Assembly: GCA_009841075.1 (NCBI GenBank)
Contig: VXMP01000075.1
Span: 5,907 to 69,906 of the forward strand
Direction: 5' to 3'
Origin: Acidimicrobiia bacterium
GTDB lineage: Bacteria; Actinomycetota; Acidimicrobiia; Spongiisociales; Spongiisociaceae
DNA: 64,000 nt
In this document: positions 1 through 64,000 of the stretch, piece by piece
Numbering within the stretch: position 1 is the first letter of the stretch
How the letters are laid out: every line of letters begins with the position of its first letter
Position numbers and translations under genes: made by a program
Notes under the pieces: model-generated
What the model saw: only the letters and a program-made list of their open reading frames with translations
Told to the model about the DNA's origin: nothing
Databases searched by the model: none

Positions 1-1
1 T

Positions 2-1015
2 CTCGACCGAGAAGCCATTCGTGCCATACCCGACGGGCTTTACACCGCCGAAGGGTTCCTGGATTCGGACGGAGTAGGTGAAGAACCCGTCCGAATCAAG
101 GTTTCTATTGAGGTAGAAGATGAACATTTAAGGTTCGACCTCACCGAGACGGACGGCCCCGGCCAAGGCCCTATCAACTGCGGGGCGGTGCAAACCTTGG
201 CGGCCTGTCGGCTGGCCTTCAAGTATCTGTTCAACTCGAATCAGCCGGTCAACGGGGGCACCTTTCGACCGCTGGAGGTGAAGACCCGGCCCGGATCGGT
301 CCTGAATGCCCACTCCCCCGCCGCCTGCCAGTTCTACTTCACCCCCTTAGGACTGATGATCGACCTGATCTGCGCGGCACTCGCACCCGCCCTACCCGAC
401 ACGGTACCGGCCGCCCACTACGGAGACGGCATGATCTTTCAATTCACCGGCACCCACCCCTCCACCGGAGACCTATTCCTCGACAACGAGCCCCACGTAG
501 GAGGTTGGGGTGCTTCGCAAGGACAGGACGGAGAGGACGGGATGATCTGGACCCTGTCCGGCAACTTTCACGACATGCCCATCGAGGTTTTCGAGTCCAA
601 ATTTCCCGCCCGGATTACGGAATACGGCTACCGCCAGGACTCCGCCGGAGCAGGTCGATGGCGGGGCGGCAACGGCATAATCAGGGAATATCAGATGACC
701 ACCGACACCGAGTTGAGTCTCTGGTTCGAGCGCTCCGGCAACCCGGCCTGGGGCCTGTTCGGCGGCCAAGCCGGACTCCCCCCAAAGGTGGTAATCAACC
801 CGGGAACTCCCAGGGAAGCCCGACACCTCAAAACCAACCGGATGCCTCTCCGTAACGGAGACGTGGTCCGCTGCTATACCGGAGGAGGCGGAGGCTACGG
901 CGATCCCCTGGAACGCGACCCCCAAGACATTGAAGCCGACCTGTCAAACGGCCACATCTCCCCCCACTACGCCCAACAACACCACCGATATGTCACCAGG
1001 AAGAATGGCGGGTGA
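2..1015 (+). CDS. N-methylhydantoinase B / 5-oxoprolinase B-subunit (HyuB) family, C-terminal part; 5' end lies outside the window
   Basis: The frame is open from position 2 and continues into ORF 188..1015. The translation is hydantoinase_B-like (GGTFRP, glycine-rich C-terminus GGGGGYGDP). Confidence 0.8.
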   Translation, partial: LDREAIRAIPDGLYTAEGFLDSDGVGEEPVRIKVSIEVEDEHLRFDLTETDGPGQGPINCGAVQTLAACRLAFKYLFNSNQPVNGGTFRPLEVKTRPGSVLNAHSPAACQFYFTPLGLMIDLICAALAPALPDTVPAAHYGDGMIFQFTGTHPSTGDLFLDNEPHVGGWGASQGQDGEDGMIWTLSGNFHDMPIEVFESKFPARITEYGYRQDSAGAGRWRGGNGIIREYQMTTDTELSLWFERSGNPAWGLFGGQAGLPPKVVINPGTPREARHLKTNRMPLRNGDVVRCYTGGGGGYGDPLERDPQDIEADLSNGHISPHYAQQHHRYVTRKNGG

Positions 1016-1059
1016 TATTTCTCCCTACCAACTACGGTTGGGTTAAGGGCATATCCTTA

Positions 1060-2355
1060 TTACTTGTGCTTGAACCACACCAAGCCCTCACCCCTGGAGA
1101 TCACTGCAACGTCAATCGGACCTCCAATAGATTCGGCACCGGGCGTGAACTTCTCTTTGAAAGAAGCCAGGCTGACCAAGGTTTCAGCCATCTCGCCCAA
1201 ATGCTCCTTCGGTAACCCGGCGACAAGTTCTACCAGAGGCAAGGAATACTGCCTGATCATTGCTTCCATTTCATCATGGGCATTACGAAGGACTACTTCA
1301 GATAGCCCCTGAAGGTCTTTCATCAAAGGCGTAGAGATTGAGTCCGGTGTTCTGTTTTTAATTCGTTCGGAGATAATTTTTGCCTGAGCTTTTAACATTT
1401 TTTCGATTTGCTTATAATGAACTTCTAGAATCTTAGGATGAATCCCATCAATAAGGGTCTTGGAAATTTCGTGTTGTTGAGCGAAGGGAAGAATGGCAGA
1501 AGACTTGGCGTCATTAATTTCGATCATCTCTAACTGACGGGTTTTGACAACATCATCCATCATCTGATCGATAATCCAATGGGCTAGAGAGGGAAATATC
1601 TGATCCTTCCCGAAACCCGTAACAACCATCCCGGTTGAACCGGTCGACCAGTGAGCGGTTCGAAGATTTTGGATAGTCATCCTCCCTATATCCTGTCGGA
1701 TCGCCCTATTCAAAATACCTTCGCCCTGCATAAGCAGTTCGGGCCTCTGGCTAAACCATATATCTAAAAGATCATCCCAGTCATCAATTTTTTTATCAAA
1801 GAGCTCCCAATTTTGTAAAGCCAGGTCTAATTGCCGAAATGCCTTACCTTCATCAAGTCCCGAAACCGGGCCGATCTCAGCAAGATATTCTATCCTAGAC
1901 CGCACTACCTCTTGTAGTTGATGTAAGAAATAGTTTAGTTTTTCACTCCTGGTTCCAGGATGACTTCGTATATAAGTCCCTAGACTAGATCGAGCAAGGT
2001 AACTTAATTGCTCTAACTCATGGAGTATCTCGTTACGCACAAAATTAGTTTGAATCTCAGAAGAAATGTGGCGAGTCATCTGCGATAAAAAGTCAATAAA
2101 ATGCGAGCCGTGCTCTTCGACCGTTGAAAACTGAATTGATTGATTCAGACGTTTGTATTCCTGAACAATCGTCTCCCATGGGATGGGGCCTAGTGAAGAG
2201 GCACCATAGAACATAACTACTATGGGCGGATCAATCGATAACGGTAAGATTTTATTCGCCGTGTTATAGACCTTGGCGTCGCTCGTTAAAGTCACTGCGC
2301 TATCCGCGGCTACCGCCACCCCGTATCTATTCAGAATGGCTATCTCCGCTGTCAT
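1060..2355 (-). CDS. Hypothetical protein from a lower-GC island. The N-terminus resembles proteasome-beta/HslV Ntn hydrolases (MTAEIAILNRYGVAVAADSAVT...NKILPL...MFYGASSLG); the ~300-aa C-terminal region is unknown.
   Basis: The ORF is 1060..2505, but the likely start is the ATG at 2355, preceded by AAGGGA. The body is AT-richer than the flanking DNA. Thr2, Asp17 and Lys34 sit at proteasome catalytic positions. Confidence 0.6.
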   Translation of the reverse strand: MTAEIAILNRYGVAVAADSAVTLTSDAKVYNTANKILPLSIDPPIVVMFYGASSLGPIPWETIVQEYKRLNQSIQFSTVEEHGSHFIDFLSQMTRHISSEIQTNFVRNEILHELEQLSYLARSSLGTYIRSHPGTRSEKLNYFLHQLQEVVRSRIEYLAEIGPVSGLDEGKAFRQLDLALQNWELFDKKIDDWDDLLDIWFSQRPELLMQGEGILNRAIRQDIGRMTIQNLRTAHWSTGSTGMVVTGFGKDQIFPSLAHWIIDQMMDDVVKTRQLEMIEINDAKSSAILPFAQQHEISKTLIDGIHPKILEVHYKQIEKMLKAQAKIISERIKNRTPDSISTPLMKDLQGLSEVVLRNAHDEMEAMIRQYSLPLVELVAGLPKEHLGEMAETLVSLASFKEKFTPGAESIGGPIDVAVISRGEGLVWFKHK

Positions 2356-2496
2356 GATGGGTCCCTTAAAAGGCGGGTTGAGGTTGGGTATAGAAGAGGA
2401 TGTCACATCATAGCTGAAGCGCTGGGCAGGAGGCCTTAACTTTCTGGCCGATTTACAGCCGTGAGGAGCGTCCCCCAGTCCCTCTCTCCGATTGAT

Positions 2497-2537
2497 TATG
2501 TGCAAAAACGGGAACAGATTACGTGCAAAACCAGGAA
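2497..2537 (+). promoter_or_regulatory. Direct repeat TNNGTGCAAAAMC-GGAA x2 in the divergent intergenic region; candidate operator
   Basis: tatGTGCAAAAACGGGAAca and tacGTGCAAAACCAGGAAtg are spaced about 21 nt apart, immediately upstream of the ATPase start at 2566. Confidence 0.35.
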
Positions 2538-2565
2538 TGACTTCGGTTTGCTACCCTAACTCCTC

Positions 2566-3795
2566 ATGGAAGGTTATGTCCCCCGCCTGGTAGACCGGCT
2601 TCTTGAGGAATACATCAAAGAAATCCCCGCCGTCATGGTGGTGGGTCCGCGCGCCTGTGGGAAAACCACCACCGCTCTCCGTCTTGTTCGTAGCGTGGTC
2701 CGGCTTGACTCGGATCAAGCCGCCTCGTTCCGGGCCGGGCCGGATGCGGCGCTACACGGGCGGGAAGAACCCGTACTGCTTGACGAGTGGCAGATGGTGC
2801 CGGAGGTGCTCGGTGCGGTCAAACGAGCCATAGACACCGACCGCCGACCCGGACGCTACCTTATCACCGGATCAGCCCGAACCGACCCGACCGACCGGCT
2901 CTGGCCACTAACCGGTCGGGCGGTAATGCTGCGTATGCACCCTCTGACGGTGGCCGAACAAGAGCATAGGCCCGTGCGCCCGCTGATCGACCGCATAGCG
3001 GAAGGCGAGGAGCCGGTAAAGGTCGAGGGGCCGCCAGTCGACCTGCGCGTCTATCTTCAGATCGCCTTAAAAGGTGGTTTCCCTGAGCCCGCCCTGAAGC
3101 TGAGCGAGTGGGCTGCCAGAGCTTGGCTCGAAAGCTACGCCGACCAGATCGCCCTAAGAGATTCCCGAACTCTCGGCAGCGAACCCGATGCCTACCGGCT
3201 GAAGCGCTACTTGGAGGCTTACGCCATCAACTCAGGACGGATAGTCCAACACAAGACGATCTACGACGCGGCCGGCATCAGCCGAAAGACCGCCTTGGCA
3301 TACGATGCCCTACTAAGCGACCTGATGGTCTTGAACGAGCTGCCGGCTTGGGCGACCAACCGACTCAAGCGGCTCAGCCGGGCTCCCAGGCGCTACCTGG
3401 TCGATTCTGGCCTGCTCGGGGGGATATTACGGGTCGGCATCGACGATGTAATGGCTAACGGCAACCTCCTCGGGACCATGATCGAGACGTTTGTGATAGC
3501 CCAGCTCCAGGCTCAAGCGGCTGTTTCGAGCACCCGCTATCGGCTTTCGCATCTACGGGAGCGCGACGGACGAAGGGAGGTGGACGTGATCGCAGAGTTG
3601 TCAGGAGGAAGGGTGATCGCCATAGAGATAAAGGCCGGGTCAAAGATCAGATCCTCCGATGCCCGACACCTATCGTGGTTGGGCGAGACCATGCAGGAAC
3701 GCTTCGTGGGCGGTGTAGTGCTGCATACCGGTCCCGACACCTACCGACTGGGTGATCGCATATTCGCCACTCCCATATCCACCCTGTGGGCTTAG
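2566..3795 (+). CDS. AAA+ ATPase, DUF4143 family (AAA_14 + DUF4143), paralog 1
   Basis: Walker A GPRACGKTT and Walker B LLDEWQ are present. The architecture is shared with the ORFs at 7238..8383 and 52788..54080. Confidence 0.85.
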   Translation: MEGYVPRLVDRLLEEYIKEIPAVMVVGPRACGKTTTALRLVRSVVRLDSDQAASFRAGPDAALHGREEPVLLDEWQMVPEVLGAVKRAIDTDRRPGRYLITGSARTDPTDRLWPLTGRAVMLRMHPLTVAEQEHRPVRPLIDRIAEGEEPVKVEGPPVDLRVYLQIALKGGFPEPALKLSEWAARAWLESYADQIALRDSRTLGSEPDAYRLKRYLEAYAINSGRIVQHKTIYDAAGISRKTALAYDALLSDLMVLNELPAWATNRLKRLSRAPRRYLVDSGLLGGILRVGIDDVMANGNLLGTMIETFVIAQLQAQAAVSSTRYRLSHLRERDGRREVDVIAELSGGRVIAIEIKAGSKIRSSDARHLSWLGETMQERFVGGVVLHTGPDTYRLGDRIFATPISTLWA

Positions 3796-3914
3796 CCTTC
3801 AAGCACTATTCTTAAGCGATGGATCCGCTGAAGTTTCCCCCGTTTTCAGGATATTCCAGCCGACGGCATGATTCAGTACCATGAGGATCCGGTGCGGACA
3901 CTGCAAGAAGCGGC

Positions 3915-4360
3915 ATGACTCAATCTAAGGCGTTCGGCTCTGTGCTCAAAAATCGTATGGGAAAGACACGAAATCACCAACACCAAAGCCCAAAGCTCAA
4001 CCATCAGTTCTGAAGAGAGATACCACACCTTCAATCCCGAAGAAGGCTCCCGAACCGCCGCAGAAAATAACCCCAACCCCGGTACCTAAGAAAGAAACGA
4101 AACCTCCAACACCGAAGAGTAAACCGAAAGCTCCAACACCGAAGAGAAAGCCGAAGTCTCAACCTCGCAAGGCCGCCAAAAGCCGCCCCCGGCCCGCTGC
4201 CAAAAAGAAGCGTGAATGGCGTCCCGATAGGCATCCAAGTGAATACGGGCGGTTGACAGTCCGGCAACCAGGTAAGCCGGAGAGATTTATTCCGGGTGGT
4301 GGTAAATGCCAATCCTGCGGAATGATATATCTTGCCGATGGTAGGTGCAGGTGTTCCTAA
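3915..4360 (+). pseudogene. Possible frameshifted gene: a short ATG-initiated frame followed out of frame by a Lys/Pro-rich (TPKxKP repeat) open frame ending in a Cys cluster (GGGKCQSCG...CRC)
   Basis: The ATG at 3915 opens a 32-codon frame. The long K/P-rich frame has no start codon and stops at TAA 4358-4360. The region is lower GC. Confidence 0.25.
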
Positions 4361-4443
4361 GCTAAAGCAGTTAGAGGAAGTGCTGTGCCGAAAACGAGGT
4401 TCATACACTTTAAAGTGCCCTCCGTCGGGGTGTTTGATGGACT

Positions 4444-5274
4444 TTACGGGCGAGGCCGCCCCGGGAGGAAGGGGTTGGTCCGCCGCATATAGTCGGCGTA
4501 GCCTGGTCTACGGTCGCCGATGGTTCTCTCCAGCATCGCCACACCGGATATCCGTACCAGCAGATAGTTCATGAGTAAAGGTCCGGCGAATGTCCAGACG
4601 GCACCGGCGGCCAAAGCCACCAGAAAGAAACCCCACCAGACCACGCAGTCGCCGAAGTAGTTGGGATGACGGCTATATCTCCACAGGCCGCTATCCAGAA
4701 CGGCGTGCCGGTTGGTCGGGTCGGAACGAAAGCGGCGAAGCTGAAGGTCGGCAACCGCCTCAAACCTCAAACCGATAGTCCAGACCGCCACCCCCAACCC
4801 GTCCAGCCAACCGAGCGGGCCAGCACCCTGGTCGACCAAAACGGCTTGGATCGGCAGCGACACAACCACTGCCACCGCGCCCTGCAGACCGAACACGATC
4901 AGGAGACTCCACCATTCGAAGGGTGGGTAGCGGCGGCGCATGGAGGCATACCGATAATCCTCCGGTTCTCCCCATTTTCGGACGGTGAGGTGGGCCGAAA
5001 GCCGAACTCCCCAAATCGTCACCATCACCAGCATCAGCACCGAGCGTCCCGACTCCGGTCTGCCGACCTCGGATATATAAAGCACCCAGGCCGATAGGAC
5101 AAACAACATCCCCCAGATGGGATCGACGATAGAAGCATCCCTTTTAGCCAGGCTCAGCAGCCAACCGGCCCCCATGACGATGGCCACGACCGAACCGGTA
5201 ATCAGCAGTCCGGTGGTTATCTGCTCCATAAATATGAGCCTATCGTCACCCGACCGGTTAACCCCGAAGCCCAT
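4444..5274 (-). CDS. DUF1295 / steroid 5-alpha-reductase-like integral membrane protein
   Basis: Multi-TM protein with the family-typical SRHPNYFGD motif, adjacent to the photolyase gene. Confidence 0.8.
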   Translation of the reverse strand: MGFGVNRSGDDRLIFMEQITTGLLITGSVVAIVMGAGWLLSLAKRDASIVDPIWGMLFVLSAWVLYISEVGRPESGRSVLMLVMVTIWGVRLSAHLTVRKWGEPEDYRYASMRRRYPPFEWWSLLIVFGLQGAVAVVVSLPIQAVLVDQGAGPLGWLDGLGVAVWTIGLRFEAVADLQLRRFRSDPTNRHAVLDSGLWRYSRHPNYFGDCVVWWGFFLVALAAGAVWTFAGPLLMNYLLVRISGVAMLERTIGDRRPGYADYMRRTNPFLPGRPRP

Positions 5275-5295
5275 ATCTACGACCGAGGGTATATC

Positions 5296-6693
5296 GTGGC
5301 TGCCATGTCGTCGCGAGCGCTGATCTGGTTCAGAAGGGACTTGCGCCTAGGCGACAATCCCGCCTGGACGTCAGCCTGCACCCGCGATAAAGTCTCCGCA
5401 CTGGTAGTTCTCGAACCAACCCTGCCGGCGGCGGCGGGTCCCTACCGGCGGCGGGCTTATCTATCCGCCGTAGCCGGACTGGAACAAACCCTTCTTTCAA
5501 GAGGAGGCGGACTTAGGGTGTTGAAAGGAAACCCGGCCCGAGAAGTGCCCAAAGTGGCCGCCGAAGTGGGGGCCGAGGTAGTGGTGGTGAACTCGGACGT
5601 CACCCGCTGGTCGAAGCAGCGAGACAACCTGGTGAAAAGTCGGCTGGACATCCCGATGGAAACCCATTGGGGGACTCTGGTCCACCCACCCCGGTCGGTC
5701 CTCACCGCCGCCGGACGACTGTCCAGGGTATTCACCGCCTTCTACCGCCGGTGGATGGCGAAACCCTTGGATATCGAGGCACCTCCGCAACAAACGGAAA
5801 TCCTGGCCCCACCACCGGGGACGGCCCTGGCCGATGCCTATGGCCCCGATCTTCCACCCGCCTGGACCGAACGGCACGCCTGGGATCGCCTGGAACGATG
5901 GCTACCAGAAGCTGATCAATATCCCGAAAATCGGGACTTTCCGGCCAGGGATGCCACCTCCAAGCTATCGGCCGAGCTGCGATTCGGACTGTTGTCTCCC
6001 CGGGCGGTGATGGAGTCGGTAGGTGACCATACGCCGGGACGGGCCGCATACGTCCGGCAGCTGGCCTGGCGGGATTGGTTCGCCCATCTAACCTTCGAGA
6101 ACCCTGACATCGACCAGAAGTCACTTCGTCCCGAGTTCGACCAAATCCGCTGGGCTTCGGGTCCTGATGCCGACTCCGATTTCGAAGCCTGGCGCACCGG
6201 ACGTACCGGATTTCCCATAGTGGACGCGCCGATGCGGGAGTTGGCCGCAACCGGCCGGATGCACAACCGGCTACGGATGATCACCGCTTCCTTTCTTATC
6301 AAGGATCTGCTCATCGACTGGAGACGCGGAGAGCGCTGGTTCCGCAAAATGCTCATAGACGGCGACCTCCCCCAGAACTGCGGTAACTGGCAGTGGGTAG
6401 CCGGCGTCGGCCCTGACGCCGCCCCCTACTTCCGGATTTTCAACCCAATCAAGCAAAGCCACCGCTTCGACCCGAACGGTCACTACCTACGTAAATGGCT
6501 ACCGGAGCTGGCACTGCTCGACAACCGGGCCATCCACGCCCCCTGGGAAGCCAATCCATCCACCCTGGCAGCCGCCGACATTGTCCTCGGAACCACCTAT
6601 CCCCGGCCCATAGTGGATCATGCCGAAGCCCGAAAAGCAACCCTGCACGCCTACCGAAACGCCCTCCCCCACCGACCTCCTCGACGAACCTAA
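5296..6693 (+). CDS. phrB: Deoxyribodipyrimidine (CPD) photolyase
   Basis: GTG start. The N-terminus is ALIWFRRDLRLGDNPAW and the FAD-binding C-terminal block is GNWQWVAGVG...FRIFNPIKQ. Confidence 0.92.
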   Translation: MAAMSSRALIWFRRDLRLGDNPAWTSACTRDKVSALVVLEPTLPAAAGPYRRRAYLSAVAGLEQTLLSRGGGLRVLKGNPAREVPKVAAEVGAEVVVVNSDVTRWSKQRDNLVKSRLDIPMETHWGTLVHPPRSVLTAAGRLSRVFTAFYRRWMAKPLDIEAPPQQTEILAPPPGTALADAYGPDLPPAWTERHAWDRLERWLPEADQYPENRDFPARDATSKLSAELRFGLLSPRAVMESVGDHTPGRAAYVRQLAWRDWFAHLTFENPDIDQKSLRPEFDQIRWASGPDADSDFEAWRTGRTGFPIVDAPMRELAATGRMHNRLRMITASFLIKDLLIDWRRGERWFRKMLIDGDLPQNCGNWQWVAGVGPDAAPYFRIFNPIKQSHRFDPNGHYLRKWLPELALLDNRAIHAPWEANPSTLAAADIVLGTTYPRPIVDHAEARKATLHAYRNALPHRPPRRT

Positions 6694-6773
6694 GGTTCTA
6701 AAAGTGTCACCAATAACGTCCTCAACCTAAGCCTCAAGAAGGCACTAAGGAGTTCCCCCGCCGGCTGGCTTCC

Positions 6774-7145
6774 TCATCCACACATCCTCGCCGCATCCGA
6801 CCAATTCTCCACATCCGACGGTGCCTCCTCCCACATCCGCACGGAGGCTTCCGTCTGACGGGCGGCCGATTCCTGCAGCTGCTCCACCGTATCCGGCGGC
6901 CATTCCGTCATATCCGATCCATACGCCTCCCCCAACGACTGCTGGAACGCCAACTCGGCCTGAACGAGGTGATAGTCCTCACACCATGACATATCGTCCT
7001 CTGCCCCACAGGCAGCCGGCATCATCGCCGTCAACATCACCGCCGCCAACACCCTTACGGCGACCACCACCAAATCGCCCCCCTTCCTAACCTTCCCGGA
7101 AGTCCCCTCCTCAGGTGCTGAGGCTGTCATGCTGTCTCCCATCAC
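6774..7145 (-). CDS. Small putative lipoprotein (signal peptide + AAC lipobox)
   Basis: KVRKGGDLVVVAVRVLAAVMLTAMMPAACGAED; the start may be internal. The overlapping plus-strand ORF is proline-rich noise. Confidence 0.4.
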   Translation of the reverse strand: MMGDSMTASAPEEGTSGKVRKGGDLVVVAVRVLAAVMLTAMMPAACGAEDDMSWCEDYHLVQAELAFQQSLGEAYGSDMTEWPPDTVEQLQESAARQTEASVRMWEEAPSDVENWSDAARMCG

Positions 7146-7237
7146 TCAATAATGGCAATACCATAGCGACCGTACCCCACGCCAACCCTTCACCGGGAAG
7201 CAGCGAGGAATTACAACACCCCTCAACACGGAACCCT

Positions 7238-8383
7238 TCAAGGCCAGAGGCTGTCCTCCGCCAAAGCCTGATGGAAAGTTGCGAGCGGCCACACCTCAAT
7301 ACCCTCTCCCGTGCGAAAAGCGTGGGGGCCGGCGTAGACCAGGATTCGGCGGACCAACCCAGGCAGGTCGGCTATGGCCCGAAGCCCTTTGACCATCGAG
7401 GTGTGGTAACGGCGGGCGGATTTGACCTCGATGGCCAGGTGCTCACCGCCTCGGCTTAGAACGAAATCAACCTCGGTCTGAGACTGGGAGGGTGTCCAGT
7501 AGGCGATTTCCTCATACAAATTAAGATGATCGGAGTGGGCTCGAAGCGCGCCGAACACCCAACCCTCCAGGAGAGGCCCTCTTTCTTCGGCAACAACCGC
7601 TCCTGACCGCCGCTTGAGCGCCCGCACCAACCCCGGATCCACCCAATAAAGCTTCGGTCGGCGACGCTCTCGGATACGTAGTCTGGTGTCCAAGGCGGGT
7701 AGCCGGGTGGCGACCAGGGTGTCTTCCAGGATTTCCAGGTAACCGTTGACGGTGGACCGGGCTATACCGACGTCACGGGCTATACCGGCTGCGTTCAGGA
7801 CTTGAGTGTGCATCAAGGCGGCGATGGGCAGAAAACGGACGAATCCGGCCAGGTTACGAACTGCCGCCTCGGCCCTGATCTCTTCCCTTAGATAGAGCTG
7901 CGTGTAGCTCTCCAGCGTTTCGCGGCGGCTCTCAGAGTCCCAGATCAGAGCGATAGTTCCGTAACGGAGTACCTGATCAAGGTCGAAATCGTCGCCGAGT
8001 TCGTTGGCAGTCAGCGGATACATCAACCGGCGAACCGCTCGGCCGGCCAACAGGTTGGTTCCGGCCGTCTTCAGCCGGCGGGCACTTGATCCCAGCAGGG
8101 CAAATCTGGTACCCCGTTCCTCGATATGGCGATGTACCTCGTTGAGTAGTCCAGGGATCCGCTGTATCTCGTCCACAACTATCCAGCGGTCCGGCGGTTG
8201 CCCGGATACGATCCTCCCGAACAGGGCCGGATCGGCCAGTAAATCGGTATATAGGGTCTCGTCGAGAAGATCAAGACGAAGCGCACCAGGCAACGCGGTA
8301 CGCGCCCAGGTGCTCTTGCCCACCCCTCTTATGCCCAGCAAGAAAAAGCTTTTCTGTGGGATCTGCGCCAGCCTTGGGTACAT
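7238..8383 (-). CDS. AAA+ ATPase, DUF4143 family, paralog 2
   Basis: Walker A GIRGVGKST and Walker B VVDEIQ are present. It is divergent from the Fic gene. Confidence 0.85.
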   Translation of the reverse strand: MYPRLAQIPQKSFFLLGIRGVGKSTWARTALPGALRLDLLDETLYTDLLADPALFGRIVSGQPPDRWIVVDEIQRIPGLLNEVHRHIEERGTRFALLGSSARRLKTAGTNLLAGRAVRRLMYPLTANELGDDFDLDQVLRYGTIALIWDSESRRETLESYTQLYLREEIRAEAAVRNLAGFVRFLPIAALMHTQVLNAAGIARDVGIARSTVNGYLEILEDTLVATRLPALDTRLRIRERRRPKLYWVDPGLVRALKRRSGAVVAEERGPLLEGWVFGALRAHSDHLNLYEEIAYWTPSQSQTEVDFVLSRGGEHLAIEVKSARRYHTSMVKGLRAIADLPGLVRRILVYAGPHAFRTGEGIEVWPLATFHQALAEDSLWP

Positions 8384-8468
8384 TCTGTCGTCAAAAATAG
8401 CCGAAAAATGACGGCTGGCTATACATTTTTCACTGATTTCTGACGATAGCGGTCGGGGAAGCCATAAA

Positions 8469-9533
8469 TTGAAAGCCCAATTTTTCGGTATCCTATTGAA
8501 CGATTTGACGAACCTGACACCTGGCCCTCGAATCGGCCGGCCCAGCCACCTAGCGGTCTATCAACGACTGGATATCCAGATCCGGGAGTTCAACGTTTAT
8601 ATGAGAGGCCTACCCACCCCGATGGAAGCCCCGGATATCTGGGAGGAAATATTGCATTGGGAGACCCATCACTCCACCGCTATCGAGGGAAACCCGCTGA
8701 TTCTTTCCGAGGTGCAACAACTACTTGAAGAAGGTGGGGTGCCGGACAGCCAAAGCTCCAGGGACGACCTGGAAGTCTACGGATACGCAGAAGCCGCGGA
8801 ATGGGTATACGGGCATGCCGCACCTTCGTCGTCGTGGTCGGAGACCGAACCGCTCCTGACCCTGAACGATGTGCGAACGATCCATCACCTGGCTATGACG
8901 CCGATCAGGGAATTGAATCCCCAGCCGACCGCCGACGACCAGGAAACCCCCGGTTCCTATAGAAGGCACGATATCCGGTCCTTCCCCAACGGTATGACCC
9001 CCACCTCCTGGCAGGTCATCCCCGCAGAAATGGCCACCTGGATCGATCAGGCCAACTCCATCCGGCGCGACCACCCGAGGTTTCCGGCGCATCTGGCCGA
9101 CCTGCACTGCCGATTCGAACAAATCCACCCGTTCTTTGACGGTAACGGACGGACAGGTCGTTTGGCTCTCAACCTGATCCTGGTTCGGCTCGGCCTACCA
9201 CCGGCGATCATCCTGAAGCGGGACGGTGTTAAATATCTGCGTGCCCTGCAACGGGCCGACCGAGGCGAACCCGGCACCTTGGGCGGGATTGTGGCCCAGG
9301 CAATCATGGGCACCCTGCATCGACATTTGCTTCCCAAACTGGCCGCACCCGATCAGCTGGTCCCGCTCGAAGCCCTGGAAACCCCTGACATGAGCCTTAA
9401 TAATCTGAAGGTGGTGGCCACTCGGGGACGGATGCGAGCCCTTCGAGGCACCGATAACCAGTGGAGAGGCACCCGCAGCTGGGTGGACGAATATAAGGCC
9501 AGCCGCAAATACCGCGCCGGCCGCAAAAAATAA
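8469..9533 (+). CDS. Fic/Doc (Fido) family protein with an N-terminal inhibitory helix
   Basis: Canonical Fic motif HPFFDGNGRTGR. An upstream STAIEGN sequence matches the (S/T)xxxE(G/N) inhibitory motif. Confidence 0.9.
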   Translation: MKAQFFGILLNDLTNLTPGPRIGRPSHLAVYQRLDIQIREFNVYMRGLPTPMEAPDIWEEILHWETHHSTAIEGNPLILSEVQQLLEEGGVPDSQSSRDDLEVYGYAEAAEWVYGHAAPSSSWSETEPLLTLNDVRTIHHLAMTPIRELNPQPTADDQETPGSYRRHDIRSFPNGMTPTSWQVIPAEMATWIDQANSIRRDHPRFPAHLADLHCRFEQIHPFFDGNGRTGRLALNLILVRLGLPPAIILKRDGVKYLRALQRADRGEPGTLGGIVAQAIMGTLHRHLLPKLAAPDQLVPLEALETPDMSLNNLKVVATRGRMRALRGTDNQWRGTRSWVDEYKASRKYRAGRKK

Positions 9534-9594
9534 ATTTGTTTTGTTCTGATTATTTTCGGTCAAGGTGAACAAATTCGGCGGGTCGGGTGCCTGA

Positions 9595-10155
9595 TTGTTC
9601 GGTATCCTGTTAAACGTCTTGAGCAAACCATCCCCCTCACCAAGGCGCGGCCGTCCCACAAATCTTCAGATCTACGAGCGGCTGGCCACCCAGATACAGG
9701 AGCTCAACGAGCATTTGGGAGGTCTCCCTACTCCGATGGAAGCAGCAGATACCTGGAAAACCATATGGCATGGGGAGGTGCATCACTCGACTGCCATCGA
9801 AGGGAATACGCTGATCCAGAGTGAGGTGGAGGATCTGCTGGAACGTGGCATTGCGCGTGGCAATCGAGCACTGGTTGAGTATATGGAGGTCAAGGGATAC
9901 GCCGACGCTGCGGACTGGGTATATCAGCAGGCCTCGTCTTCTCCGCAAAGATCGGAAGCCGAACCGCTCTTGACCCTCGCCGATGTGCGGATGATCCATA
10001 AAACTAAGTCCCAACTTGCCTGTTCAACCGGGTTCATCCCAAAATCTCCAATTTCTTTTTCAGGCAACCCATACCGCGATTACCCTTCACACGATTGCAA
10101 TGGCCACAAAGCAGTTGCAGATTCTCAATATGATCCGTCCCGCCCTTCGCCTTAG
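9595..10155 (+). pseudogene. Truncated Fic paralog (N-terminal region only, including the inhibitory helix; no Fic catalytic motif)
   Basis: About 60% identity with the N-terminal 140 aa of the upstream Fic, including conserved 5' leader nucleotides. Similarity ends at ...LTLADVRMIH (about position 9995), after which the frame runs into unrelated sequence. Confidence 0.6.
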
Positions 10156-10274
10156 TTGGCGGGTTACCAAATCCAGCAGATCCGTGCGGGCCGTCTGTAG
10201 GGCTACCTCATGGCTAGGTGAGCTAGGCGTGGCTCTTATAGGTGTAGCGATGCCCGGGGTGCCGTATCGCGTGG

Positions 10275-10559
10275 CTAAGGCTTTTCCGTAGTGGGGTCGA
10301 TGATCTTGCCGATTTCGGTAACCACTGTGGCCGGAAAGCCGCTTCGTTCGGCATGCTCGTCGATCAATTCGGGGCTTTCGGTGACGTAGACGCAGAAGGT
10401 CTTGTCGCCGGCGACGTAGCTGTGCTCCCATTGGATGGGTTTGCCTTCCGACTGCATCGCCTTCAGAACCGAGTTGGATTGCCCGGCTGCGGCCCTCAGT
10501 TGATCTCGCTCGGCGGTTCCGATATCCGGAATGTCCCGTTCTATTACAAAGCGGCGCAT
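10275..10559 (-). CDS. DUF4242 (SCO4226-like, nickel-binding) small protein
   Basis: About 94 aa. MRRFVIERDIP...HSYVAGDKTFCVYVTESPE fits the DUF4242 pattern. Confidence 0.5.
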   Translation of the reverse strand: MRRFVIERDIPDIGTAERDQLRAAAGQSNSVLKAMQSEGKPIQWEHSYVAGDKTFCVYVTESPELIDEHAERSGFPATVVTEIGKIIDPTTEKP

Positions 10560-10638
10560 AAATCCTCCTTGAGGCTGGTTGGACTTGACTTTACAGTCCG
10601 GCGAAGTTCGCGCCGGATCAAGACCGGTGAGCCAAACC

Positions 10639-12756
10639 TTAAGACGGGTTGGTCAGGCGGAAGATGTTGACTTCACTGAAGCTGACGTCATTGACCTCAA
10701 AGGTAAGATGGTCGTCCGCACCTCCCAAGGCCTCCTCAAACGTACCTATCGTCACCGACTCCCAGGATTCTTGGCTGGAGGTGCGCAGGAAGAAATGATC
10801 GTTCTGGTCGTAACCGAGGGCGATAACATCATCCCCCGAGGTAAGGGCGACTATCAACCGTGAACCTAGGTCGGTGGCGACCACCCTTCCCCCACCCATA
10901 TCGTCGTCCTCGGCTTTCCTCGCCCAATAGAAACGGGCGGTTGTGCTCCTAGGAGAACCGTCCTCGGCCTCGGCCCTAATCCGCTCCACACCCGTGTCTT
11001 CGGTGTCCCGCCGATAGGTTAAGGAGGCCTCGCCCTGACGGTTGGTAGCCCTCCTTAGTCCGTCCGACAGACCATCCGAATCATCAGAGTAGAAGGTGAT
11101 GGTTTCGTCTGCTACCGGATTGCCGTATTGGTCGGTCAAGGTGGCCGTCACCCGGTTCAAAACCCCCGAACCCTCATCCGAGGCGATCAGATAATTACCG
11201 GCCGGATAGGAAACGATCAGCTTGGAGGGCCGAGACGCTTCATCCGACCAGAAAAGGACCTGATCGGGCTGGCCACTGGGAGGGATGATCAATCGGCTGC
11301 TGCTCTCATCCTGGAAGGGATAATCGGCACTGGCGTCCAGGTCAAGGCGGTGGTTTCGGCCGGGCGATGTCGAAGTATCCGAAAACGCCTGATGGGACCA
11401 AACCGCCTCGCCCGATTGGTTGGTGGTGATCGTCTCACGGGTGGTTCGGGTTCGATTGTCGGTCCCCCTGATGCGAATGGTGAGGTTGATTTCGACTCCC
11501 TCGTGGGAGACCAGACCGCCTTCATCGTCAACCAGCTGGAAGGTGAAGTTCACCCGATTTCCGAACGGAACCAGCTCGGCATTGGCCTTGAGGTCGTCGG
11601 TCACCTTGATGGCCGAGATAAGTTTCACCTCATCTAAAGGAATAAAGTAGCGATCCAAGTTGTCAAGGTCGAAACTGCTACCTTCTGCGCCACTCCAAGC
11701 CCAGATAATCCCAGGTTCAGAACGGGGAGCCACGGTCAACCTGGTGTTTCCGCTTTCGCCGATGAAGTCCTCCGGGTCGATTTCGCAAGCGGTGCCAATC
11801 CCTAGGGCCATAACACTCGATGTGCATCTGCCGTCCTGGTCAAAGTCCTCCTCCGGATCATAAGTAACGAACACGTCTACCAGCTCGTCCTCGACCGGGG
11901 CGAACGAACCATCCCGAACCGACACCATCACCTCGATTTCGCCCCCTGGCTGCTGCACCTGGCTCAGATCGGCCTGAATGGATATACCGGCCGGCCGAAC
12001 GTTGGTGTGTGCCAGGGTTCGGGTAATAAAAGCGGCCATCTGGCCTCGGGTTACGGAAGCATCCGGTTCGAAAGTATTGGCGGTGGCCCCCTTGGTGATC
12101 CCCAGCTCGTAGATTCGGCGGGTGGCCTCATAGGCGAACGCCCCTACCTGGTCGAGGTCCCGAAACACATTGTCGTCAGGCTCTATACCGGCTATGTCGA
12201 AGTCGCCGGGAGCCGGAGGTGCGTATTGGAGGAAAGCGTCCAGGTAGGCGGCCATTTCCTGACGGGTAACCCATTGGTCGGGACGGAACTCTCTGATGGT
12301 TACCCCGTCCATGATGCCGAGCTCGACCAGCTGATTGATCGCGTTACCGGTGGTGGTAGACAGGACAGCGACATCGGCGAAGCCCTGGTCTTGCGGGACG
12401 GGCAAGTCGATACCGGCTACCACCGCCGCCCGTGACAGAAACAGCGCCATCTGCCGTCTCTTGATGGTGTCATTGGGAGAGAACGTGGTGACAGTAGTTC
12501 CCTTGGCGATCCCGTAATAGGCGAGGCAGTTCACCTCTTCCTCGAAAGTATGGTTGACCATGTCGCCGAATCCGGCCGAGCTGGTGGCCGGACCGACACA
12601 GGCGGAGTACCTGGCCGGATGGTCGGCCACCCCATCTACGGCAGCGACCGGCGAAAGGGCGGGAGGATATAGAGCCAACATGGAACCCACCAGAACCATA
12701 AGTATCAAGGCGGTCAGTCGGGCTCGGTGTCTGTTTGCCAGTGCCTTCAACCTCAT
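10639..12756 (-). CDS. Cell-surface protein with a signal peptide and three N-terminal S-layer homology (SLH) domains
   Basis: Three repeats carry SLH signatures (TRQEMAAYL, TRGQMAAFI, RRQMALFL). The C-terminal region is large and has no recognised motif. Confidence 0.8.
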   Translation of the reverse strand: MRLKALANRHRARLTALILMVLVGSMLALYPPALSPVAAVDGVADHPARYSACVGPATSSAGFGDMVNHTFEEEVNCLAYYGIAKGTTVTTFSPNDTIKRRQMALFLSRAAVVAGIDLPVPQDQGFADVAVLSTTTGNAINQLVELGIMDGVTIREFRPDQWVTRQEMAAYLDAFLQYAPPAPGDFDIAGIEPDDNVFRDLDQVGAFAYEATRRIYELGITKGATANTFEPDASVTRGQMAAFITRTLAHTNVRPAGISIQADLSQVQQPGGEIEVMVSVRDGSFAPVEDELVDVFVTYDPEEDFDQDGRCTSSVMALGIGTACEIDPEDFIGESGNTRLTVAPRSEPGIIWAWSGAEGSSFDLDNLDRYFIPLDEVKLISAIKVTDDLKANAELVPFGNRVNFTFQLVDDEGGLVSHEGVEINLTIRIRGTDNRTRTTRETITTNQSGEAVWSHQAFSDTSTSPGRNHRLDLDASADYPFQDESSSRLIIPPSGQPDQVLFWSDEASRPSKLIVSYPAGNYLIASDEGSGVLNRVTATLTDQYGNPVADETITFYSDDSDGLSDGLRRATNRQGEASLTYRRDTEDTGVERIRAEAEDGSPRSTTARFYWARKAEDDDMGGGRVVATDLGSRLIVALTSGDDVIALGYDQNDHFFLRTSSQESWESVTIGTFEEALGGADDHLTFEVNDVSFSEVNIFRLTNPS

Positions 12757-12953
12757 TCCCTCCCGTTTTCGTTTTACCTCTTAGGACGGCTTAAAGGAAT
12801 TGCCATTTTGCGTGTCTCCTGGGATGGTAGCCCGACCAGGTGGTTTTTTAACGTAACCACCGGTTGAGGGGTAATAAACGGGCGGACGAACCAATTGCCC
12901 GACCTCCCTTTACCCTCACTACAGAGACGAGATCCGATCGGAAACGCCGAAGC

Positions 12954-13397
12954 TCAACGGTGCTTGTCTAGTTGGGCGATTTTGTCCAGCCTGCGACGGT
13001 GGCGCTCCTCCCCCGAAAATCGGGCCGACAGGAAGGCTTGGGCCAGCTCCAGGGCGAAATCCGATTCGACCACACGACCCCCTAGACAAAGAACGTTGGC
13101 GTCATCGTGTTCGACCGACTGACGAGCCGAGTAAAGATCATGGGCCAGCGCCGCCCTCACCCCCCGCACCTTGTTGGCGGCGATGGCTGCCCCGATGCCG
13201 GACCCGCAGACCACTATCCCCCGATCGGTCTCGCCTTGTTGAACCGCTTCCGCCACGGCGATGGCCTGATCCGGATAATCGACCGGATCGGTGGAATGGG
13301 TGCCCAGATCGACCACCTCGTGATCGGCTCCGAGGATGGAAGCGAGGAAGGCTTTCAGCGGAAAACCCGCATGATCGGCACCTATAGCGATTTTCAA
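12954..13397 (-). CDS. rpiB: Ribose-5-phosphate isomerase B
   Basis: MKIAIGADHAGF...VVCGSGIGAAIAANK is the RpiB/LacAB signature. Confidence 0.9.
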   Translation of the reverse strand: MKIAIGADHAGFPLKAFLASILGADHEVVDLGTHSTDPVDYPDQAIAVAEAVQQGETDRGIVVCGSGIGAAIAANKVRGVRAALAHDLYSARQSVEHDDANVLCLGGRVVESDFALELAQAFLSARFSGEERHRRRLDKIAQLDKHR

Positions 13398-13474
13398 ATA
13401 CTTCTCCTTGGAGGGTCAACCCGAGAATACCTTCAATAACTTCTGGGGTGTGGGGCGGGGATAGAATCCGGCTC

Positions 13475-14263
13475 ATGGCAGGTCTATCGTTTGAGCCGCG
13501 CAGCTTCCCGAGGATATTGATAACCGCCCCGCTCATGTACCGGCATCGGCTGGGAGTCCTATTGCCGACCGCCGTGGTGCTGGACCTACCCTACGCGGTG
13601 CTCTACTTCGCCCTCGCCCCCGATCCTCCCGCCATTTCTCCCCTTCCTACCAATGCCGAAATCGGAGATTTTCTGCGGGTAATGGGTCCCTGGTTGGTTA
13701 TCCGCCTGCTGATAACCAGCATATTGTTCGCGGCGGTTATTCGGATGGTGGGGGAGGTCTTCCTGGGGGTCAAATCCTCCTGGAGCGAAAACACGGCGGC
13801 CTCTATCAGCCGGATGGCGTCTCTAACCGTTCTGACGGTGGTGTTCTGGGTGGGAGTAACTATGGGATCAGCCCTGTTTGTGCTGCCCGGATTGTTCCTG
13901 GTGGTGTCCTGGAGCGCCTCCTTGGGAGTGCTGATTATCGAAGGGGCGGGTCCGATGGCCGCCTTCAGACGTTCCTGGGAACTCACCTCCGGTCGCCGTC
14001 TGATCGTCTTTGTAACCCTGGTCCCGCTCACCTTCATGGTGGTGGTTACCAACATCCTGATTCTGTTGGTGCTGGGCCCCTTGGGTAACTACCTGGCCGG
14101 CGACCTCGGCGTTTTCCTGGCCTCGGAGCTGGCCTGGGTGGTGACCCAGCCTCTAATCGGCGTGCTGCTGGGGTTGCTTTATATTGATCTGCGGGTACGC
14201 CGGGATCAGCTGAACGCCAACATGCTGACCCGGGAGATGGTGGCCACCTCATTCGACCGCTAG
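13475..14263 (+). CDS. Hypothetical polytopic membrane protein
   Basis: About six hydrophobic segments. The ORF is 13448..14263 and the start is chosen at the MAG ATG. Confidence 0.5.
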   Translation: MAGLSFEPRSFPRILITAPLMYRHRLGVLLPTAVVLDLPYAVLYFALAPDPPAISPLPTNAEIGDFLRVMGPWLVIRLLITSILFAAVIRMVGEVFLGVKSSWSENTAASISRMASLTVLTVVFWVGVTMGSALFVLPGLFLVVSWSASLGVLIIEGAGPMAAFRRSWELTSGRRLIVFVTLVPLTFMVVVTNILILLVLGPLGNYLAGDLGVFLASELAWVVTQPLIGVLLGLLYIDLRVRRDQLNANMLTREMVATSFDR

Positions 14264-14351
14264 CCGGGTAACCTCTTTGTAGAGCTAACCGGTATCCTCT
14301 GGTAGCTCTGACTCCTGAGAAGAAACATCTTGCAGAACGGTTCCTTGTCTT

Positions 14352-14645
14352 ATGCGTATCAGCCCCACCGAGACAGCTGTAACAGTTAAATCCACCGCCC
14401 GTGATGGGGAGTCGGTCGAGATCGACCAGAGCCTGCTGGCCTCCACCCTGGAGTACATTCGTCCCGCCCTCCAATACGACGGAGGCGACCTGATCCTGGA
14501 GGGGGTGGATGAGGACGGAACCGTAAACCTGAACCTGGTGGGTGCCTGCAGCGGATGTCCGATGTCGATGATGACGTTGACGGCGGGGATCGAACGTATC
14601 CTGATCGACCGGGTGCCGGGGGTTACAGCCGTCAAAGCCCTTTGA
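14352..14645 (+). CDS. NifU-like (Nfu) Fe-S cluster scaffold domain protein
   Basis: CxxC motif GACSGCPMS in a NifU C-terminal-type fold sequence. Confidence 0.8.
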   Translation: MRISPTETAVTVKSTARDGESVEIDQSLLASTLEYIRPALQYDGGDLILEGVDEDGTVNLNLVGACSGCPMSMMTLTAGIERILIDRVPGVTAVKAL

Positions 14646-14689
14646 GCCGGTAGGTTTTCGGGGGTGGCGGCCGGTTCAAGAGGTTCAAT

Positions 14690-15478
14690 GTGGTCGAAAC
14701 AGTAGGCAATCGCGCCGAACCGACTGAAAAAGACGTGGAAGATTGGGTGAATCGGGTTCGCCTGGGTGACCGACGCGCCCTGGCCCGGGCCCTGACCCTG
14801 GTGGAAAACGGCCACCCCGACGGCGGTGGCCTGGTGAAGGCGTTCGGGCGGGGCGTCGAACCCGCTTATCGGGTGGGTTTTACCGGTGCACCCGGAGTGG
14901 GTAAGAGCACCCTCATCGCCGGTTTGGTCACCCTCTTGAGAACGGAGGATTTGACGGTGGGGGTATTGGCGGTCGACCCGTCCAGCCCGATCACCGCCGG
15001 GGCCTTGTTGGGCGACCGGATTCGTTTGCAAAACCACGTTGACGATTCCGGGGTGTATGTGCGATCGGCGGCCGGGCGAGGCCACCTGGGCGGGCTCTCT
15101 TCGGCGGCACCACAGATGGCGGAGGTTTTAGCCGGGGCCGGATTCGACCTTTTGCTGATCGAAACGGTGGGAGTAGGGCAATCCGAGGTGGAGATACGGG
15201 ATCAGGTGGATTCGACCGTGGTGATGCTCACGCCAGGTTGGGGAGACTCGATCCAGGTGGGCAAGGCCGGAATATTGGAAATCGGAGACATCTACGTGGT
15301 GAACAAGGCGGATCAGGCCGGCAGTGCCCAAACCCGTCTTGATCTGGAGAGGATGATCCACATGGGCCCGAATCGGTCTTGGCAACCTCCGGTTTTGGAA
15401 ACCATAGCCTTGGAAAAAGAGGGTATAGAAGAGCTGTGGCAGGCCATCGGGGCGCACAGAAGGTTCCTCAAAGGCTAG
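14690..15478 (+). CDS. meaB: Methylmalonyl-CoA mutase-associated GTPase MeaB/ArgK family
   Basis: GxPGVGKST P-loop, ETVGVGQSE and NKAD motifs. Confidence 0.88.
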   Translation: MVETVGNRAEPTEKDVEDWVNRVRLGDRRALARALTLVENGHPDGGGLVKAFGRGVEPAYRVGFTGAPGVGKSTLIAGLVTLLRTEDLTVGVLAVDPSSPITAGALLGDRIRLQNHVDDSGVYVRSAAGRGHLGGLSSAAPQMAEVLAGAGFDLLLIETVGVGQSEVEIRDQVDSTVVMLTPGWGDSIQVGKAGILEIGDIYVVNKADQAGSAQTRLDLERMIHMGPNRSWQPPVLETIALEKEGIEELWQAIGAHRRFLKG

Positions 15479-15593
15479 GCGGTAGCGAATGTCCCAGAGG
15501 ATGAAGGATATGCGCCTCTCGGCTTCAAGTCGGGAGTCGGATTGCCAGCAGGCCAAGGGTATTCTCTGGTAACCCGGATTTGAGGAGAAACCT

Positions 15594-16370
15594 TTGCAAT
15601 ACGTCTCTTACACCACCGAGGGGGCGGTGGGAATAATCGAATTGAATCGTCCCCCGGTAAACGCCCTCTCCGCCGAGGTAGCGGCCAACCTTTACGAAGC
15701 CCTGGAACAAGCCTCGGAGCCGGATATAAGGGCTGTGGTGATGACCGGACGCCCGCACTTCGCAGCCGGGGCCGACATTTCCGCCTTTCAAGCCGCCCAT
15801 CGCTCCGATGATGAAGGAGTTCGGTCGGAGGAAGCGAGCCGCCTGACCGCCGTCATCCGCCAAATGGAGTTGATGGCTCAGCCGATCATTGCGGCCGTGT
15901 TCGGATACGCATTGGGAGGAGGTTTGGAGTTGGCGATGGGTGCCGACTTTCGATACCTGGCCGAAGATGCCCGAGTGGGCCAACCCGAAAGCCGTCTGGG
16001 CATCATCCCTGGAGCAGGGGGAACCCAGCGCCTTACCCGATTGGTGGGGTTCAATCGGGGACGGGAGATCATCTACTCCGGACGTCATCTGGAGGCCCAG
16101 GAAGCCCTGGCGATCGGTCTGGCGGATAAGGTTTTTCCAGCCAAGGATCTGCTGGATGCCGCACTGGCCGATGCCGCCGCCTATGCAAAAGGGCCTTCGG
16201 TGGCGCTGGGAATGGCCAAGCGGGCCATCAACGAAGGCTGGGGTAGGCCGATAGAAGAGGGCATAGCAATCGAAGCGGACGCCTTTGACATCTCTTTCCG
16301 CAGCGACGACGCCAAAGAAGGGGTGGCCGCCTTCCTGGAGAAACGCAAACCGGATTTCAAGGGCAGCTAA
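15594..16370 (+). CDS. Enoyl-CoA hydratase/isomerase (crotonase) family
   Basis: TTG start. Contains GRPHFAAGADI, ALGGGLELAM and the crotonase oxyanion-hole motifs. Confidence 0.88.
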   Translation: MQYVSYTTEGAVGIIELNRPPVNALSAEVAANLYEALEQASEPDIRAVVMTGRPHFAAGADISAFQAAHRSDDEGVRSEEASRLTAVIRQMELMAQPIIAAVFGYALGGGLELAMGADFRYLAEDARVGQPESRLGIIPGAGGTQRLTRLVGFNRGREIIYSGRHLEAQEALAIGLADKVFPAKDLLDAALADAAAYAKGPSVALGMAKRAINEGWGRPIEEGIAIEADAFDISFRSDDAKEGVAAFLEKRKPDFKGS

Positions 16371-16372
16371 GT

Positions 16373-16725
16373 TGACGCTCCTGCTTAGGTTGGTAGGGGC
16401 CGGGGTGGTGCTCCTGGCGGTAGTGGCGTGCGGAGGAGAAGAAAATCCCCACGGCTATGACGGCGTAATCGACTGCGATGAACCGGTCTGGACCTGGGAA
16501 ACCGAATACGACCGAACCTACGAGGCAGAGCTAACCCCCTACGAAGCCATGGTCGATTTCGCCAGGGCATACGAGGATCAGAACCCTTTCGTTCACGTTG
16601 AGAGCTCTCGGACCGCCACGGTAGTGATCGAAGGGAAGGAGGTGGTCTTCGTAAGGGTCTTGGAATTACCTACAGAAACATTCGCAGCAGTAGAAGCCCA
16701 CGGCTGCACCGGCTTTGAAACCTAA
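16373..16725 (+). CDS. Small putative lipoprotein
   Basis: TTG start immediately after the echA stop. Signal peptide LLLRLVGAGVVLLAVVACGG with a lipobox. Confidence 0.4.
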
Positions 16726-16835
16726 ACCCTCCGGTAACGAATAGAGATTATGGATGGGTGCATCGACAACCCGGCCTGGCCGGGCGGTATAAGGTAGGTG
16801 GTGCGGATAATCAGGTTTAGAGGGCCGGAGGGCTT

Positions 16836-17567
16836 ATGGCAGCGGTGATCATCACCGGAGCAGGGTCAGGAATCGGAAGGGCAACCGCTCGCGTGTTCGC
16901 TAGGAAGGGCTGGTCCGTGCTGTGTGCTGATCTGGTGGCGGACGCTGCCCAGAAAACAGCCGCTTCTATAGGCGATCAGGCCCGTTCCTTTGTTCTCGAC
17001 GTCCTAGATGAGGACGGTTGCGATCGGGCTGTTGCGGCGGCGGTCGAACTCGGGGAGCTATCGGCCGTGGTTACCTGTGCGGGCGCGAACGGACGCGCCC
17101 GGGCCGATGAAATGTCCCGCGATATGTTCGAACACATCATGGGCGTAAACGTCACCGGTAGCTTTCTGATCGCCAGGGCAGCCGGGCGGGTCATGATCGA
17201 ACAGGGAACCAGAGGAGCGGTGACACTCATCAGTTCGATCAACGGGGTCCACGCCCTCGCCGGACAGGCCGCCTACGCCACCTCCAAGGGGGCGGTACTC
17301 ATGCTCGCCAAGGTGCTGGCGGTCGACTGGGGGCCCTTCGGGATTCGGGTTAACTCCATAGGCCCGGGCCTTACCGACACCCCGATGGCGGCAGGCATGC
17401 TCGCCGATGAGAAGAAGATGCGCTGGGCCATGGACAGAATACCCTTGAAACGGGTAGCGGATCCGGAGGACATCGGAGAGGTGATCCACTTCCTCTCCTC
17501 GGACTCCGCCCGCCACGTCACCGGGGTCTTCGTGCCGGTGGACGGCGGTTGGTTGACCGGTGCTTGA
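16836..17567 (+). CDS. SDR family oxidoreductase
   Basis: TGAGSGIGRA Rossmann motif and YATSKGAV catalytic Y-x3-K. Confidence 0.88.
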   Translation: MAAVIITGAGSGIGRATARVFARKGWSVLCADLVADAAQKTAASIGDQARSFVLDVLDEDGCDRAVAAAVELGELSAVVTCAGANGRARADEMSRDMFEHIMGVNVTGSFLIARAAGRVMIEQGTRGAVTLISSINGVHALAGQAAYATSKGAVLMLAKVLAVDWGPFGIRVNSIGPGLTDTPMAAGMLADEKKMRWAMDRIPLKRVADPEDIGEVIHFLSSDSARHVTGVFVPVDGGWLTGA

Positions 17568-19653
17568 CGCCGGACTGGTTGAGCAGGTTCGTCCGGCGGA
17601 GGGGGCCGATCCTCTGCTGGAGGTGAGCAACCTCAAGACCGTGTTCAAGACCGACGAGGGGACGGTCGTGGCGGTGGATGATGTCTCCTTCGAGGTAGGC
17701 ACCGGTGAGGTGTTCTCCATAGTCGGTGAATCCGGGTCGGGTAAGTCGGTCACCGCTTTATCCCTTATGGGGCTGATCGGGGGAGGTCGCGGCGAAATAG
17801 CCGAGGGCCGTATCCTGTTCCAGGGCCGTGATCTGATCGCGGAGGGCGAGCGCCGCTGGCGTCACCTACGAGGCCGGGAGATGTCGATGATCTTCCAAGA
17901 CCCCATGACCTCGTTGAATCCGGTTTATACGGTGGGAGATCAGGTGGCCGAGGTAGTTCGGATCCACCAGGACTGCACCCGCGCCGCGGCCATGGAATCG
18001 GCCATCGAGATGCTGGCTCGGGTGGGGATTCCCAATCCCCGCCGCCGGGCGCACGAATATCCACACCAGTTCTCCGGAGGAATGAGGCAGCGGGCCATGA
18101 TCGCCATGGCCATGATCGGGCAACCCCGACTTCTGATCGCCGACGAACCCACTACCGCCCTCGACGTCACGATCCAGGCCCAGATTCTCGAATTGCTGGC
18201 GGATATCCGCAAGGACTACGGAACCTCGATCATCCTCATAACCCATGACCTGGGGGTGGTGGCCGGGTTCAGCGACCGGGTAATGGTTATGTACGGGGGG
18301 CGGGTTCACGAGGTGGGTCCAACCCGAGATATCTACTACCACAGCAGGGGGCCATACACCTGGGGATTGCTGGATACCATCCCTCGATTGGATCGTGATC
18401 CGGGTCTTGATCTGAAGCCCATCGAAGGTAGCGCCCCCTCTCTTATCACGCCGCCACCCGGCTGCCGCTTCGAGCCCCGCTGCCCCTACGCCCAGGAAAT
18501 CTGCCGCACTACCCGTCCCCCGCTCATCGGCAACCGGCCCGACCGCCACCTGACCTCCTGCCACTTCGCCGGAGAGGAGGATTGGCCGGATCGCCGTGAA
18601 ACCTCAACGAGTTCCGAGACGACGGTTCGGATCGGTAGGAAGCCGGGTTCCGAGGTTCTGCTGGAGATTGACGATCTGGTCAAGCACATTCCCATTACGG
18701 GCGGGATGGTTTTCAACCGTCGGGTCGGCTATGTGAAGGCGGTGGACGGGGTTTCGTTGACCATCAACAAGGGCGAAACCTTCGGTTTGGTGGGCGAATC
18801 GGGCTGTGGCAAGACAACCATGGGCCGCCTGATTATGCGGCTGCTTGCGCCCACCGGCGGTCGAATCCGGTATGCAGGCCATGACGTCCTGCGGCTCAAA
18901 GGCGGTGACCTGCGTTCCTACCGCCGAAAAGTGCAGATGGTCTATCAAGATCCGTATGCCTCGCTGAACCCGCGGATGCGCCTCCGTGACATCATTGCCG
19001 AACCGCTGCGGATTCACAACGAGGATACCCGGGCCGGGATCAGGAGACGCGTCCAGTATCTTCTGGAAGTGGTAGGCCTCGACCTCTCCTACGGGTCGAG
19101 GTACCCGCACGAACTATCGGGCGGCCAACGTCAACGAATCGGAATCGCCCGTGCACTGGCCCTCCGCCCCGAGTTGCTGATCCTCGACGAGCCGGTATCC
19201 GCGCTGGACGTTTCTATCCAGGCCCAGATTCTCAACCTGCTGTCCAACCTCCAGAAGGAGTTCGACCTCACCTACCTGATCATCGCCCACGACCTGGCCG
19301 TGGTTCGCCACCTTTCCCAGCGCATCGGGGTGATGTATCTCGGTCGGATAGTGGAGATGGGCGATCGGGAAGAGGTGTACACCCGCCCCACCCATCCCTA
19401 CTCCCAGGCCCTTTTGTCGGCGATCCCGATACCTGATCCCGATCGGGAGAAGGGTCGGATTTTGAGGCGCTTGGCCGGAGATCCGCCCTCACCGTCCGAG
19501 CCGCCCCCGGGTTGTACGTTCCATCCGAGGTGCTGGAAGGCCGAAGCCCGCTGCACCGCCGAGATCCCGGGTTTGGAGGAACGCACTGTCAACGGCTCCT
19601 TGTCCGCCTGCCACTTCGCCGACCTACTCGATTCGGAGGCGACTCACAAATGA
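17560..19653 (+). CDS. Peptide/nickel ABC transporter ATP-binding protein, fused tandem ATPase (DppD/DppF-like)
   Basis: GTG start. Two Walker A motifs ([16 protein letters not shown]), two LSGGQ/LSGGMRQR signatures and the oligopeptide C-terminal Cys motifs. Confidence 0.9.
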
Positions 19654-20639
19654 GGCAGGTTCCGGTAGGCGGCACCGGTTCGTCCGTCGGGGCGATAGGG
19701 CTCGGCACCAACAATTTCGGTTGGCGTCTGGATGCGGCAGAGGTAGGGCAACTCATCGACGAATGCGAAGAGCTCGGTGTCGATTTCCTCGATACGGCCG
19801 ACGTATACGGTGAAGGTCAATCCGAGGAATACATCGGTCGGGCTCTAGAAGGTCGCCGTGAGCGGTTTTTTATAGCCACCAAGGTGGGGCTGCCCTGGGA
19901 AGACGGCTCCCGCCCCGGGGGTCTGTCTCCCGACTACATAATCAACTCCGTGCACGGAAGCCTACGCCGCCTCCGCACCGACTATGTGGACCTCTTGCAA
20001 CTCCACGCCCCGGACGACACCACCCCTATGGAGGATACCTACGAGGCTCTGAACTCGCTGGTTGAGGAAGGGTCGGTGCGGTTCATCGGTTGCTCCAACT
20101 TCATGGCCTGGGAAATGGTGGAATGGATTCTGGCCGCCAAGGCGCAAGGGTGGCCATGGTTCTCGACAGTCCAGTGCGAATTTTCGATGTTGACCAGGGA
20201 CGCCGAAACCGAGATGTTGCCCGGCTGTCGACGCCACGATGTCACGCTGATTCCATATCGCCCGCTCGCGCAGGGCTTCCTCACCGGAAAGTATCTGCAG
20301 GGGGAGGCGGTTCCGGACGACACCCGGCTCGGTTACCAGCCCGCCGCCCGAGATCTACGGCTGACGCCCTTCAACTTTCGGGCGCTCGACACCGTGCGAG
20401 AGGTGGCGGCCGAGCTGGGTTGCACTACCGGCGGGCTGGCCATTGCCTGGCTGCTCACTATGGACCAGGTAGGTCCGGTGATAGCCGGGGCTTCCCGCCT
20501 CGAACAGCTGCGGGAGAACGCCGCTGCTGCGGATATCGTGATTCCCCAGGAAGCGATGTCGAAACTGGCCGAATGCCTGCCGCCTGTTCCGGGCGGGGCA
20601 GTAGCGCCACCCCATATGCGTACCACCTCGGAGGGGTAA
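19651..20639 (+). CDS. Aldo/keto reductase
   Basis: The ATG overlaps the ABC stop (ATGA). AKR signatures include IDTADVYG. Confidence 0.85.
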
Positions 20640-20643
20640 CGGA

Positions 20644-21498
20644 ATGGGGGTGACCAAGCTTCTCCCCGAGGCCATCCACGCCAAAGTCGGATTGGGGACC
20701 GCTCCCCTGGCCATAGAAGGCCGTCCGAATAGGCATCAGGCCGTAAAGGTGATCGAGGCAGCTATAGAGTCCGAGGTTGGTTTGATCGACACGGCGGATG
20801 CCTATTGCATCGACTCCGGCCGGGAACATGGGTATGGAGAGCGTCTGGTGGCGGAGGCCCTGCGATCCGGGTCCGACCGAAAAGGGATAGTGGTGGCTTC
20901 CAAGGTGGGTGAGTGGCGGCCGGGGGACGGTAGTTGGCAGCTGCGGGGGCATCCAAGTTACCTGAGGGAGGCTTGCGAGCGGAGCCTTAAGAACCTGGAG
21001 GTGGAAACGATCGACCTCCTCCAGCTGCACCGTCCCGACCCTGAAGTCCCCATTGAGGAGTCGGTCGGCGAGCTCCACCGTCTTCAACAGGAAGGCAAGG
21101 TCAAACATATCGGCGTCAGCAATGTCACCGCCTCCGAGCTGCAACGCGCCCTGGCGACCGCCCCGATAGCTTCGGTTCAGAACCGGCTCTCGGTGGTTGA
21201 CCACTTCGACCCGAAGGTGGTTGAACTGTGCGAGGATCATGGTCTGGTTTTGATGGCCCACAGCCCGTTCGGAGGCCCGGGTCGGGCAAATCACATCGGT
21301 CGGCATCCCGGTCTTCGGAAAGTGGCGAAGACGCTTGGTGCCAACCCGTTTCAGGTGGCGATTGCCTGGATGCTCCGGCTTTCTCCCACAGTGTTACCTA
21401 TTCCGGGTACTACGAAACCACACCGAGTAGGGGAAAATATGCGAGCGGTTGAACTCGACCTTATGAACGAAGAGGTTTGGGAACCCTTAGCCAGGTAG
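20644..21498 (+). CDS. Aldo/keto reductase (second paralog)
   Basis: IDTADAYC and LLQLHRPDP AKR motifs. Confidence 0.85.
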   Translation: MGVTKLLPEAIHAKVGLGTAPLAIEGRPNRHQAVKVIEAAIESEVGLIDTADAYCIDSGREHGYGERLVAEALRSGSDRKGIVVASKVGEWRPGDGSWQLRGHPSYLREACERSLKNLEVETIDLLQLHRPDPEVPIEESVGELHRLQQEGKVKHIGVSNVTASELQRALATAPIASVQNRLSVVDHFDPKVVELCEDHGLVLMAHSPFGGPGRANHIGRHPGLRKVAKTLGANPFQVAIAWMLRLSPTVLPIPGTTKPHRVGENMRAVELDLMNEEVWEPLAR

Positions 21499-22650
21499 GT
21501 TGCGGCCGCCGCCGGTTGCGCCATACCAATCGATGATGCGTCCGATTCCGCCCTCAAGGTCGGATACGCTCGACACCAGGGAAATCCGCAGATAGCTGGA
21601 AGCTACTTGACCGTAGGCAGTTCCGAAGGTGGTCGAAACGTTCCAGTTGACCAGATCCAGCGACGCCTGCTTCGAGTCCACTCCCTCCGCCAAGGGAACC
21701 ATTAGGAAATAGCCGCCCCCGGGCACGTCCACCTCGATCCCTCCCTCCTTGAACAGCCTGACCGCCAGGTCGCGGCGGTGCTGGTAGCTACGCCTCATCT
21801 CGCCCACGATGTCCTGCGGTCCGGTGATGGCGGCTTCCGCGGCGGCCTGGGTCATGGTCGGCAGACAGGTGACCAGCGGCTCCTGGATTCGGCTCAAGGT
21901 GGGTGCCAGCCACTTGGGTGCCACCACGTAACCGATCCTCCAACCGGTCATGGAGTAGGTCTTCGAGAACGAATAGAGGCCGAGGACGTTTTCGGGGTCT
22001 TTGCCAAAGGCGTTGGCCGGCGATCGACCGTCGAAGATGATCTCGTCGTAGACCTCGTCGGAGAGTAAGGGGAGATCATGGCGGGCCGCCACTTCGACAA
22101 AGGCATCCACCAGCCCATCGCTGAAAACCGAGCCGCTGGGATTGGCCGGGGTGTTGATTATGAGGAGTCCGGTTCGGTCGGTGATCATCGATTCAACCTG
22201 GGCCGGGTCGGGCATAAACCCGTTCGCCGGGTCGAGGGGATAGGGCGTCGGGATCGCCCCGTGCAGACGGGTAAGCATCTCGAAGTGCGGCCAGGTGGGG
22301 TCGGGTAAAAGTATCTCATACCCTGGTTTAACCAGAGTGGACATAATGAGCGAGACGCCCTGGATTCCCCCCTGGGTGATAATGATTTGGTCAGGAGTGA
22401 CATCGAAGCCGTTCACCCGGCGAAGCTTGTCGGCAATCGCCGCCCGCAGGGTTCCAACGCCGCTCGTGTCCGTATAGCCGGAGCCGGCCCGGGCCGAAGC
22501 AACCGCCGCTTCCACCACATGCGCCGGGGTGGGGAAATCGGACTCGCCGATCTCCAGATGGAATATATCGTCTCGGCCCGCAATCAGGTCGAAGATCACA
22601 CGAATCCCCGACATAGGAACGGATTCGGCCCAGTCGGATACCTTTGGCAT
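21487..22650 (-). CDS. PLP-dependent class I/II aminotransferase (aspartate aminotransferase-like)
   Basis: SFSKTYSMTGWRIGY PLP-lysine region. Confidence 0.88.
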   Translation of the reverse strand: MPKVSDWAESVPMSGIRVIFDLIAGRDDIFHLEIGESDFPTPAHVVEAAVASARAGSGYTDTSGVGTLRAAIADKLRRVNGFDVTPDQIIITQGGIQGVSLIMSTLVKPGYEILLPDPTWPHFEMLTRLHGAIPTPYPLDPANGFMPDPAQVESMITDRTGLLIINTPANPSGSVFSDGLVDAFVEVAARHDLPLLSDEVYDEIIFDGRSPANAFGKDPENVLGLYSFSKTYSMTGWRIGYVVAPKWLAPTLSRIQEPLVTCLPTMTQAAAEAAITGPQDIVGEMRRSYQHRRDLAVRLFKEGGIEVDVPGGGYFLMVPLAEGVDSKQASLDLVNWNVSTTFGTAYGQVASSYLRISLVSSVSDLEGGIGRIIDWYGATGGGRNLPG

Positions 22651-22771
22651 TAGGTGCTACCTCTCTAGGGGGGTGTTTTCATGCTAGTTGCTCTGCGCCG
22701 GGGCAAAATGTCGGAAAGGGATTTATGCAGTCCACTGTTAATCCCCGTGATACCACTGAGAGAGGCTTCTG

Positions 22772-25266
22772 TTACCTACCTGAGGCCCGATAGAGAGCGA
22801 TCAGGCCTTCATTGTTGGCGAGGGTATTGATCTGGTCTCGGATGTTGTGGTCTTTCAGGTCTAGACGAAGCAGTCGTCCATCTATCCGGTCCAGAATCTC
22901 GATTCTCCCGAAGCGGTGTCCGTGTTCTTGGGCGTATAGGGCGAGCCCTTTGGCCTTTGCTACCGAGTCGGCTAGATGGGTTCCGTGGGGATCCAGGATG
23001 TCGACAACTATGCGGTCATCGTCTTGTCGGAAGAAAAGGAAATCGGGATAGACCGGCTGGTGTTCCCCATTTCTTCGTTGGTAGGGGAGGGTGAACGACC
23101 AGCTCTTGCGGGCGGGGTTGCGGAGCCAACCAAGACAGCCGGGGATTTCTGCTTTTAGTACAGCCTCTTCCAGGTTATTGAAGTGGTCGGAGAAGGTCCA
23201 GCCCTCGTCAACGTAAACGTGTCTTCCCCAGCCTGAGGCTTCGGCGGAACATTTCCACACCACCCGCTCCGGGTACCTGATTGTTATCAGAGCCGGCTGA
23301 TCGGACGAGCCGGTTATTTCGTGGTATACGGAGCGGCGACTCTCCGGCAGGCCGTCGATTTGTTCCCAATACTCGCTTAGCCATTGCCCAACCCGATCCC
23401 GAGCCAGGTTCTCTACTCCTTCTATGACCTCTGGGGCAAAGAGCAGCACGGCCACTTCAATCTTGGCGTGAGCGATCTGCTCCACATCGTCAATGCCCTC
23501 CACCGCACGTTGCCAGAATTCGTGATGGAGACCTTCTGCGATCTTGCGGCCCGCCTCGACGAATAGGTCGTTGATATTTTCGGACGAGGCCTCCACCTCC
23601 TGCACGGTGGTGTTGACAAACCTCTGTTCTATCAGGTCAAAGACAAGGGTGCCGAAGGTGACCAGTGACTTTTCGCGTACCTTATCCTGGAAGGTCTGAT
23701 CTTGGCGCTTTTCTTCCAGCTTCGACTGAAGGAATGCGCAGATCTCAGATTTGGCAGATGAGACGGCGTACTGATCAATACCGTCGACGCCCAGCGCTCG
23801 GGCCAGGCTCATCAGGCGGCGAACCTGTTTAGCCTTTCTGTGGGTAGGAACCGTGTAGGAGGGTAACTTGGAGAGCGCCTCGAAGATAGCCGCCTTATCG
23901 TCTGCACGATGTAACGTCACCGCCTCGCCGGATTGTTCGACCTCGACCGGAGGTACGTACTCGTGGTCGGAGTCGGTTAGGCGCTCAACCACCGATTGCA
24001 CACCTTGGGCGTCGTAATGGGGAAGGAACAGCGACACCCCGTTGAGGCTTTCGTCCTGGTTGATCCGCCTGGCGAGCGGGGTTCGAACCATCCTGCCGAT
24101 CAGCTGGGCTATGTAGGTGGCGTCCTTGGCCCGGCGGTAGGACATCATCGTCTCGGCCCGGGGGCAGTCCCAGCCGGTGGATAGGGCCGTCTTGAAGAAC
24201 ACCACCCTGACCTCGCGGTCGGCGGCGATCCGGGAGGGGGCGAGGTATTGGATCACGCGGCCATCCAAATCAAGGTGGCTGGCCTCGTCGAAGGAATGGC
24301 GGAACGCCTGGTTCGGCAAGGCGGCGGAAAGTTCCTCGTTGATCGCCTGGATCGCCTGGTTCAGGTCGGTGCGCGTTCCAGGCTTACCCTTCGGCGCGTT
24401 TTCCACTTGGACAATGAAGAGAGGCACCACCGGTCGCTCGCCCTGCTCGGCGCAGTATGTCGCCCAGCGCTCGGTGTAGTCCTTCCAGTGGCGGGTCGCC
24501 GCCCGCAACAGCGTGATGTCGATCTGCTGGTCGTCGGCGCTGTGGTGGAGCACGATCCGCTCCTTCAGCAGGCCGGACTCACGAACCTCGGCCGGCTCGA
24601 CGTGTACCGGATGAACGGTGCGGGATCCGGCTACCAGATCGTTGAACCGTTTAGGGGTGGCCGAAATGCCCAGCACCAGCGGCGAGGCTCGCATCTCGTC
24701 GGTGCCCTTAAGGAACCTTTGGATAATCGTTTCCGCGTTTTTCTCGTCACCTTTGGTTCGCATACCGCGATGGGCCTCGTCGATGATCACCACAAAGCGA
24801 GCACCCATCCGTTCGATGGTGTTGTCTAACGTCTGCCAGATCGTCCACCATTTTTTGTCCCCCAATGTGGTGAGCAGCTTGTCCCGGCCCAGCTTCTGCG
24901 TGTTCAGAAAGTAGAGTCGGCCCGGGCTCAGCACCTCTTGATTGAAGGACGACTCTATGACCTCCATATCCATCGGGGTCAGAACATCGGAGGTGTTGAG
25001 CATCTTGTTGTAGGTCTGGAGGTTCAGTTCGGGCAGGTCGGTGATCCAAAGAAATATGGCTTGGTCATCCGGGCCTTGCTGATGGTCGCCCTGGAGAATC
25101 CGCTCTAGGAGACGGGTGGCGATGACCGTCTTGCCTGCGCCGGTCGGTGCCGAAAGAACCACCGCCTGGGGAGAGTTTGGGCCTGCGATCGAGGCGGCTT
25201 GACGGACCCTGGTGGTCAGGTCTTCCACCGCCGCCTGCTGGAAATCCTTGAGGACCAGCCGCATCA
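22772..25266 (-). CDS. res: Type III restriction enzyme Res subunit (SF2 helicase + C-terminal nuclease-like region)
   Basis: The start is taken at MRLVLKDFQQ (about 25266), not at the far-upstream ATG of the ORF. Motif I is APTGAGKT and motif II (DEAH) is VVIIDEAHRG. Confidence 0.8.
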
Positions 25267-27425
25267 GCCCAGCACCCCCGACCGTTGACGGTGAAGTTGC
25301 GCGAGTAATCCCAGTAGAGCCTCCGGACCTGCAAGTGCTCGGGTAGGGCCTGGCACATCTCAATGAAACCGGCCTCCGAGTTGGTGACCAGCCACACATG
25401 GGTAACAGACGGGCGTGACTCAAGTTCCTTGGTGAACTGGGCCAGATGCTGCTCGTCAAACAGAACTCCGTAGGTGGAGCCATCCGGCAGGGACCAGGGT
25501 GCGTCACCGTCCCACTCCTCGAACTCTCCAACCGATCCGGACGCCATCCACAGAATCGGGACCACCGCGTTGAAATGTCGGCCCAGCTCCACCAGGTCAG
25601 GATCCAGATAGTCGAGACGGAGGAACTCGACATTCTCTTCGAATCCGTCTTCGTAGTTGTGGTCGGAGAGGTATCGGTCGGGGTACTTACCGGAGGGACT
25701 TGTGCCATCCGACCGAATTCCCTTTATCGCGGTCTCGCACCTCGGCTTGGTAACGGCCTCAAAGATGCCCTTCGCCTCGAACTCGGCATCTCCCTTGAAC
25801 ACCCCCCTTTGAGTCCCGGCCAGCGATTTAGCATCCCTGTCGTTTACCTCGTTGTTAGTGACCAAAACACATTGACGCCGACCGCCGTCCTGGGCGTTCA
25901 GTAGTGCGGTAGCGTGGAGGGTGGTGCCGGAACCCGCGAAGAAGTCAAGAATTACCGCGTCGGGTTTGGAGACCACCAGTGCATCCAGCGTATCGCGTAC
26001 CGCGTAAAGGGATTTCGGAAAATCGAATTGACGTCCCCCCAAAAGTTCTCCTAAGAGTTTGGTACCGCCTGTACCGGCGTCATGGCGGGATCGATGCCAC
26101 ATGGTCTTTATACGACGGTCCCGAGCACCCACATATCTAACAGAGAGCACACCCGTGTCTTCATTTCGACTCACCACTTCCAGCAAACCGGCTTCGAGCT
26201 GGTCCTGTAATTTGGCAGAGAGATAAGAAATCGCCCAGGTGCGCCGTTCGGGGTCGAACTTCCCTAACCGGGCCAGGCCACGGTGGGCAAGATCAAGTAA
26301 CTTCTCGCGCCCTAGGCCCCAATTACCCAAGGATTTATCCTTACGGATAGGCCAAGCCACCGGAAATCCTCCAATGGTTAGGTCAACCTCTGGAGTGAGG
26401 AAGTTGTACTCCGAAGGGTCAAGTAGTCCTTGTTCACCCCTTTCCTTGAGGCTCTCCCCCACATCTACGATTCGGCCCTTCTTCGGGTCGATGGCAATCG
26501 GATACACCATATTCGGACGGTCGGAAGGAAGAGCATTAGTTCCACCTCGAAGTAAGGACTTCCATCCAGGTGCTTGCTTTTCGCCTGCAGTATCACCGCC
26601 GAACGTAAACAAATCATCTGGCCTTGACTCAACCCCTGCCTCGCCGAAAAAGACAAAGTGGGCATATTCCTCAACACGCGAAAAGCGCGGCTGGGTCACG
26701 CCTTTCGGGTTGTTCATAATCGTCACCATCTGGTGGTAGGCATCCGGGAACATCTCATCAAGCAGAACGCCCAAATGGTGCACTTCATGCTCGTCGATCG
26801 TTACCACCAGCACCCCGTCCGGCTTCAATAGGTGCCTGGCTAAGCGGAGGCGTTTTTCCATAAACGACAGCCACTTGGAATGGCGGTAGCGATCATTTTC
26901 GTCTACGAAGCGGTTGTTGTACTTCCACGACTTGTCGCCGGTGTTGTACGGAGGGTCGATATAGATGCAATCCACCTTCCCGGCATAGGCGTATGTCAGC
27001 ACCTGCAGGGCATGAAAGTTCTCGCCGTTGATGACCACATGGGCGGGCTTTTCCGGACCTCCCCTCCTCACGTTCCCCACCGGGGTCAGGCCGCAGAAGA
27101 CCTGTTCGTGGAACTGCTTCACCACCAAAAGGTCCTTGACGGGAATCTTGGCTTCCGGCCCGTCGGTTCCCCTCGGGATGACCGTGGCCACACCGTCCTC
27201 GACCTTCAAGACCCGAAATTGGGACAGGTCATCGGGAGTAGTGCGGTTCTGGACGATTTGCCCCGACCGAACCGGATAACCGAACACCGAAACCGTCTCC
27301 GGAATGTGCTCCTCGAAGACCAACCCGAACTGCTTGGTCTTCTTCAGTTCCTTAACCTCTGAGGCGACCTGCTCCCGTAGCGACGGGTCTTCAATCTGGT
27401 CAATCAGGTCTTCTATCTTCGCCAT
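25065..27425 (-). CDS. mod: Type III R-M Mod subunit, N6-adenine DNA methyltransferase
   Basis: DPPY motif IYIDPPYNTG, SAM-binding motif FFAGSGTTLHA, and an NPPY-class layout. The C-terminal ~66 codons look like GC-rich read-through overlapping the res start. Confidence 0.85.
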   Translation of the reverse strand: MAKIEDLIDQIEDPSLREQVASEVKELKKTKQFGLVFEEHIPETVSVFGYPVRSGQIVQNRTTPDDLSQFRVLKVEDGVATVIPRGTDGPEAKIPVKDLLVVKQFHEQVFCGLTPVGNVRRGGPEKPAHVVINGENFHALQVLTYAYAGKVDCIYIDPPYNTGDKSWKYNNRFVDENDRYRHSKWLSFMEKRLRLARHLLKPDGVLVVTIDEHEVHHLGVLLDEMFPDAYHQMVTIMNNPKGVTQPRFSRVEEYAHFVFFGEAGVESRPDDLFTFGGDTAGEKQAPGWKSLLRGGTNALPSDRPNMVYPIAIDPKKGRIVDVGESLKERGEQGLLDPSEYNFLTPEVDLTIGGFPVAWPIRKDKSLGNWGLGREKLLDLAHRGLARLGKFDPERRTWAISYLSAKLQDQLEAGLLEVVSRNEDTGVLSVRYVGARDRRIKTMWHRSRHDAGTGGTKLLGELLGGRQFDFPKSLYAVRDTLDALVVSKPDAVILDFFAGSGTTLHATALLNAQDGGRRQCVLVTNNEVNDRDAKSLAGTQRGVFKGDAEFEAKGIFEAVTKPRCETAIKGIRSDGTSPSGKYPDRYLSDHNYEDGFEENVEFLRLDYLDPDLVELGRHFNAVVPILWMASGSVGEFEEWDGDAPWSLPDGSTYGVLFDEQHLAQFTKELESRPSVTHVWLVTNSEAGFIEMCQALPEHLQVRRLYWDYSRNFTVNGRGCWADAAGPQGFPAGGGGRPDHQGPSSRLDRRPKLSPGGGSFGTDRRRQDGHRHPSPRADSPGRPSARPG

Positions 27426-27438
27426 CTAATTCCGCTGT

Positions 27439-28050
27439 TCAGTAATCTTCGTCCGACTCATCCTCGGCCAGGCCGCAGGGTTGGTCTAGGGGGTGATCCC
27501 ATATTTCGGGGGAGGACACTGCCGTAATCCCTACGTAGTAGGTCCATAACAGGCCGCCCACTCCGCCAAGGGGGCCGTCTACGTAGAGCTCGTAACTGCA
27601 ACGCATGCCTTTATCGGGTCGATCGGGGTCGTATCTGCGATAGTCTATGCACCGGTTGAGGTCGTCCCAATCCGGCCCCTCCTCCCAGCCTTTGAGGCGC
27701 ATCTTATGGCGGCTATCGGGAGGGTTCTTGTGATCCACGGCTTGCACGGCGTAGTCCAGAATCAGCCGACGGGCCTCGTCGACCGTCTCGACTATCACCG
27801 GGACGGCGGCCTCGATCAAACATCCGGTCTGGCTTTCTATCTCCACCGTATAGGCCAAACCGGCGCGGTGTTTAACCCACCGGATTGCTTCCGCCCAGGC
27901 TTCTTTCCTGGTATTAAACACAGGGCTATAGGTTGAGAGAGGCTGTCCGTCAAGGGTAGGTCGATAGCCCTCTTCGGTCCGCTCGGCACCGGGAGTCGGT
28001 AGGTTTTCAAGAGTTATTTCCCTGGATTCGTTATCCCACTTTGTAACCAT
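27439..28050 (-). CDS. Hypothetical 203-aa protein with an acidic C-terminal tail, first gene of the mod-res operon
   Basis: Co-oriented, 13 nt upstream of mod, lower GC like the rest of the island. No recognisable motifs; ends ...AEDESDEDY. Confidence 0.6.
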   Translation of the reverse strand: MVTKWDNESREITLENLPTPGAERTEEGYRPTLDGQPLSTYSPVFNTRKEAWAEAIRWVKHRAGLAYTVEIESQTGCLIEAAVPVIVETVDEARRLILDYAVQAVDHKNPPDSRHKMRLKGWEEGPDWDDLNRCIDYRRYDPDRPDKGMRCSYELYVDGPLGGVGGLLWTYYVGITAVSSPEIWDHPLDQPCGLAEDESDEDY

Positions 28051-28291
28051 GCCGGAACCCTAACGGGAGTATGGGACAGAAACCTTTGGGATCTTCCGGC
28101 GGGGACGACATTTCTCGGGAAGGCTCGGCCCAACGTTGAGCGTACAAGCTCTGTGGAAGGTGGTTACTATTCCAGGCTATGTCGGGGAGGGCTAACTGCG
28201 GGTCCGATGATTCGCCCAACGGTCTGCACCCTCCCTAGACCTGGGCTAGGGTTAAATGACCGGCCGATACCTGGAAGGAGGTAGGTCTGAC

Positions 28292-30031
28292 ATGAAATAC
28301 GTTCAGAATCCCAGCAGGAGGCTTCGGAGCGTGATCGCTCTGGTAGCGGTTTTGGCGCTGGTGGCGGCGGCATGCGGCGAGGACGACCCGGCACCGACCC
28401 CCACAACCGAAGCCATGATGGAAGAGGCAACCACCACCACTACCGAAGCCATGATGGAAGAAACCACTACCACTACCGAAGCCATGATGGAAGAGGATGA
28501 GCATGAGCATGAGGATGAAGACGAACATGCTCATGAAGACGAGGATGAACATGCCCATGAGGATGAGCATGAGGACGAGCACGAGGATGTGGAGCTGGTG
28601 GTGGCCATCGGACAAGACATCACCGTTCGCGACCAGCGCCTTCCTGGAAACTCTGCGGCGGCCTTTTCTGCTAACCGTCACATCACCGAGAGCCTGACCT
28701 TCTTCAACGCCAACGGTTCCGAGCTGATGCCGGTATTGGCTACGAGTTGGGAACAGGTCGAACCCACCCGGTGGCGTTTCCACCTGCGCGAAGGTGTCCA
28801 TTTCCACAACGGAAACGACTTCAACGCCGACACCGCCGTTTATAGCTTCGAGAAGTCTCTCGATCCCGACTTCTCTACCTGGTACGGCTTCGTGATCAAC
28901 CCGGTCATAGCCGGCGTGGAGAAGGTGGACGACTACACGATCGACGTAATAACCAACGCAGCGACGCCGCTACTCCCCAATATGCTGGCCGTGGTCGACA
29001 TGGTCGATCCCGCCTACGATGTCGGAGAGCAGCAAAACATTGCTCCGGTCGGCACCGGGCCTTACATGTTCAACGAGTTCGTACCTCTGTCGCAATATGT
29101 GATGGACCGCAACGAAGACTACTGGGGTGGACATGAGGCATACAGCCGGATCACCTGGCGGATCATTCCGGAGCAGGCGACCCGCGTTCAAGCTCTGCTC
29201 AGCGGCGAGGTTTCGGCGATCAACGCCATCTCAACCGAGAACATCGCCCAGATCGAAGGGGCCGGAGGCTTCACCATCGCCGGTTCGCCGACGACTCGGC
29301 TGATTATGATCGCCCTGCGTAATGATCGGGCACCTCTCGACAACCCACTGGTTCGCCAGGCCATGAATTACGCGGTCGACAAGGCAACCATCGTCGAGGC
29401 GCTACTACCCGGTATCGCGGTACCTGCCAACGGGATTCTCACTTCCAATATCCCGGGTGCAAATGCCGCGTCAGATCCCTTGGGTCCCTGGCCCTACGAT
29501 CCGGACCAGGCCCGGGCACTGCTGGCCGAAGCGGGATACAACGGCGAGCCGATCACCATCGCCATCGGTGCCGGGCGTTACCCGAGCGACGATTTGGTCG
29601 GGCAGGCCGTGGTGGCCCAGCTTGTAGAGGCCGGGCTTAACATCCAGCTCGAGGCGATCGACTACTCGACCATGCAGGCCGAGCTCTCCAACCGGGAGAC
29701 AGCCGCCTATGACGGCTGGCTCCAGGGATGGGGATCGTTCTACCTGTCGCCGACCTACGAGCTCGAAGCCTTTTTCGGAGGTCCGGACGGGGCACTGCCT
29801 TTGTTCTATGACAACCCCGACTACCAGACGGCGATCGAGGCCGCCATCAACGCCGAGAGCCTTGACCAGATGGTCGATCCGGCCAGGACCGCAGAGCGGA
29901 TTGCCTGGGAGGATGCGGGCGGTATCTTCTTGTATTTCCCGGTGGAGAACCTGGCGACCGTAGATTCGATGGAGGGCTTCTCAGCCCGATTTGACGAGTT
30001 CTTCTACTTCTCCGGAACTCATCTGCACTAA
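28292..30031 (+). CDS. ABC transporter substrate-binding lipoprotein (family 5, peptide/nickel type) with an N-terminal TEAMMEE x3 repeat and a His/Asp/Glu-rich tract
   Basis: GGAGG lies 10 nt upstream of the ATG at 28292. Signal peptide plus lipobox AAACG. Three 39-bp tandem repeats and HEDEDEHAHEDE low complexity. The SBP_bac_5 fold sequence follows. Confidence 0.88.
   Translation: MKYVQNPSRRLRSVIALVAVLALVAAACGEDDPAPTPTTEAMMEEATTTTTEAMMEETTTTTEAMMEEDEHEHEDEDEHAHEDEDEHAHEDEHEDEHEDVELVVAIGQDITVRDQRLPGNSAAAFSANRHITESLTFFNANGSELMPVLATSWEQVEPTRWRFHLREGVHFHNGNDFNADTAVYSFEKSLDPDFSTWYGFVINPVIAGVEKVDDYTIDVITNAATPLLPNMLAVVDMVDPAYDVGEQQNIAPVGTGPYMFNEFVPLSQYVMDRNEDYWGGHEAYSRITWRIIPEQATRVQALLSGEVSAINAISTENIAQIEGAGGFTIAGSPTTRLIMIALRNDRAPLDNPLVRQAMNYAVDKATIVEALLPGIAVPANGILTSNIPGANAASDPLGPWPYDPDQARALLAEAGYNGEPITIAIGAGRYPSDDLVGQAVVAQLVEAGLNIQLEAIDYSTMQAELSNRETAAYDGWLQGWGSFYLSPTYELEAFFGGPDGALPLFYDNPDYQTAIEAAINAESLDQMVDPARTAERIAWEDAGGIFLYFPVENLATVDSMEGFSARFDEFFYFSGTHLH
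28405..28600 (+). repeat. Coding tandem repeats (3 x 39 bp TEAMMEE(A/T)TTTT) followed by a GAnGAnCAT (His-Glu-Asp) microrepeat
   Basis: Direct reading: accgaagccatgatggaagag... occurs three times, followed by gatgagcatgag/gaggatgaacatgc periodicity. Confidence 0.8.
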
Positions 30032-30110
30032 TCAAACTTTCTGAAAGTAGCGGGAGGAGGCTAGGCCTTCTTCCGCTACTTTATGGCTATATGACCGATC
30101 GGAGCCCCGG

Positions 30111-31034
30111 TTGACCCTTCGCTATCTTCTACGAAGGTTGCTTCAGGCTCTGATCATCGTTGTCCTGGTCACGGTGGTCGTGTTCGCCCTCGTGAACGTG
30201 GTGCCCGGAGACCCGGCGTTCCTGATCCTTGGAGACGGTGCCACACCTGAGGCGGTAGCCGCCCTCCGTACCCAAATGGGGCTGGACGAACCCCTTTGGA
30301 TCCAATACTTCGAGTACATGAGCGGCATCCTCCAGGGCGATTTCGGCACGTCCGTGGCAGCTCGTCTGCCCGTGTGGGATGTGATCAGGCCGACCCTGGT
30401 TCCTACCGCCATCCTGATCGGCGCTGCGGTGGGCTTGGCGATCGTGGTGGGCATTCCGCTGGGCATTCTCGCCGGGATTAGGCGGGGGACGGCGATTGAC
30501 CGGGGCGCTCTGGTGGTCGCCCTGGCCGGACAGTCGATCCCCGCCTTCTGGCTGGGGCTGATCCTGATCTCGGTGGTGGCCTTCCGTATGGGCCTCCTCC
30601 CTACCTCCGGTTACGGCACCCCCCGGCACCTGATTCTTCCGGCCGTCGCCCTGGCCCCAACGGCCATGGGCATGTTGCTGAGGGTTACCCGCATCGGGAT
30701 GATCGAGTCGCTCGGCGAGGACTACATACTCACCGCCAGGGCCAAAGGGGCCAGGGCAGGTCGGGTCTACCTCAGGCATGCGCTCAAGAACGCGGCCATT
30801 CCGGTGGTGACGATTGTCGGGCTACAGATAGGTGCCCTACTCGGCGGTGCCATTATTACAGAGACGGTGTTTGCCTGGCCCGGAATCGGACGGTTGGCGG
30901 TGAACGCCTTGATAGCCCGCGATTGGCCGGTGGTGCGAACCATCGTGCTGTTCGTTGCTGTCGGCCTGGTGTTCATCAACATCGTCGTCGACCTCGTATA
31001 CGCCCACCTTGACAAACGGGTTCGGTTCGGATGA
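30111..31034 (+). CDS. ABC transporter permease (DppB/OppB-like)
   Basis: Six TM segments and an EAA-like loop, LRHALKNA. Confidence 0.9.
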   Translation: MTLRYLLRRLLQALIIVVLVTVVVFALVNVVPGDPAFLILGDGATPEAVAALRTQMGLDEPLWIQYFEYMSGILQGDFGTSVAARLPVWDVIRPTLVPTAILIGAAVGLAIVVGIPLGILAGIRRGTAIDRGALVVALAGQSIPAFWLGLILISVVAFRMGLLPTSGYGTPRHLILPAVALAPTAMGMLLRVTRIGMIESLGEDYILTARAKGARAGRVYLRHALKNAAIPVVTIVGLQIGALLGGAIITETVFAWPGIGRLAVNALIARDWPVVRTIVLFVAVGLVFINIVVDLVYAHLDKRVRFG

Positions 31035-31930
31035 TCGAAACCACTACGGGCGTATCGGCTGAATCCGTAGGCCGGGCTCGAATATGGCATATCCTATGGC
31101 GGGATGGCCGGCTGGCCCTGGTGGGGGGCAGCATCATCCTCTTGGTCATCGCAGCGGCGATAATCGGCCCGCTGGTCCTGTCGGTCGACCCGCTGACCCA
31201 GGACCTGCTGGGTAGGTTGAACGGGCCGGGCTGGGTGGACGGCCAGGGTGTCCGGCATCTGATGGGCACCGACCCCTTGGGCCGGGATGTCCTGGTGCGG
31301 GTTCTGGTCGGTGCCCGCTACTCACTGGTCATCAGTGCGTCGGCGGTTTTAGGTGCAATTGTGATCGGCAGCGTGGCGGGCTTGGTGGCAGGCTACGTCG
31401 GGGGTTTCGTGGATGACCTGATAATGAGGATCGTCGATGTCCAGCTCAGCTTCCCGGTTGTCCTGCTGGCGCTGGCTCTGGTGGCGATTGTGGGGCCGAG
31501 CGCCGGAAATGTGGTGCTGGTATTCACGCTGACCGGCTGGCCGATCTTCGCGCGGACCACCAGAGCCTCCACCCTGGTTCTCAGATCCCGCGACTTCGTG
31601 GACGCGGCGGTGGGTATGGGTGCCGGATCGCCTACGGTGCTGCGCCGCCACATTCTTCCCAACGGTCTCGGACCATTGACGGTGGTGGCCACCTTTGAGC
31701 TGGCCAAGGTGCTCATATTCGAATCGTCGCTGAGCTTCCTCGGTCTAGGGGTGCAGCCGCCCACCCCCACCTGGGGAAACATGATGTCCGACGGTAGGGG
31801 TTACCTCGAGTCCGCCTGGTGGATCACCTTCTTCCCGGGGATTGTCCTGGTACTCACCGCGGCCGCCACCAACTGGCTCGGAGACGGCCTGAACGCCATT
31901 ATCGATCCCAAGCAACGCCGGCGGCGATGA
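31031..31930 (+). CDS. ABC transporter permease (DppC/OppC-like)
   Basis: Overlaps the upstream permease by 4 nt and has the typical BPD_transp_1 TM pattern. Confidence 0.9.
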   Translation: MIETTTGVSAESVGRARIWHILWRDGRLALVGGSIILLVIAAAIIGPLVLSVDPLTQDLLGRLNGPGWVDGQGVRHLMGTDPLGRDVLVRVLVGARYSLVISASAVLGAIVIGSVAGLVAGYVGGFVDDLIMRIVDVQLSFPVVLLALALVAIVGPSAGNVVLVFTLTGWPIFARTTRASTLVLRSRDFVDAAVGMGAGSPTVLRRHILPNGLGPLTVVATFELAKVLIFESSLSFLGLGVQPPTPTWGNMMSDGRGYLESAWWITFFPGIVLVLTAAATNWLGDGLNAIIDPKQRRRR

Positions 31931-33096
31931 CCCGACCGTCTCGGGTAGGGTTGAGCGACCCCGGCCGGCAGCTTCTTATGCTGGGGGATCAGGTCGGAGA
32001 GGCCGTCGAACGGGTCTTGGGATCCGGGGTTTTCCTGGCCGGATCCGAGAGTGCGGCGCTCGAAGGCGAATTCGCGGCTTGGCTGGGCCGGGACGCCGGG
32101 CTATGCGTGTCGTCAGGATCAAGCGCCTTGGAATCGATGCTCTACGCCCTCGGCGTGGGCAGCGGCGACGCGGTGGCGGTTACCTCCAACCTAGACATCT
32201 CCGCGGTGGCACCGATTGTCCGGTTGGGGGCGGAACCTGCCTGGGTAGACGTAGTGCCCGGCACGACCGGCATGAGCGTGGACGACCTGGACGCCCGCTG
32301 GGATGGCCGAATCCGGGCGATACTGCTCGTACACACCCATGGCTATCCGGCGGCTGCCCAAGCTGCGGCCCGGCTGGGGCGGGAAAAAGGGGTTCCCCTG
32401 ATCGAGGACATCACCCACGCACCCGGGGCCTGGCTGGGAGGGGAGCGCGTGGGTACCTTCGGACGGGCCGCCATTATGAGCTGCGCCCCTACCAAACCTT
32501 TGGCCGCAGTCGGAAGTCTGGGGTTGATCGCAGCCGACGACACCCGGCTGATCCGTAGAGCCCGCGAGTATGCCTCATACGGTTTCGAGCTGGCCGCCTT
32601 GGAGGCGCTCCACCGCGGCCAGGCCGGGCCGCACTTCGACTACGTTACCGCCGGCATCAACGGTCTTCCTGACGAGCTTTCGGCGGCCATTGTCCGGGCG
32701 AAGCTGCCTTTAATGGATGGTTGGGCGGATCGGCGGCGGGCCAAGGCCACCCTTTACGATGATATCTTCGCCCGGGTCGGGCGGGTTCGGGCGGTGCCGG
32801 TGGGATGTCCGTCGAAGTCGGGTTCGGCACCGCGTAGCTATGTGATCCTGGCCGAGGATCGGGACGGCTTGGCGAAGGCTCTGGAGGCACGGAATATCGG
32901 CGTCTCGTATAACTATGTGCCCTCTCTACATCGTCAGCGCATCTTTGCAGCGGATGACCCGGTGGCCTTGCCTGCCACCGATCGTTTGGACGATACGATC
33001 CTCGGTCTTCCCAATGCTCCGGAAAACCGGGACGACGAAACGGAGTATGTGCTGGAAGTGCTCGAATGCTTGCTGACCCAACCTGGGGGCGGTTAG
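31927..33096 (+). CDS. DegT/DnrJ/EryC1/StrS family PLP-dependent aminotransferase
   Basis: The ATG overlaps the permease stop (ATGA). The PLP-lysine region MSCAPTKPL matches the DegT SF(H)PTKNL motif. Confidence 0.8.
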   Translation: MTRPSRVGLSDPGRQLLMLGDQVGEAVERVLGSGVFLAGSESAALEGEFAAWLGRDAGLCVSSGSSALESMLYALGVGSGDAVAVTSNLDISAVAPIVRLGAEPAWVDVVPGTTGMSVDDLDARWDGRIRAILLVHTHGYPAAAQAAARLGREKGVPLIEDITHAPGAWLGGERVGTFGRAAIMSCAPTKPLAAVGSLGLIAADDTRLIRRAREYASYGFELAALEALHRGQAGPHFDYVTAGINGLPDELSAAIVRAKLPLMDGWADRRRAKATLYDDIFARVGRVRAVPVGCPSKSGSAPRSYVILAEDRDGLAKALEARNIGVSYNYVPSLHRQRIFAADDPVALPATDRLDDTILGLPNAPENRDDETEYVLEVLECLLTQPGGG

Positions 33097-33120
33097 ATAA
33101 GGGGCCCGGCCCGGCAAGAA

Positions 33121-34242
33121 TCAGGGTTGGGGAGTACCGGCGAGCAGCCTTCCGGGTGTGTCTACCGTCATCGTCCGCCAACGATTTTCGTCTATCCCCA
33201 CCTCGGTAAAGCGCGGGCGGAGAGTGGTCGGTAGGTGGCCCAGTCCCCAGCCACCCCATTGGCGGGTCATCATCCGGTAGCAGAGATCGTGTGAGAGCAG
33301 GATGCGGTCCCCACGACCCCGCCGCCATAGGTCGGCCACTTCCCGAATCCGGCGGGTGTCCGAGGGAAGCTGGACGAAGGCACCGTCCCGGGTGAATCCG
33401 GTCTGGAACCCGAAAGTGTCGTACTCCAACACTACGCCCCTGGCCAGAAGATCGTCCTGATAACCCGGGTCGTTTCCCGAACCATCCTGATGGCAAAGGA
33501 CCAGCCGGTAGGGATCACCTCCGGCGGCGATGTAGCGTTCAACCGCGGCGATTGTGGGAGGCCGAGCTTCGGGCAGGGCACCGGAGACGACGTGGAGCCA
33601 GACGGAGGCACCGGTTCGAGACGCGGCGATCGCCGCCGCTTCGAGCACCTTGAGCTCGCACCATTCGAACTCCTCGACTCCGATCTCGCCTATGACTCCC
33701 GCCGGTGGGTCGCCGGATTCGGAAGGGGTCAGGTCCGCAACCATCCGGTCGGCCAGATCATCCAGGGATGAGGTATGAACCCAATCGGGATGGGACCGAT
33801 GAACGTAGATACCTGTCGATCCGACCACGTTCACCCCGCTCTGCTTCGCAACCACCGCCAGTGCACCTCGGTCGGGGCCCAGCCCTACGGTGGTGAGGTC
33901 CACTACGGTACGGCCGTTGGCGGCTATGAAGGGCTGGAGTTCGTAGACCGCGTCGGCGGTGGACAGGCGGAGCAGGTTTACTCGGTGGGCGGCCGGCGCA
34001 GCTACCAACCGCCAACGATCGCCGGGATCGAACGGAAGCTGTACCTCGTTTTCTTCCGTACCGGGCCGATAGCGGCAGCCGAAATCGATGATCAGATGCT
34101 CGTGAGGCAGTACAAATCCCAGATCCTGGCGCAGGACCGGCCCGAGAACGGTCTGGGCGACCTCGGGAGGAAGGCGCGAGGACCCTCCGTTGGTCATTCT
34201 GGGCCGCCGCCCGGGGATATGCCTTGGGTGCGGGTTATCCAA
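33121..34242 (-). CDS. Phosphotriesterase (PTE) family TIM-barrel metal-dependent hydrolase
   Basis: GFVLPHEHL metal-binding motif and PTE-like length. The true start may be the internal ATG at about 34197. Confidence 0.8.
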   Translation of the reverse strand: MDNPHPRHIPGRRPRMTNGGSSRLPPEVAQTVLGPVLRQDLGFVLPHEHLIIDFGCRYRPGTEENEVQLPFDPGDRWRLVAAPAAHRVNLLRLSTADAVYELQPFIAANGRTVVDLTTVGLGPDRGALAVVAKQSGVNVVGSTGIYVHRSHPDWVHTSSLDDLADRMVADLTPSESGDPPAGVIGEIGVEEFEWCELKVLEAAAIAASRTGASVWLHVVSGALPEARPPTIAAVERYIAAGGDPYRLVLCHQDGSGNDPGYQDDLLARGVVLEYDTFGFQTGFTRDGAFVQLPSDTRRIREVADLWRRGRGDRILLSHDLCYRMMTRQWGGWGLGHLPTTLRPRFTEVGIDENRWRTMTVDTPGRLLAGTPQP

Positions 34243-34425
34243 AAAGCCATATCAAGCCCGTCTCCACGAATTTCTTCTCGCCTGCTCCCAAAGGGTAGTG
34301 AGGGCTTAATCGGCGGCCGCCCTCTACCGGGTCCGCTCTCGCGCCCGAAAAATCAGGGCTAGAGTTCAATGGTCGTTCCCATTACCTCGACTTCCCAAGA
34401 GACCATTCAATCGGAGGTTAACTTC

Positions 34426-35490
34426 ATGTCGGATCGGGCCCGCATCGCTCTCTCGATATCCACCAGATCGAACGGAACCGCACCCACGCTGGCTACCTAC
34501 CGTGGCTTCATGCTCGGATTCGAGGCCCTGGCCGCCGACCGCGATCTGGGAGTGCCGCTGGACTGGGTGCTGCTGGACGATCACGGTGACACCCGACAGT
34601 CGGCCCTGCTCGCCGAGACGGTGGTGGCCGACCCGAGGTTCGTCGGGGTGGTCGGTCCGATGGGCTCTTCCGAGGCTTTTGCCAATGCGCCGATCTTCAG
34701 CGCCGGTGGGCTCCTCCAGGTGAGCCCGTGTGCGTCGCATCCCGATCTGTGCCGGAAGGGCTACCAAACCTTCCACCGGCTGGTGGCCAACGAGGAGACC
34801 CAGGGAGGGGCTCTGGCCAGGCTGGCCATCAACCAACTCCAGGCCCGAAAGGTCGCAGTGGTACACGACTCGGATGCCTTCGGTGTGTCGGTGGCCGACA
34901 ACTTCTGCTCGGCGTTCGAGAGTATCGGGGGGTCGGTGTCTACCCGGGTTTCGATCAGCAAAACCGCTACCGAGTTCGAAAACCTGGCCCAGGAAGTGGC
35001 CGCGTCCGACCCGGAAACCGTCTTCTTCGGAGTGCACGCCACGGAAGGTCTTCTGGTGTCGGCGGCTATCCGGGCCACGGGTTGTTCGGTGCCTTTCCTC
35101 GGCACGGACGGGCTGAAGACGTCTTTCTTCCTCGGCGGCGGCGACCCTGGCCAGGAGGCTGTTCACACCCACACCGGTGCCGATTTTCGCCGCCTTGAGT
35201 CGGCCCGATCCTTTCGGGAGCGGTATGTGGCGGCCTATCCGGAGGACAGTACCTACAGCCCTGAGGCCTACGACAGCGTGATGATGATCGGAGAGGCACT
35301 TAAACAAGCCGGTTCGGTATCTCGGCCGCAGGTTCTGGAAGCCTTCGCCGACCTCACCCCCTACCAGGGTATTACCGGTACGGTGTCATTTGACGAGGTC
35401 GGGGAACGGGTGGACGCTCCCGTCAGCTGGTACCGGGTGGCCAGGCAGGACGGGGAGAGGGTTATGAACTATCAAGGGGTGGTGGTCTGA
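34426..35490 (+). CDS. Periplasmic-binding-protein type I (LivJ/AmiC family) ligand-binding protein without an obvious signal peptide
   Basis: PBP1 fold sequence. The N-terminus MSDRARIALSIST has no hydrophobic leader, which suggests a cytoplasmic AmiC-like sensor. Confidence 0.75.
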   Translation: MSDRARIALSISTRSNGTAPTLATYRGFMLGFEALAADRDLGVPLDWVLLDDHGDTRQSALLAETVVADPRFVGVVGPMGSSEAFANAPIFSAGGLLQVSPCASHPDLCRKGYQTFHRLVANEETQGGALARLAINQLQARKVAVVHDSDAFGVSVADNFCSAFESIGGSVSTRVSISKTATEFENLAQEVAASDPETVFFGVHATEGLLVSAAIRATGCSVPFLGTDGLKTSFFLGGGDPGQEAVHTHTGADFRRLESARSFRERYVAAYPEDSTYSPEAYDSVMMIGEALKQAGSVSRPQVLEAFADLTPYQGITGTVSFDEVGERVDAPVSWYRVARQDGERVMNYQGVVV

Positions 35491-35530
35491 GGACTACCTA
35501 GCCCTTTAACAAGTCGGAGAAAGGCGGATC

Positions 35531-36472
35531 ATGGCTTCAAAGAGCACCAAGGTTATCGAGGTGGTAGACGCCGACGGCGTGGTAGCGAAGATTCCTATCG
35601 GGACCGCGATCGGCGACAACGGCGGCCCGGGCTTGGCGGTGATCGGGGGGGTTCACGGGACCGAATATGCGGCTCAGGAAGGGACTGTGGAGTTCTGGAA
35701 CGAGATTGACGCTTCCAAGCTGCGCGGATCGGTTCGGGTGGTGCTGTGCGCCGACACCTTGGCTCTCGAAGGCCACAGCGCCTACGTGAATCCGGTGGAC
35801 GGCAAGAACCTCAACCGGGTCTGGCCGGGTGATCCGAACGGGACCATCACCGACCGGATCGCCCATGCCATCACCACCCAGGTCATCTCTCATTCGGACG
35901 TGGTGATCGACGTCCACGGTGGAGAATGGGACGAGGACATCGGCTGTTTCATCATCACCCACGCAGTGGGAGACGAGGACCTGGACCGGCGTACCCTCGA
36001 GCTGTCGATGGCCCTCGGCTTCACCTTCGTCGAGGTTACCGATGCCAACGGCCCGATCCTCGGCGTGGGGACCGGATCCGGCGAGGCGATGAAAGGTGGT
36101 AGGCCTGCCCTGACCCTGGAAGCCGGAGGGGTAGCCCGCCGGGAGCGCCGCTACATAGACGCCCACAAATATGCCCTCCGTAATGCCCTGCACCATATGG
36201 GGATTCTCGATGGCGACCCGATCATGTGGGACGGAGAACCGATCCTTCTGGACCATGGGATTCTCATGAAGACCACCGAGGGCGGTATTTACCAGCCTGC
36301 GGTCGAGGTCGGTCAGTGGATCGAAGAGGGAGCGGTTTTCGCCCGGGTGCTTTCCTATTCGGGTGAGGTGCTCGAAGAGATTTTGGCCCCCGAAGCCGGG
36401 ACCGTGCTCGACGTGATCGTGGCTCGGGCCATCAAACCGGACGGCTTCGGGGGCAAGATAGGCGTACTCTGA
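35531..36472 (+). CDS. Succinylglutamate desuccinylase / aspartoacylase (AstE/AspA) family zinc deacylase
   Basis: AVIGGVHGTEYAAQE, NLNRVWPG and DVHGGE zinc-ligand motifs. Confidence 0.8.
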   Translation: MASKSTKVIEVVDADGVVAKIPIGTAIGDNGGPGLAVIGGVHGTEYAAQEGTVEFWNEIDASKLRGSVRVVLCADTLALEGHSAYVNPVDGKNLNRVWPGDPNGTITDRIAHAITTQVISHSDVVIDVHGGEWDEDIGCFIITHAVGDEDLDRRTLELSMALGFTFVEVTDANGPILGVGTGSGEAMKGGRPALTLEAGGVARRERRYIDAHKYALRNALHHMGILDGDPIMWDGEPILLDHGILMKTTEGGIYQPAVEVGQWIEEGAVFARVLSYSGEVLEEILAPEAGTVLDVIVARAIKPDGFGGKIGVL

Positions 36473-36484
36473 GAAGGGGCGAAC

Positions 36485-37255
36485 ATGGGTGTAAGAGGAC
36501 GGGTGGCGATAGTCACCGGTGGGGCCGGGGGGATCGGATTCGGAATTGCCGACCACCTCGCCGAATCCGGTGCCCGGGTGGCGATCTTCGACCGTGATCC
36601 GGAGGGCACCGCCAAAGCCGCCCAACGGCTAACGGAAACCCACGGGAGCGGCTCGGCCACCTCGGCGGTGGTTGACCTGACCGACCGCGCCGACGTGGGC
36701 CGGGCGGTTTCGAACCTCAAGGAGGCGTTCGGTTCGATCGATATCGTGGTCAACAACGCCGGCGTTATCACCCCGCCGACGGCTATCGAGGAATTGTCCG
36801 AACGGGATTGGGATTGGGTTATGAACACCAATATCCGGTCCCAATATCTCCTGTGCGGCGCGGTGGTTCCTCATATGAAGGCGGCGGGATTCGGGCGAAT
36901 CGTCAACATCGCTTCGAGAAGTTGGCTGGGCGGAACCGGGTTGAGCAACTATGCGGCGTCGAAGGGTGCGGTGGTGGCCTTCACCCGTAGCCTGGCCATC
37001 GAGCTCGGACCGGCCGGAATCACCGCCAACTGCGTGTCTCCGACCCTGGTGGTAACGCCACTTTTCCTCAATACACCGGAATCCGATCAGGCGGCGGTTA
37101 TGGCCCGGGTGGCCCGCCAGCCGATCGCCCGGCCCGGCACGCCCCGAGACATCGCCCAAGCCGTGAAGTTTTTCGCCGACGAGAACTCGTCCTACATCAC
37201 CGGCCAGCACCTCTACGTCGGGGGCGGGGGCGACCTGGTATACAGCACCCCGTAG
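36485..37255 (+). CDS. SDR family oxidoreductase (FabG-like)
   Basis: TGGAGGIG, NNAG and YAASKGAV motifs. Confidence 0.88.
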   Translation: MGVRGRVAIVTGGAGGIGFGIADHLAESGARVAIFDRDPEGTAKAAQRLTETHGSGSATSAVVDLTDRADVGRAVSNLKEAFGSIDIVVNNAGVITPPTAIEELSERDWDWVMNTNIRSQYLLCGAVVPHMKAAGFGRIVNIASRSWLGGTGLSNYAASKGAVVAFTRSLAIELGPAGITANCVSPTLVVTPLFLNTPESDQAAVMARVARQPIARPGTPRDIAQAVKFFADENSSYITGQHLYVGGGGDLVYSTP

Positions 37256-37263
37256 ATGGCTTC

Positions 37264-38124
37264 GTGATCGTTGATTTTCGGGTCCATCCCCCTTTTAAGT
37301 CGCTAAACGGCATCCATTTCTTCCGGCCCAGACCGAGGGTGGAGGATCCGGTGAGCGGGAATCCTTTTGTCCACGGTCGAGAGACTCCCGCCTCTTTTCA
37401 CGATCGATCCCTGGACACCTACCTAGCCGAGATGGAGGCGGCCGGGATTGACCATGCGGTCATCTCGGGCCAGCACGTTGACGAGAAGTGGGGCAGTTCC
37501 AGCAACGACGACGTTGCCGAGCTGGTGCGGATAGGTGAGGGCCGATTCTCCGGATTCGCCGGCCTCCAGCCGCACGCCCCCGATCTGATGGCAGAAGCCA
37601 GGCGCTCCGTTCACGATCTCGGGCTGGTAGGGATCGCGCTCACGCCTGGTTGGGCCGACCCGCCGGTGCGGGAAGACGATCAGTTGCTGATGGAACTTTA
37701 TCGTTGGTGTTCGGACCAAGGTGTCCCGGTGATGGTGACCAGCTCGCACTTCATCGGGCCGGATATGCTCTATGCCCACCCGGTCTATCTGCAGCGGGTG
37801 GCGCTCCGGTTTCCCCAGCTCACGTTGATCGTGGCGCACGCTTCCTGGCCTTGGACCACGGCGGTTTGCGCCTTGGCGATGAGGTGCACCAACGTTTACC
37901 TGATGCCTGAGTTCTATATGTATCTTCCCAACATGCCGGGCAGTCGAGACTACGTGGACGCCGCCAACGGCTTCCTCAAACATCGTATGCTCTACTCGTC
38001 CTGTTATCCCTCCAACAGCCTTGCCCAGGCGCTGGAGCACTTTCGCGCCCTGGAGCTAACCGATTCGGCCCGGGAGCACCTTCTTTCCATAAATGCCGTC
38101 CGGTTGCTGGGTCTCGAAGGGTGA
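37264..38124 (+). CDS. Amidohydrolase-2 (ACMSD-like) family metal-dependent hydrolase
   Basis: About 286 aa with a TIM-barrel amidohydrolase_2-like pattern (HxH-type N-terminus, the conserved H of VAHASWPW, a C-terminal D). Confidence 0.6.
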   Translation: MIVDFRVHPPFKSLNGIHFFRPRPRVEDPVSGNPFVHGRETPASFHDRSLDTYLAEMEAAGIDHAVISGQHVDEKWGSSSNDDVAELVRIGEGRFSGFAGLQPHAPDLMAEARRSVHDLGLVGIALTPGWADPPVREDDQLLMELYRWCSDQGVPVMVTSSHFIGPDMLYAHPVYLQRVALRFPQLTLIVAHASWPWTTAVCALAMRCTNVYLMPEFYMYLPNMPGSRDYVDAANGFLKHRMLYSSCYPSNSLAQALEHFRALELTDSAREHLLSINAVRLLGLEG

Positions 38125-38861
38125 ATAGCCCGCCGGTCGCTCTGATCACCGGGGGTGCGGGCGACATCGCGCTGGGTTCGGCTATCAGGCTGGCCGGAAT
38201 CGGGATGAGGACGGTACTGGCCGACATCTCCGCCGAACGGCTCGATGCAGCTGCGGAGTCGGTACGGACCGCGGGCGGTAGCTGCGATCAGCGGGTGGTG
38301 GACCTGTCATCCCCCGAGGCCTGCGTGGCCCTGGTGGAAGAAGTATGGGACGACATAGGGCCGATCACCGCGGTACTCAACGCCGCGGCGGTGACCCATC
38401 GCGCCCTGATCCATGAGTTCACCCCGAGCATGTGGGAAAAGCTGGTGTCGGTGAACCTGTCCTCGGTGTTCTGGATCTGCCGGTCGGCCATCGGGCGGAT
38501 GCTGGACGAAGGGAAGGGGGGCGTGATCGTCAACCTCGGCTCTGTTTCGGGTATCCGAGGTATTGCCGGCACCCCGGCCTACTCCGCCACCAAGGGAGGT
38601 GTGGTGGCCCTCTCCCGGGCTCTCGCTCTCGACTACGCCCGCAACGGCATCCGGGTGCACGTTCTGACCCCTCCCGCCATCGACACCCGCCTCTACCGGG
38701 CGATGTTCGCCTCCAAAGCCGACCCGGTCCGAGCGCGGGCCGAATACGAAGCCGGAGAGGCGGCAGGACGGGTACTGACCGTCGCCGAGATAGCGTCTCT
38801 GATCGAGTTCTTGGTTCGGGGGGAGGGCCCGGCCTTTTCGCCGGATCCGCTGGTTTGGTGA
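38121..38861 (+). CDS. SDR family oxidoreductase
   Basis: Overlaps the previous gene by 4 nt. TGGAGDIA Rossmann motif and YSATKGGV catalytic motif. Confidence 0.85.
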   Translation: MNSPPVALITGGAGDIALGSAIRLAGIGMRTVLADISAERLDAAAESVRTAGGSCDQRVVDLSSPEACVALVEEVWDDIGPITAVLNAAAVTHRALIHEFTPSMWEKLVSVNLSSVFWICRSAIGRMLDEGKGGVIVNLGSVSGIRGIAGTPAYSATKGGVVALSRALALDYARNGIRVHVLTPPAIDTRLYRAMFASKADPVRARAEYEAGEAAGRVLTVAEIASLIEFLVRGEGPAFSPDPLVW

Positions 38862-38879
38862 TCGACCCCGATCCGATCC

Positions 38880-39365
38880 CTACTGTTCGATCCGTTGTTT
38901 CAGGGCTTTCAGGTTGCCGGACCAGATACGGGCGAAGACCAACCTGCCCACCCGGGCCCCGAACGGGCCGCCGAAGCGCAGGGGAAATCGGATCTGCTCC
39001 TGCCACCTCAGCCGGCAAAGTCCGGGTTTGGTCTCGGAGAGCTCGAAGCGGCCGGTTCCCTGGAACAGGCCGGCATGACGACCGGCTACCGTCTTCAGAT
39101 ACTCCACCTCGGTGATCTCGAAACGGTCGGTAGCCCGAAGCGGCCCAACCCGGGTTTCGATCAGAAGCACCACGCCCACCCCCTCCCGCTGATCGTTTAC
39201 GAAGCGGATGGCATAGGCATCCTTCATCCACTCGGTATGCGAGGCGAAGTCGACCAGCTCCGACCAAATCCTTTCCGGGGAGGCTTCGATATCCACGCCG
39301 ACGGTGAGGCGAACCTCCGACTGTCGCCTTATCCAGCGGCCTAAACCCCGCCCCGAATTGCTCAT
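38880..39365 (-). CDS. SRPBCC (polyketide cyclase/START-like) family protein
   Basis: 161 aa with a ...PERIWSELVDF...W...-type SRPBCC pattern. Confidence 0.6.
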   Translation of the reverse strand: MSNSGRGLGRWIRRQSEVRLTVGVDIEASPERIWSELVDFASHTEWMKDAYAIRFVNDQREGVGVVLLIETRVGPLRATDRFEITEVEYLKTVAGRHAGLFQGTGRFELSETKPGLCRLRWQEQIRFPLRFGGPFGARVGRLVFARIWSGNLKALKQRIEQ

Positions 39366-39369
39366 TGTC

Positions 39370-40602
39370 CTATCCGCACAGGGAGCGGGCCAAAGGCGTG
39401 GGGTTGATGGACGCTCCCCCGCCGGGCTGGTATTCCCAGTGGAGATGGGGGATATGGGCCGGTGCGTTACCCGTTGTCCCCACGATCCCCAGCGCCTCGC
39501 CTGCAGAAACCTGTAGGCCGACCTCCAGGCCGGGTGCCCAGGCGTCCAGATGGGCGTAGTAGTAAACGTCGCCGCTGTTCCCCTCCAGCGTGGCCGTTAT
39601 GCCTCCCCGACCCCCGTTGAACATTCGGACGATGATCCCGTCTTCCGCGGCCACCACCGGGATCCCTCGGTCCGCCAGGATGTCCACCCCTTGATGGGTC
39701 CGGCCGCCGGAGCGAGGAGCTCCCCAGGTATCGGTGAACGAGTGGAAGCCGTCTACCGGACAGGTCGTAGCCCCGGCGGAGGGAGTGACAACCGGGGTGA
39801 TAGTGGGCGTGAACGGTAGGGTGGTATCGGTGACCTGAACCGGGGTGGAAGTGGTGGTGGGAAGGGTGGTGGTGACCTCGGTAGTGGTAGTGGTGGTGGA
39901 AGGCGGGATGGTGGTGGTGGTGCTGGTGGCCAGGAAGGCGGCTCTTTCCGCTGCCTCCCGTTCCGCTGCCTCCTGGGCCAGGCGGGCGGCTTCCTCCCGG
40001 GCCAGCTCTTCGGCTCGACGCTCCTCAAGAAGGTCGTAAAGCTCCTGGCCGGCGGCGAGGCGTTCGTTCAAGGTCACCGAAAGCTCCTCCAGGCGATTCA
40101 ACACCATCTGGTGCTCGGCCCGGTCTTGTTGAAGCTGATCCAGGGCCTCGTTGATCTGGGAGGTCAGCACCAGCAGGCTGTTGAAGAGGCTCTGATCCCG
40201 CTCCCGAACGTCTTCGATGTACTCCACCCGGGTGTCGATATCAGCCGGCGAGGTCAGCAGCAACAAGGCCACCAGCTCGTTGCTGGTCGGGTTGCTCATG
40301 TAGAGGTCGGCCGCCCGCTCTCGGATCAGGTTCTGGAGGGCGATCTGCTCGACGGTGTAACCGATTATCGAAGCCTCCAGCTGCTCGATCCGGTTGGCCA
40401 GATCGGCGTCGGTAGCCCAGGCGGCCTGATAATCCTCGGAAAGCTGAAACACCTCGGCCTGGATACGGGCCAGCTCGGCTTCCACCCTGGTCAGCTCCTC
40501 CTCGGTGGTCTGAGCCGGAACGGAAACACCGGCCAGTACCACCGCCAATAGCGCCAACAGCAGGACGCGGAGACGAAAAAATCCCGAAGTCATGCCGACC
40601 AT
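39370..40602 (-). CDS. M23 family metallopeptidase with an N-terminal coiled coil and a Thr/Pro-rich linker
   Basis: Signal peptide, a heptad-rich region, a TTTTIPPSTTTTTTEVTTT linker, and HQGVD...HLHWE M23 zinc motifs. Confidence 0.85.
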   Translation of the reverse strand: MVGMTSGFFRLRVLLLALLAVVLAGVSVPAQTTEEELTRVEAELARIQAEVFQLSEDYQAAWATDADLANRIEQLEASIIGYTVEQIALQNLIRERAADLYMSNPTSNELVALLLLTSPADIDTRVEYIEDVRERDQSLFNSLLVLTSQINEALDQLQQDRAEHQMVLNRLEELSVTLNERLAAGQELYDLLEERRAEELAREEAARLAQEAAEREAAERAAFLATSTTTTIPPSTTTTTTEVTTTLPTTTSTPVQVTDTTLPFTPTITPVVTPSAGATTCPVDGFHSFTDTWGAPRSGGRTHQGVDILADRGIPVVAAEDGIIVRMFNGGRGGITATLEGNSGDVYYYAHLDAWAPGLEVGLQVSAGEALGIVGTTGNAPAHIPHLHWEYQPGGGASINPTPLARSLCG

Positions 40603-40657
40603 TTTGCCCGAAAGGGTGGATTGTATGCGTCAATCTCGAAGGGCCAACAGCTTCTGA

Positions 40658-41029
40658 TCACTCGATAATGATTGTCCGTTGCCTCAGTATCCGTATTCCC
40701 ATCCGGCGGATCCCTTCTCGGACGATGGGGATCATCAGGGCAAACCCCACTGAATCGGTCAGGAATCCCGGGGTCAGCAAAAAGGCCCCGCCCACCAGAA
40801 CCATGGCCCCGTGTACCAGGGCGGCACCAGGAAGAACGCCCGAACCAAGATCGTCTTGCAGCTGGTTCCACACCGAGAAGCCCTGCTGACGAACCATAAG
40901 GGCACCGACGACGGCGGTGAGGGCTATGAATAAAATCATCAGGGCCAAACCGATCCGGCGTTCCACATATATGAACAGCACCAGCTCCAGAATCGGGACA
41001 ACCAGGAAAGCGGCCATAATTGCTCTCAT
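40658..41029 (-). CDS. fxsA: FxsA family cytoplasmic membrane protein
   Basis: About 120 aa with two N-terminal TM helices and a FxsA-like LLTPGFLTD motif. Confidence 0.75.
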   Translation of the reverse strand: MRAIMAAFLVVPILELVLFIYVERRIGLALMILFIALTAVVGALMVRQQGFSVWNQLQDDLGSGVLPGAALVHGAMVLVGGAFLLTPGFLTDSVGFALMIPIVREGIRRMGIRILRQRTIIIE

Positions 41030-41163
41030 AGGGCCAGCTTACTCCAGGAGGCTGCCGAAAAAGACGGCGGTGCTTGGCCCACTATTACATCCAACCGTGG
41101 TTTCTTTTCCTGCTTAGTGGCCAACCGGATATTTTTCAGCCCCCTCCTCGGTATCATTATCCG

Positions 41164-42519
41164 ATGCCCGATCTGCGCCGACTTCCCTCCGTTGACGCGC
41201 TGGCCAGAGACCTGATCGAACAGGTAGAGGGGGTTTTGCCTACCGTCCTGGCGGTGGAGATAGCCCGGCGTAGCGTCGAGTTCGCCCGTTCCGCCGCCCG
41301 AGAGGGCCGGACTATTGACCCGGAGAAAGAGGCCCTCCTTGAAGCCGCCCGCCTGTCGAAAACCCGTCTGAAAAGGGTGATCAACGTCACCGGCGTGATC
41401 CTTCATACCAACCTGGGGCGAGCCCCTCTCCACCCCTTGGCCGCCGGGGAGGCCCGGCAGGCAGCTACCGGTTATGGGAACCTGGAGTTTGACCTGACCG
41501 AAGGCCGGCGGGGTTCCAGAGGGTTCTATCTTTCCCTGCTACTGGCCGGGCTGACCGGGGCCGAAGCTGCCTTGGTGGTGAACAACAACGCCGCCGCCCT
41601 GTTCCTGATTCTGCACACACTGGCTTCCGGAAAACCGGTGCCGGTGTCAAGGGGAGAGTTGATCGAGATCGGAGGTTCTTATCGGCTTCCTCGGCTTATG
41701 TCCGCTGCCGGGGCGCAGCTGGTGGAGGTCGGCACCACCAACCGAACCCGGCTTTCCGACTACGCCGAGGCGATATCCCACCCAACCGCCCTGTTGCTCA
41801 AGGTCCATCCCTCCAACTATCGGGTCATGGGGTTTGCTGAGGAAACCACCTTGTCGGGACTGGTCGCCCTGGGCCGAGAACACGACCTGCCGGTGGTCTA
41901 TGACGTGGGGAGTGGGCTGTTGGACGCCGAGGTACCCTGGTTATCAGGCCCCCCGCCGGCTTGGGTCGGGAACGAACCCGGCGTCCGGCAAGTGCTGGCC
42001 GAGGGGGCCGACCTGGTGGCCTTCTCCGGGGACAAGCTCTGGGGAGGATGTCAGGCCGGAATCATCGTCGGTCGAGCCGACCTGGTGGACCGACTCCGAT
42101 CCAATCCGGTGGCTCGGGCGGTCCGTATAAACGGACCCACCATTGCCGCCCTAACCCACACCGCCGAGCTGTACGCGGAGGGAAGAGGCCGGGAGATACC
42201 CTTCTGGGAGATGATCTCCCGGCCGGTCGAGGTGCTGACCGAACGGTTGCAACGGATCGCCGATCAGTCGGGTGTGACGGCAGAGGTTCGGATGTCGGAG
42301 GCGGTGGCCGGGGCCGGATCGGTGCCGGGGATGACCGTCCCCTCACCGGTGCTGGTGCTCGCCAACCGGGGAGAGTCGCTCTGGGCCGAGCTGGTCGGAT
42401 CGGATCCGGCAGTGGTGGCCCGGCGGATGGCCGGTGATCTGCTGATCGACCTGCGGGCCGTGGCCGAAGAAGACGACGCCACCCTGGCATCCACGCTAAG
42501 CAGGTTATGCCGGTCGTAG
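41164..42519 (+). CDS. selA: L-seryl-tRNA(Sec) selenium transferase
   Basis: The start MPDLRRLPSVDAL is typical of SelA. The PLP fold and NVTGVILHTNLG are present. The track ORF begins earlier at 41074. Confidence 0.9.
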   Translation: MPDLRRLPSVDALARDLIEQVEGVLPTVLAVEIARRSVEFARSAAREGRTIDPEKEALLEAARLSKTRLKRVINVTGVILHTNLGRAPLHPLAAGEARQAATGYGNLEFDLTEGRRGSRGFYLSLLLAGLTGAEAALVVNNNAAALFLILHTLASGKPVPVSRGELIEIGGSYRLPRLMSAAGAQLVEVGTTNRTRLSDYAEAISHPTALLLKVHPSNYRVMGFAEETTLSGLVALGREHDLPVVYDVGSGLLDAEVPWLSGPPPAWVGNEPGVRQVLAEGADLVAFSGDKLWGGCQAGIIVGRADLVDRLRSNPVARAVRINGPTIAALTHTAELYAEGRGREIPFWEMISRPVEVLTERLQRIADQSGVTAEVRMSEAVAGAGSVPGMTVPSPVLVLANRGESLWAELVGSDPAVVARRMAGDLLIDLRAVAEEDDATLASTLSRLCRS

Positions 42520-44312
42520 GAACCGGCGGACACGTCGACCACGGCAAGTCCACCCTGGTACAGGCCTTGACCGGGCGCGATCCGGACCGCTGGAAGGAAG
42601 AAAAGGAACGAGGGCTCACCATCGACCTGGGGTTTGCCTGGACCACCCTCGGAAACCAGGAAGTTTCCTTCGTGGACGTGCCCGGCCATGAGCGGTTCAT
42701 AAAGAACATGCTGGCCGGCAGCGGCGGGTTCGATGTGGCTTTGTTGGTGGTAGCCGCTGACGAGGGCTGGATGCCTCAGTCCGAGGAGCACCTGGCCGGA
42801 TTGGACCTGCTGGATATTCGGAACGGTGTAGTGGCCTTGACCAAGATCGACCGGGCCGATCCCGATCTGATCGAGTTATCCATGCTGGAGGTGGAGGAAC
42901 GCCTGGAGGGCACCTCGCTGGAAGGGAGCCCCATCATCCCGGTTTCCGCTCTGACCGGGGAGGGGCTAGACCGGCTCTGCTCCTCTCTGGCCGAGAAGGT
43001 GGCGGCAGCCAACCGCTATGACGATGCCGTCACCCGTTTATGGATCGACCGGGTCTTCCCGATCGCCGGGGCGGGAACCGTGGTCACCGGCACCCTGGTA
43101 GGGGGAACCCTACGGGTGGGCGAGGAGGTGGAAATACTCCCTGATGCCGGCAAAGGTCGGATACGGTCGCTGCAGGCTCACGAGACCGAACGCAATCAGA
43201 TCGGGGCAGGAACCCGAACCGCGGTGGGGGTGGCCGGACCGGATAGGGACCGGATTGCCCGAGGGTCGATGTTGGGACGACCCGGCGAGTGGCTTACTGG
43301 CCGCCGCCGCCTGGTGGTTTATCGGACGGCGCGCTACGTTAAGCGTCCCCTATCCGGTCGGGGCGCATATCAGCTACATCTGGGGAGCGGGGCCTGGCCG
43401 GTTCGGCTGGTTCCCGCCGGTGAGGTTGAGGATCAAAAGGTGGGTGTGTTGATAACCGATCATCCGCTGCCGGTCAAAATGGGCGACCGCTTTATCCTCC
43501 GGGACGTGGGTAGAAGGCTGATCGTGGCCGGGGGACAGATTCTGGACCCGGCAGCACCGAGCCGGACGGCCGAAGCCAACCGGGCGGCCAAGGCGCTGAT
43601 ACCGGCTTTGAACCTGAGACCGGACCGCCAAGCCACCGCCCTGCTCGAATGGAGGGGGGCAGAGCGACCATCCGTTCTGTCGGCTCATTCGGGGGGAGGG
43701 ATTCCGGAAAAAGCGGTGGGTTCCGCCGAATGGATTCTGAGTAGGAGCTACGCCCAACGCCTGATCCACCTGGCGCAGCAGGTGGTAGCGGACTTCCATC
43801 GAGAAAACCATCTTCGGCCGGGAATGCCCAAAGCCAGCCTGTCCAGCCAACTGGGGATAGGACTGGAAACCCTGGCCGCCGTCCTATCTCTTACCGACCG
43901 GCTCCGAGCGCGGGGGTCGGTGGTAGCGCAGGTCGGTTTTGGTCCCCGTCTCCACCCCTCCGAAGAAAGTGAGTGGGAACGGATCAGAACCGTTCTGGAA
44001 TCAACCTATCCCACGGTGCCCAAACTGCAGGAGATCGGAGCTGAGGCCGAGCTAGTCCATGCCTTGGCAAGAGAAGGGCGCTTGATCCGGATCTCCGAGG
44101 ATTTTGTCTATCTCCCCCTACAGGTCGAGGCGCTTCTCGACCGACTAAGAGAACTTTCGGACGGGTTTACGGTGGCCGACTTTCGGGACGCAACCGGCCT
44201 CACCCGCAAGTACGCGGTCCCGTTTCTGGAATGGACGGATCGGCAAGGGATAACCACTCGGCATCAAAACGAACGCACCTTCACCGGCGATGCCGAGGGA
44301 AGCGTCAGTTGA
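42507..44312 (+). CDS. selB: Selenocysteine-specific translation elongation factor
   Basis: GTPase motifs GHVDHGKST, DVPGHE and TKID, plus the long winged-helix C-terminus. Confidence 0.92.
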   Translation: MPVVGTGGHVDHGKSTLVQALTGRDPDRWKEEKERGLTIDLGFAWTTLGNQEVSFVDVPGHERFIKNMLAGSGGFDVALLVVAADEGWMPQSEEHLAGLDLLDIRNGVVALTKIDRADPDLIELSMLEVEERLEGTSLEGSPIIPVSALTGEGLDRLCSSLAEKVAAANRYDDAVTRLWIDRVFPIAGAGTVVTGTLVGGTLRVGEEVEILPDAGKGRIRSLQAHETERNQIGAGTRTAVGVAGPDRDRIARGSMLGRPGEWLTGRRRLVVYRTARYVKRPLSGRGAYQLHLGSGAWPVRLVPAGEVEDQKVGVLITDHPLPVKMGDRFILRDVGRRLIVAGGQILDPAAPSRTAEANRAAKALIPALNLRPDRQATALLEWRGAERPSVLSAHSGGGIPEKAVGSAEWILSRSYAQRLIHLAQQVVADFHRENHLRPGMPKASLSSQLGIGLETLAAVLSLTDRLRARGSVVAQVGFGPRLHPSEESEWERIRTVLESTYPTVPKLQEIGAEAELVHALAREGRLIRISEDFVYLPLQVEALLDRLRELSDGFTVADFRDATGLTRKYAVPFLEWTDRQGITTRHQNERTFTGDAEGSVS

Positions 44313-44553
44313 TGAGCATGATCTCTTTGCGCTCGGCCTCGGTAAACCCGCCCCAGATCCCGAATGGTTCTCGGATTTCCAGGGCATATTCCAGGCATTC
44401 CTGCTTGACCGAACAGGCGTTACATACCGCCCGGGCCTTGATCTCCCGGCGCTCGCGCTCGTCCTTCCGCTCGAACTTGCTCGGTGGAAAGAAGAGATGC
44501 GAATAGTTATTCCGACATCGGGCGTGGAGATGCCATGAATCGTCGTAGTCCAT
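44305..44553 (-). CDS. WhiB-family (Wbl) Fe-S transcription factor
   Basis: Four Cys residues (C-x30-C-x2-C-x5-C) and the GIWGG turn motif. The gene is AT-richer than the flanks. Confidence 0.85.
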   Translation of the reverse strand: MDYDDSWHLHARCRNNYSHLFFPPSKFERKDERERREIKARAVCNACSVKQECLEYALEIREPFGIWGGFTEAERKEIMLIN

Positions 44554-44639
44554 GCGATGGACCGCCTTCCCTACTCCGCTAAGTTGTCTGTTTGGTTAAC
44601 GTACCGCAAAAACCGGTGGCGAGAAGGGGAGTTTTTCGC

Positions 44640-44700
44640 GTTCCGGTGACTTTCTTTCGCGTTCTCGGAAGTTTCCAGGTCTTTAAGCACCCACCGCCGG
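44640..44700 (+). promoter_or_regulatory. Direct repeats TTTCGCGTTC(C/T)(C)GG x2 plus a GGAAGTTTCC palindrome in the whiB/HEPN divergent intergenic region
   Basis: gagtttttcgcgttccggtgactttctttcgcgttctcggaagtttcc read directly. Confidence 0.35.
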
Positions 44701-44771
44701 CGGGGCTTGACAGTTGCGGGACAGCGCCCGGACTCGCGCCGGGACCTTGTAGGCTGGGGGTGGGCACTGCT

Positions 44772-45218
44772 ATGAAACTGAACACCGACTATCTCACGCG
44801 TTCCATCAATGCCTTGGAGTCCGCCTACAACCATCTGAGCAGGCAAACTCCGGACGAGGAAGTGGCCGATTTGTCGGGCATAGTCCTGTATGACATATTC
44901 CGAGCAGCCTGCGTGAAGGAATTTGAGATCATCCTTGAACAGTGCGGGAGCATTTTGAGAAAGCGGCTGCGGCCTTATATGGCCTCCAACCGCCAGGCAG
45001 ATCGGCTGACCTTTAATAACACTTTCAGGCGATCCGCCAAGCACGGGCTTATCACGGTGGAGGCCTGTGAACGATGGCTCGGATATCGAGAAATCCGCAA
45101 CGATACGGCCCATCACTATGGTGCCAATTATGCGGAAGCCGCCCTGGGGGTTCTGTCCGGGTTTATAGAAGACGCCAAACACATTGTGGAAGTCCTGGCG
45201 ACGCCCTTCGATGAGTGA
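44772..45218 (+). CDS. HEPN-domain protein (HepT-like toxin of a HEPN/MNT pair; NTase substrate-binding family)
   Basis: The start is chosen at MKLNTDYL. The RNDTAHHY R-x4-HxY HEPN motif is present. The track ORF begins at an upstream TTG (44592). Confidence 0.75.
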   Translation: MKLNTDYLTRSINALESAYNHLSRQTPDEEVADLSGIVLYDIFRAACVKEFEIILEQCGSILRKRLRPYMASNRQADRLTFNNTFRRSAKHGLITVEACERWLGYREIRNDTAHHYGANYAEAALGVLSGFIEDAKHIVEVLATPFDE

Positions 45219-45537
45219 AGCATTGGACCTTCCCACCCGCTACCGGGAGCAGATAGAAGCCCTTTTACGCAGGCACGTCCCGGAAGTGGAAGTCTGGGCC
45301 TATGGAAGTCGGGTCAATGGACTTGGCCACGACGCCAGCGACTTGGACCTGGTTTTGAGGGGCCCTGGCCTAAAACCTATTGCTTTAGGCGAAATAGCCG
45401 ATCTGGCCAAAGGTTTTGAACAATCCACTATCCCGATCCTGATTGAAGCCCGAGACTGGGCCAGACTCCCCAAAAGTTTTCAGCAAGAAATCGAACAGAA
45501 CTATGTGGTGCTTCGAAAGGCCGGAGCGATTGGATAA
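45211..45537 (+). CDS. Minimal nucleotidyltransferase (MntA-like antitoxin)
   Basis: GSRVNGLGHDASDLDL matches the GS-x9-DxD NTase motif. The start overlaps the HEPN stop (ATGA-type coupling). Confidence 0.8.
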   Translation: MSEALDLPTRYREQIEALLRRHVPEVEVWAYGSRVNGLGHDASDLDLVLRGPGLKPIALGEIADLAKGFEQSTIPILIEARDWARLPKSFQQEIEQNYVVLRKAGAIG

Positions 45538-45609
45538 CCCTTTGCTGATAAATTGGGTTTAGAATGTAATATATAACGAAGGTTCACCAGTTTGAGGAGG
45601 TCTTGTATA

Positions 45610-46539
45610 ATGTCACGGTTTTTTACTACCCGGTTTCTTACTATAGCAGCAATCACTTCAACGGCCGCCACTGTAGTTGCAGTGTGTATTTTGGTTTTCA
45701 TTACCTTTTTATCCGATCACACCCCTTTGGCTCCTGACCAGGGGAGAGGACAGGCCTATACGATTTGGCTGGTTGATCGGGCGCTGGACCGCTATGAGGA
45801 TGACGGGTTGGGGGCCACGCTTGACTACTACAACAGTCCGGCGAGCTTGGATGGCTCCTGGTATGTGTTCGTGGCCAATCAGGACGGCACCCTCATCGGA
45901 CATTACGACCCTGAAGTGCGTGGTCAATCGCTCGCCGGCCCGCTCGGCACCGATGTCACCGGCTATGAGTTCGGCCGGGCGATGGTTGAGGCGAGCGAGC
46001 AAGGACGCTGGGTCAGCTACGTCTTTAACAATCCGGAGACAGGCCAACCGCAGCGCAAGCATGCCTGGGTGGTCCGCCACGACGGCTATCTGTTCGGTTC
46101 CGGCTGGTATGAACACGCCCGATACGCACCTCCGCCACCCTCCAAGACTAACGCCCCCGCCTACACGGTCTGGCTGGTTGACGAGGCGCTGGCCCGCTAC
46201 GAACGCGACGGTGCCGAGGCGACCATCGAGTACTACAACTCACCTCGGGCGTTGGACGGCCGCTGGTACGTCTTCGTCCTGGAAGATCGGGACGACGGCC
46301 TGTATGCGGTCGCCAACTCCAACCGGCCCGACCTGGTGGGAACTACCTACAAACGCATCGATTCGAGCGGATACGACTACGGGGCCGCCTTCGAACAGAC
46401 CGTTGACGGTGGGGCGGGCCAGTGGGTGTCGTACCTTTTCACCCATCCCGAAACCCGTGAGGATGCTCCCAAACACACCTGGATCGTGCGGCGCGACGAC
46501 CTGCTTTTCGGGGCGGGCTGGTACGAAGGCATCAAGTAA
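45610..46539 (+). CDS. Secreted/membrane-anchored protein with two tandem single-Cache_2 (sCache_2)-like repeats and no output domain
   Basis: GGAGG lies 9 nt upstream. An N-terminal TM/signal segment is followed by two ~150-aa repeats (YYNSP..LDG.WYVFV...GQWVSY.F..PET......W......LFG.GWYE). Confidence 0.55.
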   Translation: MSRFFTTRFLTIAAITSTAATVVAVCILVFITFLSDHTPLAPDQGRGQAYTIWLVDRALDRYEDDGLGATLDYYNSPASLDGSWYVFVANQDGTLIGHYDPEVRGQSLAGPLGTDVTGYEFGRAMVEASEQGRWVSYVFNNPETGQPQRKHAWVVRHDGYLFGSGWYEHARYAPPPPSKTNAPAYTVWLVDEALARYERDGAEATIEYYNSPRALDGRWYVFVLEDRDDGLYAVANSNRPDLVGTTYKRIDSSGYDYGAAFEQTVDGGAGQWVSYLFTHPETREDAPKHTWIVRRDDLLFGAGWYEGIK

Positions 46540-46679
46540 AGGATCGGCTACCGACCAGATGAAAGCCAAACCTAGTCGTTGGTTCGTCTCGGCGCTCACC
46601 TGACCCCCGATTACCGCCGCAGTCACGGTGCCGATACCGAACTCCCTCCTGGGCGGAGCGCCGATACTATACGAATCAT

Positions 46680-47795
46680 GTGCCGGAGGGTTCGGAGAAA
46701 AATAACGCCGAGGGCCATCCGGTGGAGTTGAACCGGCTCCTCTGCGAAATTGGTCCGGCTGACCGGTCGGCCATGCGCAAGGCGGCCCTCCGGCAGAAGA
46801 CTCTTACCAAACCGCCCGGCAGCCTGGGCCGACTGGAGGAGGTGGCGGGACGACTGGCCGGAATCTTGGGGGTGGAGCGGCCGGTTATCCGGGGGAAGGC
46901 GGTCCTGATAGCAGGAGGCGATCACGGGGTGGTAGCTCAAGGTGTGAGCGGCTATCCCCAGGAAGTGACCCGCCAAATGCTCCTTAACATCTTGGAGGGT
47001 GGGGCGGCGATCTCCGTGCTGACCAGGTTGGGTGGCGTGCGGCGCTTGGTGGTAGACGCCGGAATAGCGGGTCGTCAACTCCCCGATCATGCCGAGCTTC
47101 GTTCGTTGAGGATCCGGCCGGGAACCGACGACATCACTCGTGGACCGGCCATGTCCACCGACGAGGCGGTGCGGTGCGTGGAGGCCGGGGCAGACTTAGC
47201 AATCGAGTTGGCCAACTCGAAGGTGGATCTAATCGCCACCGGAGAAATGGGGATCGGCAACACCACTCCATCCAGCGCCATTACCTCGGCCATTACCGGC
47301 TGCGGTCCGGTCGAAACCACCGGGCCGGGCACCGGACGCACCCCTTCGGAGCTACACCACAAGGTTTCGATGGTCAAAAAGGCGCTGGATCGCAACCGTC
47401 CCGATCCGTCAGACCCGATCGACGTTCTTGCCAAGGTAGGGGGTTTGGAAATCGGGGTTCTGGCCGGAGTGGTGCTGGGTGCGACTCGGATGCGACGAGC
47501 GGTGGTACTGGACGGTTTCATCTCCGGCGCGGCTGCACTCATCGCGCAAGGATTGTCCCCGGATTCAGGCGACTACATGATCGCCTCGCATCTGTCGGCC
47601 GAACCGGGCCATCGTCTGGTGCTGGACCGGCTTGGTTTGGACCCACTGCTGGATTTGAGGTTGCGCCTGGGAGAAGGGACCGGCGCGGTGCCGGCCATGG
47701 GCATCGTGGAGGCAGCCGCCCGGTGTCTCACCGAAATGGCCACCTTCCAGGAAGCGGGAGTTTTGGAAGGAACAGAAAAGCAGACCGGCGAATGA
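46680..47795 (+). CDS. cobT: Nicotinate-nucleotide--dimethylbenzimidazole phosphoribosyltransferase
   Basis: KPPGSLGRLEE and GEMGIGNTT CobT motifs. Confidence 0.9.
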   Translation: MPEGSEKNNAEGHPVELNRLLCEIGPADRSAMRKAALRQKTLTKPPGSLGRLEEVAGRLAGILGVERPVIRGKAVLIAGGDHGVVAQGVSGYPQEVTRQMLLNILEGGAAISVLTRLGGVRRLVVDAGIAGRQLPDHAELRSLRIRPGTDDITRGPAMSTDEAVRCVEAGADLAIELANSKVDLIATGEMGIGNTTPSSAITSAITGCGPVETTGPGTGRTPSELHHKVSMVKKALDRNRPDPSDPIDVLAKVGGLEIGVLAGVVLGATRMRRAVVLDGFISGAAALIAQGLSPDSGDYMIASHLSAEPGHRLVLDRLGLDPLLDLRLRLGEGTGAVPAMGIVEAAARCLTEMATFQEAGVLEGTEKQTGE

Positions 47796-48613
47796 AATCT
47801 TTTCAGGCGGCGATGCGGTTTCTTACCATCCTTCCGGGCCCATTGCGCCCTTCTGAAAACGCCCTGTCCGATAGCCCATACTGGTTTCCGGTAGTGGGTC
47901 TCTTCATCGGCGGGATAGTCGCCCTTGTCGACGCCTCGTTTCGTCTCCTGCAGGGACTGGTGCGGTTCGGTGACCTGGGTTGGCACGAGATGGACGGTGC
48001 GGGGTTGTCTCTGCTCCTGGAAGGGGTAGTTCCCTTGGCGCTCCTGGCCGTTATCACCGGTGGGCTCCACCTGGACGGCTTCATGGACTGCTGCGACGGG
48101 TTGCTACGGGTGGAAGATCGAAAGACCCGTCTGTCCACTATGCGGGATCCACGGGTGGGGGCCTATGCGGTCATCGGGGTGGTGGTGCTCCTCTTGGCCA
48201 AGGGGACAGCTCTGGCCGCATTACCGATAGAAAGCCGATTGTGGACTATCGTCCTGATTCCCGGTCTTTCCCGTTGGGCCATCCTCCTGGTAATGAGCAG
48301 GTTTCCCTATGTGCGTGAATCCGGGATCGGAAGGCCCTTCCTCTCGGCCGGCCGAGCGAGGCCTCTTCTGATCGGTTCTGCTATCGCCTTGCCCGCCGCC
48401 CTCGCCCTGACCGGCGGTTTCGGCTTGATCCTGCTGGGCACGGCGGCCTTGACAGGATGGGCGGTAGGTAGGTGGTCGAACCGGCTTATAGGCGGCGTAA
48501 CCGGCGACGTCTACGGCGCAACCTGCGAAATCAGCGAAACCGCCCTGTTTTTCGTAGCCGCCCTGATAACACTGGCCAACCCCTCGCTTCTCAGCTCCCC
48601 CCTCTTGCCTTAG
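47792..48613 (+). CDS. cobS: Adenosylcobinamide-GDP ribazoletransferase (cobalamin synthase)
   Basis: The start MKSFQAAMRFLTILP overlaps the cobT stop (ATGA). It is a multi-TM CobS. The track ORF at 47174 is a read-through extension. Confidence 0.85.
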   Translation: MKSFQAAMRFLTILPGPLRPSENALSDSPYWFPVVGLFIGGIVALVDASFRLLQGLVRFGDLGWHEMDGAGLSLLLEGVVPLALLAVITGGLHLDGFMDCCDGLLRVEDRKTRLSTMRDPRVGAYAVIGVVVLLLAKGTALAALPIESRLWTIVLIPGLSRWAILLVMSRFPYVRESGIGRPFLSAGRARPLLIGSAIALPAALALTGGFGLILLGTAALTGWAVGRWSNRLIGGVTGDVYGATCEISETALFFVAALITLANPSLLSSPLLP

Positions 48614-48691
48614 CCCATCTCACCAGGGCTGCCTCAAATCCAAGGTTTGGTGTCACACCTCGTCTGATTCCTAAACCCTATCCTCTCCGGT

Positions 48692-50182
48692 ATGGGTGCC
48701 ATCATGATCCAGGGGACTGCTTCAAGTGCAGGTAAGTCGTTGTTGGTGGCCGGGCTATGCCGTCTGGGGGTGCGGCGGGGTCTGTCCGTCTCTCCTTTCA
48801 AGCCCCAGAACATGTCCAACAACGCCGCCGCCTGTCCGGATGGTGGAGAGATCGGTCGGGCGCAAGCTCTACAGGCTCGGGCAGCCGGGGTAATACCCCA
48901 TCCTGACCTCAATCCGATCCTGATCAAACCGCAGTCTGATCGCACCGCTCAGCTGGTGGTAAACGGCACCCCCTACGGGCTGCTCCGTCCCGGGGATTAC
49001 CTCACCGACCGGGGCGGCTTGCTGGACCTGGTGATTACCAGCTTCGACAAGCTGAAGGCGAATCACGATCTGGTGGTGGTGGAGGGTGCGGGAAGTCCGG
49101 CGGAGACCAACCTGCGCTCCCGAGACATCGCCAATATGGGCTTCGCCAGGAGAGCGGGTGTCCCGGTTTTTCTGGTCGGCGACATTGACCGTGGTGGGGT
49201 AATCGCCTCCCTGGTGGGCACCCATACGGTCCTGGAGAAGGCGGACGTGGCTCTGATCAAAGGTTTCATCATCAACAAGTTCCGAGGCGATCCCTCCATT
49301 TTCGATTCGGCCGTCAGCCTGATCGAAGAGCGCACCGGTTGGCCGTGCCGGGGAATAGTCCCGTGGATTGCTCAGGCCGGCCATCTTCCATCCGAAGATG
49401 CGGTGAGCTTCCCCGAAGCCGTAGAGTCGAGTTCCTCAGAGCCCGACTCCGTCCCCCGACTTCGGATAGCCGTGCCCCTTCTCAGCCGGATTTCCAATCA
49501 TGACGATCTCGATCCTCTCATGGCAGAAGATGGGGTGGAGTGCGTGATGGTTCGCCCGGGTCGGCCGATTCCCCGAAGGGTTGACCTGATCCTCCTACTG
49601 GGCACCAAGTCCACCATCGGCGACTTGGATTTCTGTCGCGAGCAGGGATGGGATCACGACATCATCGCCCATGCCCGATCCGGCGGACACGTATTCGGGA
49701 TATGCGGGGGAATGCAGATGCTGGGCTGTTCTGTGGAGGATCCGGCCGGAGTAGACGGCCCGGTCCGACAGGTTCCCGGCTTGGGACTACTTAACATCCG
49801 GACAGTGATGGGTGAGACCAAAATAGTCCGTGAATCCTCCGGTATATGCACGGTTTCCGGAGAGGAGGTGCATGGTTATGAGATACACAACGGGCGGAGC
49901 TCGGGACCCGATCTGGTTCGGCCTCTCCTGCATCTGGCTTCCGGACCCGATGGCGGACAAAGCCCGGATGGGCGAATCGGCGGGGTGCAGGTCCACGGCC
50001 TCTTCGCCAACGACCGTTATCGGCGGGCCTGGTTGACCCGTCTTGGTGCCCAATCCGACCAGTACCTGGAATACGAGACCCGGGTGGAGGCGGCCCTGGA
50101 TGAGTTGGCATCCGCTCTGGAAGAGGCGATAGACGTGGAAGCCCTTTTCCAGGAAGCCCTTGAACCAACCGTTCGCCCATGA
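48692..50182 (+). CDS. cobQ: Cobyric acid synthase
   Basis: MIQGTASSAGKS P-loop and a C-terminal glutamine amidotransferase with GICGGMQMLG. Confidence 0.9.
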   Translation: MGAIMIQGTASSAGKSLLVAGLCRLGVRRGLSVSPFKPQNMSNNAAACPDGGEIGRAQALQARAAGVIPHPDLNPILIKPQSDRTAQLVVNGTPYGLLRPGDYLTDRGGLLDLVITSFDKLKANHDLVVVEGAGSPAETNLRSRDIANMGFARRAGVPVFLVGDIDRGGVIASLVGTHTVLEKADVALIKGFIINKFRGDPSIFDSAVSLIEERTGWPCRGIVPWIAQAGHLPSEDAVSFPEAVESSSSEPDSVPRLRIAVPLLSRISNHDDLDPLMAEDGVECVMVRPGRPIPRRVDLILLLGTKSTIGDLDFCREQGWDHDIIAHARSGGHVFGICGGMQMLGCSVEDPAGVDGPVRQVPGLGLLNIRTVMGETKIVRESSGICTVSGEEVHGYEIHNGRSSGPDLVRPLLHLASGPDGGQSPDGRIGGVQVHGLFANDRYRRAWLTRLGAQSDQYLEYETRVEAALDELASALEEAIDVEALFQEALEPTVRP

Positions 50183-50751
50183 GGGAGGCAGGTCGGCCTT
50201 CGGAGCTGATCCTCATACTGGGTGGGGCTCGTTCCGGCAAGAGCGCCGCCGCCGAGCAGTTAGCCCCATCCGGTAGTCGGGTGTTGTTTGTAGCTACCGC
50301 CGAACCGCTGGATGAGGCGATGCGGCAGCGCATTCAGGCCCACCGCAGGCACCGACCGGATCATTGGGACACGGCGGAGATCCCCATGCTGCATCAAGGT
50401 GACGAACTCCGCTCTTCGGCCGCCCGATACGACACCTTCATAGTGGACTGTCTGACCCTTTGGATCAGCAACCTGATGCTCTCCCTCGGCCCGGGTTCTG
50501 ACGCAGATGTGGAGGCCGAAACCGCCACCTCCCGCCTTCTCGACCTGATGGCTGAGGAGGGTGGTAGATGGATCCTGGTCAGCAACGAGGTGGGGCAAGG
50601 CATCGTGCCGAACAACCCGCTGGGAAGGGAATACCGGGATGTTCTCGGACGGGTCAACCAGCAGGTGGCGTCACGAGCCGACCAGGTGCTGCTGATGGTG
50701 GCCGGTTTGCCGATCGACCTGAAGTCCGTCACCACACCGTTAAACCGGTGA
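50179..50751 (+). CDS. cobU: Bifunctional adenosylcobinamide kinase / adenosylcobinamide-phosphate guanylyltransferase
   Basis: ILGGARSGKS P-loop. The start overlaps the cobQ stop (ATGA). Confidence 0.88.
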   Translation: MREAGRPSELILILGGARSGKSAAAEQLAPSGSRVLFVATAEPLDEAMRQRIQAHRRHRPDHWDTAEIPMLHQGDELRSSAARYDTFIVDCLTLWISNLMLSLGPGSDADVEAETATSRLLDLMAEEGGRWILVSNEVGQGIVPNNPLGREYRDVLGRVNQQVASRADQVLLMVAGLPIDLKSVTTPLNR

Positions 50752-50825
50752 TATCCCAACAGGAATCCCACATAGTCAATAGGGCGGAAAGGTCATATAA
50801 CGCCTGGACAGAACAGGCAAAATCC

Positions 50826-52562
50826 CTAAGCCACCTGGTATTCGAGCAGGGACGACTTACCTAGCATTTCGATAAAACGTACCCTCAGGCTGACGCCGTT
50901 TACATCGGTCAGCATCAGGACTTGGCCCAGCTTGAAATTAACCGGCTGAGACTTGCCTTCGTCAACGGCAACGTTGGCTGTGTATAGGTAGGTTCTTTCC
51001 AGGGTGTCGAGAATCGGGTTTAGCCTCCCGGCCAGGCCGGGAAGGTGGCCAGTTCCTTCCGTGAATATCGCAGACCCGCCGCCCGGCAGCTCGGTTAGCT
51101 CTATAGCCAGTTCCTGGGGTGGCTGCCAAGCCTTCTCTACATACCCGACCAAACCAGGGGCACCGCATAACACTGTTATGGGAAGTTCGGAGTGAAAACG
51201 AAAGTGGGCACGTCCGAAAGTGTCGGTTTCTTCTGCCATCCAGGTTCCGTTCGGATAATGAGCCACCACCTTTACGCCGCTTTTTGGCCGGCCCTGGACG
51301 CTTACTGTTACAACCCCCTTCAAGTCTTCGGTCGGTGGAGGAGCAGAGGGGATGGTCAGGCGGAGCTCAACACCATCTAATAGCTCGTAACGTGGTTCTT
51401 GTCCGGTGAGGGAAAGCGTGTCGCGGTAGATAATCCTGACCCCTTCGCCACGCTCCTGCAGGAAATAGCGGCGATTGCCCGAACCAGGAACCTCCCCGAT
51501 TTCCAGTAGGCGGAGTATGGAGGCCAGGGTTTCGTTACGAGTGGCCTGACGGTCGCGCATCGCGTCAATAGATAGCGTGTTGGGGAGGGTGCCGGGAGAA
51601 TATAACTCCAGCCGATCATCGAATATAAACATCCTCGTCTTGGCGTTCTCTATGGAATAGTCCCGATGCACCACCGCATTTACCACCGCCTCGAACAACG
51701 ACCGTTCACTGAACTGTGGTACCTCGACAAATCCCGGCGTTCTCCGCGCCGACACCCGTGTATTGAAACGGGCGAACTTCACAGCTTGCCGAATCTGTCG
51801 ATCCAGAGGCCCGGTGATGGTGGAGGCGTCGTGTTGTTCCGCGCTGTCGAGAGCCGTTCCCCTATAGCGAACCGCTTCGATTAATGCACCTCTCAGGTAA
51901 AGGTGCGGCTTTTCGGTGCAAAGCAGTACACCTGCCACCGTGGCCCGCGACACACCCTCGTCATCGATATCCAACAGACCTAGCTTCAAGAGTTGGTTCT
52001 GCACCGACTCCTCGGAACGGGAGCTAAGGAAACGGTCGATTAGTTCTGTATCCAAGGTGCGAAAGCCAGTCCGGTCTACCATTGTTTCATCAGGGCCTTT
52101 AAGTCCGGCTCGACCGCGGTGCTGGAACAGCCGGTACAGAGCGGAGGGCGATAGCTGCCTCTTGGAACTGCCTTGTCTTTGAAGGTATCCGCCCGGACTG
52201 CGGTGAACCAAATCGCTTCTAGGGATATCCACTACCAGCACCATTCCCTGCTCCAGGGCGAACTTATGGGTAAAAAAGTGAAGGGGTGGATCTATGCTAT
52301 CGGCGCAAACCTCACTTATGAAGGCCTCTGCCTTCCCTAGACCTTCCCGATCCAGTGAACCAACCTCCCCCTGGTCTGTCACACCGAGAAACAGAGTGCC
52401 TCCCATAGTGTTGCCTAAAGCGGCCAACTCGTCGGCCATAGTCTCTCTTCTGGGTGACACCAAGCGCCCGTCTTGAATCTTGACGTCCTTGAACTCGATC
52501 CGAGTGTCCTCGCCGAGCAACAAACGCTCTCGCACCAACTCCTTGGTCCAAATTACGGCCAT
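50826..52562 (-). CDS. AlbA_2 (Schlafen-like DNA-binding) + HATPase_c_4 (RecG-C-terminal-like) protein with an extra ~170-aa C-terminal domain of unknown function
   Basis: The N-terminus has EDTRIEFK. The mid region has AVVNAVVHRDYS. The C-terminal region has no recognisable motifs. Confidence 0.7.
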   Translation of the reverse strand: MAVIWTKELVRERLLLGEDTRIEFKDVKIQDGRLVSPRRETMADELAALGNTMGGTLFLGVTDQGEVGSLDREGLGKAEAFISEVCADSIDPPLHFFTHKFALEQGMVLVVDIPRSDLVHRSPGGYLQRQGSSKRQLSPSALYRLFQHRGRAGLKGPDETMVDRTGFRTLDTELIDRFLSSRSEESVQNQLLKLGLLDIDDEGVSRATVAGVLLCTEKPHLYLRGALIEAVRYRGTALDSAEQHDASTITGPLDRQIRQAVKFARFNTRVSARRTPGFVEVPQFSERSLFEAVVNAVVHRDYSIENAKTRMFIFDDRLELYSPGTLPNTLSIDAMRDRQATRNETLASILRLLEIGEVPGSGNRRYFLQERGEGVRIIYRDTLSLTGQEPRYELLDGVELRLTIPSAPPPTEDLKGVVTVSVQGRPKSGVKVVAHYPNGTWMAEETDTFGRAHFRFHSELPITVLCGAPGLVGYVEKAWQPPQELAIELTELPGGGSAIFTEGTGHLPGLAGRLNPILDTLERTYLYTANVAVDEGKSQPVNFKLGQVLMLTDVNGVSLRVRFIEMLGKSSLLEYQVA

Positions 52563-52787
52563 GACTTCAGCTTATACCTCGTTGAGTATTCGGTGTCTAA
52601 ATAGCCAAGAAAGACAATAATTGGGGCGTCCAATATGGCTACGCCCCCGGCACCTTCCGGCTGGTACGACCATGGCCTGTACTGGAGTACGGCGAGGTCT
52701 GCGCTTTAGAAACCGGCAAGACGACCGTGCCGAGATGAGAACGGCTTACATCATGGCAAGCCTACGTTCGGGTATATGTCCTCGTGT

Positions 52788-54080
52788 TCAGGGGCCTAAT
52801 AAGGCGGCGGGGACTACCGCAATGCCATCTTGGTTTCGGTAGGCGTGGTGGCCGGTGGTAATGATCATGGTGTCCACCAGCCCGGGGCCGAGTTGTCGGG
52901 CGAGCCAGCGCAGGTGGGCGGTATCCTGGCGGGTGGGCACGGCTGTCAGTTTCACTTCGATCCCCAGTACTTTCCCTTCATGCTCCACGATCAGATCAAC
53001 CTCTCGTAGGTCATTCCAGGTTCTTAGGTGGCCCACTCGGGCCTGATGAGCCTGGGCGTAGACCCGCACGCTCTGGGTCACCAACGACTCGAACATAGCG
53101 CCAAGCAGCGGGCCGATGTGGAAGGACGGGACGGGTCGCTCGGATGGGTTTGGTGACAACAATCCTTCAGCGGAAACGTTCAGTAAACGGGCGGCCAGCG
53201 CAGGATCAGCAAGGTGATGTTTGGGTCCACGCTTCAACCTTCTCAACGAGGTACCCCACGGCTGCCAGGCCGGAACCGGCTCGACCAGCCACATCGCCTC
53301 CAGTAGGTCGCGATAGACCGCGGTAGTGGTCTTGGCCGGTTTGCCGCCCTCCGCCGGAGTCGAGGCATCCAAAATTGCCTCATACGAAGCAGTTGTGGCG
53401 GTGGCGGCGGCGTATGCGGTCATCCAGCGTCGCATGGTGGAGGGGCGTCGCAACCTACGGCCCATCAAGCCCACTTCGTGATCAACTACCCGATCCAAAT
53501 AACCATCAAATCGGACCGACCGAAGTTTGCTATCCGTCGTTTTCATACCCGGGAAACCCCCTTCCAGGATCTCCTTGACGTAGTCGGACAACCCCACCTC
53601 CGTTTGCCCACTAATCCTGGAACGGCCCCCGGCCAGCAAACGTCCCAGGCTCACGGTCGGCGTTTCCAAGCCTCTTTCCGATAGAGATATGGGCCGCATC
53701 CTCAACGTCACAATTCGTCCGGCACCCGAGTGGGTTGGCAGAGTGGCCGGACCGGTTGATCCGGTGAGCAGAAACCGTCCCGGTGCCGGGTTCTCGTCCA
53801 CAGCGCGACGCACCAGGTCCCACGAGTAGGGATAACGCTGCCATTCGTCGATCAGAACCGGCGGCTCTCCGACCGTCAACCGGCCCGGATCGGCTTGAGT
53901 AAGTGCCATAGTCTGGGGATCGTCCAGGTTGTGGACGGTTCGTGCCCGCCGAAGGGCAGTGCGCGTCTTGCCCACCGCCCGGGGACCGTTGATGCAGATG
54001 GCCGGCAAACCACCCAACATCCAGTCCAACTCCTGGTCAACTACCCGAGATAGGTAGGCACCGCTTTCCGAAACAGGCAT
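52788..54080 (-). CDS. AAA+ ATPase, DUF4143 family, paralog 3
   Basis: Walker A GPRAVGKTR and Walker B LIDEWQ. Co-oriented with the 86-aa ORF upstream and the AlbA_2 gene downstream. Confidence 0.85.
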   Translation of the reverse strand: MPVSESGAYLSRVVDQELDWMLGGLPAICINGPRAVGKTRTALRRARTVHNLDDPQTMALTQADPGRLTVGEPPVLIDEWQRYPYSWDLVRRAVDENPAPGRFLLTGSTGPATLPTHSGAGRIVTLRMRPISLSERGLETPTVSLGRLLAGGRSRISGQTEVGLSDYVKEILEGGFPGMKTTDSKLRSVRFDGYLDRVVDHEVGLMGRRLRRPSTMRRWMTAYAAATATTASYEAILDASTPAEGGKPAKTTTAVYRDLLEAMWLVEPVPAWQPWGTSLRRLKRGPKHHLADPALAARLLNVSAEGLLSPNPSERPVPSFHIGPLLGAMFESLVTQSVRVYAQAHQARVGHLRTWNDLREVDLIVEHEGKVLGIEVKLTAVPTRQDTAHLRWLARQLGPGLVDTMIITTGHHAYRNQDGIAVVPAALLGP

Positions 54081-54140
54081 TGATCCCTTTCCCTTCGATT
54101 AGTGGGAGTGTGGGAATATGTCCTTCTATGCTACTAATTC

Positions 54141-54401
54141 TCAGGTTTCTGCGCTACAAATTCTCGGACGTTCGTAAATCCTCGTAAGTGACTGTCCGAA
54201 CCTGAACACAGCTTCCGGCAGATGTTCCAGGCGAAGCCCCCCGAACGGTGGTTCAGAAAGATAAATGGGGTAATGGTCTCCGTCGGGAAACCGGAAGTGG
54301 GTTCTCACCAGTAGGTGGCCGTCCGGGTGCTGGTCAACAGCCACGTCCCTACAGAGGTTTTCGCACAATTTTTCCCTAAGGGTATACAGGTCAGGTATCA
54401 T
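54141..54401 (-). CDS. Hypothetical 86-aa protein
   Basis: ORF 60 nt upstream of ATPase paralog 3, same strand. No motif recognised. Confidence 0.35.
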   Translation of the reverse strand: MIPDLYTLREKLCENLCRDVAVDQHPDGHLLVRTHFRFPDGDHYPIYLSEPPFGGLRLEHLPEAVFRFGQSLTRIYERPRICSAET

Positions 54402-54563
54402 CAGAGCATCCTCGATTGTTTACTAACGGCCTTGATTATGGCTAGCTTAATTTGATCCTCTTTGATACTTGCAGCGAAGTTCTTGGGTCTGTATAGGATG
54501 GTTCAAAGGAGTTGTCCTTGCCCATTGGCGATGGGCGGGGTGGCAGGTTAAGGCGGCGTTTAT

Positions 54564-54974
54564 ATGGTGATACAGCAGGCGAGGGACTTTATCGCGGCCA
54601 ACCATCGGGGTGTTTTGCTCACCTTTCGAGCGGATGGGGCACCTCAGATGTCTCCGATCCTGGCCAACGTCGACCAAGGGGGCTTCGTTGTGGTGTCGAG
54701 TCGGGAGACCGCCTACAAGGTCAAGAACCTGGAGCGGGATCCGAGGGCATCTCTTTGTATGTTCGTCGACCGCTTCTATGGACAGTGGTTCCAGGTGGAT
54801 GGGGTGGCTGAGGTTGTTCGGCTTCCCGAGGCCATGGAACCGCTGGTCGACTATTACCGGAGCGTCTCGGGCGAGCATCCCGATTGGGAGGAGTATCGGG
54901 AGGCGATGCGGCGGGAGAGGCGCGTACTTATCCGAATATCGGTTCAAAGGGCCGGGCCTACCCGACACGGTTAG
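54564..54974 (+). CDS. PPOX-class (pyridoxamine 5'-phosphate oxidase-like) F420-dependent enzyme family protein
   Basis: About 136 aa with a split-barrel pattern similar to actinobacterial Rv1155-type proteins (GVLLTF.ADG.PQ..P). Confidence 0.65.
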   Translation: MVIQQARDFIAANHRGVLLTFRADGAPQMSPILANVDQGGFVVVSSRETAYKVKNLERDPRASLCMFVDRFYGQWFQVDGVAEVVRLPEAMEPLVDYYRSVSGEHPDWEEYREAMRRERRVLIRISVQRAGPTRHG

Positions 54975-55019
54975 ATTCCCGGCCGGTCGGTGCGTCTTAC
55001 GAACCACAAGAAGGTTCTG

Positions 55020-55107
55020 CGGAGGGGGTGGGATTCGAACCCACGAGGGGGGATACCCCTACGGCATTTCGAATGCCGCGCACTAGACCAGCCTATGCGA
55101 CCCCTCC
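55020..55107 (-). tRNA. tRNA-Ser (anticodon CGA)
   Basis: Manual fold: acceptor GGAGGGG/CCCCTCC; anticodon stem CGGCA/TGCCG with loop TTCGAAA; a long variable arm; T-loop GGTTCGAATCC. Confidence 0.85.
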
Positions 55108-55158
55108 CACAGGGAACCGGATTCTACCCCGTCAACCGGGAATTGCGCCCGGGTTCCG

Positions 55159-55614
55159 TCAGCGGAGGTTGTTTTTGAAGAAGTCGACCAAAAGGATGCT
55201 GCACTCCTCTTCAAGCATTCCGGACACTATTTCGATGTGATGGTTCAGCCGAGGATCTTGGGGAAGATTGTAAAGGCTCCAGGCGGCACCGGTTTTGAGG
55301 TCGGCCGCCCCGTACACGAGGCGCTTGATGCGGGCCGCCACCGCTGCTCCTGCACACATCGGGCAGGGTTCCAATGTGACCACCAAGGTATGGCCTTCAA
55401 GCCGCCACCGACCGGTCTGGCGGGCGGCTTGCGACAGCACCAACATCTCGGCATGGGCTGTGGGGTCCTGGGCCTCTTCGCGGCGGTTGTGATCGGAAGC
55501 GAGCGTTCTTCCTTGGGGATCAACCAGTACCGCGCCAACCGGAACATCGCCATGTGCCGGGGCTTGGGAGGCTTCCGCCAAGGCCTCTTCCATTTTTTGT
55601 TTCCAGTTGGTCAT
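55159..55614 (-). CDS. tadA: tRNA-specific adenosine deaminase
   Basis: HAEMLV and PCPMCAGA zinc-binding motifs. The start is chosen at MTNWKQ; the ORF is extended to 55824. Confidence 0.88.
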   Translation of the reverse strand: MTNWKQKMEEALAEASQAPAHGDVPVGAVLVDPQGRTLASDHNRREEAQDPTAHAEMLVLSQAARQTGRWRLEGHTLVVTLEPCPMCAGAAVAARIKRLVYGAADLKTGAAWSLYNLPQDPRLNHHIEIVSGMLEEECSILLVDFFKNNLR

Positions 55615-56001
55615 GGGGCTGCGGTAGCTAGGGGACTGCCGTGCGGCCCGTCGTCGAGTGCGGATTTTGGGGCCTGGAACGGCCGGTGGCTCGGGCCCGG
55701 TGACCTTACGGCAACCGATTCCTTCGTTTAGGGCTGCTTCCTCCCGGACCTGACCCGGTTGGCGAGGGTTAGGTAGCGTATGGGCCTGACCTTCATCGCT
55801 CGTACCGATCCGGTTTCCCGCCATCTCGGCATCCTTCGACGGGCGTCCGCCCCGCCTGTAGAGGGTTTCGGGTTACAGGACACCCCTAGCGTCCCGCGTT
55901 GCACGACTTCTCAAGTCTACCCGCCCTTTTCGCTCCCCGCCCGGCCCGCTTTTGCCCGGCGGCACGCGTAGAGGTCGGACTTCCTTTAATATTCAAGGGC
56001 T

Positions 56002-56091
56002 GGAGGGGTCGCATAGTCCGGTCTAGTGCGCACGCTTGGAAAGCGTGTAGGCGTGTTAAGCGTCTCGTGGGTTCGAATCCCACTCCCTCCG
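56002..56091 (+). tRNA. tRNA-Ser (anticodon GGA)
   Basis: Manual fold: acceptor GGAGGGG/TCCCTCC; anticodon stem CACGC/GCGTG with loop TTGGAAA; a long variable arm; T-loop GGTTCGAATCC. Confidence 0.85.
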
Positions 56092-56125
56092 CTCTTCATT
56101 CCGGTGACACCCATCGTGGCGACCA

Positions 56126-57145
56126 TTACCCCGGTGGGTTGATCCTGATCCTTGACTCCCATATGTTGTCCTCTGCATCAAGTTCGTCTTCCACCACGGT
56201 CAGCTTCAAGGTCAGCAGATACTCGGCTCCTGGCTCCACGGCGATAGGATCGAACGCCCTTGAACCGATCTCCCCGGCGGCCAGGTCGATGCCCGGGCTT
56301 TCTATCGAAGGTCCGGCCTCCCCGTCTTCTTTGCGAACGGTTGCCCTGATCGCTAGGCCTTTCTGATCCACATTGCCCCGGTTTCCGGCGACCACGCTGA
56401 ACTGCAGTCGCTCGGTCGAGGGGAAGAGAATCTCGCCCTCGCTGCCCAGGCCTCCGGCCGGCAAAGGATCGAACACCACCTGCAGGATGGCCACGTCCCT
56501 TCTCACCCCCATGGCCGTACTGCTACGAATGGTTCGGGCCAGCCTCTCCCCGTTCAACAACGGACGCTGGTTGGTTATGAAAGAAACGCTGGGGATATCT
56601 CCCACCACGGCCAGGTCTTCCGCCAGTTCTGTCGCCCGACTGAAAAAGCGGGCATAAACCAGGTCGCCGACTCGGATCTGGGCTATCGACCCTCCTAGCC
56701 GGTCAACCGGAACCGAGCCGGTCGGATCGTCGGCTGCTGCGGTTACGGCCGCCCGAAAGTCGGCTAAACCTACCTCCCAAGAACCCAACGCCACCCACAT
56801 CAACTCGTGTATGGCCGTGACCGATTCCGGAGCTTCGATCTGCCGGAAACGGTCTAGCTCCGCCCCCAGCTCCTCCGACAAACGGTTCATAAGAACATCA
56901 AAGTCATCCCGGCTGATGAAGCGAAGCTCGTCTCCTACCAGCCGCCTAAAGCCGGCCGAAACCTCCTCCACCCCTTGCAACACAATCCGTATCTCGTCGA
57001 CAAAGGCGACCTCTCGTCGGGCATCCATTCCACGGTCGTTAACCAAAACCGCCAGGCCGACCAGGGCGGCCAGAACCACCGTCAACCCCCACCACCATCC
57101 CCGCCTACCCCGGGGCCTTCTTCTGGACGAATATCCGATGCTCAC
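56126..57145 (-). CDS. Hypothetical membrane-anchored protein (single N-terminal TM)
   Basis: The ORF's upstream part overlaps the CCA gene. A GTG start near 57145 follows the CCA stop. Contains a WWWGLTVVLAALVGLAVL TM segment. Confidence 0.5.
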   Translation of the reverse strand: MSIGYSSRRRPRGRRGWWWGLTVVLAALVGLAVLVNDRGMDARREVAFVDEIRIVLQGVEEVSAGFRRLVGDELRFISRDDFDVLMNRLSEELGAELDRFRQIEAPESVTAIHELMWVALGSWEVGLADFRAAVTAAADDPTGSVPVDRLGGSIAQIRVGDLVYARFFSRATELAEDLAVVGDIPSVSFITNQRPLLNGERLARTIRSSTAMGVRRDVAILQVVFDPLPAGGLGSEGEILFPSTERLQFSVVAGNRGNVDQKGLAIRATVRKEDGEAGPSIESPGIDLAAGEIGSRAFDPIAVEPGAEYLLTLKLTVVEDELDAEDNIWESRIRINPPG

Positions 57146-57149
57146 CCGT

Positions 57150-58586
57150 TCACCCGTTCTCCGGCCCTGCGGTTTCTGCATCCTCGGGCGGGGGGTCGCC
57201 CGGATCGGGAAGTCCTTGCGCGATAGCCCAGTCCCTAAGATCGGAATAGGCTTCGACCCGATTAAAAGGGCCTTGTTCGATTCGCCTATCAAGCAGCATC
57301 TTCAGAACGGTACCGACCATAGGGCCGGGATCAAGGTTCAGGTAGTCCATGACTTCGTTGCCGTTTAGAGGTGGACGAATCGCATCGAGTTCCTCCTGGG
57401 CACGAAGGGCTTCGATCCTTTCCTCCAGCTCGTCGAGGTGGCGCTGGATGCGGCGGGCCCGCTGGTCGTTGCGGGTGGTCACATCGCATCGGGCCAGCTG
57501 GTTGAGCCGGTTCAGCAGGTGGCCTGCATCCCGAACGTAGCGCCGAACCGCCGAATCGGTCCAGCCCATCTTGAAGGTGTGGGCTCGCATATGAAGGAAC
57601 ACCAGCTCCGCCACATCGTTAACGATTTTTTTGGGATAGCGCAGTTTTTTAAGACGACGGCGGGTCATCCGTGCTCCAATCACCTCGTGGTGATAGAAGG
57701 TGACCTTAGAACCCTCGAAGCGGCGGGTGGCGGGCTTGCCGACATCATGGAAAAGCGCGGCCAGCCGAAGAACCAGGTCGGGCTCTGTCTTGGCCAGTAC
57801 CGCCAGAGAATGGGCCAGCACATCCTTATGCCGATGGAAGGGATCTTCGATCATGGCCAATCCGTCTATTTCGGGAATGAACTCGGCCGACAATCCGGAT
57901 TCGATCACAGCCAACAGGGCGGGAACCGGATTTTCGGCCACCACCAGCTTGGAAAACTCGTCCCGTATTCGCTCTTGGCTGATCGTTCCCAGCCTCTTCT
58001 TAAGGCGGGTCACCGCTTCGAGTTCGGCCTTGGCGGGACGGAATCCCAGTTCGGCCATGAACCGGAACAGCCGAACCATCCGCAGGGGATCGTCGGAAAA
58101 CGACAGATCCGGACCGGCCGGGGTTTTTATGACTCCGGCGGCCAGGTCGGCCACCCCGTTGAAGGGATCCACCAGATGAGGAGTTTCATGACCCAGGCGG
58201 AGGGCGATGGCGTTTATGGTGAAATCTCGTCGCTCCAGGTCGGATTCTATGGAATCGCCGAACGTCACGGACGGATGTCGGCTCTCGGGCTCATAGATTT
58301 CGGCTCGAAAGGTGGTTATCTGGCACTCGGTTCCCTCCTTGATGAGACCGATCGTCCCGAACCTTTCTCCGGTTGTGAACAGATGGTCGGCCCAGTCCCT
58401 GAAGAGGGGTTTCATTTGGTCGGGACGAGCGTTGGTGGCGTAGTCGAAATCGGAGGCCTCCCGACCCAGCAGGGCATCACGAACCGACCCTCCCACCAGG
58501 TAGACCTCGAATCCGGCGCGGTTTAATATCTCCGCCAACCGGCGGTTGATTCCACGGTCTAGCCAATTCAAACGGTCGGGAATCAT
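57150..58586 (-). CDS. cca: CCA tRNA nucleotidyltransferase (poly(A) polymerase family with HD domain)
   Basis: GGSVRDALLGR...DFD polymerase-beta motif and an HD domain (FHDVGK). Confidence 0.88.
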   Translation of the reverse strand: MIPDRLNWLDRGINRRLAEILNRAGFEVYLVGGSVRDALLGREASDFDYATNARPDQMKPLFRDWADHLFTTGERFGTIGLIKEGTECQITTFRAEIYEPESRHPSVTFGDSIESDLERRDFTINAIALRLGHETPHLVDPFNGVADLAAGVIKTPAGPDLSFSDDPLRMVRLFRFMAELGFRPAKAELEAVTRLKKRLGTISQERIRDEFSKLVVAENPVPALLAVIESGLSAEFIPEIDGLAMIEDPFHRHKDVLAHSLAVLAKTEPDLVLRLAALFHDVGKPATRRFEGSKVTFYHHEVIGARMTRRRLKKLRYPKKIVNDVAELVFLHMRAHTFKMGWTDSAVRRYVRDAGHLLNRLNQLARCDVTTRNDQRARRIQRHLDELEERIEALRAQEELDAIRPPLNGNEVMDYLNLDPGPMVGTVLKMLLDRRIEQGPFNRVEAYSDLRDWAIAQGLPDPGDPPPEDAETAGPENG

Positions 58587-58689
58587 TGATCGGACGCGAT
58601 CGGTCGAGGAAAGTGCTGCAAAATATCGCGTTGGCCCGCTAACAGAAAACGAAACCCGGTTTGAGCCTGCCCGAGCCCCGTCTCTCTCT

Positions 58690-59709
58690 TCAGCACTCTC
58701 CTAGGTCCCACGCCCGGGCTGCCTCTCGCCTCACCCGCTCCAAAGTGGCATAGGCGAGCTTGGAGGAACGAAAGCGACGGTCTTCGCCGGGGACGACCAA
58801 CCCGGCCGCCCCGGCCAAGGTGGCCGTAACGGAAGCGGTTATGGCATCCGGGTCGTAGCCCCCTTCAAGGAAGCAGATGGTTCGTCCCGGCTTAACCAGA
58901 CCGACCAGATTTCGGGCCATGAAGGCGTAATCGGAGGGGAGCAGACGCAGGCCCGCCAGCGGATCATCGGCATGGGCGTCGTATCCGGCGCTGATAAGCA
59001 ACCAGTCGGGCTCAAACCGAGCCGCTACCGGCAGAATCGGGTCGTGGAAGGCGGCTCGGTAAACGTCGCCGGCGGCCCCGACCGGAAAGGGCAGATCCAG
59101 GGTGGTTCTGGCCCCAGGGTGGGCGGTCATGTCCACTATCCCTCCCGTACCTGGGTAAAAGGGGTATTGGTGGGTGGAGATGTAGAGGAGGTCTTCTTCG
59201 TGTTGGAACATCTCCTCCGTGGCGTTGCCGTGATGAACATCCCAATCCATTATCACCACCCGGTTGCCTTGTTCCAGGAGTAGGGCGGCGGTGACCGCCA
59301 CGCTGTTGAACAAGCAGAACCCCATCGCCAAGCCGGGACGGGCATGGTGTCCGGGTGGCCTTACGCTAAGAAAGGCCAGGTCGGCGGAGCCTTCCTGCAG
59401 GCGCTCCACCGCCATCGGACCGGCACCTGCGGCTCGGATGGCCGCCTCCCAGGAAGCCGGAACCGCCGCCGTGTCGGGATCCAGTCGACCCCCTCCGGCG
59501 GCGCAGAAGCGTTCTATATAGTCCACATAGGCCGGATCGTGCACCTTCTCCAACAACCCCCGCTCTACCTGCGGGGCGGTCGCCTCCTCCACCTGTACCG
59601 GAGCGTTGCGCACCCCCTCTAAGGCTGCTACCACCCGCTGCGGTCGCTCGGGATGTCCCCAGCCGGCATCGTGCTGTTCAAAAACGGGATGGGTTACCGC
59701 TAATACCCT
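58690..59709 (-). CDS. Histone deacetylase / acetoin utilisation (AcuC) family deacetylase
   Basis: RPPGHHA, DWDVHHGNAT and YPFYPGTGG HDAC motifs. The start is chosen at MRVLAVTHP. Confidence 0.85.
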   Translation of the reverse strand, partial: RVLAVTHPVFEQHDAGWGHPERPQRVVAALEGVRNAPVQVEEATAPQVERGLLEKVHDPAYVDYIERFCAAGGGRLDPDTAAVPASWEAAIRAAGAGPMAVERLQEGSADLAFLSVRPPGHHARPGLAMGFCLFNSVAVTAALLLEQGNRVVIMDWDVHHGNATEEMFQHEEDLLYISTHQYPFYPGTGGIVDMTAHPGARTTLDLPFPVGAAGDVYRAAFHDPILPVAARFEPDWLLISAGYDAHADDPLAGLRLLPSDYAFMARNLVGLVKPGRTICFLEGGYDPDAITASVTATLAGAAGLVVPGEDRRFRSSKLAYATLERVRREAARAWDLGEC

Positions 59710-60407
59710 CATAAGGTGCCAGGCTAATAGAGGGGATGGGGATTGATACCGGTATGGATGGTTCCCGAGAGATATATCCGGCTGGTTGATAGGGGCCGAT
59801 TTGTCGGGAAGCCCGGGTTTCGGCGGGCCGAACCACTCCAAGAAGAGGTGGGCCCTTGAAGCCTGGATCGGACCGACGGAGAAGGCATTCGAAAGGTATT
59901 AGATCGGTTTTTTCGCGTTCCCGAAATTAGGGGTTGAAAATGTCCCTCGGGCATGATACGTAGGGTGTTGCCAAGCACCGAAGGCCGGGTAAGAGGTAGG
60001 TATCCCGATCGGATCCCCGGCAATTGAGGGAACATATTTGTATGGAGCGAACAGCCGAACCGTAGTCTCCCGGCTTCAGTCCGGGCATGGCCGACCACGC
60101 TCCGAATCAGGTGGTGCGAGGCGGGGGAGGGGAACCCAGCGAAGCTGGGCGGCGTGTGTGATTTTTGTCAATAGGCGGCATTTTCCCAGGTTATAGCCCT
60201 TTTCTACAAACCCTGGAGGAGAGGGTGTTTTTACTGAAAAAAGGTCGCCCCTTAGGTTCAGGACGTTGTCTTTAGCACTGTAAGCCATAGGGTTCGAGGG
60301 GAGGGGGTTGGGTTGAAGCCTCGGCCTAGCTCGGCGGATTCCGGCTAAGCAAAGTAGTTACCATCTCAATCAATCAGTAAACGGCCCTTCTCAAGGACAG
60401 GCCCACT

Positions 60408-61739
60408 ATGCCTCCTCCCATTCCCTCCCGCTATCGGTTGGAGATTCGCCTCGGCAGAAACGAGGACATCGAAGAATGGTTTGCTACCGATCTGGAATTG
60501 GACCGACCGGTTCTGATCCGTTTGATTGGGCCGGAAGCCCCTACAGCCCGAGGGAAGGATTTCCTTACCGCCGTCCGGCGGGCGTCTCGTATCAGCCATA
60601 CCCACGTGGCGGCGGTTTTCGCCGCGGACCACGCCCGGGGGTCCTACTACGCCGTGACCGAATGGGTGGGAGGCACCACCTTGTCGGACCAGCAGAACGG
60701 GGGTCGGCATCTGAAGCCGGCCGAGCTGCTTTCCAACGCCGCGGGTTTGGCCGACGGCCTGGCCTCCTTACATGCCGAGAAGGTTATCCACGGCGCGATC
60801 GACGCCGATGCCATCCTTTATACCCAAGGGCAAACGGCCAAACTGGGTGGGTTCGGACAAAAGATCAGGCACGGCTCTCCGAAGGGGGATGTTCGGGCCT
60901 TGGCCGAAACCTTGGAGACCGCCTTCACCCGAAAGCCGTCCGGCTTGGTCGCCCCTTCCGAGGTGATCGATCGCCTGCCTGCGCCGGTTGACGAGGCCCT
61001 TCGATCCGCTCAAGCCGGACGGCTCGACGCCCGGGAATTGGCTAATCGGCTTTCAAAGGTTTCCTACCCTCCCCCGGCCTCCGGATCTTTCGGTTGGTCT
61101 TGGCGTTCCCTGCTTCCGGTCGGGTTGGTAGGACTCCTTGCGGCCCTCCTGATCTGGGCAGGAACCGTGGTGGATACCAGTCCCTCCCCCTCACTCGAGG
61201 TGTCCGCCCTGCCACTTCCGAACGTCTTGCCCGGACCGGAACCCGACGGCGGGTTGTCCCCTGCAACCGAGGAACCGATTCCACCCGTAGACGCGGAACC
61301 AGGGCCGGCCGTGCCGGTGGTAGTGGAGGAGATAATTGATTTCGATCCGCTGGGAGACAATGCGGAAAACCCCGATCTACTGGAGTTTTTATTCGACGAA
61401 GATCCGGCCACCGATTGGGAGACCGAGGGTTACCTTGACCCGCTTCCGCTCCTCAAAGACGGGGTGGGATTGGTGTTTGAAATAACCGGAACGCCTTCAC
61501 TGCTGGAGTTGATGGGCCTATCGGAGGGAACCGCCTTTCGCCTGATGCGGGCCGAATCTTTGGTCGAGGTGGGGTCCTCCGATTGGGAGGTCATCGCCGA
61601 GGAAAAGGCCGGCGCGGGTACTCTCCGGATCCCCTTGCCTCCCTTCCGAGACGGGGTGTGGCTCCTTTGGCTTATCGAACTTCCTTTAGACGGAGATCGC
61701 TACCGTTCCAGGCTGGGTGAAGCCGAGTTCCATAACTGA
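60408..61739 (+). CDS. Membrane protein with an N-terminal protein-kinase-like (probably pseudokinase) domain, one TM segment and a C-terminal extracytoplasmic domain
   Basis: The kinase-like fold is YRLEIRLGRNEDIEEWFATDLELDRPVLIRLI. No VAIK Lys or HRD is present, and LGGFG stands in place of DFG. A TM segment lies at LLPVGLVGLLAALLIWAG. Confidence 0.6.
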   Translation: MPPPIPSRYRLEIRLGRNEDIEEWFATDLELDRPVLIRLIGPEAPTARGKDFLTAVRRASRISHTHVAAVFAADHARGSYYAVTEWVGGTTLSDQQNGGRHLKPAELLSNAAGLADGLASLHAEKVIHGAIDADAILYTQGQTAKLGGFGQKIRHGSPKGDVRALAETLETAFTRKPSGLVAPSEVIDRLPAPVDEALRSAQAGRLDARELANRLSKVSYPPPASGSFGWSWRSLLPVGLVGLLAALLIWAGTVVDTSPSPSLEVSALPLPNVLPGPEPDGGLSPATEEPIPPVDAEPGPAVPVVVEEIIDFDPLGDNAENPDLLEFLFDEDPATDWETEGYLDPLPLLKDGVGLVFEITGTPSLLELMGLSEGTAFRLMRAESLVEVGSSDWEVIAEEKAGAGTLRIPLPPFRDGVWLLWLIELPLDGDRYRSRLGEAEFHN

Positions 61740-61771
61740 GCCTGCAGTAGGAAACATCACATAGAGGAACC

Positions 61772-62131
61772 TTGGGGTGTGCGCCCGCTAACCTGCCTCC
61801 TGTGGAAGAGAGCTACGCCGCTCGCTTTGCCGACTTCCTAGAGGAGCTGGCACAAAAAATCCGTTCGCTTACTGTGGACCGCCTCCGACGGGGGGTCGTC
61901 TACGTCAGCTTCGGGTTAATTGCTGCAGTGTTAGTATTGATAGCGATATTATTTATTTTAATCGGAATTTTTCGCCTGATATCAATAATCACAGGCGTAA
62001 CGGGTGCCTATGCCCTCATAGGTGGATTATTTCTGGTGGCCGGGTTGTTGTCATTGCGTAAGGGAAAGAAAATCCTCGAAAGTCCCATTGAGCCTAAGGA
62101 GAACTCCGCCCCCACCGAAGGCGAATCATGA
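61772..62131 (+). CDS. Small two-TM membrane protein (actinobacterial holin-X-like)
   Basis: 119 aa with two hydrophobic helices in an AT-richer segment. Its stop overlaps the trxB start (ATGA). Confidence 0.45.
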
Positions 62132-63072
62132 CCGAAAACGTAATAATCATCGGATCCGGCCCGGCCGGTCTAACGGCGGCTCTATACGCGGCCCGCGCCG
62201 ACCTTTCCCCTTTGGTTTTTGAAGGGATAAACGCGGGTGGCCAGCTTATGATCACCACCGACGTCGAGAACTATCCCGGGTTTCCGGATGGAATCATGGG
62301 TCCCGAGGTAATGGAACGCTTTCGCAAACAGGCGGCACGTTTCGGAGCCCGGCTGGTCGCCTCCGACGTAACCTCGGTCGATTTTTCTTCCCGTCCATTT
62401 AGGGTCGAGGTGGGATCGGACCACCATCTGGCCCGGACGGTAATCATCGCCACCGGGGCTACGGCTCGGTTTCTCGGCATCCCGGGAGAAGAAGAGCTGA
62501 TAGGTCGGGGGGTGTCGGCCTGCGCCACCTGCGACGGATTCTTCTTCCGCAACAAGAGCCTGGTGGTGGTGGGCGGCGGCGATTCGGCCATGGAAGAAGC
62601 CCTTTTTCTCACTAAGTTTGCGACCAAGGTGACCATTGTGCACCGCCGCGACAAGTTCCGCGCCTCGCGAATAATGGCCGCCCGAGCCCTGTCCAACGAG
62701 AAAATCGAGGTACTTTGGAATACCACCGTAGAAGAGGTTCTGGGACAGTCACACGTAACCGGGGTAGTTCTGCGAGATGTGCACAACTGCACTACCCGCC
62801 GTTTCGCAACCGACGGCCTATTCATTGCGATTGGGCACACACCCAATACCGAGCTTTTTGACGGCCAAATCGATCTCGATGAATCCGGCTACATTCGACT
62901 ACCCGGCCCCGGCACTATGACCAACATTGAGGGGGTCTTCGCCTCGGGCGACGTGGCCGACCGGATTTACCGTCAAGCTGTCACCGCGGCGGGAACCGGC
63001 TGCGCAGCGGCTATAGACGCCGAACGTTGGCTCGAAGGGCAGGAAGAAAAATCGCATGGAATCATCCATTGA
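62128..63072 (+). CDS. trxB: Thioredoxin-disulfide reductase
   Basis: GSGPAG FAD motif, CATC redox centre and GGGDSA NADPH motif. Confidence 0.92.
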
Positions 63073-63111
63073 ACAACACACGCACCGTTCCTAAAGGAGG
63101 AGTAAAGCGGT

Positions 63112-63435
63112 ATGTCCGATGTAATAACCCTTACCGATAGTAGTTTTGAACAGGCGGTCGGGACCGATCAGCCGGTGCTGGTCGACTTCTGGGCGGAGTG
63201 GTGTGGGCCATGCCGTCTGGTTGCTCCGGTACTGGCCGAAATTGCCGAGGAACATGGTGACCGGATCACCATCGCCAAGCTCAACATAGACGAGAACTCC
63301 CAAACTCCTTTCCAATATCAGGTGATGAGCATTCCCACCATGGTGGTTTTCCAAAACGGGGTGGAGAAGAAGCGGATCGTCGGTGCCCGTCCCAAGGGGG
63401 CCATCCTGTCGGAGCTTCAGGAGTGGATTACCTGA
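63112..63435 (+). CDS. trxA: Thioredoxin
   Basis: WAEWCGPCR active site. Confidence 0.92.
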   Translation: MSDVITLTDSSFEQAVGTDQPVLVDFWAEWCGPCRLVAPVLAEIAEEHGDRITIAKLNIDENSQTPFQYQVMSIPTMVVFQNGVEKKRIVGARPKGAILSELQEWIT

Positions 63436-63447
63436 TCATTAATTGGG

Positions 63448-63463
63448 CGGGCCCGCCCCCGTG
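63448..63463. terminator. GC-rich palindrome (GGGCGGGCCCGCCC) between convergent trxA and parB; candidate bidirectional terminator hairpin
   Basis: Perfect palindrome read directly. It is not followed by a T-run, so factor-independent termination is uncertain. Confidence 0.3.
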
Positions 63464-63477
63464 GTTGTGCTTGCCGG

Positions 63478-64000
63478 TCAGGAGGGAAAGAAACGGCGGT
63501 AGACCCCTTCCAGCTGGTCCAGGCTATTGAACCGCAGCACCATTCGGACGTCGTCTGATCCCTTCTTGCGGGCCTTATAGCGGATTTCGACCGGGGTTCC
63601 GAGCTGCTCGGAGAGGCGGTTTTCGAGCTCAACTATCACCGCCGGGCGAGGTTCCGGCAACTTCGGTCGTTTGGGATCGCCCTTTATCTTCTTGCCAAGC
63701 TTCACCGCTTCCTCGAGCCTGCGTACCGACCATCCTTCATCAACCGTCCGATTCGCCAAATGTTCGGCCAGGGCGTCGTCTTCCAGCCCCAGCAACGCCC
63801 GGGCGTGGCCGGCGGAAAGCTCTTTAGCTGCCACCAAGGCCTGGATGGAGGGGCTCAGCCTAAGCAGACGCAGGGCGTTGGTAACAGCCGCCCGGCTTCG
63901 GCCCACCTGTGAGCCGATCTCGGCATGGGTCATTCCGAATTCTTCCTCCAGCTGATGGAAGGCGGCCGCCTCCTCCAGGGGGTTGAGGTCTTGGCGTAAC
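63478..64000 (-). CDS. parB: ParB/Spo0J chromosome partitioning protein, C-terminal part; 5' end lies beyond the window
   Basis: HTH region GRSRAAVTNALRLLRL. The frame stays open to the window edge. Confidence 0.88.
   Translation of the reverse strand, partial: LRQDLNPLEEAAAFHQLEEEFGMTHAEIGSQVGRSRAAVTNALRLLRLSPSIQALVAAKELSAGHARALLGLEDDALAEHLANRTVDEGWSVRRLEEAVKLGKKIKGDPKRPKLPEPRPAVIVELENRLSEQLGTPVEIRYKARKKGSDDVRMVLRFNSLDQLEGVYRRFFPS

Follow-up and report, generated by a model that had tools for sequence, protein, structure and literature searches.

Divergent PDC-S01-type ATPase-nuclease genes at variable sites in the genome of a sponge-associated Acidimicrobiia

Background

A stretch of 64,000 nucleotides of Acidimicrobiia DNA, hereafter the window, carries three genes for AAA_14 + DUF4143 ATPases, each of them beside poorly characterised genes. 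This raises the question of whether the ATPase genes mark mobile or defence-type insertion hotspots, act as a common partner of different effector genes (both suggested in a preliminary description of this DNA), or lie close together for some other reason. The family to which we assign them below, PDC-S01, is a PADLOC candidate drawn from genes found inside BREX, DISARM or type I restriction-modification (R-M) systems (PMC12988326), and its defence role is that of a candidate, assigned from genomic association alone. In the parts of the literature available to our search we found no functional study of DUF4143 or COG1373 proteins; one report places a Thermus gene of DUF4143 type among the genes whose expression is altered by the presence of a plasmid.

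Results

Four genes of one ATPase-nuclease family

The ATPase genes considered here are the following. The fourth falls outside the window: it belongs to the same scaffold (66,024 bp) and lies some 850 bp before window position 1.

2566-3795, + strand: copy 1, PDC-S01-type AAA_14 + DUF4143 protein, 409 aa (Pfam, PADLOC, AF2)
7238-8383, - strand: copy 2, PDC-S01-type AAA_14 + DUF4143 protein, 381 aa (Pfam, PADLOC)
52788-54080, - strand: copy 3, PDC-S01-type AAA_14 + DUF4143 protein, 430 aa (Pfam, PADLOC)
L001 3867-5054, - strand: copy 0, fourth paralogue, 395 aa (precomputed Pfam)

Pfam confirms the two domains claimed for the three window ORFs, with AAA_14 (E 1e-12 to 1e-17) and DUF4143 (E 7e-23 to 7e-33) both above the gathering score. 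AAA_14 precedes DUF4143 in copies 1-3 and, by precomputed Pfam, in copy 0. The PADLOC HMM for PDC-S01 (PDLC04790) matches all four copies over their full length, with E values of 1.5e-106 for copy 1, 2e-54 for copy 2, 7.5e-76 for copy 3 and 2.5e-88 for copy 0, and the architecture is that of a single gene.

Both putative active sites are intact. In the numbering of copy 1 they comprise K33 of Walker A (GxxGxGK[ST]), D73/E74 of Walker B (hhhhDE) and the nuclease residues E307, D340, E354 and K356. G27, G32, K33, D73 and E74 are invariant in the four paralogues and 50 homologues. The four nuclease residues are invariant across the paralogues, and in the 50-sequence alignment D340 and E354 are invariant and K356 nearly so. 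The assignment of the DUF4143-type family to the PD-(D/E)xK nucleases, with their core E ... D ... ExK on an alpha-beta-beta-beta-alpha-beta fold, is that of Steczkiewicz et al. 2012 (PMC3424549).

The AF2 model of copy 1 (pLDDT 92.3) places the nuclease residues on a helix (299-318) and two strands (338-344 and 350-355). According to this model, the proteins, of about 400 aa, are predicted to begin with an AAA+ core and a helical lid, to continue with a winged helix for DNA binding and to end in a PD-(D/E)xK nuclease. Foldseek matches of the N-terminal part include the archaeal AAA+ ATPases 2qen and 2fna, RFC, RuvB and NLR ATPases, while a sequence search with the ATPase proteins found no solved relative in the PDB. 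We conclude that the four copies are ordinary members of the known candidate family PDC-S01 (COG1373), to which this locus adds a modest amount of new anatomy.

The copies lie at variable sites

The copies lie at synteny breakpoints. The backbone around them, comprising the segment from GlcN isomerase to photolyase-DUF1295 and the cobalamin operon ending in CobU, is kept in related genera, and no DUF4143 gene was found at these backbone sites in those genera. Next to DUF1295 the relatives hold variable defence and toxin genes (ScoMcrA-like HNH, HNH, HigB/HTH), so that one breakpoint corresponds to a variable defence islet; after CobU, three related genera have three different gene sets. Low-GC foreign DNA adjoins each copy, and the ATPase genes themselves have native GC. 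The copies occupy the same sites in all strains of the species read, copy 3 in 10/10 species contigs, and are thus fixed in the species, which is a relative of Ca. Spongiisocius among the Acidimicrobiia and lives in association with sponges.

Other defence genes accompany such sites in the relatives, at the locus of the copy 1 orthologue (L005), where PsyrA-like and SoFic genes adjoin it, and in the window, which holds a Fic gene and an AlbA_2 gene (both described below) and an R-M system among these features:

22772-25264, - strand: type III restriction subunit (Res) helicase (Pfam ResIII, DEAD; PADLOC REase_III)
25065-27425, - strand: type III R-M methyltransferase, Mod (PADLOC MTase_III E 5e-146; Pfam N6_N4_Mtase)
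44772-45537, + strand: NTase_sub_bind + NTP_transf_2 pair, toxin-antitoxin-like, MNT/HEPN type (precomputed Pfam)

The start codon of Res is uncertain (830 aa as called in L138, 978 aa for an alternative ORF). An Rfam scan returned only the SRP RNA and two tRNA-Ser genes, and nothing near the copies.

The hotspot proposal therefore stands in part: the sites are variable, of defence type, and set in a backbone that relatives keep without a DUF4143 gene. The ATPases look like hotspot cargo, and not like hotspot markers or makers. Even with the genes read as cargo, insertion of DNA right at their borders does seem to occur.

Clustering of the copies

Four copies fall within about 56 kb of scaffold and three of them within 10.4 kb. 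One explanation is that the lineage is rich in DUF4143 genes and that several per 64-kb window have no special meaning. We simulated random placement of copies in a 4.5-Mb genome while varying the assumed copy number. With up to 20 copies per genome, four within 56 kb (P < 0.03) and three within 10.5 kb (P < 0.02) are both rare. At 40 copies these values rise to 0.34 and 0.13, and between 40 and 60 copies the probability of four within 56 kb climbs from 0.34 to 0.84; the co-location would therefore be unremarkable in a genome with at least 40 copies. The family is indeed huge: its profile is matched by 28,960 clusters (50% identity). In some surveys, as in rumen MAGs, no other single locus is commoner than PDC-S01, and one survey ranks it fourth overall.

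Against chance, the bacterial average is 0.74 copies per genome (29,494 occurrences in 40,000 genomes), and three copies within 10.4 kb remain improbable even at 40 copies. In addition, a second family member lies within 10 kb at 11/80 related loci, where the co-located pairs are 25-33% identical except at one locus (L052, 57%), and every copy in our scaffold sits at a synteny breakpoint with foreign DNA adjoining. Stacking of divergent copies is a trait of the family. We consider it unlikely that chance accounts for the cluster.

Tandem repeats and cassette-like borders

Directly upstream of two of the copies we found pairs of tandem direct repeats:

2494-2539, + strand: two tandem 23-bp direct repeats upstream of copy 1, GATTATGTGCAAAAACGGGAACA / GATTACGTGCAAAACCAGGAATG
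54120-54165, - strand: two tandem 23-bp direct repeats upstream of copy 3, GAGAATTTGTAGCGCAGA / GAGAATTAGTAGCATAGA

Each pair has 15/18 matches at period 23. The repeats of copy 1 are conserved in L005 and are a probable operator or promoter. Those of copy 3 overlap the 3' end of an 86-aa ORF, and their core, GTAGC(G/A)TAGA, is common to copy-3-like loci of other phyla; a promoter and terminator scan around copy 3 gave nothing above shuffled sequences. No 23-bp repeat was found upstream of copies 2 and 0. Across family loci, tandem repeats are present upstream of the gene in 43/73 cases, downstream in 6/68 and inside the gene in 3/73, and the period is 22-23 in 39 of the 48 hits.

These repeats coincide with one border of the sequence shared by close orthologues. 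DNA homology between copy 1 and L005 runs from 2494 to 3797, and orthologues that are 84-96% identical have unrelated flanks, with homology extending from the repeat pair to the stop codon. The same borders recur in at least six independent contexts. In a comparison of loci L009 and L010, DNA identity is 89% for the gene and 73-77% for the flanking genes that both have, and the gene borders are also the exact points at which new DNA has entered, a second paralogue among it. Judged from alignment of their DNA, close orthologues elsewhere behave as promoter-plus-ORF cassettes, which is a new finding here.

It is conceivable that the ATPases are selfish, self-mobilising one-gene elements, which would bind the repeats at their 5' border and employ ATPase and nuclease to cut and insert, or home, with defence not their primary role. 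The unrelated flanks, the recurring borders, the excess identity of the gene over its surroundings, the insertions at its ends and the spread of the family across phyla would all fit such elements. However, the repeats stand at one end only, and we found no further occurrence of them at the 3' end of the copies. Neither a conserved target sequence outside the borders nor a target duplication was detected, terminal inverted or direct repeats around the copies amounted to short matches at chance level (the Fic duplication excepted), and no transposase or integrase was found beside the copies. The terminal repeats, target duplication, attC site and recombinase expected of a transposon, an IS or an integron cassette are thus not seen. 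In every strain read, moreover, the genes are fixed in the same places; they have native GC and belong to a family that is rare in phage and viral contigs, and we know of no transposition chemistry with this domain set alone. Selfish elements of this kind seem to us slightly less likely still than a chance cluster.

A bolder version, to which we give a shade less credence again, is that PDC-S01 is an autonomous gene-sized mobile cassette whose protein recognises the iteron-like repeats at its 5' end and promotes its own insertion or that of further DNA. Such insertions, if they occur, would pile up divergent paralogues and seed defence islets; PDC-S01 would represent a new kind of recombinase-free mobile element, and a highly abundant prokaryotic 'defence' call would partly be a selfish element.

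Neighbouring genes

The genes adjoining the three window copies are the following.

1060-2355, - strand: orphan gene, 431 aa, divergent from copy 1 (GC, search results)
8469-9533, + strand: Fic/DOC protein, 354 aa, divergent from copy 2 (Pfam Fic E 7e-18)
9589-10155, + strand: incomplete tandem duplicate of the Fic gene, covering its 5' part (D1/D2 direct repeats)
50826-52562, - strand: AlbA_2 (Schlafen-like) + HATPase_c_4 protein, 578 aa (Pfam)
54141-54401, - strand: 86-aa ORF (variable calls, 1-bp indel between strains)

The orphan gene has a GC content of 0.448 against 0.60 for the window and is absent beside the 84% identical orthologue of copy 1. Searches of Pfam, NCBIfam, PADLOC and the PDB with its protein gave no match, and the single-sequence AF2 model has a pLDDT of 38, none of which lends support to the earlier label 'Ntn-like'. 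Full-length homologues, 26-28% identical, are found on plasmids. The gene is recently acquired cargo.

What had been taken for a pair of Fic genes is one intact gene and a fragment. The protein at 8469-9533 matches the PADLOC models PDC-S04 (E 1.5e-23) and SoFic (E 4e-22), and the second ORF is a partial duplicate that matches no Pfam Fic domain and resembles the N-terminal part of SoFic only weakly. The direct repeats D1 and D2 are offset by 1114 bp and share 75-79% DNA identity.

The AlbA_2/HATPase_c_4 gene (GC 0.559) lies on the strand of copy 3, 225 bp downstream of it, and is absent after CobU in three related genera. Annotations of the 86-aa ORF vary among strains, which differ by a 1-bp indel: its length is given as 82, 86 or 90 aa, or the ORF is left uncalled. 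It has no family match except a faint one to DUF1828 (E 0.18) and is probably a gene remnant. A conserved small upstream ORF of this type was rejected as a family feature, as 203 upstream ORFs at related loci form no family.

Each ATPase could in principle be the sensor, regulator or activator of the effector that adjoins it (Fic, AlbA_2 or the orphan protein). Copy 3 and the AlbA_2 gene, co-stranded and in an arrangement conserved in the species, are what such a partnership would look like; an AlbA_2 + Fic + DUF4143 trio recurs in L038 and L088, and in L084, but at no other locus, an AlbA_2 homologue is the immediate neighbour of a family member (within 10 kb it also occurs in L019 and L038). 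We surveyed 145 immediate neighbours at 80 related loci, together with a further 37 loci related to copy 2 (117 in total). The 145 neighbours fall into 92 Pfam families with at most two neighbours in any family, which is not the recurring neighbour of a two-gene system, be it toxin-antitoxin-like or sensor-effector. Within 10 kb, Fic occurs at 5/80 loci and AlbA_2 at 3/80. No Fic gene was found at the 37 loci related to copy 2, no homologue of the orphan protein or the 86-aa ORF at any of the 117 loci, and none of orf123 beside related loci. Copies 1 and 2 are moreover transcribed divergently from their neighbours, and the copy 1 orthologue in L005 has the other neighbours named above. The proposal of a common partner for different effectors is not borne out by this survey, and we regard such pairing as very unlikely.

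Relationships among the copies

By BLASTP, copies 1 and 2 are 27% identical, 1 and 3 32%, and 2 and 3 27%, in agreement with the 25-35% estimated by eye. Copy 1 has an 84% identical orthologue in a Ca. Spongiisociaceae MAG (L005), copy 2 has its best relatives at 55% in JGI metagenome contigs, and copy 3 shows 56-58% identity with proteins from MAGs of Solirubrobacterales, Gemmatimonadales and Rhodothermales. For every copy, identity with proteins from other lineages (42-84%) is well above that with its neighbours (27-32%), and we therefore take the four copies to be separate, anciently diverged subfamilies and not duplicates, and the earlier view that they are not recent duplicates holds. Recent local paralogy was considered and rejected, the copies not being each other's closest relatives. 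An origin by local tandem duplication and subsequent long divergence on the spot, for which the three copies within 10.4 kb and the 57% identical pair at L052 might speak, is most improbable given these identities to other orders and phyla, the absence of every copy from the same backbone in related genera and the mixed orientations.

Relatives are spread across phyla and occur on 334 of 72,556 plasmids, 187 of the 334 being conjugative or mobilizable. The copies arrived separately, as one-gene cassettes, at variable chromosomal spots of a sponge symbiont.

Discussion

The explanation that we favour, and hold to be reasonably probable, is that these are stand-alone PDC-S01 genes, independently acquired at variable spots and acting against incoming DNA. 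Each protein would act alone as an ATP-controlled, DNA-binding nuclease directed at incoming phage or plasmid DNA. The winged helix may also bind the repeat pair upstream of the gene that encodes it and so regulate that gene, an idea that does not hold for all subfamilies because copies 2 and 0 have no tandem repeats. Several divergent copies may be kept for a wider range of targets, and the genes would pile up at these sites because the sites tolerate or attract insertions.

Two further observations count against this explanation. No recombinase, terminal inverted repeat or target duplication was found around the copies that would explain how the cassettes move. The immediate neighbours at the 80 related loci are mostly housekeeping genes, about one in ten being defence-like.

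As far as the window is concerned, our analysis mainly clarifies what is there, a cluster that is ordinary variable-spot cargo in a defence-rich sponge symbiont. PDC-S01 is, on the other hand, among the most frequent 'defence systems' counted in prokaryotic genomes, and this locus and its relatives offer handles on it, namely intact ATPase and nuclease sites, a candidate binding site in the 22-23 bp repeats and evidence for single-gene action. Stacked divergent copies with sharp cassette borders also bear on how small defence islets are assembled.

Comparison with known systems

The best full-length structural matches are the Arch_ATPase-type proteins PABY2304 (2qen, TM 0.45) and SSO1545 (2fna, 0.40), which are likewise uncharacterised and have no detectable sequence similarity to the window proteins. 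In our interpretation the part in common, as superposed on the model, comprises an AAA+ core and, after it, a module of helical and winged-helix elements; beyond it the window proteins add the predicted C-terminal PD-(D/E)xK domain. Chains of Can2, of the Can2/Card1 CARF nucleases, are also among the top Foldseek matches of the copy 1 model, which we attribute to the modelled C-terminal nuclease domain, and copy 2 has a weak PADLOC CARF_PDDEXK match. Unlike Can2 and Card1, the window proteins have no CARF sensor and carry an AAA+ ATPase and winged helix instead.

In type IV restriction of the McrBC kind, a nucleotide-driven oligomeric motor controls a PD-(D/E)xK nuclease, and such systems tend to lie in variable defence islets, as do the PDC-S01 genes. 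The PDC-S01 proteins would follow the same logic of motor and nuclease, a likeness by analogy, with two polypeptides in McrBC and one in the window proteins. A ScoMcrA-like HNH enzyme occupies the equivalent chromosomal site of the relatives, on the DUF1295 side. A second analogy, through the AAA+/winged-helix domains, is with iteron-binding initiators and with Orc1/Cdc6 next to origin repeats. There, as in PDC-S01, tandem direct repeats of about 22-23 bp stand immediately before the gene, but PDC-S01 has only two repeats and a nuclease domain, and the likeness is offered as an analogy and not as a sign of a replication function.

The closest system remains PDC-S01 (COG1373) itself, with the same single-gene ATPase + PD-(D/E)xK architecture, from which nothing sets the window copies apart. 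What is added to it here are the stacks of divergent copies, the cassette-like borders and the upstream tandem repeats of 22-23 bp.

A fourth copy and a known candidate family

The preliminary description reported three AAA_14 + DUF4143 paralogs, an observation that is correct and slightly understated. The three ORFs, 2566-3795 (+) (copy 1), 7238-8383 (-) (copy 2) and 52788-54080 (-) (copy 3), match Pfam AAA_14 followed by DUF4143 far above the gathering scores, and their pairwise BLASTP identities of 27 %, 32 % and 27 % over near-full length fall within the range estimated earlier. The window belongs to a 66,024-bp metagenome scaffold (ENGE20-1_SAMN12347671 scaffold_404), which carries a WhiB gene; the host is an uncultured member of the Acidimicrobiia, most closely related to MAGs of Ca. 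Spongiisociaceae, Ca. Spongiisocius and Ca. Poriferisodalis. Some 850 bp before window position 1 we found a fourth AAA_14 + DUF4143 gene of 395 aa (copy 0; 3867-5054 (-) of the window's own scaffold, L001), flanked by glucosamine isomerase and hydantoinase B and 26-28 % identical to the other three. Thus the scaffold has four copies in a stretch of ~56 kb, and three of the four fall within 10.4 kb.

PADLOC models of the phage defence candidate PDC-S01 cover the whole length of all four copies, with E values of 1.5e-106 (copy 1), 2e-54 (copy 2), 7.5e-76 (copy 3) and 2.5e-88 (fourth copy). PDC-S01 is one of 145 experimentally untested candidates, nominated on the ground that members occur within BREX, DISARM or type I R-M systems. 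A 2026 survey ranks it as the fourth commonest 'defence' across prokaryotes, with 29,494 occurrences in 40,000 bacterial genomes (mean of 0.74 per genome) and 9,986 in 7,747 archaeal genomes, and calls it a fusion of an ATPase and a PD-(D/E)xK domain (PMC12988326). A 2012 study places DUF4143 in the PD-(D/E)xK superfamily (PMC3424549). Our search of the literature on DUF4143 and COG1373, the COG1373 papers being judged by title and abstract, returned no experimental study of the family. One paper counts a Thermus gene of the same architecture among those with altered expression in the presence of a plasmid (value 6.6), which lends weak support to the mechanism proposed below. All four copies belong, as ordinary members, to a candidate family that is known, very common and uncharacterised.

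Conserved residues and predicted structure

Walker A residues G27, G32 and K33, Walker B residues D73 and E74, R118 and the nuclease residues E307, D340, E354 and K356 are kept in the alignment of the four copies. In an alignment of 50 sequences the Walker A and B residues, R118, D340 and E354 do not vary and K356 hardly does. Among the four copies conservation is highest in the ATPase core (36 % mean identity) and lowest in the lid (22 %, with a 25-residue indel). A PDB sequence search found no solved structure related to the copies. AlphaFold models copy 1 with confidence (pLDDT 92.3, pTM 0.92), and the domain limits were read from the secondary structure of the model.

Domains of copy 1 in the AlphaFold model
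Residues 1-135, P-loop core
Residues ~140-203, helical lid
Residues ~209-280, winged helix
Residues 290-409, nuclease fold (alpha-beta-beta-beta-alpha-beta) bearing the conserved acidic and lysine residues

The best overall matches of this model in a Foldseek search of the PDB are the archaeal AAA+ ATPases PABY2304 (2qen, TM 0.45) and SSO1545 (2fna, TM 0.40), with clamp loaders, RuvB, plant NLRs and SAMD9 as further matches. Can2 chains are also among the top matches, which we attribute to the predicted C-terminal nuclease.

Origin and clustering of the copies

Proteins of other lineages resemble each copy far more closely than the neighbouring copies do, so the copies are not duplicates; this bears out the earlier statement that they are not recent duplicates. 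The best relatives of copy 1 are a Ca. Spongiisociaceae MAG (84 %) and Solirubrobacterales (~50 %), those of copy 3 are Solirubrobacterales, Gemmatimonadales and Rhodothermales MAGs (56-58 %), and those of copy 2 are JGI metagenome contigs (55 %); for the fourth copy it is a Coxiellaceae MAG (42 %). Between nearest relatives copy 1 is 84 % identical, compared with 73 % for photolyase and 74 % for cobyric acid synthase, and this higher conservation fits a later exchange of the copy 1 gene between lineages.

We simulated the placement of copies in a 4.5-Mb genome, where P depends on the assumed genome-wide copy number. Four copies within 56 kb gave P = 0.001, 0.03 and 0.34 for 10, 20 and 40 copies respectively, and three within 10.5 kb gave 0.002, 0.02 and 0.13. 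Among 80 related loci fetched from species-representative genomes, 11 have a second PDC-S01 member within 10 kb, with two further matches in 3 of the 11, and the co-located copies are 25-33 % identical at all loci but one. Stacking of divergent copies thus recurs and is not peculiar to the window, and clustering is a trait of the PDC-S01 family.

Neighbouring genes are not recurrent partners

The ATPases had also been proposed as a common partner of different effector genes. The nearest ORFs on each side of the related loci (145 proteins) match 92 Pfam families, with a maximum of two proteins per family. The majority are housekeeping (PEP carboxylase, AcrB, glutamate synthase, CorA, BipA and others), and a minority are defence-like: AbiEi (two), type III REase (two), SoFic/PDC-S04, PDC-S27, Csm5, Dsr1, PsyrA/ShosA and HEC-09. 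Searches with the window's own Fic and AlbA_2 found these within 10 kb of 5/80 and 3/80 related loci, homologues of the orphan protein (1060-2355), orf123 and the 86-aa ORF within 10 kb of none of the 80, and a Fic gene at 0/37 copy 2-related loci. The related loci have no conserved small upstream ORF, and copies 1 and 2 are transcribed divergently from the genes beside them; copy 3 alone has its neighbour, AlbA_2, on the same strand. With no recurrent neighbour family, and with the window's neighbours rare or missing at the related loci, we reject the partner model. AlbA_2/HATPase_c_4-like, SoFic-like Fic and PDC-S01 genes do occur together in a Rhodothermales MAG (L038 9995-15240) and an IMG/VR contig (L088 2435-11167), which we read as co-residence of common island genes. 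An AbiEi-like gene accompanies the trio in the Rhodothermales MAG.

Variable, defence-enriched sites

Within the species, site layout is fixed. The order CobU / AlbA_2 / copy 3 / PNPOx is found in 10/10 same-species contigs from different samples and MAGs, and Fic adjoins copy 2 in 4/4 contigs that extend far enough beyond RpiB, 3 of which run on past photolyase and DUF1295 as far as copy 1. The backbone of related genera, whose photolyase is 67-72 % identical, is BPD_transp_2 - YhfX - ABC - GlcN isomerase - PyrG - photolyase - DUF1295 - variable slot - XerD, with no DUF4143 gene along it; the slot holds, depending on the genome, a ScoMcrA-like HNH, other HNH proteins or a HigB/HTH pair. In the window lineage, copy 0, hydantoinase B, the orphan gene and copy 1 lie between GlcN isomerase and DUF1295, PyrG is gone from its ancestral place, and the DUF1295-photolyase pair (4444-6693) is inverted relative to the related genera (L148-L150). 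Copy 1 (+) borders the inverted segment at one end and copy 2 (-) at the other, with Fic also on the copy 2 side. The genes following CobU form three different sets in three related genera, with AlbA_2 or DUF4143 in 0/3. All copies have native GC (0.60-0.615), and the flanking DNA is lower.

Low-GC flanking features
1060-2355 (-), orphan gene, GC 0.448
3796-4443, spacer, GC 0.519
9534-10274, low-GC stretch, GC 0.541
AlbA_2 gene, GC 0.559
54141-54401 (-), 86-aa ORF, GC 0.529

Beside the 84 % identical copy 1 orthologue of the Ca. Spongiisociaceae MAG, the cargo (L005 11402-19212) is unlike the window's: PsyrA/ShosA-like, a low-GC 723-aa gene without match, PhyH and SoFic are interleaved with three hydantoinase B fragments, which look like one gene split by successive insertions. 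The window holds a complete-looking type III R-M system at 22772-27425 (-) (Mod, E 5e-146; Res with ResIII/DEAD) of lower GC (0.56-0.57). An NTase_sub_bind + NTP_transf_2 pair at 44772-45537 (+), of the toxin-antitoxin-like MNT/HEPN type, adjoins WhiB (44305-44553 (-)) and is kept in all strains examined. Site variability, foreign-GC flanks and the presence of the R-M system and nucleotidyltransferase pair support the earlier hotspot reading in part: the sites are variable and defence-enriched, but the ATPases look like cargo there rather than markers.

The 431-aa orphan gene is without family or structure match, and its AF2 model is unusable; full-length homologues (26-28 % identity) are found on plasmids of Enterococcus faecium, Rhizobium, Mesorhizobium and Pantoea. 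On the Mesorhizobium plasmid the homologue lies ~4 kb or less from ThiF and multiubiquitin genes and a RES/Xre pair. A tandem duplication covers the 5' part of the Fic gene (8475-8885 and 9589-9999; offset 1114 bp, 75-79 % identity), and the resulting 186-aa ORF has no Fic-domain match. At 55019-56092, ~1 kb from the copy 3 islet, tRNA-Ser(CGA), SRP RNA and tRNA-Ser(GGA) are grouped with a TadA-like deaminase; clusters of RNA genes like this one are classic neighbourhoods for integration. At the window end, a ParB-type ORF (63478-63933 (-)) with matches to the ParB HTH and C-terminal dimerisation domains suggests that the region is near the chromosomal origin.

Cassette borders and tandem repeats

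Orthologues 84-96 % identical in protein among the 80 loci have almost no flanking genes in common. Their DNA homology (84-92 %) extends only 20-75 bp beyond the ORF on the 5' side and stops -4 to +10 bp around the stop codon. Such sharp borders are seen in Solirubrobacterales (L008-L011, L018; L035, L049, L055, L068), in Campylobacter concisus (L054, L057, L076) and in others. In C. concisus the upstream flank of one genome matches a second genome and the downstream flank a third, so that different DNA abuts each border. At locus L010, unlike at L009, ~3.4 kb of DNA that includes a second paralogue (33 % identical) separates the cassette from the upstream genes common to both loci. Homology between copy 1 and its L005 orthologue is limited to window 2494-3797 (L005 9928-11232), halting just short of the 648-bp spacer 3' of copy 1. 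This spacer has no + strand ORF of at least 40 aa inside it, one 80-aa ORF starting in its last ~110 bp, and is probably a decayed gene. By eye it shows a long proline/lysine-rich frame without a start codon.

The conserved leader of the cassette consists of two tandem direct repeats. We scanned 73 genome loci of copy-1 and copy-3 types across phyla for tandem pairs with at least 14/18 matches, allowing periods of 12-40, and found a pair upstream at 43/73 loci compared with 6/68 downstream (control) and 3/73 inside the gene. The period is 22 or 23 bp in 39/48 upstream matches. The repeat sequence is subfamily-specific, for example GTAGCGTAGA in copy-3 relatives and TGCGTGA...GCTAT in Solirubrobacterales copy-1 relatives. 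Copy 2 and the fourth copy have no tandem pair upstream.

Tandem repeat pairs in the window
2494-2539 (+), pair of copy 1
54165-54120 (-), pair of copy 3, overlapping the end of the 86-aa ORF

Strains differ in the 86-aa ORF by a 1-bp indel, and gene calls give it 82, 86 or 90 aa or omit it; its start is faintly DUF1828-like (E 0.18), and it is probably what is left of a gene cut short on arrival of the copy 3 cassette.

Stacked divergent copies, sharp borders and 22-23 bp repeats are modest new facts on the PDC-S01 family. They leave room for these genes being self-mobilising one-gene elements, a reading to which we give low probability; no recombinase or terminal repeats were found with the cassettes, nor any repeat copy, inverted repeat or conserved target at their 3' border. 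PDC-S01 relatives are on 334/72,556 plasmids, 187 of these conjugative or mobilizable, and in only 6/50,697 phage records and 5 IMG/VR contigs. By their homology limits, the orthologous units appear to behave like a promoter-plus-ORF cassette, whose tandem repeats may be an operator/promoter bound by the protein's own winged helix.

A proposed mechanism

The gene stands alone, without a partner, spreads horizontally and resides in variable defence-type spots. Judged from residue conservation its ATPase and nuclease sites appear intact, and the model predicts a DNA-binding winged helix. We hypothesize that an ATP-controlled oligomerising nuclease would attack incoming DNA, that the protein would regulate itself via the upstream repeats, and that co-resident divergent copies may cover different targets. 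Such action would be similar to type IV restriction, but in a single chain.

Follow-up and report, generated by a model that had tools for sequence, protein, structure and literature searches.

The intact Fic gene

The window, the whole 64-kb stretch of DNA analysed here, carries on its plus strand an intact, FICD/CccR-like Fic gene, Fic1, at 8505–9533, with a probable product of 342 amino acids. The mechanically called open reading frame (ORF) is longer, running from a TTG at 8469 to 9533 (354 amino acids). Most likely, however, the true start of Fic1 is the TTG at 8505, and that of the second copy described below the TTG at 9619; both codons are conserved and homologous to the ATG used in the family. 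In a related locus, L008, which shares synteny with the window and encodes a Fic1 that is 82% identical, the corresponding 'FGILLN' stretch is disrupted by a 1-nt deletion as well as an in-frame stop. We therefore take the equivalent stretch of the window (8469–8504), which is still in frame, to be non-coding leader.

Fic1 matches the Pfam Fic profile at 6.8e-18. Its active-site motif, HPFFDGNGRTGR (9126–9161, plus strand; residues 220–231), read directly, matches HxFx(D/E)GNGRxxR, and the columns of this motif are invariant in an alignment of 40 family members. Nearer the N-terminus, S69-T-A-I-E73-G74 (8673–8690, plus strand), likewise read directly, fits the (S/T)xxxE(G/N) inhibitory-helix motif; it stands in the context HHSTAIEGN, and STAIEGN lines up with FICD's inhibitory helix (YHTVAIEGN). 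An AlphaFold2 (AF2) model of Fic1 (pLDDT 80.5, pTM 0.83) places the motif at the end of a predicted helix, H55–71, ahead of H79–87. The closest solved relatives are FICD/HYPE (5e-18), and FICD also ranks top when the model is searched with Foldseek (TMq 0.56). PADLOC matches Fic1 to PDC-S04 and SoFic, and homologues of 99% and 82% identity each lie in a syntenic locus. The model also shows a small C-terminal domain of strands and helices (residues 298–352). When four C-termini of the family were searched with Pfam HTH_17, one member matched at E=0.025, with no match on Fic1 itself.

What defines class II Fic proteins is that the chain with the Fic core also carries an (S/T)xxxE(G/N) motif, on the N-terminal side of that core in a helix preceding helix alpha1 (PMC3667792). 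Judged by its motifs, Fic1 is such a protein: the complete active site and the N-terminal inhibitory motif lie in one chain, which bears out the class assigned in a preliminary description of this DNA. The same description also called the protein an active Fic. That wording fits less well, since Fic1 is not uninhibited: it has its own inhibitory motif, and its active site is predicted to be blocked in cis by its own N-terminal helix through E73. Class II AMP-transferases with an intramolecular inhibitory helix include human FICD/HYPE, SoFic, and BT_2513 (Engel 2012 classification, as given in PMC3667792). Like FICD, Fic1 combines a complete active-site motif with an inhibitory motif that matches TVAIEGN residue for residue, and its inhibitory glutamate is residue 73, coincidentally as in SoFic (E73). 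Unlike FICD, to which it is about 25% identical, it has a shorter N-terminal region, lacks a TPR or membrane anchor, and ends in a small, putatively winged-helix-like domain of about 60 residues.

The truncated copy downstream

Downstream of Fic1, at a distance of 61–85 nt, lies what is left of a paralogous Fic gene, its 5' part, which we call copy 2 (9619–9999, plus strand). Its mechanical ORF starts at a TTG at 9595 and extends to 10155 (186 amino acids). Copy 2 is homologous to residues 5–139 of Fic1, with 57% amino-acid identity in a gapless alignment (BLASTP, E=3e-49); the nucleotide-level alignment of the two copies proposed in the preliminary description gives about 68% identity. The retained part contains HHSTAIEGNTLIQSEV and an inhibitory-helix motif of its own, S65-T-A-I-E69-G70 (9787–9804, plus strand). 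Similarity to Fic1 ends after ...DVRMIH (nt 9999), and the whole catalytic core is missing. In a phylogenetic tree, copy 2 is sister to Fic1 together with the Fic1 of L008 (88% bootstrap). The identity to the Fic1 N-terminus and this sister placement confirm the earlier reading of a tandem truncated paralogue whose homology is lost ahead of the catalytic motif; its retained length is shorter than the roughly 140 codons given there, at about 135, or 127 from the probable start.

The break falls in the middle of a helix, the equivalent of H132–149 in the AF2 model of Fic1, where there is no domain boundary. When the rest of the 64-kb window was searched with tblastn, no remnant of the lost Fic core came up, so we attribute the truncation to deletion and neither to a split gene nor to an inversion. 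Past the break, the ORF continues for 51 non-homologous codons (10000–10155, plus strand), apparently a fortuitous read-through into foreign DNA; six-frame translation of the window and database protein searches returned no homologue of this tail. The AF2 model of the copy 2 ORF has a pLDDT of 59 overall and below 50 for tail residues 146–186. Gene callers disagree on this DNA, predicting a 122-aa ORF, an antisense 120-aa ORF, or nothing at all.

Despite its truncation, the retained sequence is typical of the family, with only 1 of 50 family-conserved columns broken. The loci for this test were recruited with Fic1, as a set recruited with copy 2 is biased by ascertainment.

Gene remnants around the truncated copy

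Two further broken genes adjoin copy 2, so that three gene remnants lie within about 650 bp. On the minus strand at 10034–10153, six-frame translation and Pfam reveal what remains of an HNH nuclease gene, a stub of its C-terminal end (...KGGTDHIENLQLLCGHCNRVKGNRGMGCLKKKLEILG followed by the stop). It matches Pfam HNH (PF01844) at 31.7 bits, above the Pfam threshold, over profile positions 22–47 of 47 only, and has neither the N-terminal half of the motif nor a start codon. Its homologues are C-terminal pieces as well, one with a methyltransferase-like YPTQKP just before, and the stub is absent from L008. The last 51 codons of the copy 2 ORF are antisense to it.

The second is a frameshifted stub of a third, SoFic-like Fic gene, Fic441 (10153–10279, minus strand), which preserves residues 374–421 in two frames. 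In L008 this gene is intact, encodes 441 amino acids, and has its own SAQLEG motif. The stub is 79–85% identical to the L008 gene at the nucleotide level and carries a 7-nt insertion; 12 codon positions differ synonymously and 5 non-synonymously.

With PDC-S01 ATPases and SoFic/PDC-S04 matches nearby, the locus seems to sit in a defence-type islet subject to gene turnover. We also considered an AAA_14/DUF4143 ATPase as an obligate partner of the Fic family and rejected it, as just 5 of about 160 other loci contain it.

Relatives and family survey

The preliminary description suggested checking whether relatives conserve the truncated ORF as such. They do not: in L008, copy 2 is reduced to its leader and about 10 codons, and scans of genomes and metagenomes found a tandem N-terminal-only Fic partner in none of about 160 other family loci. 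At the DNA level, the scans of both collections recovered single full-length Fic genes only. In protein databases, copy 2 matches non-self sequences at 61–68% identity at best, and these belong to Fic genes that are either full-length or frameshifted in various ways. We considered whether N-terminal-only Fic proteins form a conserved family and rejected the idea, as the short matches are products of frameshifts or contig ends with varied break points, as expected if the frameshifts arose independently. A literature search on truncated or tandem Fic paralogues returned nothing relevant. Because no intermediate relative with a full-length copy 2 was found, the date of its truncation is only bounded.

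Variation among six strains

The arrangement occurs in six strains or assemblies that are about 99% identical, a sample of little evolutionary depth. We used polymorphism within this species in place of dN/dS because synonymous sites are saturated between the copies and homologues (57–68% amino-acid identity). The preliminary description held that an antitoxin reading would fail if the copy carried multiple internal stops or frameshifts in related strains or if the glutamate of its motif was not conserved. Neither is the case: none of the six strains has an internal stop or frameshift in the 135 homologous codons, and the inhibitory glutamate, the start codon, and the leader are intact in each. 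The serine of the same motif is nonetheless variable. A TCG>TTG change at 9788 (S65L) in strains L001 and L006 turns STAIEG, seen in the other four, into LTAIEG. At 1–2% neutral divergence, moreover, the probability of finding no stop in copy 2 is 0.72–0.84, so an open frame is compatible with a young remnant.

All three single-nucleotide polymorphisms (SNPs) in copy 2 are non-synonymous (K11Q, E36D, and S65L) and none is synonymous, compared with 14 synonymous and 5 non-synonymous SNPs in the intact neighbours (Fisher p=0.036, with only three SNPs in copy 2). The chance that all three would be non-synonymous is P=0.37 if copy 2 evolves neutrally and P=0.018 if it follows the ratio of its neighbours. 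Copy 2 also has a 6-nt deletion that takes out the GR of a conserved GRP, and in strain L169 a 7-nt deletion (10148–10154) abolishes its stop codon. This is weak to moderate evidence that selection on copy 2 is relaxed relative to its intact neighbours.

The two leaders

Both copies have a 5' leader, in agreement with the earlier claim that the leader was duplicated along with the gene. The intergenic region and leader of Fic1 (8384–8504, plus strand) contain an 8-bp inverted repeat, GAAAAATG (8403–8410) and CATTTTTC (8424–8431), together with a degenerate half-site of the leader element found across the family, TTCGGTATCC (8484–8493). The leader of copy 2 (9534–9618, plus strand) is itself a member of this family-wide element. 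Its inverted repeat, AATTTGTT (9533–9540) and AACAAATT (9568–9575), begins at the Fic1 stop codon and has a spacer of 27 nt (N27). The leader also holds a second pair, GAACAA (9567–9572) and TTGTTC (9595–9600), and at the start codon only a degenerate form of the expected arm is seen. Thus, in the window the leader repeat of Fic1 is degenerate and the leader of copy 2 retains one 8-bp pair. The arms of the copy 2 leader are identical in the L008 stub, where the surrounding spacer is merely 67% identical. Scans for sigma-70 promoters and terminators gave nothing informative, and a simple scan detected no terminator-like T-run.

Origin and possible roles of the truncated copy

We conclude, with a probability of roughly 80%, that the locus pairs an intact, self-inhibited Fic1 with the first third of an old duplicate behind it, this fragment being a recently truncated, decaying remnant among other broken genes and no new antitoxin. 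The decaying duplicate, offered in the preliminary description as the equal alternative, is thus the reading that we favour, on the strength of the adjoining remnants, the loss in L008, the lack of a like fragment in about 160 family loci, the SNP pattern, and the mid-helix break. Among the usual marks of a pseudogene remnant, copy 2 shows truncation away from a domain boundary, loss of essential residues, and relaxed selection, and does not show internal stops or frameshifts.

The history that we envisage would begin with a tandem duplication in the common ancestor with L008, which would have produced a second full-length Fic copy with its own leader; we place it there because of the tree and because the leader is retained in L008. 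Judging by its family-typical sequence, copy 2 would then have spent most of its existence under purifying selection. In the species of the window, recent deletions would have removed its 3' two-thirds, along with most of the adjacent HNH gene and most of the convergent SoFic-like Fic gene. We regard the truncation as recent because just one of the 50 conserved columns is violated and because the differences in the Fic441 stub are mostly synonymous. What was left would be a stub of 135 codons, extended by chance to the next stop through 51 further codons that lie antisense to the HNH remnant. This stub would now be drifting neutrally, its frame open merely for want of time, and it would serve no purpose for Fic1, a protein that can do without a partner. 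L008, the sister lineage, would have lost nearly all of this copy by deletion.

Several of these observations would equally be predicted by purifying selection acting on the fragment itself, namely the stop-free frame, the intact start, leader, and glutamate, and the family-like sequence. We therefore considered whether copy 2 could be expressed as an inhibitory module that acts in trans, with its glutamate entering the active site of a Fic, be it Fic1 or another. Its motif glutamate, ORF, start codon, and leader are intact in six of six strains, its sequence still keeps to the family consensus, and there is a precedent in Campylobacter fetus, in which one Fic bearing an inhibitory helix (C. 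fetus Fic1) neutralises its neighbour Fic2 in trans (PMC5651007). In that precedent, however, the neutralised toxin lacks the motif, whereas the Fic1 of the window already has its own inhibitory helix (E73), so it offers no free site for a helix in trans. The only other Fic in the vicinity, Fic441, is itself a stub, and its L008 version has its own SAQLEG. Class I antitoxins are encoded by small ORFs that directly precede, and usually overlap, the gene for a toxin without the motif (PMC3667792), and the known ones have about 55–80 amino acids (PMC5651007). Like VbhA and FicA/YhfG, copy 2 would carry an inhibitory motif on a polypeptide separate from an adjacent Fic core. Unlike them, it lies downstream and 61–85 nt away, its partner has its own motif, and its ORF of 178–186 amino acids is about three times larger, with one third of it a non-homologous tail. 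It is also confined to one species-level cluster, its motif serine is leucine in two of six strains, the fragment is cut mid-helix and runs into a 51-residue tail without predicted structure, and it is conserved neither in L008 nor in any other family locus. A trans-acting module is thus quite improbable, and the comparison with a free-standing FicA/VbhA-like module made in the preliminary description is not supported, in view of the inhibitory helix in Fic1 itself, the downstream position, the lack of conservation, the polymorphic serine, and a 3' end that is fortuitous HNH antisense. A variant, in which the stub is a newborn trans-regulator expressed from the retained leader and its 135-residue fragment heterodimerises with Fic1 or another Fic or donates the glutamate to it, seems to us very improbable. 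If a trans-regulator did exist here, it would capture a class I antitoxin as it emerges from a duplicated and truncated class II Fic, with inhibition passing from cis to trans.

Alternatively, the DNA could be kept for a cis element, with the coding stub as a passenger: the copy 2 leader might offer a Fic-HTH repressor an additional operator or a decoy site, or might give the Fic1 transcript a structure at its 3' end. The arms of this leader match base for base between the window and L008 despite a spacer identity of 67%, in a lineage that lost the coding part, and the family leader element resembles the CccR operator (PMC9755527). Yet 8 bp conserved in two lineages can be chance, the leader of Fic1 itself has diverged from the arm sequence of copy 2, so that the C-terminal domain of Fic1 may or may not recognise that sequence, no terminator-like T-run was seen in the simple scan, and the idea accounts for the keeping of 9534–9618 and not of the 135 codons; we consider it unlikely. 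An assembly or binning artefact, such as a chimeric join or a collapsed repeat, might be suspected, as the source is a metagenome-assembled genome and the copies share short identical strings such as TTCGGTATCC. But the same arrangement and spacing are found in six independent assemblies from different projects, one of them a 2.43-Mb contig, with only SNP-level differences, and 68% nucleotide identity between the copies is too low for assembler collapse. Because of the six independent assemblies we treat the chance of an artefact as negligible.

On the favoured reading of a decaying duplicate, the locus is an ordinary class II Fic with a remnant beside it, in an islet with fast gene turnover in an Acidimicrobiia genome of the sponge-associated type, and matters little as such. 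It resembles ordinary pseudogene remnants in defence and toxin-antitoxin islands, with adjacent broken Fic, HNH, and SoFic-like Fic genes and a gene content that varies among close relatives; copy 2 is unusual only in retaining the regulatory helix. It does carry a caution, in that a remnant with a regulatory motif beside an intact paralogue can mimic a toxin-antitoxin pair.

The leader repeat in the Fic family

The leader inverted repeat, widespread in this actinobacterial Fic family, may be more useful, as it offers dozens of natural pairs of putative operator and protein. In most members the repeat lies directly upstream of the gene, with arms of 9–13 nt and spacers of 17–25 nt. CccR of Yersinia pseudotuberculosis, a class II Fic with a C-terminal HTH, represses its own expression through two 10-bp inverted repeats spaced 26 bp apart (PMC9755527). 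Like CccR, Fic1 is a class II Fic with a putative C-terminal DNA-binding domain, and its family has widely spaced inverted repeats upstream; unlike the CccR case, the repeat of Fic1 in the window is degenerate, and the C-terminal domains of CccR and the Fic1 family have no detectable sequence similarity. The family-wide repeat is probably a CccR-type autoregulatory operator, albeit a putative one, which suggests that CccR-type autorepression may be general among class II Fic-HTH proteins.

The element may instead act as an RNA hairpin. Strand-specific folding z-scores were -1.06 vs -0.85 (p=0.08), the count of G.T to A.C was 65:41 where a ratio of 1.24 is expected, and an Rfam search with the leaders of 14 loci and the window matched no family. 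Among 123 family leaders, the best inverted repeat scored 8 or more in 59%, compared with 11% of shuffles, and the repeat arms co-vary by lineage across the family.

Fic1 resembles an ordinary class II Fic enzyme

The intact Fic gene, Fic1, lies at 8469–9533 on the plus strand, a mechanical ORF of 354 aa with a Pfam Fic match (6.8e-18) over residues 130–238. It contains HPFFDGNGRTGR, which matches the canonical HxFx(D/E)GNGRxxR motif, and STAIEG at residues 69–74, which matches the (S/T)xxxE(G/N) inhibitory-helix signature (PMC3667792). The presence of both bears out the class-II-type assignment made in the preliminary description. Its closest solved relatives are FICD/HYPE (5e-18), with HHSTAIEGN aligned on YHTVAIEGN of FICD. 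In an AlphaFold model (pLDDT 80.5, pTM 0.83) the inhibitory motif sits at the end of helix H55–71, before the core helices, and a Foldseek search with Fic1 placed FICD at the top (TMq 0.56), followed by further class II proteins. As judged from sequence and predicted structure, Fic1 is a typical class II Fic protein that has its own inhibitory helix and, because it carries that helix, would be expected to be self-inhibited, by analogy with the biochemistry of the family. Gene callers report Fic1 as 310, 354, or 304 aa, depending on the assembly.

The downstream copy is a truncated tandem paralog

Copy 2, an ORF of 186 aa at 9595–10155 on the plus strand, matched no Pfam family. Its first 135 residues align without gaps to residues 5–139 of Fic1 at 57% identity (BLASTP, E=3e-49; ~68% at the nucleotide level), with the last homologous stretch, DVR(T/M)IH, ending at nt 9999. 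Homology to Fic1 is thus lost before the catalytic motif, as had been described, but the shared portion is 135 residues rather than about 140 codons. Searching the whole 64-kb window with tblastn, we found no remnant of the catalytic core of copy 2 elsewhere. The same tandem, with identical spacing, is present in six independent assemblies that are 99.0–99.75% identical to the window, including L001 (GCA_965243475.1, 2.43-Mb contig), L005–L007, and L169 (GCA_009843905.1), confirming that the arrangement is real and not an assembly artefact. The stub is called inconsistently in these strains, as a 122-aa ORF beginning at a TTG created by an S65L substitution in one assembly and replaced by a 120-aa antisense ORF in three others (L001 6001–6369; L005 9169–9531; L006 2154–2516; L007 5956–6318).

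The true starts are most likely TTG 8505 for Fic1 (342 aa) and TTG 9619 for copy 2 (178 aa), both homologous to the ATG of the conserved MSEH/MSEQ N-terminus of the family. In the relative L008, the stretch of Fic1 that would encode 'FGILLN' is interrupted by a 1-nt deletion and an in-frame stop and is therefore a non-coding leader. With the starts lying further 3', the earlier proposal that a 5' leader was duplicated along with the gene is correct.

Three gene remnants, copy 2 included, precede the next intact gene

The 650 bp from the start of copy 2 to the SCO4226-like gene (10275–10559, minus strand), the next intact gene, are made up of three gene remnants, copy 2 being the first, and contain three or more deletion joints. 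The second remnant, at 10034–10153 on the minus strand, is the C-terminal stub of an HNH nuclease reading ...KGGTDHIENLQLLCGHCNRVKGNRGMGCLKKKLEILG* (Pfam HNH, 31.7 bits, above threshold); it has no start codon and spans profile positions 22–47 of 47, the second half of the domain. Because this C-terminus is encoded on the minus strand, the 51 codons without homology at the end of the copy 2 ORF are antisense to it. Its database relatives are all C-terminal pieces of 31–67 aa, one directly preceded by YPTQKP (methyltransferase-like), and the stub is missing from L008. The third remnant (10153–10279, minus strand) holds residues 374–394 and 396–421, in two different frames, of Fic441, a SoFic-like Fic of 441 aa that is intact in L008 (5411–6736, minus strand). 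Compared with L008, 7 nt are inserted here in the window, and ~1.7 kb that includes the remainder of the gene has been lost.

Two paralogous AAA_14/DUF4143 ATPases, at 2566–3795 (plus strand) and 7238–8383 (minus strand), match PDC-S01, a PADLOC candidate defence family (1.5e-106 and 2e-54). Fic1 matches PDC-S04 (1.5e-23) and SoFic (4e-22), and L008 Fic441 matches SoFic (5e-39). Given these matches, the HNH stub, and the gene-content differences from L008, this part of the window has the appearance of a small, rapidly changing islet of the defence/TA type, a setting in which such gene remnants are common.

The truncated form is not conserved among relatives

DNA-level scans with the 135-residue fragment, covering one genome per species and the JGI metagenomes, recovered 160 loci, the closest of them 61% identical. 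By tblastn with Fic1, these contained essentially one full-length gene each, a handful frameshifted, along with one extra C-terminal fragment; none of the 160 had a tandem N-terminal Fic fragment. That C-terminal fragment (L016 2469–2891, residues 209–349) lies ~2 kb upstream of the full gene. At L002/L003, a frameshifted family member lies beside a convergent pair of Doc-like (141 aa) and NikA-like (65 aa) genes (6001–7036 and 7054–7673). We also considered a conserved N-terminal-only module among short protein matches, but these break at varied points past the 'IH' position, a pattern that frameshifts arising independently, together with contig ends, would produce.

L008, whose Fic1 is about 80–82% identical to that of the window (91% for the AAA_14/DUF4143 ATPase), shares the gene order of ATPase, Fic1, and then SCO4226-like gene, SLH protein, and RpiB. 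Downstream of its Fic1 are the copy 2 leader and ~10 codons, followed by the 3' end of the intact Fic441, so the tandem arose before the two lineages separated, and erosion in L008 was independent and more complete. In a tree of the 135 columns common to both copies, copy 2 branches as sister to the pair formed by Fic1 and its L008 counterpart (88% bootstrap), a position that identifies it as a true lineage-specific paralogue with no separate acquisition.

Copy 2 appears to have been truncated recently

All of the 114 family members are closer to copy 2 than to Fic1 (mean identity 0.554 versus 0.473), and copy 2 violates 1 of the 50 columns with 90% conservation or more, compared with 10 for Fic1 and a member mean of 1.26, in a family set that was recruited with Fic1 and is hence biased against copy 2. 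Intact Fic1 is itself the fast-evolving copy, in the top 1% of members for such violations; its departures are most notable at residues 88–104 (GGVPDSQSSRDDLEVYGY versus consensus GRAVGNKELREYLEVRGY), and comparison with its L008 orthologue gives 100 differing nt in non-synonymous and 68 in synonymous codons. Measured in the spacer, window and L008 show a neutral divergence of ~33%. In simulations, an unconstrained 135-codon ORF at 10% divergence stayed stop-free with P=0.21, and with less than 1% once indels were counted. Given this low survival and its undegraded sequence, the stub cannot have drifted for long.

Across six strains, however, copy 2 has 0 synonymous and 3 non-synonymous SNPs in 405 nt (K11Q, E36D, and S65L, the last replacing the Ser of its inhibitory motif in two strains), versus 14 synonymous and 5 non-synonymous in the intact ATPase, Fic1, and SCO4226-like genes (Fisher p=0.036, on small numbers). 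A 6-nt deletion in L001 removes GR of the conserved GRP, and a 7-nt deletion in L169 takes out the stop codon of the ORF. The variation present in copy 2 looks neutral, and, the stub being undegraded, we date the truncation as recent. The Fic441 stub differs from the intact L008 gene at 12 synonymous and 5 non-synonymous positions, indicating that selection acted on Fic441 until recently. These observations are most simply reconciled if copy 2 functioned as a full-length gene through most of its history and was cut only recently along with its neighbours.

A decaying duplicate is favored over a trans-acting inhibitor

Copy 2 had been proposed to be a free-standing inhibitory module like the antitoxins FicA and VbhA or, alternatively, a decaying duplicate. 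The patchwork of remnants, the erosion in L008, and the neutral-looking SNPs favor the latter, which we consider the best explanation (probability about 0.8). The ORF and inhibitory Glu of copy 2 are intact, as an antitoxin would require, but its likeness to FicA/VbhA goes no further than the motif. Class I antitoxins are encoded by small ORFs directly upstream of toxins that lack an inhibitory motif (PMC3667792), whereas copy 2 lies downstream of Fic1, is 3 times larger than known antitoxins, and is not conserved across relatives. Fic1, its only neighbour, would already have an occupied active site. There is precedent in C. fetus for class II Fic1 neutralising an adjacent Fic2 in trans via its inhibitory motif (PMC5651007); that Fic2 has no motif, whereas the Fic1 studied here does, and Fic441, the third Fic gene of L008, carries its own SAQLEG motif. 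Copy 2 also breaks midway through the helix corresponding to H132–149 in the Fic1 model, and its predicted fold is poor (pLDDT 59), with an unstructured tail. Position, motif-bearing partner, and non-conservation all run contrary to an antitoxin-like inhibitor, which we regard as very improbable.

A putative operator precedes most members of the Fic family

TTCGGTATCC in the window represents one half-site of an element that precedes most Fic family members, lying in the 110 nt before the Fic start (window 8478–8520 and 9533–9630; L010, L012, L013, L015, L028, L031, L047, L083, L089, and ~100 other loci). The element comprises one or, often, two tandem units, each with mutually reverse-complementary arms of 9–13 nt set 17–25 nt apart around a GTTCAATT-like core, and its 3' arm reaches up to or into the ribosome-binding site or start codon. 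Arm sequences are wholly different between lineages yet remain complementary (AAAGTGTTCGGT/ACCGAACACTTT, CAACTTGATGAG/CTCATCAAGTTG, GCGCTGTTGCTGT/ACAGCAACAGCAC, CTAGTTGATAAGT/ACTTATCAACTGG). The best inverted repeat scored at least 8 in 59% of 123 non-redundant leaders, compared with 11% of shuffles. The element matched no Rfam family, and strand asymmetry tests on the leaders did not separate RNA from DNA. CccR, a class II Fic protein whose C-terminal domain is an HTH, auto-represses via two 10-bp inverted repeats spaced 26 bp apart (PMC9755527). The element resembles this operator in geometry, and the small C-terminal domain of the Fic1 family shows a faint HTH_17 signal (E=0.025); the element is therefore most likely an autoregulatory operator.

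In the window, the element of Fic1 itself is degenerate, and the copy 2 leader retains one 8-bp pair (9533–9540/9568–9575), identical in the L008 stub. The divergent ATPase/Fic1 intergenic region also contains a perfect 8-bp inverted repeat, GAAAAATG-N13-CATTTTTC (8403–8431), which is partly conserved in L008 and may be a regulatory site for the ATPase or Fic1.

Follow-up and report, generated by a model that had tools for sequence, protein, structure and literature searches.

We propose, with a probability of roughly one half, that the three-gene minus-strand locus described here is a two-module cassette, in which a standard two-gene Type III-like restriction-modification (R-M) system stands behind ORF203, a small gene with a promoter of its own. 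The locus lies in the window, by which we mean the whole stretch of Acidimicrobiia DNA that was analysed (64,000 nucleotides). The R-M pair itself is routine, and the novelty lies in the small orphan gene that precedes it.

Organisation of the locus

Three co-directional ORFs run on the minus strand of the 64-kb window in the order ORF203, Mod and Res, followed by a spacer that leads into the next gene:

27439–28050, minus strand: ORF203, 203 aa
25065–27425, minus strand: Mod ORF, 786 aa; homology stops at about aa 715 (about position 25264)
22772–25264, minus strand: Res, 830 aa; start at the ATG at 25264 (MRLVLKDFQ...), shared with all homologues
22651–22771, minus strand: conserved spacer after Res, with an imperfect hairpin and an SD-like GAGAGG; it reaches the ATG of the gene that follows

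The first-pass annotation had read this gene order from the letters, with DPPY and FxGxG in the second product and APTGAGKT and DEAH in the third, and the ORFs and motifs are indeed present. A gap of 13 nt separates the end of ORF203 from the start of Mod. The Res ORF as listed spans 22772–25708 (978 aa), and its first 148 residues were rejected as an out-of-frame reading of the DNA that encodes the end of Mod.

The trio is bordered on one side by a fused double ABC ATPase, two aldo-keto reductases (AKR) and an aminotransferase, and on the other by SBP_bac_5, two permeases and DegT. Its reported placement between an ABC ATPase/AKR block and an SBP-permease block therefore holds, with the correction that the aminotransferase (21487–22650), located 121 nt downstream of Res, is likewise on the minus strand.

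The island had also been called visibly AT-richer than the flanking DNA. Its GC content is 57.6%, against a mean of 60.3% (sd 1.9) for 5.6-kb sliding windows over the 64 kb, and it ranks in the lowest 4% of these; nevertheless, two other stretches are equally low or lower (positions 1–5600, 55.8%; positions 7401–13000, 57.6%). GC3 amounts to 0.652 for ORF203, 0.669 for Mod and 0.727 for Res, compared with 0.67–0.78 for the neighbouring genes. The GC dip is weak. The proposal of an acquired island stands as far as accessory DNA is concerned, since one relative (L051) lacks the trio and another (L131) shows different flanks, whereas the compositional argument for it is a weak one.

Neither an integrase nor a transposase was found in the flanks, and no tRNA was detected within about 27 kb of the island, no Rfam family in positions 22400–28400 at E ≤ 0.1, and no minus-strand terminator-like site in the spacer after Res. 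A scan for sigma-70 consensus promoters, which excludes actinobacterial and leaderless promoters, returned no sites. The single bracketing pair of repeats, a 12-nt inverted repeat at 22605–22616 and 28177–28188, was rejected as an insertion scar because a pair of this kind would arise about once by chance in 6 kb; exact insertion boundaries and meaningful flanking repeats were not found at the island.

Mod and Res as a Type III-like pair

The Mod protein matched the PADLOC profile MTase_III (PDLC03645) at 5e-146 over aa 1–713 and Pfam N6_N4_Mtase at 2.3e-23, and its sequence matches in the PDB included the Mod of 6k0w, Mbo45V (7dsu) and the EcoP15I Mod (4zcf). Motif IV (DPPY) precedes motif I (FFAGSGTT, of the form FxGxG) in the translation. 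According to these matches, Mod is a full-length Type III, beta-class N6-adenine methyltransferase, and the earlier reading of a Type III Mod-Res pair is supported in the form of a Type III-like pair.

Homologues of Mod measure 712–722 aa and end at the Res start. The window ORF lacks a stop at this usual end and continues 200 nt into Res, as a consequence of a frameshift; the features of Mod relevant here are the following:

25264–25283, minus strand: Mod 3'-end frameshift site, one C absent between 25280 and 25279
25065–25279, minus strand: Mod frameshift extension, the last ~70 codons, overlapping Res
25650–26647, minus strand: variable central Mod segment, covering the target-recognition region and the neighbourhood of motif I

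At the frameshift site the window reads GGTCGGGGG, compared with GGTCCGGGGG in L049, one of two conspecific MAGs (L049 and L050), and the 1-nt deletion puts the TGA at 25266–25264, which overlaps the Res ATG, out of the Mod frame. Because the 3' end of Mod is frameshifted, the R-M system may not be fully active in the window strain.

When the window was compared with L049 and L050, the flanking DNA was 98% identical, while about 1 kb of central Mod could not be aligned by blastn. At the protein level, Mod identity was 100% over aa 1–200 and 97% over aa 600–715, against 20–60% over aa ~215–598. The central segment of the window is 77% identical to the L010 allele, and that of L049 is 69% identical to the L008 allele. 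As judged from these alignments, the central Mod segment has been exchanged between conspecific strains. The strains also differ by one nonsense codon, a TAG at codon 387 of Mod in the L049/L050 strain, and no phase-variation repeats were found in Mod or Res. With a segment swap, a nonsense codon and a 1-nt deletion, the R-M part is, at the level of its sequence, unstable.

The Res translation contains a Walker A motif (SAPTGAGKT) and DEAH, and matched Pfam ResIII (2.5e-16) and DEAD (7e-9). It is laid out as an N-terminal SF2 helicase/translocase, a helical middle part and a C-terminal nuclease-like domain. Foldseek with the AF2 model (pLDDT 83.4) retrieved SF2 helicases at 1e-8 to 1e-9, the full-length search giving generic helicases. 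At least 7994 full-length-type homologues carry PF04851 together with PF27151 ('YagJ'), and several of the Res homologues are labelled 'type III restriction enzyme' by the source databases. The match to PADLOC REase_III was weak and partial (3.4e-10, aa 352–432), and a phmmer search against all PDB chains returned no restriction-enzyme chain, its single match being a spurious one to Pumilio. Homology of Res to the characterised Type III Res proteins (EcoP15I, EcoP1I) was not found by these sequence searches, and the class assignment consequently rests on Mod, on the architecture and on the names given by the source databases.

The C-terminal domain of Res occupies the end of the gene:

22772–23176, minus strand: Res C-terminal domain, aa 697–830; putative PD-(D/E)xK-type nuclease core

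Across 39 homologues of 45–74% identity, residues E699, P740-D741, D755 and P759-H760 are invariant, and D758 and K770 are nearly so. The AF2 model orders this region as helix-strand-strand-strand-strand-helix and puts the conserved residues where restriction-endonuclease-like folds have theirs. Profiles and fold comparison gave no match to this domain in particular, the full-length Foldseek search being dominated by helicases. The domain is a candidate PD-(D/E)xK-like nuclease.

The closest relatives of this Mod-Res pair, in which Res is 72–74% identical, are two-gene units. In L008–L010, a Mod of 712–722 aa is joined by an ATGA overlap to a Res of 830–838 aa, and ORF203 is absent. The same layout is seen in two plasmid homologues, H1 and H4, which carry the annotation 'type III restriction endonuclease subunit R'. 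Junctions between mod and res in the homologues are ATGA or TGATG overlaps, and that of the window is alike, with the Mod frame shifted. Everywhere else examined, the Mod-Res units of this family thus consist of two genes, which bears out the earlier remark that the first gene of the trio lies outside the canonical two-gene plan.

The same comparisons bear on whether the trio could be a new three-component Type III system having the 203-aa protein as a required subunit. Although ORF203 is tightly spaced from Mod (13 nt), the order of the three genes is shared by three conspecific MAGs, and remnants of them persist in L131, this reading is highly improbable: ORF203 is missing from the closest Mod-Res relatives and from the plasmid homologues, a Mod-Res pair adjoins the ORF203 homologue at none of 38 other species-level loci, where the usual partner is McrBC, and ORF203 outlives the deletion of the R-M genes in L131. 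The suggestion that ORF203 is a conserved first gene of Type III systems fails on the first two of these points.

The ORF203 family

ORF203 encodes an acidic protein (pI 4.57, 19% D/E, net charge −17) with a disordered, Asp/Glu-rich C-terminal tail. Its 59 homologues (37–74% identity) are all unnamed or 'hypothetical', and none was found outside sponge-symbiont Acidimicrobiia; viral contigs yielded no relative. In a search of 1.84e9 proteins the family formed 29 clusters at 50% identity, none of which contained a fusion to another domain. Profile searches of Pfam, PADLOC, NCBIfam and PHROG gave no match, nor was there a sequence match in the PDB. The AF2 model reached a pLDDT of 85.8 and a pTM of 0.78, and Foldseek matched it to nothing in BFVD and to nothing at E < 0.1 in a PDB copy dated April 2026, which may predate any LlaI.R1 deposit.

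The dN/dS ratio of the family ranges from 0.18 to 0.57, and it is 0.18–0.38 for the intact family genes at loci where McrBC has been deleted (L002, L007, L017, L018, L021 and L024). ORF203 is also kept in L131, where Mod-Res has been deleted. Since family genes are retained after the loss of the adjacent McrBC or Mod-Res, their function is independent of the adjacent nuclease. By these substitution ratios, the family is under purifying selection even after the nuclease genes are lost, and its pattern of conservation identifies ORF203 as a real gene belonging to a lineage-restricted orphan family of sponge-symbiont Acidimicrobiia.

A promoter-like box before ORF203

A promoter-like element precedes the gene:

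28057–28079, minus strand: promoter-like element immediately before the ATG of ORF203

It consists of the box CTGTCCCATAC, 6 nt, the −10-like hexamer TAGGGT at 28062–28057 (TANNNT), a further 6 nt and the ATG. The window box can be aligned with the L131 and L049 copies and is a degenerate version of the family-wide arrangement cTGTCACACC-N5-6-TAnnnT-N6-7-ATG. The promoter box of the family is designated by TGTCACACC. Whatever the genomic context, nearly all genes of the ORF203 family have the motif before them. Across 977 kb of loci it was counted 42 times: 40 of these copies lie before family genes, another lies ahead of a decayed start that resembles those of the family, and the last stands directly before Mod in L009, a locus that has no ORF203. 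From actinobacterial promoter architecture, on which this reading rests, we infer that the box before ORF203 is a leaderless promoter. It would drive the entire operon, in which case the three genes would be co-transcribed.

Genomic neighbourhoods of the family

McrB/McrC, or remnants of them, occur at 21 of the 38 species-level ORF203 loci and were found again in L134. At 12 loci the ORF203 homologue lies −4 to +65 nt upstream of McrB, with a 4-nt stop/start overlap in L004 and L029, and tandem short and long family copies also stand before McrB. In OZ220709.1 the operon order is ORF203 homologue, McrB, F19 and McrC. The McrC partner matched Pfam McrBC (PF10117) at 1e-51, and McrB carries AAA_5; the partner McrBs measure 675–1131 aa and have Mrr_N/PDC-S02-like N-termini. 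In L012 a SoFic gene (PADLOC, 2e-112) is located 370 nt downstream of the family gene, and in L014, L034, L035, L042 and L048 family genes stand alone or before metabolic genes. Altogether, at least six distinct chromosomal settings were seen for the family. Most of the McrBC-linked loci represent one orthologous chromosomal site, so that the independent associations are few, namely McrBC, Type III and, loosely, SoFic. Given that the family gene heads McrBC operons in about half of the related species, it appears to be a shared leader or accessory gene and not a third Type III subunit.

In both conspecific MAGs, L049 and L050, the three genes follow one another as in the window. L131 retains an ORF203 of 72% identity, the first ~12 codons of Mod (in which ACG replaces the ATG), the final 43 codons of Res and the post-Res spacer, and its genes on both sides are unrelated to the window flanks. 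The spacer of the window aligns with the L131 sequence behind the Res remnant as far as the ATG at which an unrelated gene begins; it is not present behind Res in L008–L010. A metagenome scan with SBP yielded L051 as the single useful relative, which preserves the aminotransferase-SBP-permease-DegT synteny and has none of the trio. In L051 the aminotransferase has the opposite orientation and is separated from SBP by a paralogous gene, indicating that this region has been rearranged too; consequently, the exact edges of the island, which the first-pass annotation had proposed to define from a relative lacking it, were not obtainable from L051. As far as these alignments go, the trio acts as one block.

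This behaviour makes it improbable that ORF203 is a coincidental neighbour, that is, a lineage-specific core gene bordering recombination or defence hotspots that neither travels nor acts with the R-M genes. In favour of this reading, the family gene forms the fixed edge of a variable region in two genome groups. Against it, the gene occupies at least six chromosomal contexts, L131 and the window differ in both flanks but keep ORF203 together with the post-Res spacer and the R-M genes or their remnants, and ORF203 and the R-M genes are absent alike from L051.

A further explanation is that ORF203 has a cellular role apart from restriction and acts as a promoter donor, its strong leaderless promoter and variable downstream region attracting promoterless McrBC and Mod-Res genes, which then travel along. 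The purifying selection on family genes that have no adjacent nuclease, their metabolic contexts, the L009 Mod preceded by the promoter box alone, and the downstream content that differs among the otherwise syntenic L002/L004/L007 and L001/L005/L006 would all fit this account. It has to contend with the 4-nt overlaps with McrB in L004 and L029 and the 13-nt gap to Mod, which suggest long-standing translational coupling, with the tandem short and long copies before McrB, and with the recurrence of two NTP-driven restriction partners in unrelated contexts, for which chance is roughly estimated at ~1–2% if ~3% of genes are defence genes. We consider this account a genuine possibility, if one that falls well short of being probable.

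Proposed mode of action and comparison with known systems

Within the two-module cassette, we infer the enzymology by analogy with EcoP15I-type systems. The central segment of Mod, an N6-adenine methyltransferase, would set the target sequence, and Mod would methylate a short asymmetric site on one of its strands. The Mod-Res complex would use ATP to reach a second, inversely oriented unmodified site and would then cut. Res would be inert by itself, so that mutations in Mod would shut off the whole system safely. As for ORF203, we suggest tentatively and with low confidence that it may modulate NTP-dependent restriction complexes at the protein level without being essential to them, acting through its acidic surface or tail and possibly also, in trans, on further systems of the same genome. 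A broader version, which we regard as rather unlikely, would see the ORF203 family as a hitherto unrecognised, portable acidic accessory with its own promoter, common to two NTP-driven restriction systems of different mechanism, Type IV McrBC and Type III R-M, that tunes or gates restriction in sponge symbionts under a very high phage and foreign-DNA load. It might do so by occupying DNA-binding surfaces or by docking its acidic tail on the motor.

The pair resembles the Type III systems EcoP15I and EcoP1I in having mod followed by res with a stop/start overlap, a swappable central Mod segment, motif IV before motif I in Mod, and SF2 motifs plus a C-terminal nuclease-like domain in Res. Unlike these systems, it ends in a Res C-terminus that corresponds to Pfam 'YagJ', which is not a recognised Type III nuclease, and it has an extra upstream gene. 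The same Res family is present in the widespread ResIII-YagJ modules of chromosomes and plasmids, which pair a DNA methyltransferase with a DEAD/DEAH box helicase, such as C2U42_03915/03920 of Klebsiella oxytoca pKOR-e3cb and NL394_RS23710/23705 of Paenarthrobacter ureafaciens, which share the Mod-Res order, the 4-nt overlap and 33–39% Res identity over 94–99% of the length; in contrast to the window, they are two-gene modules with no ORF203 homologue.

ORF203 itself was compared with three kinds of small or accessory restriction proteins. Like a C-protein gene, it is small, stands first in an R-M operon and has a promoter that contains a conserved DNA box. A C protein is a basic protein of roughly 80–100 aa with a helix-turn-helix, and ORF203 was rejected as one, as it has no HTH or other Pfam match, a pI of 4.57 and twice the size. 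With the DNA mimics Ocr, ArdA and Arn, which the PDB is understood to contain, it has in common its small size, acidity, Asp/Glu-rich tail and genetic linkage to restriction enzymes. Identification as a known DNA mimic was discarded on the grounds of no sequence or fold match (PDB, BFVD) and moderate acidity, a functional analogy being possible; unlike those mimics, ORF203 is host-encoded and absent from viral contigs. DNA-mimic anti-restriction proteins do include chromosomal ardA genes (PMC10746416).

LlaI and BsuMI are three-gene, non-canonical McrBC systems comprising a DNA-binding protein (R1), an AAA+ motor (R2) and a nuclease (R3) (bioRxiv 10.64898/2026.08.31.748284). LlaI.R1 is a two-domain protein of 329 aa that combines an ERCC4-like fold with basic DNA-binding patches and substitutes for the N-terminal DNA-binding domain missing in R2 (bioRxiv 10.64898/2026.08.31.748284). 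The family gene in the relatives of the window is, in the same way, an extra first gene before McrB-McrC. ORF203 was rejected as an LlaI.R1-type module, being acidic, 203 aa long and free of any fold match, with McrB partners that keep an Mrr_N-like N-terminus.

In summary, ORF203 combines a confidently predicted fold that has no known relative with a box almost confined to its family in nearly 1 Mb of related DNA. The locus also documents R-M turnover as it occurs naturally in one species and its close relatives, in the form of a swapped recognition segment, a nonsense mutation, a frameshift at the 3' end of Mod and an almost complete deletion. Should ORF203 modulate these enzymes, the family would be a novel type of control element, encoded by the host, for restriction nucleases, and would be a candidate entry in the catalogues of defence systems, which at present have no model for it.

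Gene layout and composition of the island

ORF203, the 203-aa gene that heads the trio, is followed by Mod and Res, with a gap of 13 nt between the ORF203 stop codon and the Mod ATG:

27439-28050, minus strand, ORF203
25065-27425, minus strand, Mod ORF
22772-25708, minus strand, Res, listed as a 978-aa ORF; true start at ATG 25264 (MRLVLKDFQ..., 830 aa)
21487-22650, minus strand, aminotransferase, 121 nt downstream of Res

The Res start at 25264 matches the start in every homologue; the 978-aa ORF was rejected, its first 148 residues being an out-of-frame shadow across the Mod end. The low-coordinate flank comprises a fused double ABC ATPase, two aldo-keto reductases and the class I/II aminotransferase, and the high-coordinate flank SBP_bac_5, two permeases and DegT. 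The first-pass annotation had placed three co-directional minus-strand genes between ABC/AKR and SBP-permease blocks, and the ORF coordinates bear this out, with the correction that the aminotransferase also lies on the minus strand.

The island (22651-28250) had also been described as AT-richer than its surroundings. Its GC content is 57.6%, against a window mean of 60.3% (sd 1.9; sliding 5.6-kb windows across the 64 kb), which places it in the lowest 4% of these windows, and GC3 is 0.652 for ORF203, 0.669 for Mod and 0.727 for Res, with 0.67-0.78 in neighbour genes. The dip is genuine yet slight, with equal or lower values at 1-5600 (55.8%) and 7401-13000 (57.6%), and alone it is insufficient to prove foreign origin. 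Other low-GC stretches of the window likewise carry accessory-type genes, namely the AAA_14-DUF4143 ATPases, the Fic-domain protein and the Schlafen protein of the following list of features outside the island:

2566-3795, AAA_14-DUF4143 ATPase, first of three
7238-8383, AAA_14-DUF4143 ATPase, second
8469-9533, Fic-domain protein
10639-12756, minus strand, 705-aa acidic surface protein with SLH and Big_1 domains, inside the 57.6% GC stretch 7401-13000
50826-52562, Schlafen AlbA_2/HATPase_c_4 protein
52788-54080, AAA_14-DUF4143 ATPase, third
55019-55107, minus strand, tRNA-Ser CGA
56002-56092, plus strand, tRNA-Ser GGA

The two divergent tRNA-Ser genes bracket a 221-aa ORF and are distant from the island.

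Identity of the Mod-Res pair

The motifs quoted in the first-pass annotation can all be read in the two proteins: DPPY and FxGxG (as FFAGSGTT) in Mod, and APTGAGKT (within SAPTGAGKT) and DEAH in Res. Mod matches Pfam N6_N4_Mtase and the PADLOC model MTase_III PDLC03645 (5e-146, aa 1-713). Its sequence relatives in the PDB are the Type III Mods 6k0w, 7dsu (Mbo45V) and 4zcf (EcoP15I), the sole further match being a marginal one to CcrM (6pbd, E 6e-4). The N-terminal half of Res is ResIII/DEAD (Pfam). The protein's family is very large, with at least 7994 members, most of them 825-840 aa long, that carry PF04851 and PF27151 'YagJ'; several are called 'type III restriction enzyme' by source databases. 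Plasmid homologues, 33-39% identical to Res across 94-99% of its length, form two-gene units with a 4-nt overlap, labelled 'DNA methylase + type III restriction endonuclease subunit R' or 'DNA methyltransferase + DEAD/DEAH box helicase'.

A PDB sequence search found no similarity between Res and any solved restriction-enzyme chain, its matches to PADLOC REase_III models were weak and partial (3.4e-10), and the PDB fold matches of its AF2 model (pLDDT 83.4) were SF2 helicases. The C-terminal 135 residues are modelled as a helix, several strands and a helix; E699, P740-D741, D755 and P759-H760 are invariant there and D758 and K770 nearly so, and the region is a predicted PD-(D/E)xK-type nuclease core. 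Thus, on the Mod and Res matches together with the two-gene plasmid units, the pair is best called a Type III-like R-M system, whose Res family is widespread and little studied by experiment. The likeness to Type III systems lies in Mod and in the architecture, whereas this Res is not demonstrably homologous to characterised Res subunits. Type III enzymes leave m6A on one strand of an asymmetric site and rely on ATP-dependent communication between two inversely oriented unmodified sites, Res being inactive without Mod; the present pair would be expected to work by the same mechanism.

The trio as an accessory block

In two further MAGs of the same species (L049 and L050, 98% nucleotide identity) the order SBP, ORF203, Mod, Res, aminotransferase is that of the window. 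In L051, a more distant syntenic relative (57-65% protein identity), the neighbourhood of ABC ATPase-AKR-AKR, aminotransferase and SBP-permease-permease-DegT is preserved, and none of the three trio genes is present in it. The earlier proposal of an acquired Type III cassette is upheld. The suggested comparison with a relative lacking the island did not yield exact insertion boundaries, because the region is rearranged in L051. A search for integrase genes, tRNAs and meaningful terminal repeats at the island found none.

A further locus, L131, carries an intact ORF203 homologue (72% identical, dS 0.48), followed at 780-1440 by the equivalent 13-14-nt spacer and the first ~12 Mod codons, with the Mod ATG changed to ACG. 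The last 43 Res codons also remain, so that the deletion spans about Mod codon 12 to Res codon 787, and a Phd/VapB-like antitoxin-like fragment lies between the remnants. The 120-nt post-Res spacer is also kept and leads to the start codon of an unrelated 5'-nucleotidase-like gene, and the upstream neighbour differs from that in the window. In the window and in L131, the trio plus about 55 nt of upstream and 120 nt of downstream sequence therefore behaves as a single unit with different surroundings; the R-M genes were deleted from the L131 setting and ORF203 was kept. The conserved post-Res stretch stops exactly at the ATG of the next gene both in L131 and in the window (the aminotransferase). 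That the trio's R-M genes are accessory DNA in the window genome is well supported.

The R-M genes are in flux. Aligned with the conspecific proteins, the window Mod shows identities of 100% for aa 1-200 and 97% for aa 600-715, but of only 20-60% for aa ~215-598. This central segment (window 25650-26647; 8645-9614 in both L049 and L050) has flanks of 98% nucleotide identity; the window version is nearest the allele of L010 (77% aa), and that of L049 nearest the allele of L008 (69%), both loci belonging to Mod-Res relatives. Type III mod genes exchange alleles of their recognition segment, and we read the central difference as a probable exchange of the same kind. L049 and L050 have in common a premature TAG at Mod codon 387. 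The window Mod end lacks one C between 25280 and 25279 (25264-25283, minus strand) relative to L049 (GGTCCGGGGG to GGTCGGGGG). The missing C puts the TGA at the Res ATG, with which it overlaps, out of the Mod frame, so that the Mod ORF continues for 69 unrelated codons, to 25065 inside Res. The deletion may be a MAG consensus or assembly error or a real lesion; a real lesion would change the C-terminus of Mod and would probably make translational coupling to Res weaker. A further decayed copy of the same R-M family lies at L006 1350-1670, 8.6 kb from the ORF203 homologue of this CitMHS-type locus; it encodes the N-terminal 107 residues of a Mod and is 69% identical to the window Mod.

The ORF203 family and its partners

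A hypothetical protein from an 'Acidimicrobiia bacterium' MAG matches ORF203 exactly, and there are 59 homologues (37-74% identity, about 145-225 aa), none with a name. ORF203 has no match in Pfam, PADLOC, NCBIfam or PHROGs, no relatives in IMG/VR and, for its AF2 model (pLDDT 85.8, pTM 0.78), no Foldseek match in PDB or BFVD. Only 29 clusters, all of this one small family and none fused to another domain, emerged when 1.84 billion representative proteins were searched exhaustively with a profile. ORF203 is acidic (pI 4.57; family median 4.8), with an Asp/Glu-rich disordered tail and the highest D/E fraction (19%) among 42 window ORFs. C protein, LlaI/BsuMI R1 DNA-binding module and known DNA mimic were considered and rejected as identities, because ORF203 fails their defining features. 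No description of the family or of its McrBC linkage was found in the literature searched.

Scanning one genome per species gave 38 loci, and the taxon-labelled ones are all Acidimicrobiia MAGs (Ca. Spongiisocius, Ca. Aldehydirespirator, Spongiisociaceae and relatives). Neither Mod nor Res adjoins the family gene in any of the 38. Conversely, the nearest Mod-Res relatives (L008, L009 and L010; related sponge-symbiont genomes, long contigs; Res 72-74% identical to the window's) comprise just two genes, a Mod of 712-722 aa and a Res of 830-838 aa joined by an ATGA overlap, and no homologue of ORF203 lies near them. The conserved third Type III component that the first-pass annotation implied is thus not supported, and it is very improbable that ORF203 is a required third subunit.

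When the genes of all loci were clustered and searched with McrB and McrC of L022, McrB/McrC or their remnants were found downstream of the family gene in 21 of the 38 loci. The operon, seen in L004/L022 (9455-15252) and about 18 other loci, begins with one or more ORF203 homologues and an McrB-like AAA_5 protein of 675-1131 aa, which is internally repeated and has an N-terminus resembling Mrr_N/PDC-S02. A small Cys-rich protein of 85-117 aa (CPGCHRPWPDCAC) usually comes next and can be identified in at least 14 loci; McrC (Pfam McrBC, 1e-51) completes the set. The gap from family gene to McrB is -4 to +65 nt in 12 loci, one more contig being alike. Two forms of the gene exist, one of about 205-225 aa and a shorter one without residues ~10-60, and they sometimes stand in tandem before McrB (L004, L020, L021, L023, L041).

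Most McrBC-linked loci represent a single orthologous site (prfA-prmC ... luciferase-TauD, family gene-McrB-McrC, SnoaL-HNH-DLH-PPK2), where McrBC has repeatedly been lost or has decayed beside an intact family gene (e.g. L002, L017, L021, L024); L007 retains only the last 53 McrC codons, L018 fragments and L019 a split McrB. In a second context, two CitMHS transporters precede the family gene, and variable or unknown genes and transposases follow it (L001, L005, L006, L011, L014, L015). A SoFic defence gene (L012 10953-12140; PADLOC 2e-112; Fic_N + Fic) follows another homologue at a distance of 370 nt; in L013 an HNH gene displaces it. Metabolic-gene contexts occur in L034, L035, L042 and L048. 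Pairwise dN/dS of the family gene is 0.18-0.38 in genomes without McrBC and 0.29-0.57 in those with it; these low values in both groups therefore place the gene under selection with or without a following nuclease.

Promoter box and possible role of ORF203

Nearly every family gene, in all contexts, is preceded by cTGTCACACC-N5-6-TAnnnT-N6-7-ATG. Of 42 full copies in the 977 kb of retrieved loci, 40 precede family genes, one a decayed family-like start, and the last (L009 5804-5838; GTCACACC...TAGCTT) lies directly before Mod of a two-gene R-M unit without ORF203. The window box (28079-28051) is degenerate, CTGTCCCATAC-6 nt-TAGGGT-6 nt-ATG, and aligns with the L131 and L049 copies. Leaderless actinobacterial genes carry a TANNNT hexamer 6-7 nt before the start codon and no Shine-Dalgarno sequence. 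From this spacing without a Shine-Dalgarno sequence, we infer that ORF203 probably begins a leaderless transcript from which Mod and Res would also be read; no terminator-like site was found between the trio's genes on the minus strand. A conserved palindrome, ATGACAATCAATGTCAT, about 65 nt upstream of the family ATG (L025, L026, L027, L030, L031, L036, L041 and others), sits where the family gene and a coiled-coil gene diverge; its TGTCA core is common to the promoter box, and it may be an operator.

It is well supported that a Type III-like two-gene R-M cassette has joined behind a portable, lineage-specific leader gene. ORF203 heads operons of two restriction classes in unrelated contexts, its family's stop and start codons often overlap with those of the partner gene, it travels with R-M, its family is duplicated and fast-evolving where McrBC is present, and it is acidic with a flexible acidic tail. 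For these reasons we tentatively favour, at a probability of roughly 40%, a modulator that acts on NTP-driven restriction complexes at the protein level and is itself non-essential. The main rival, that ORF203 is a passenger whose dedicated promoter is exploited by cassettes, draws on the persistence of the gene under purifying selection without an adjacent nuclease and on the box standing alone before Mod in L009; we regard it as possible but somewhat less probable. The first-pass annotation was largely right in observation and half right in interpretation. What makes the locus of interest is an orphan leader gene common to McrBC and Type III operons of sponge symbionts.
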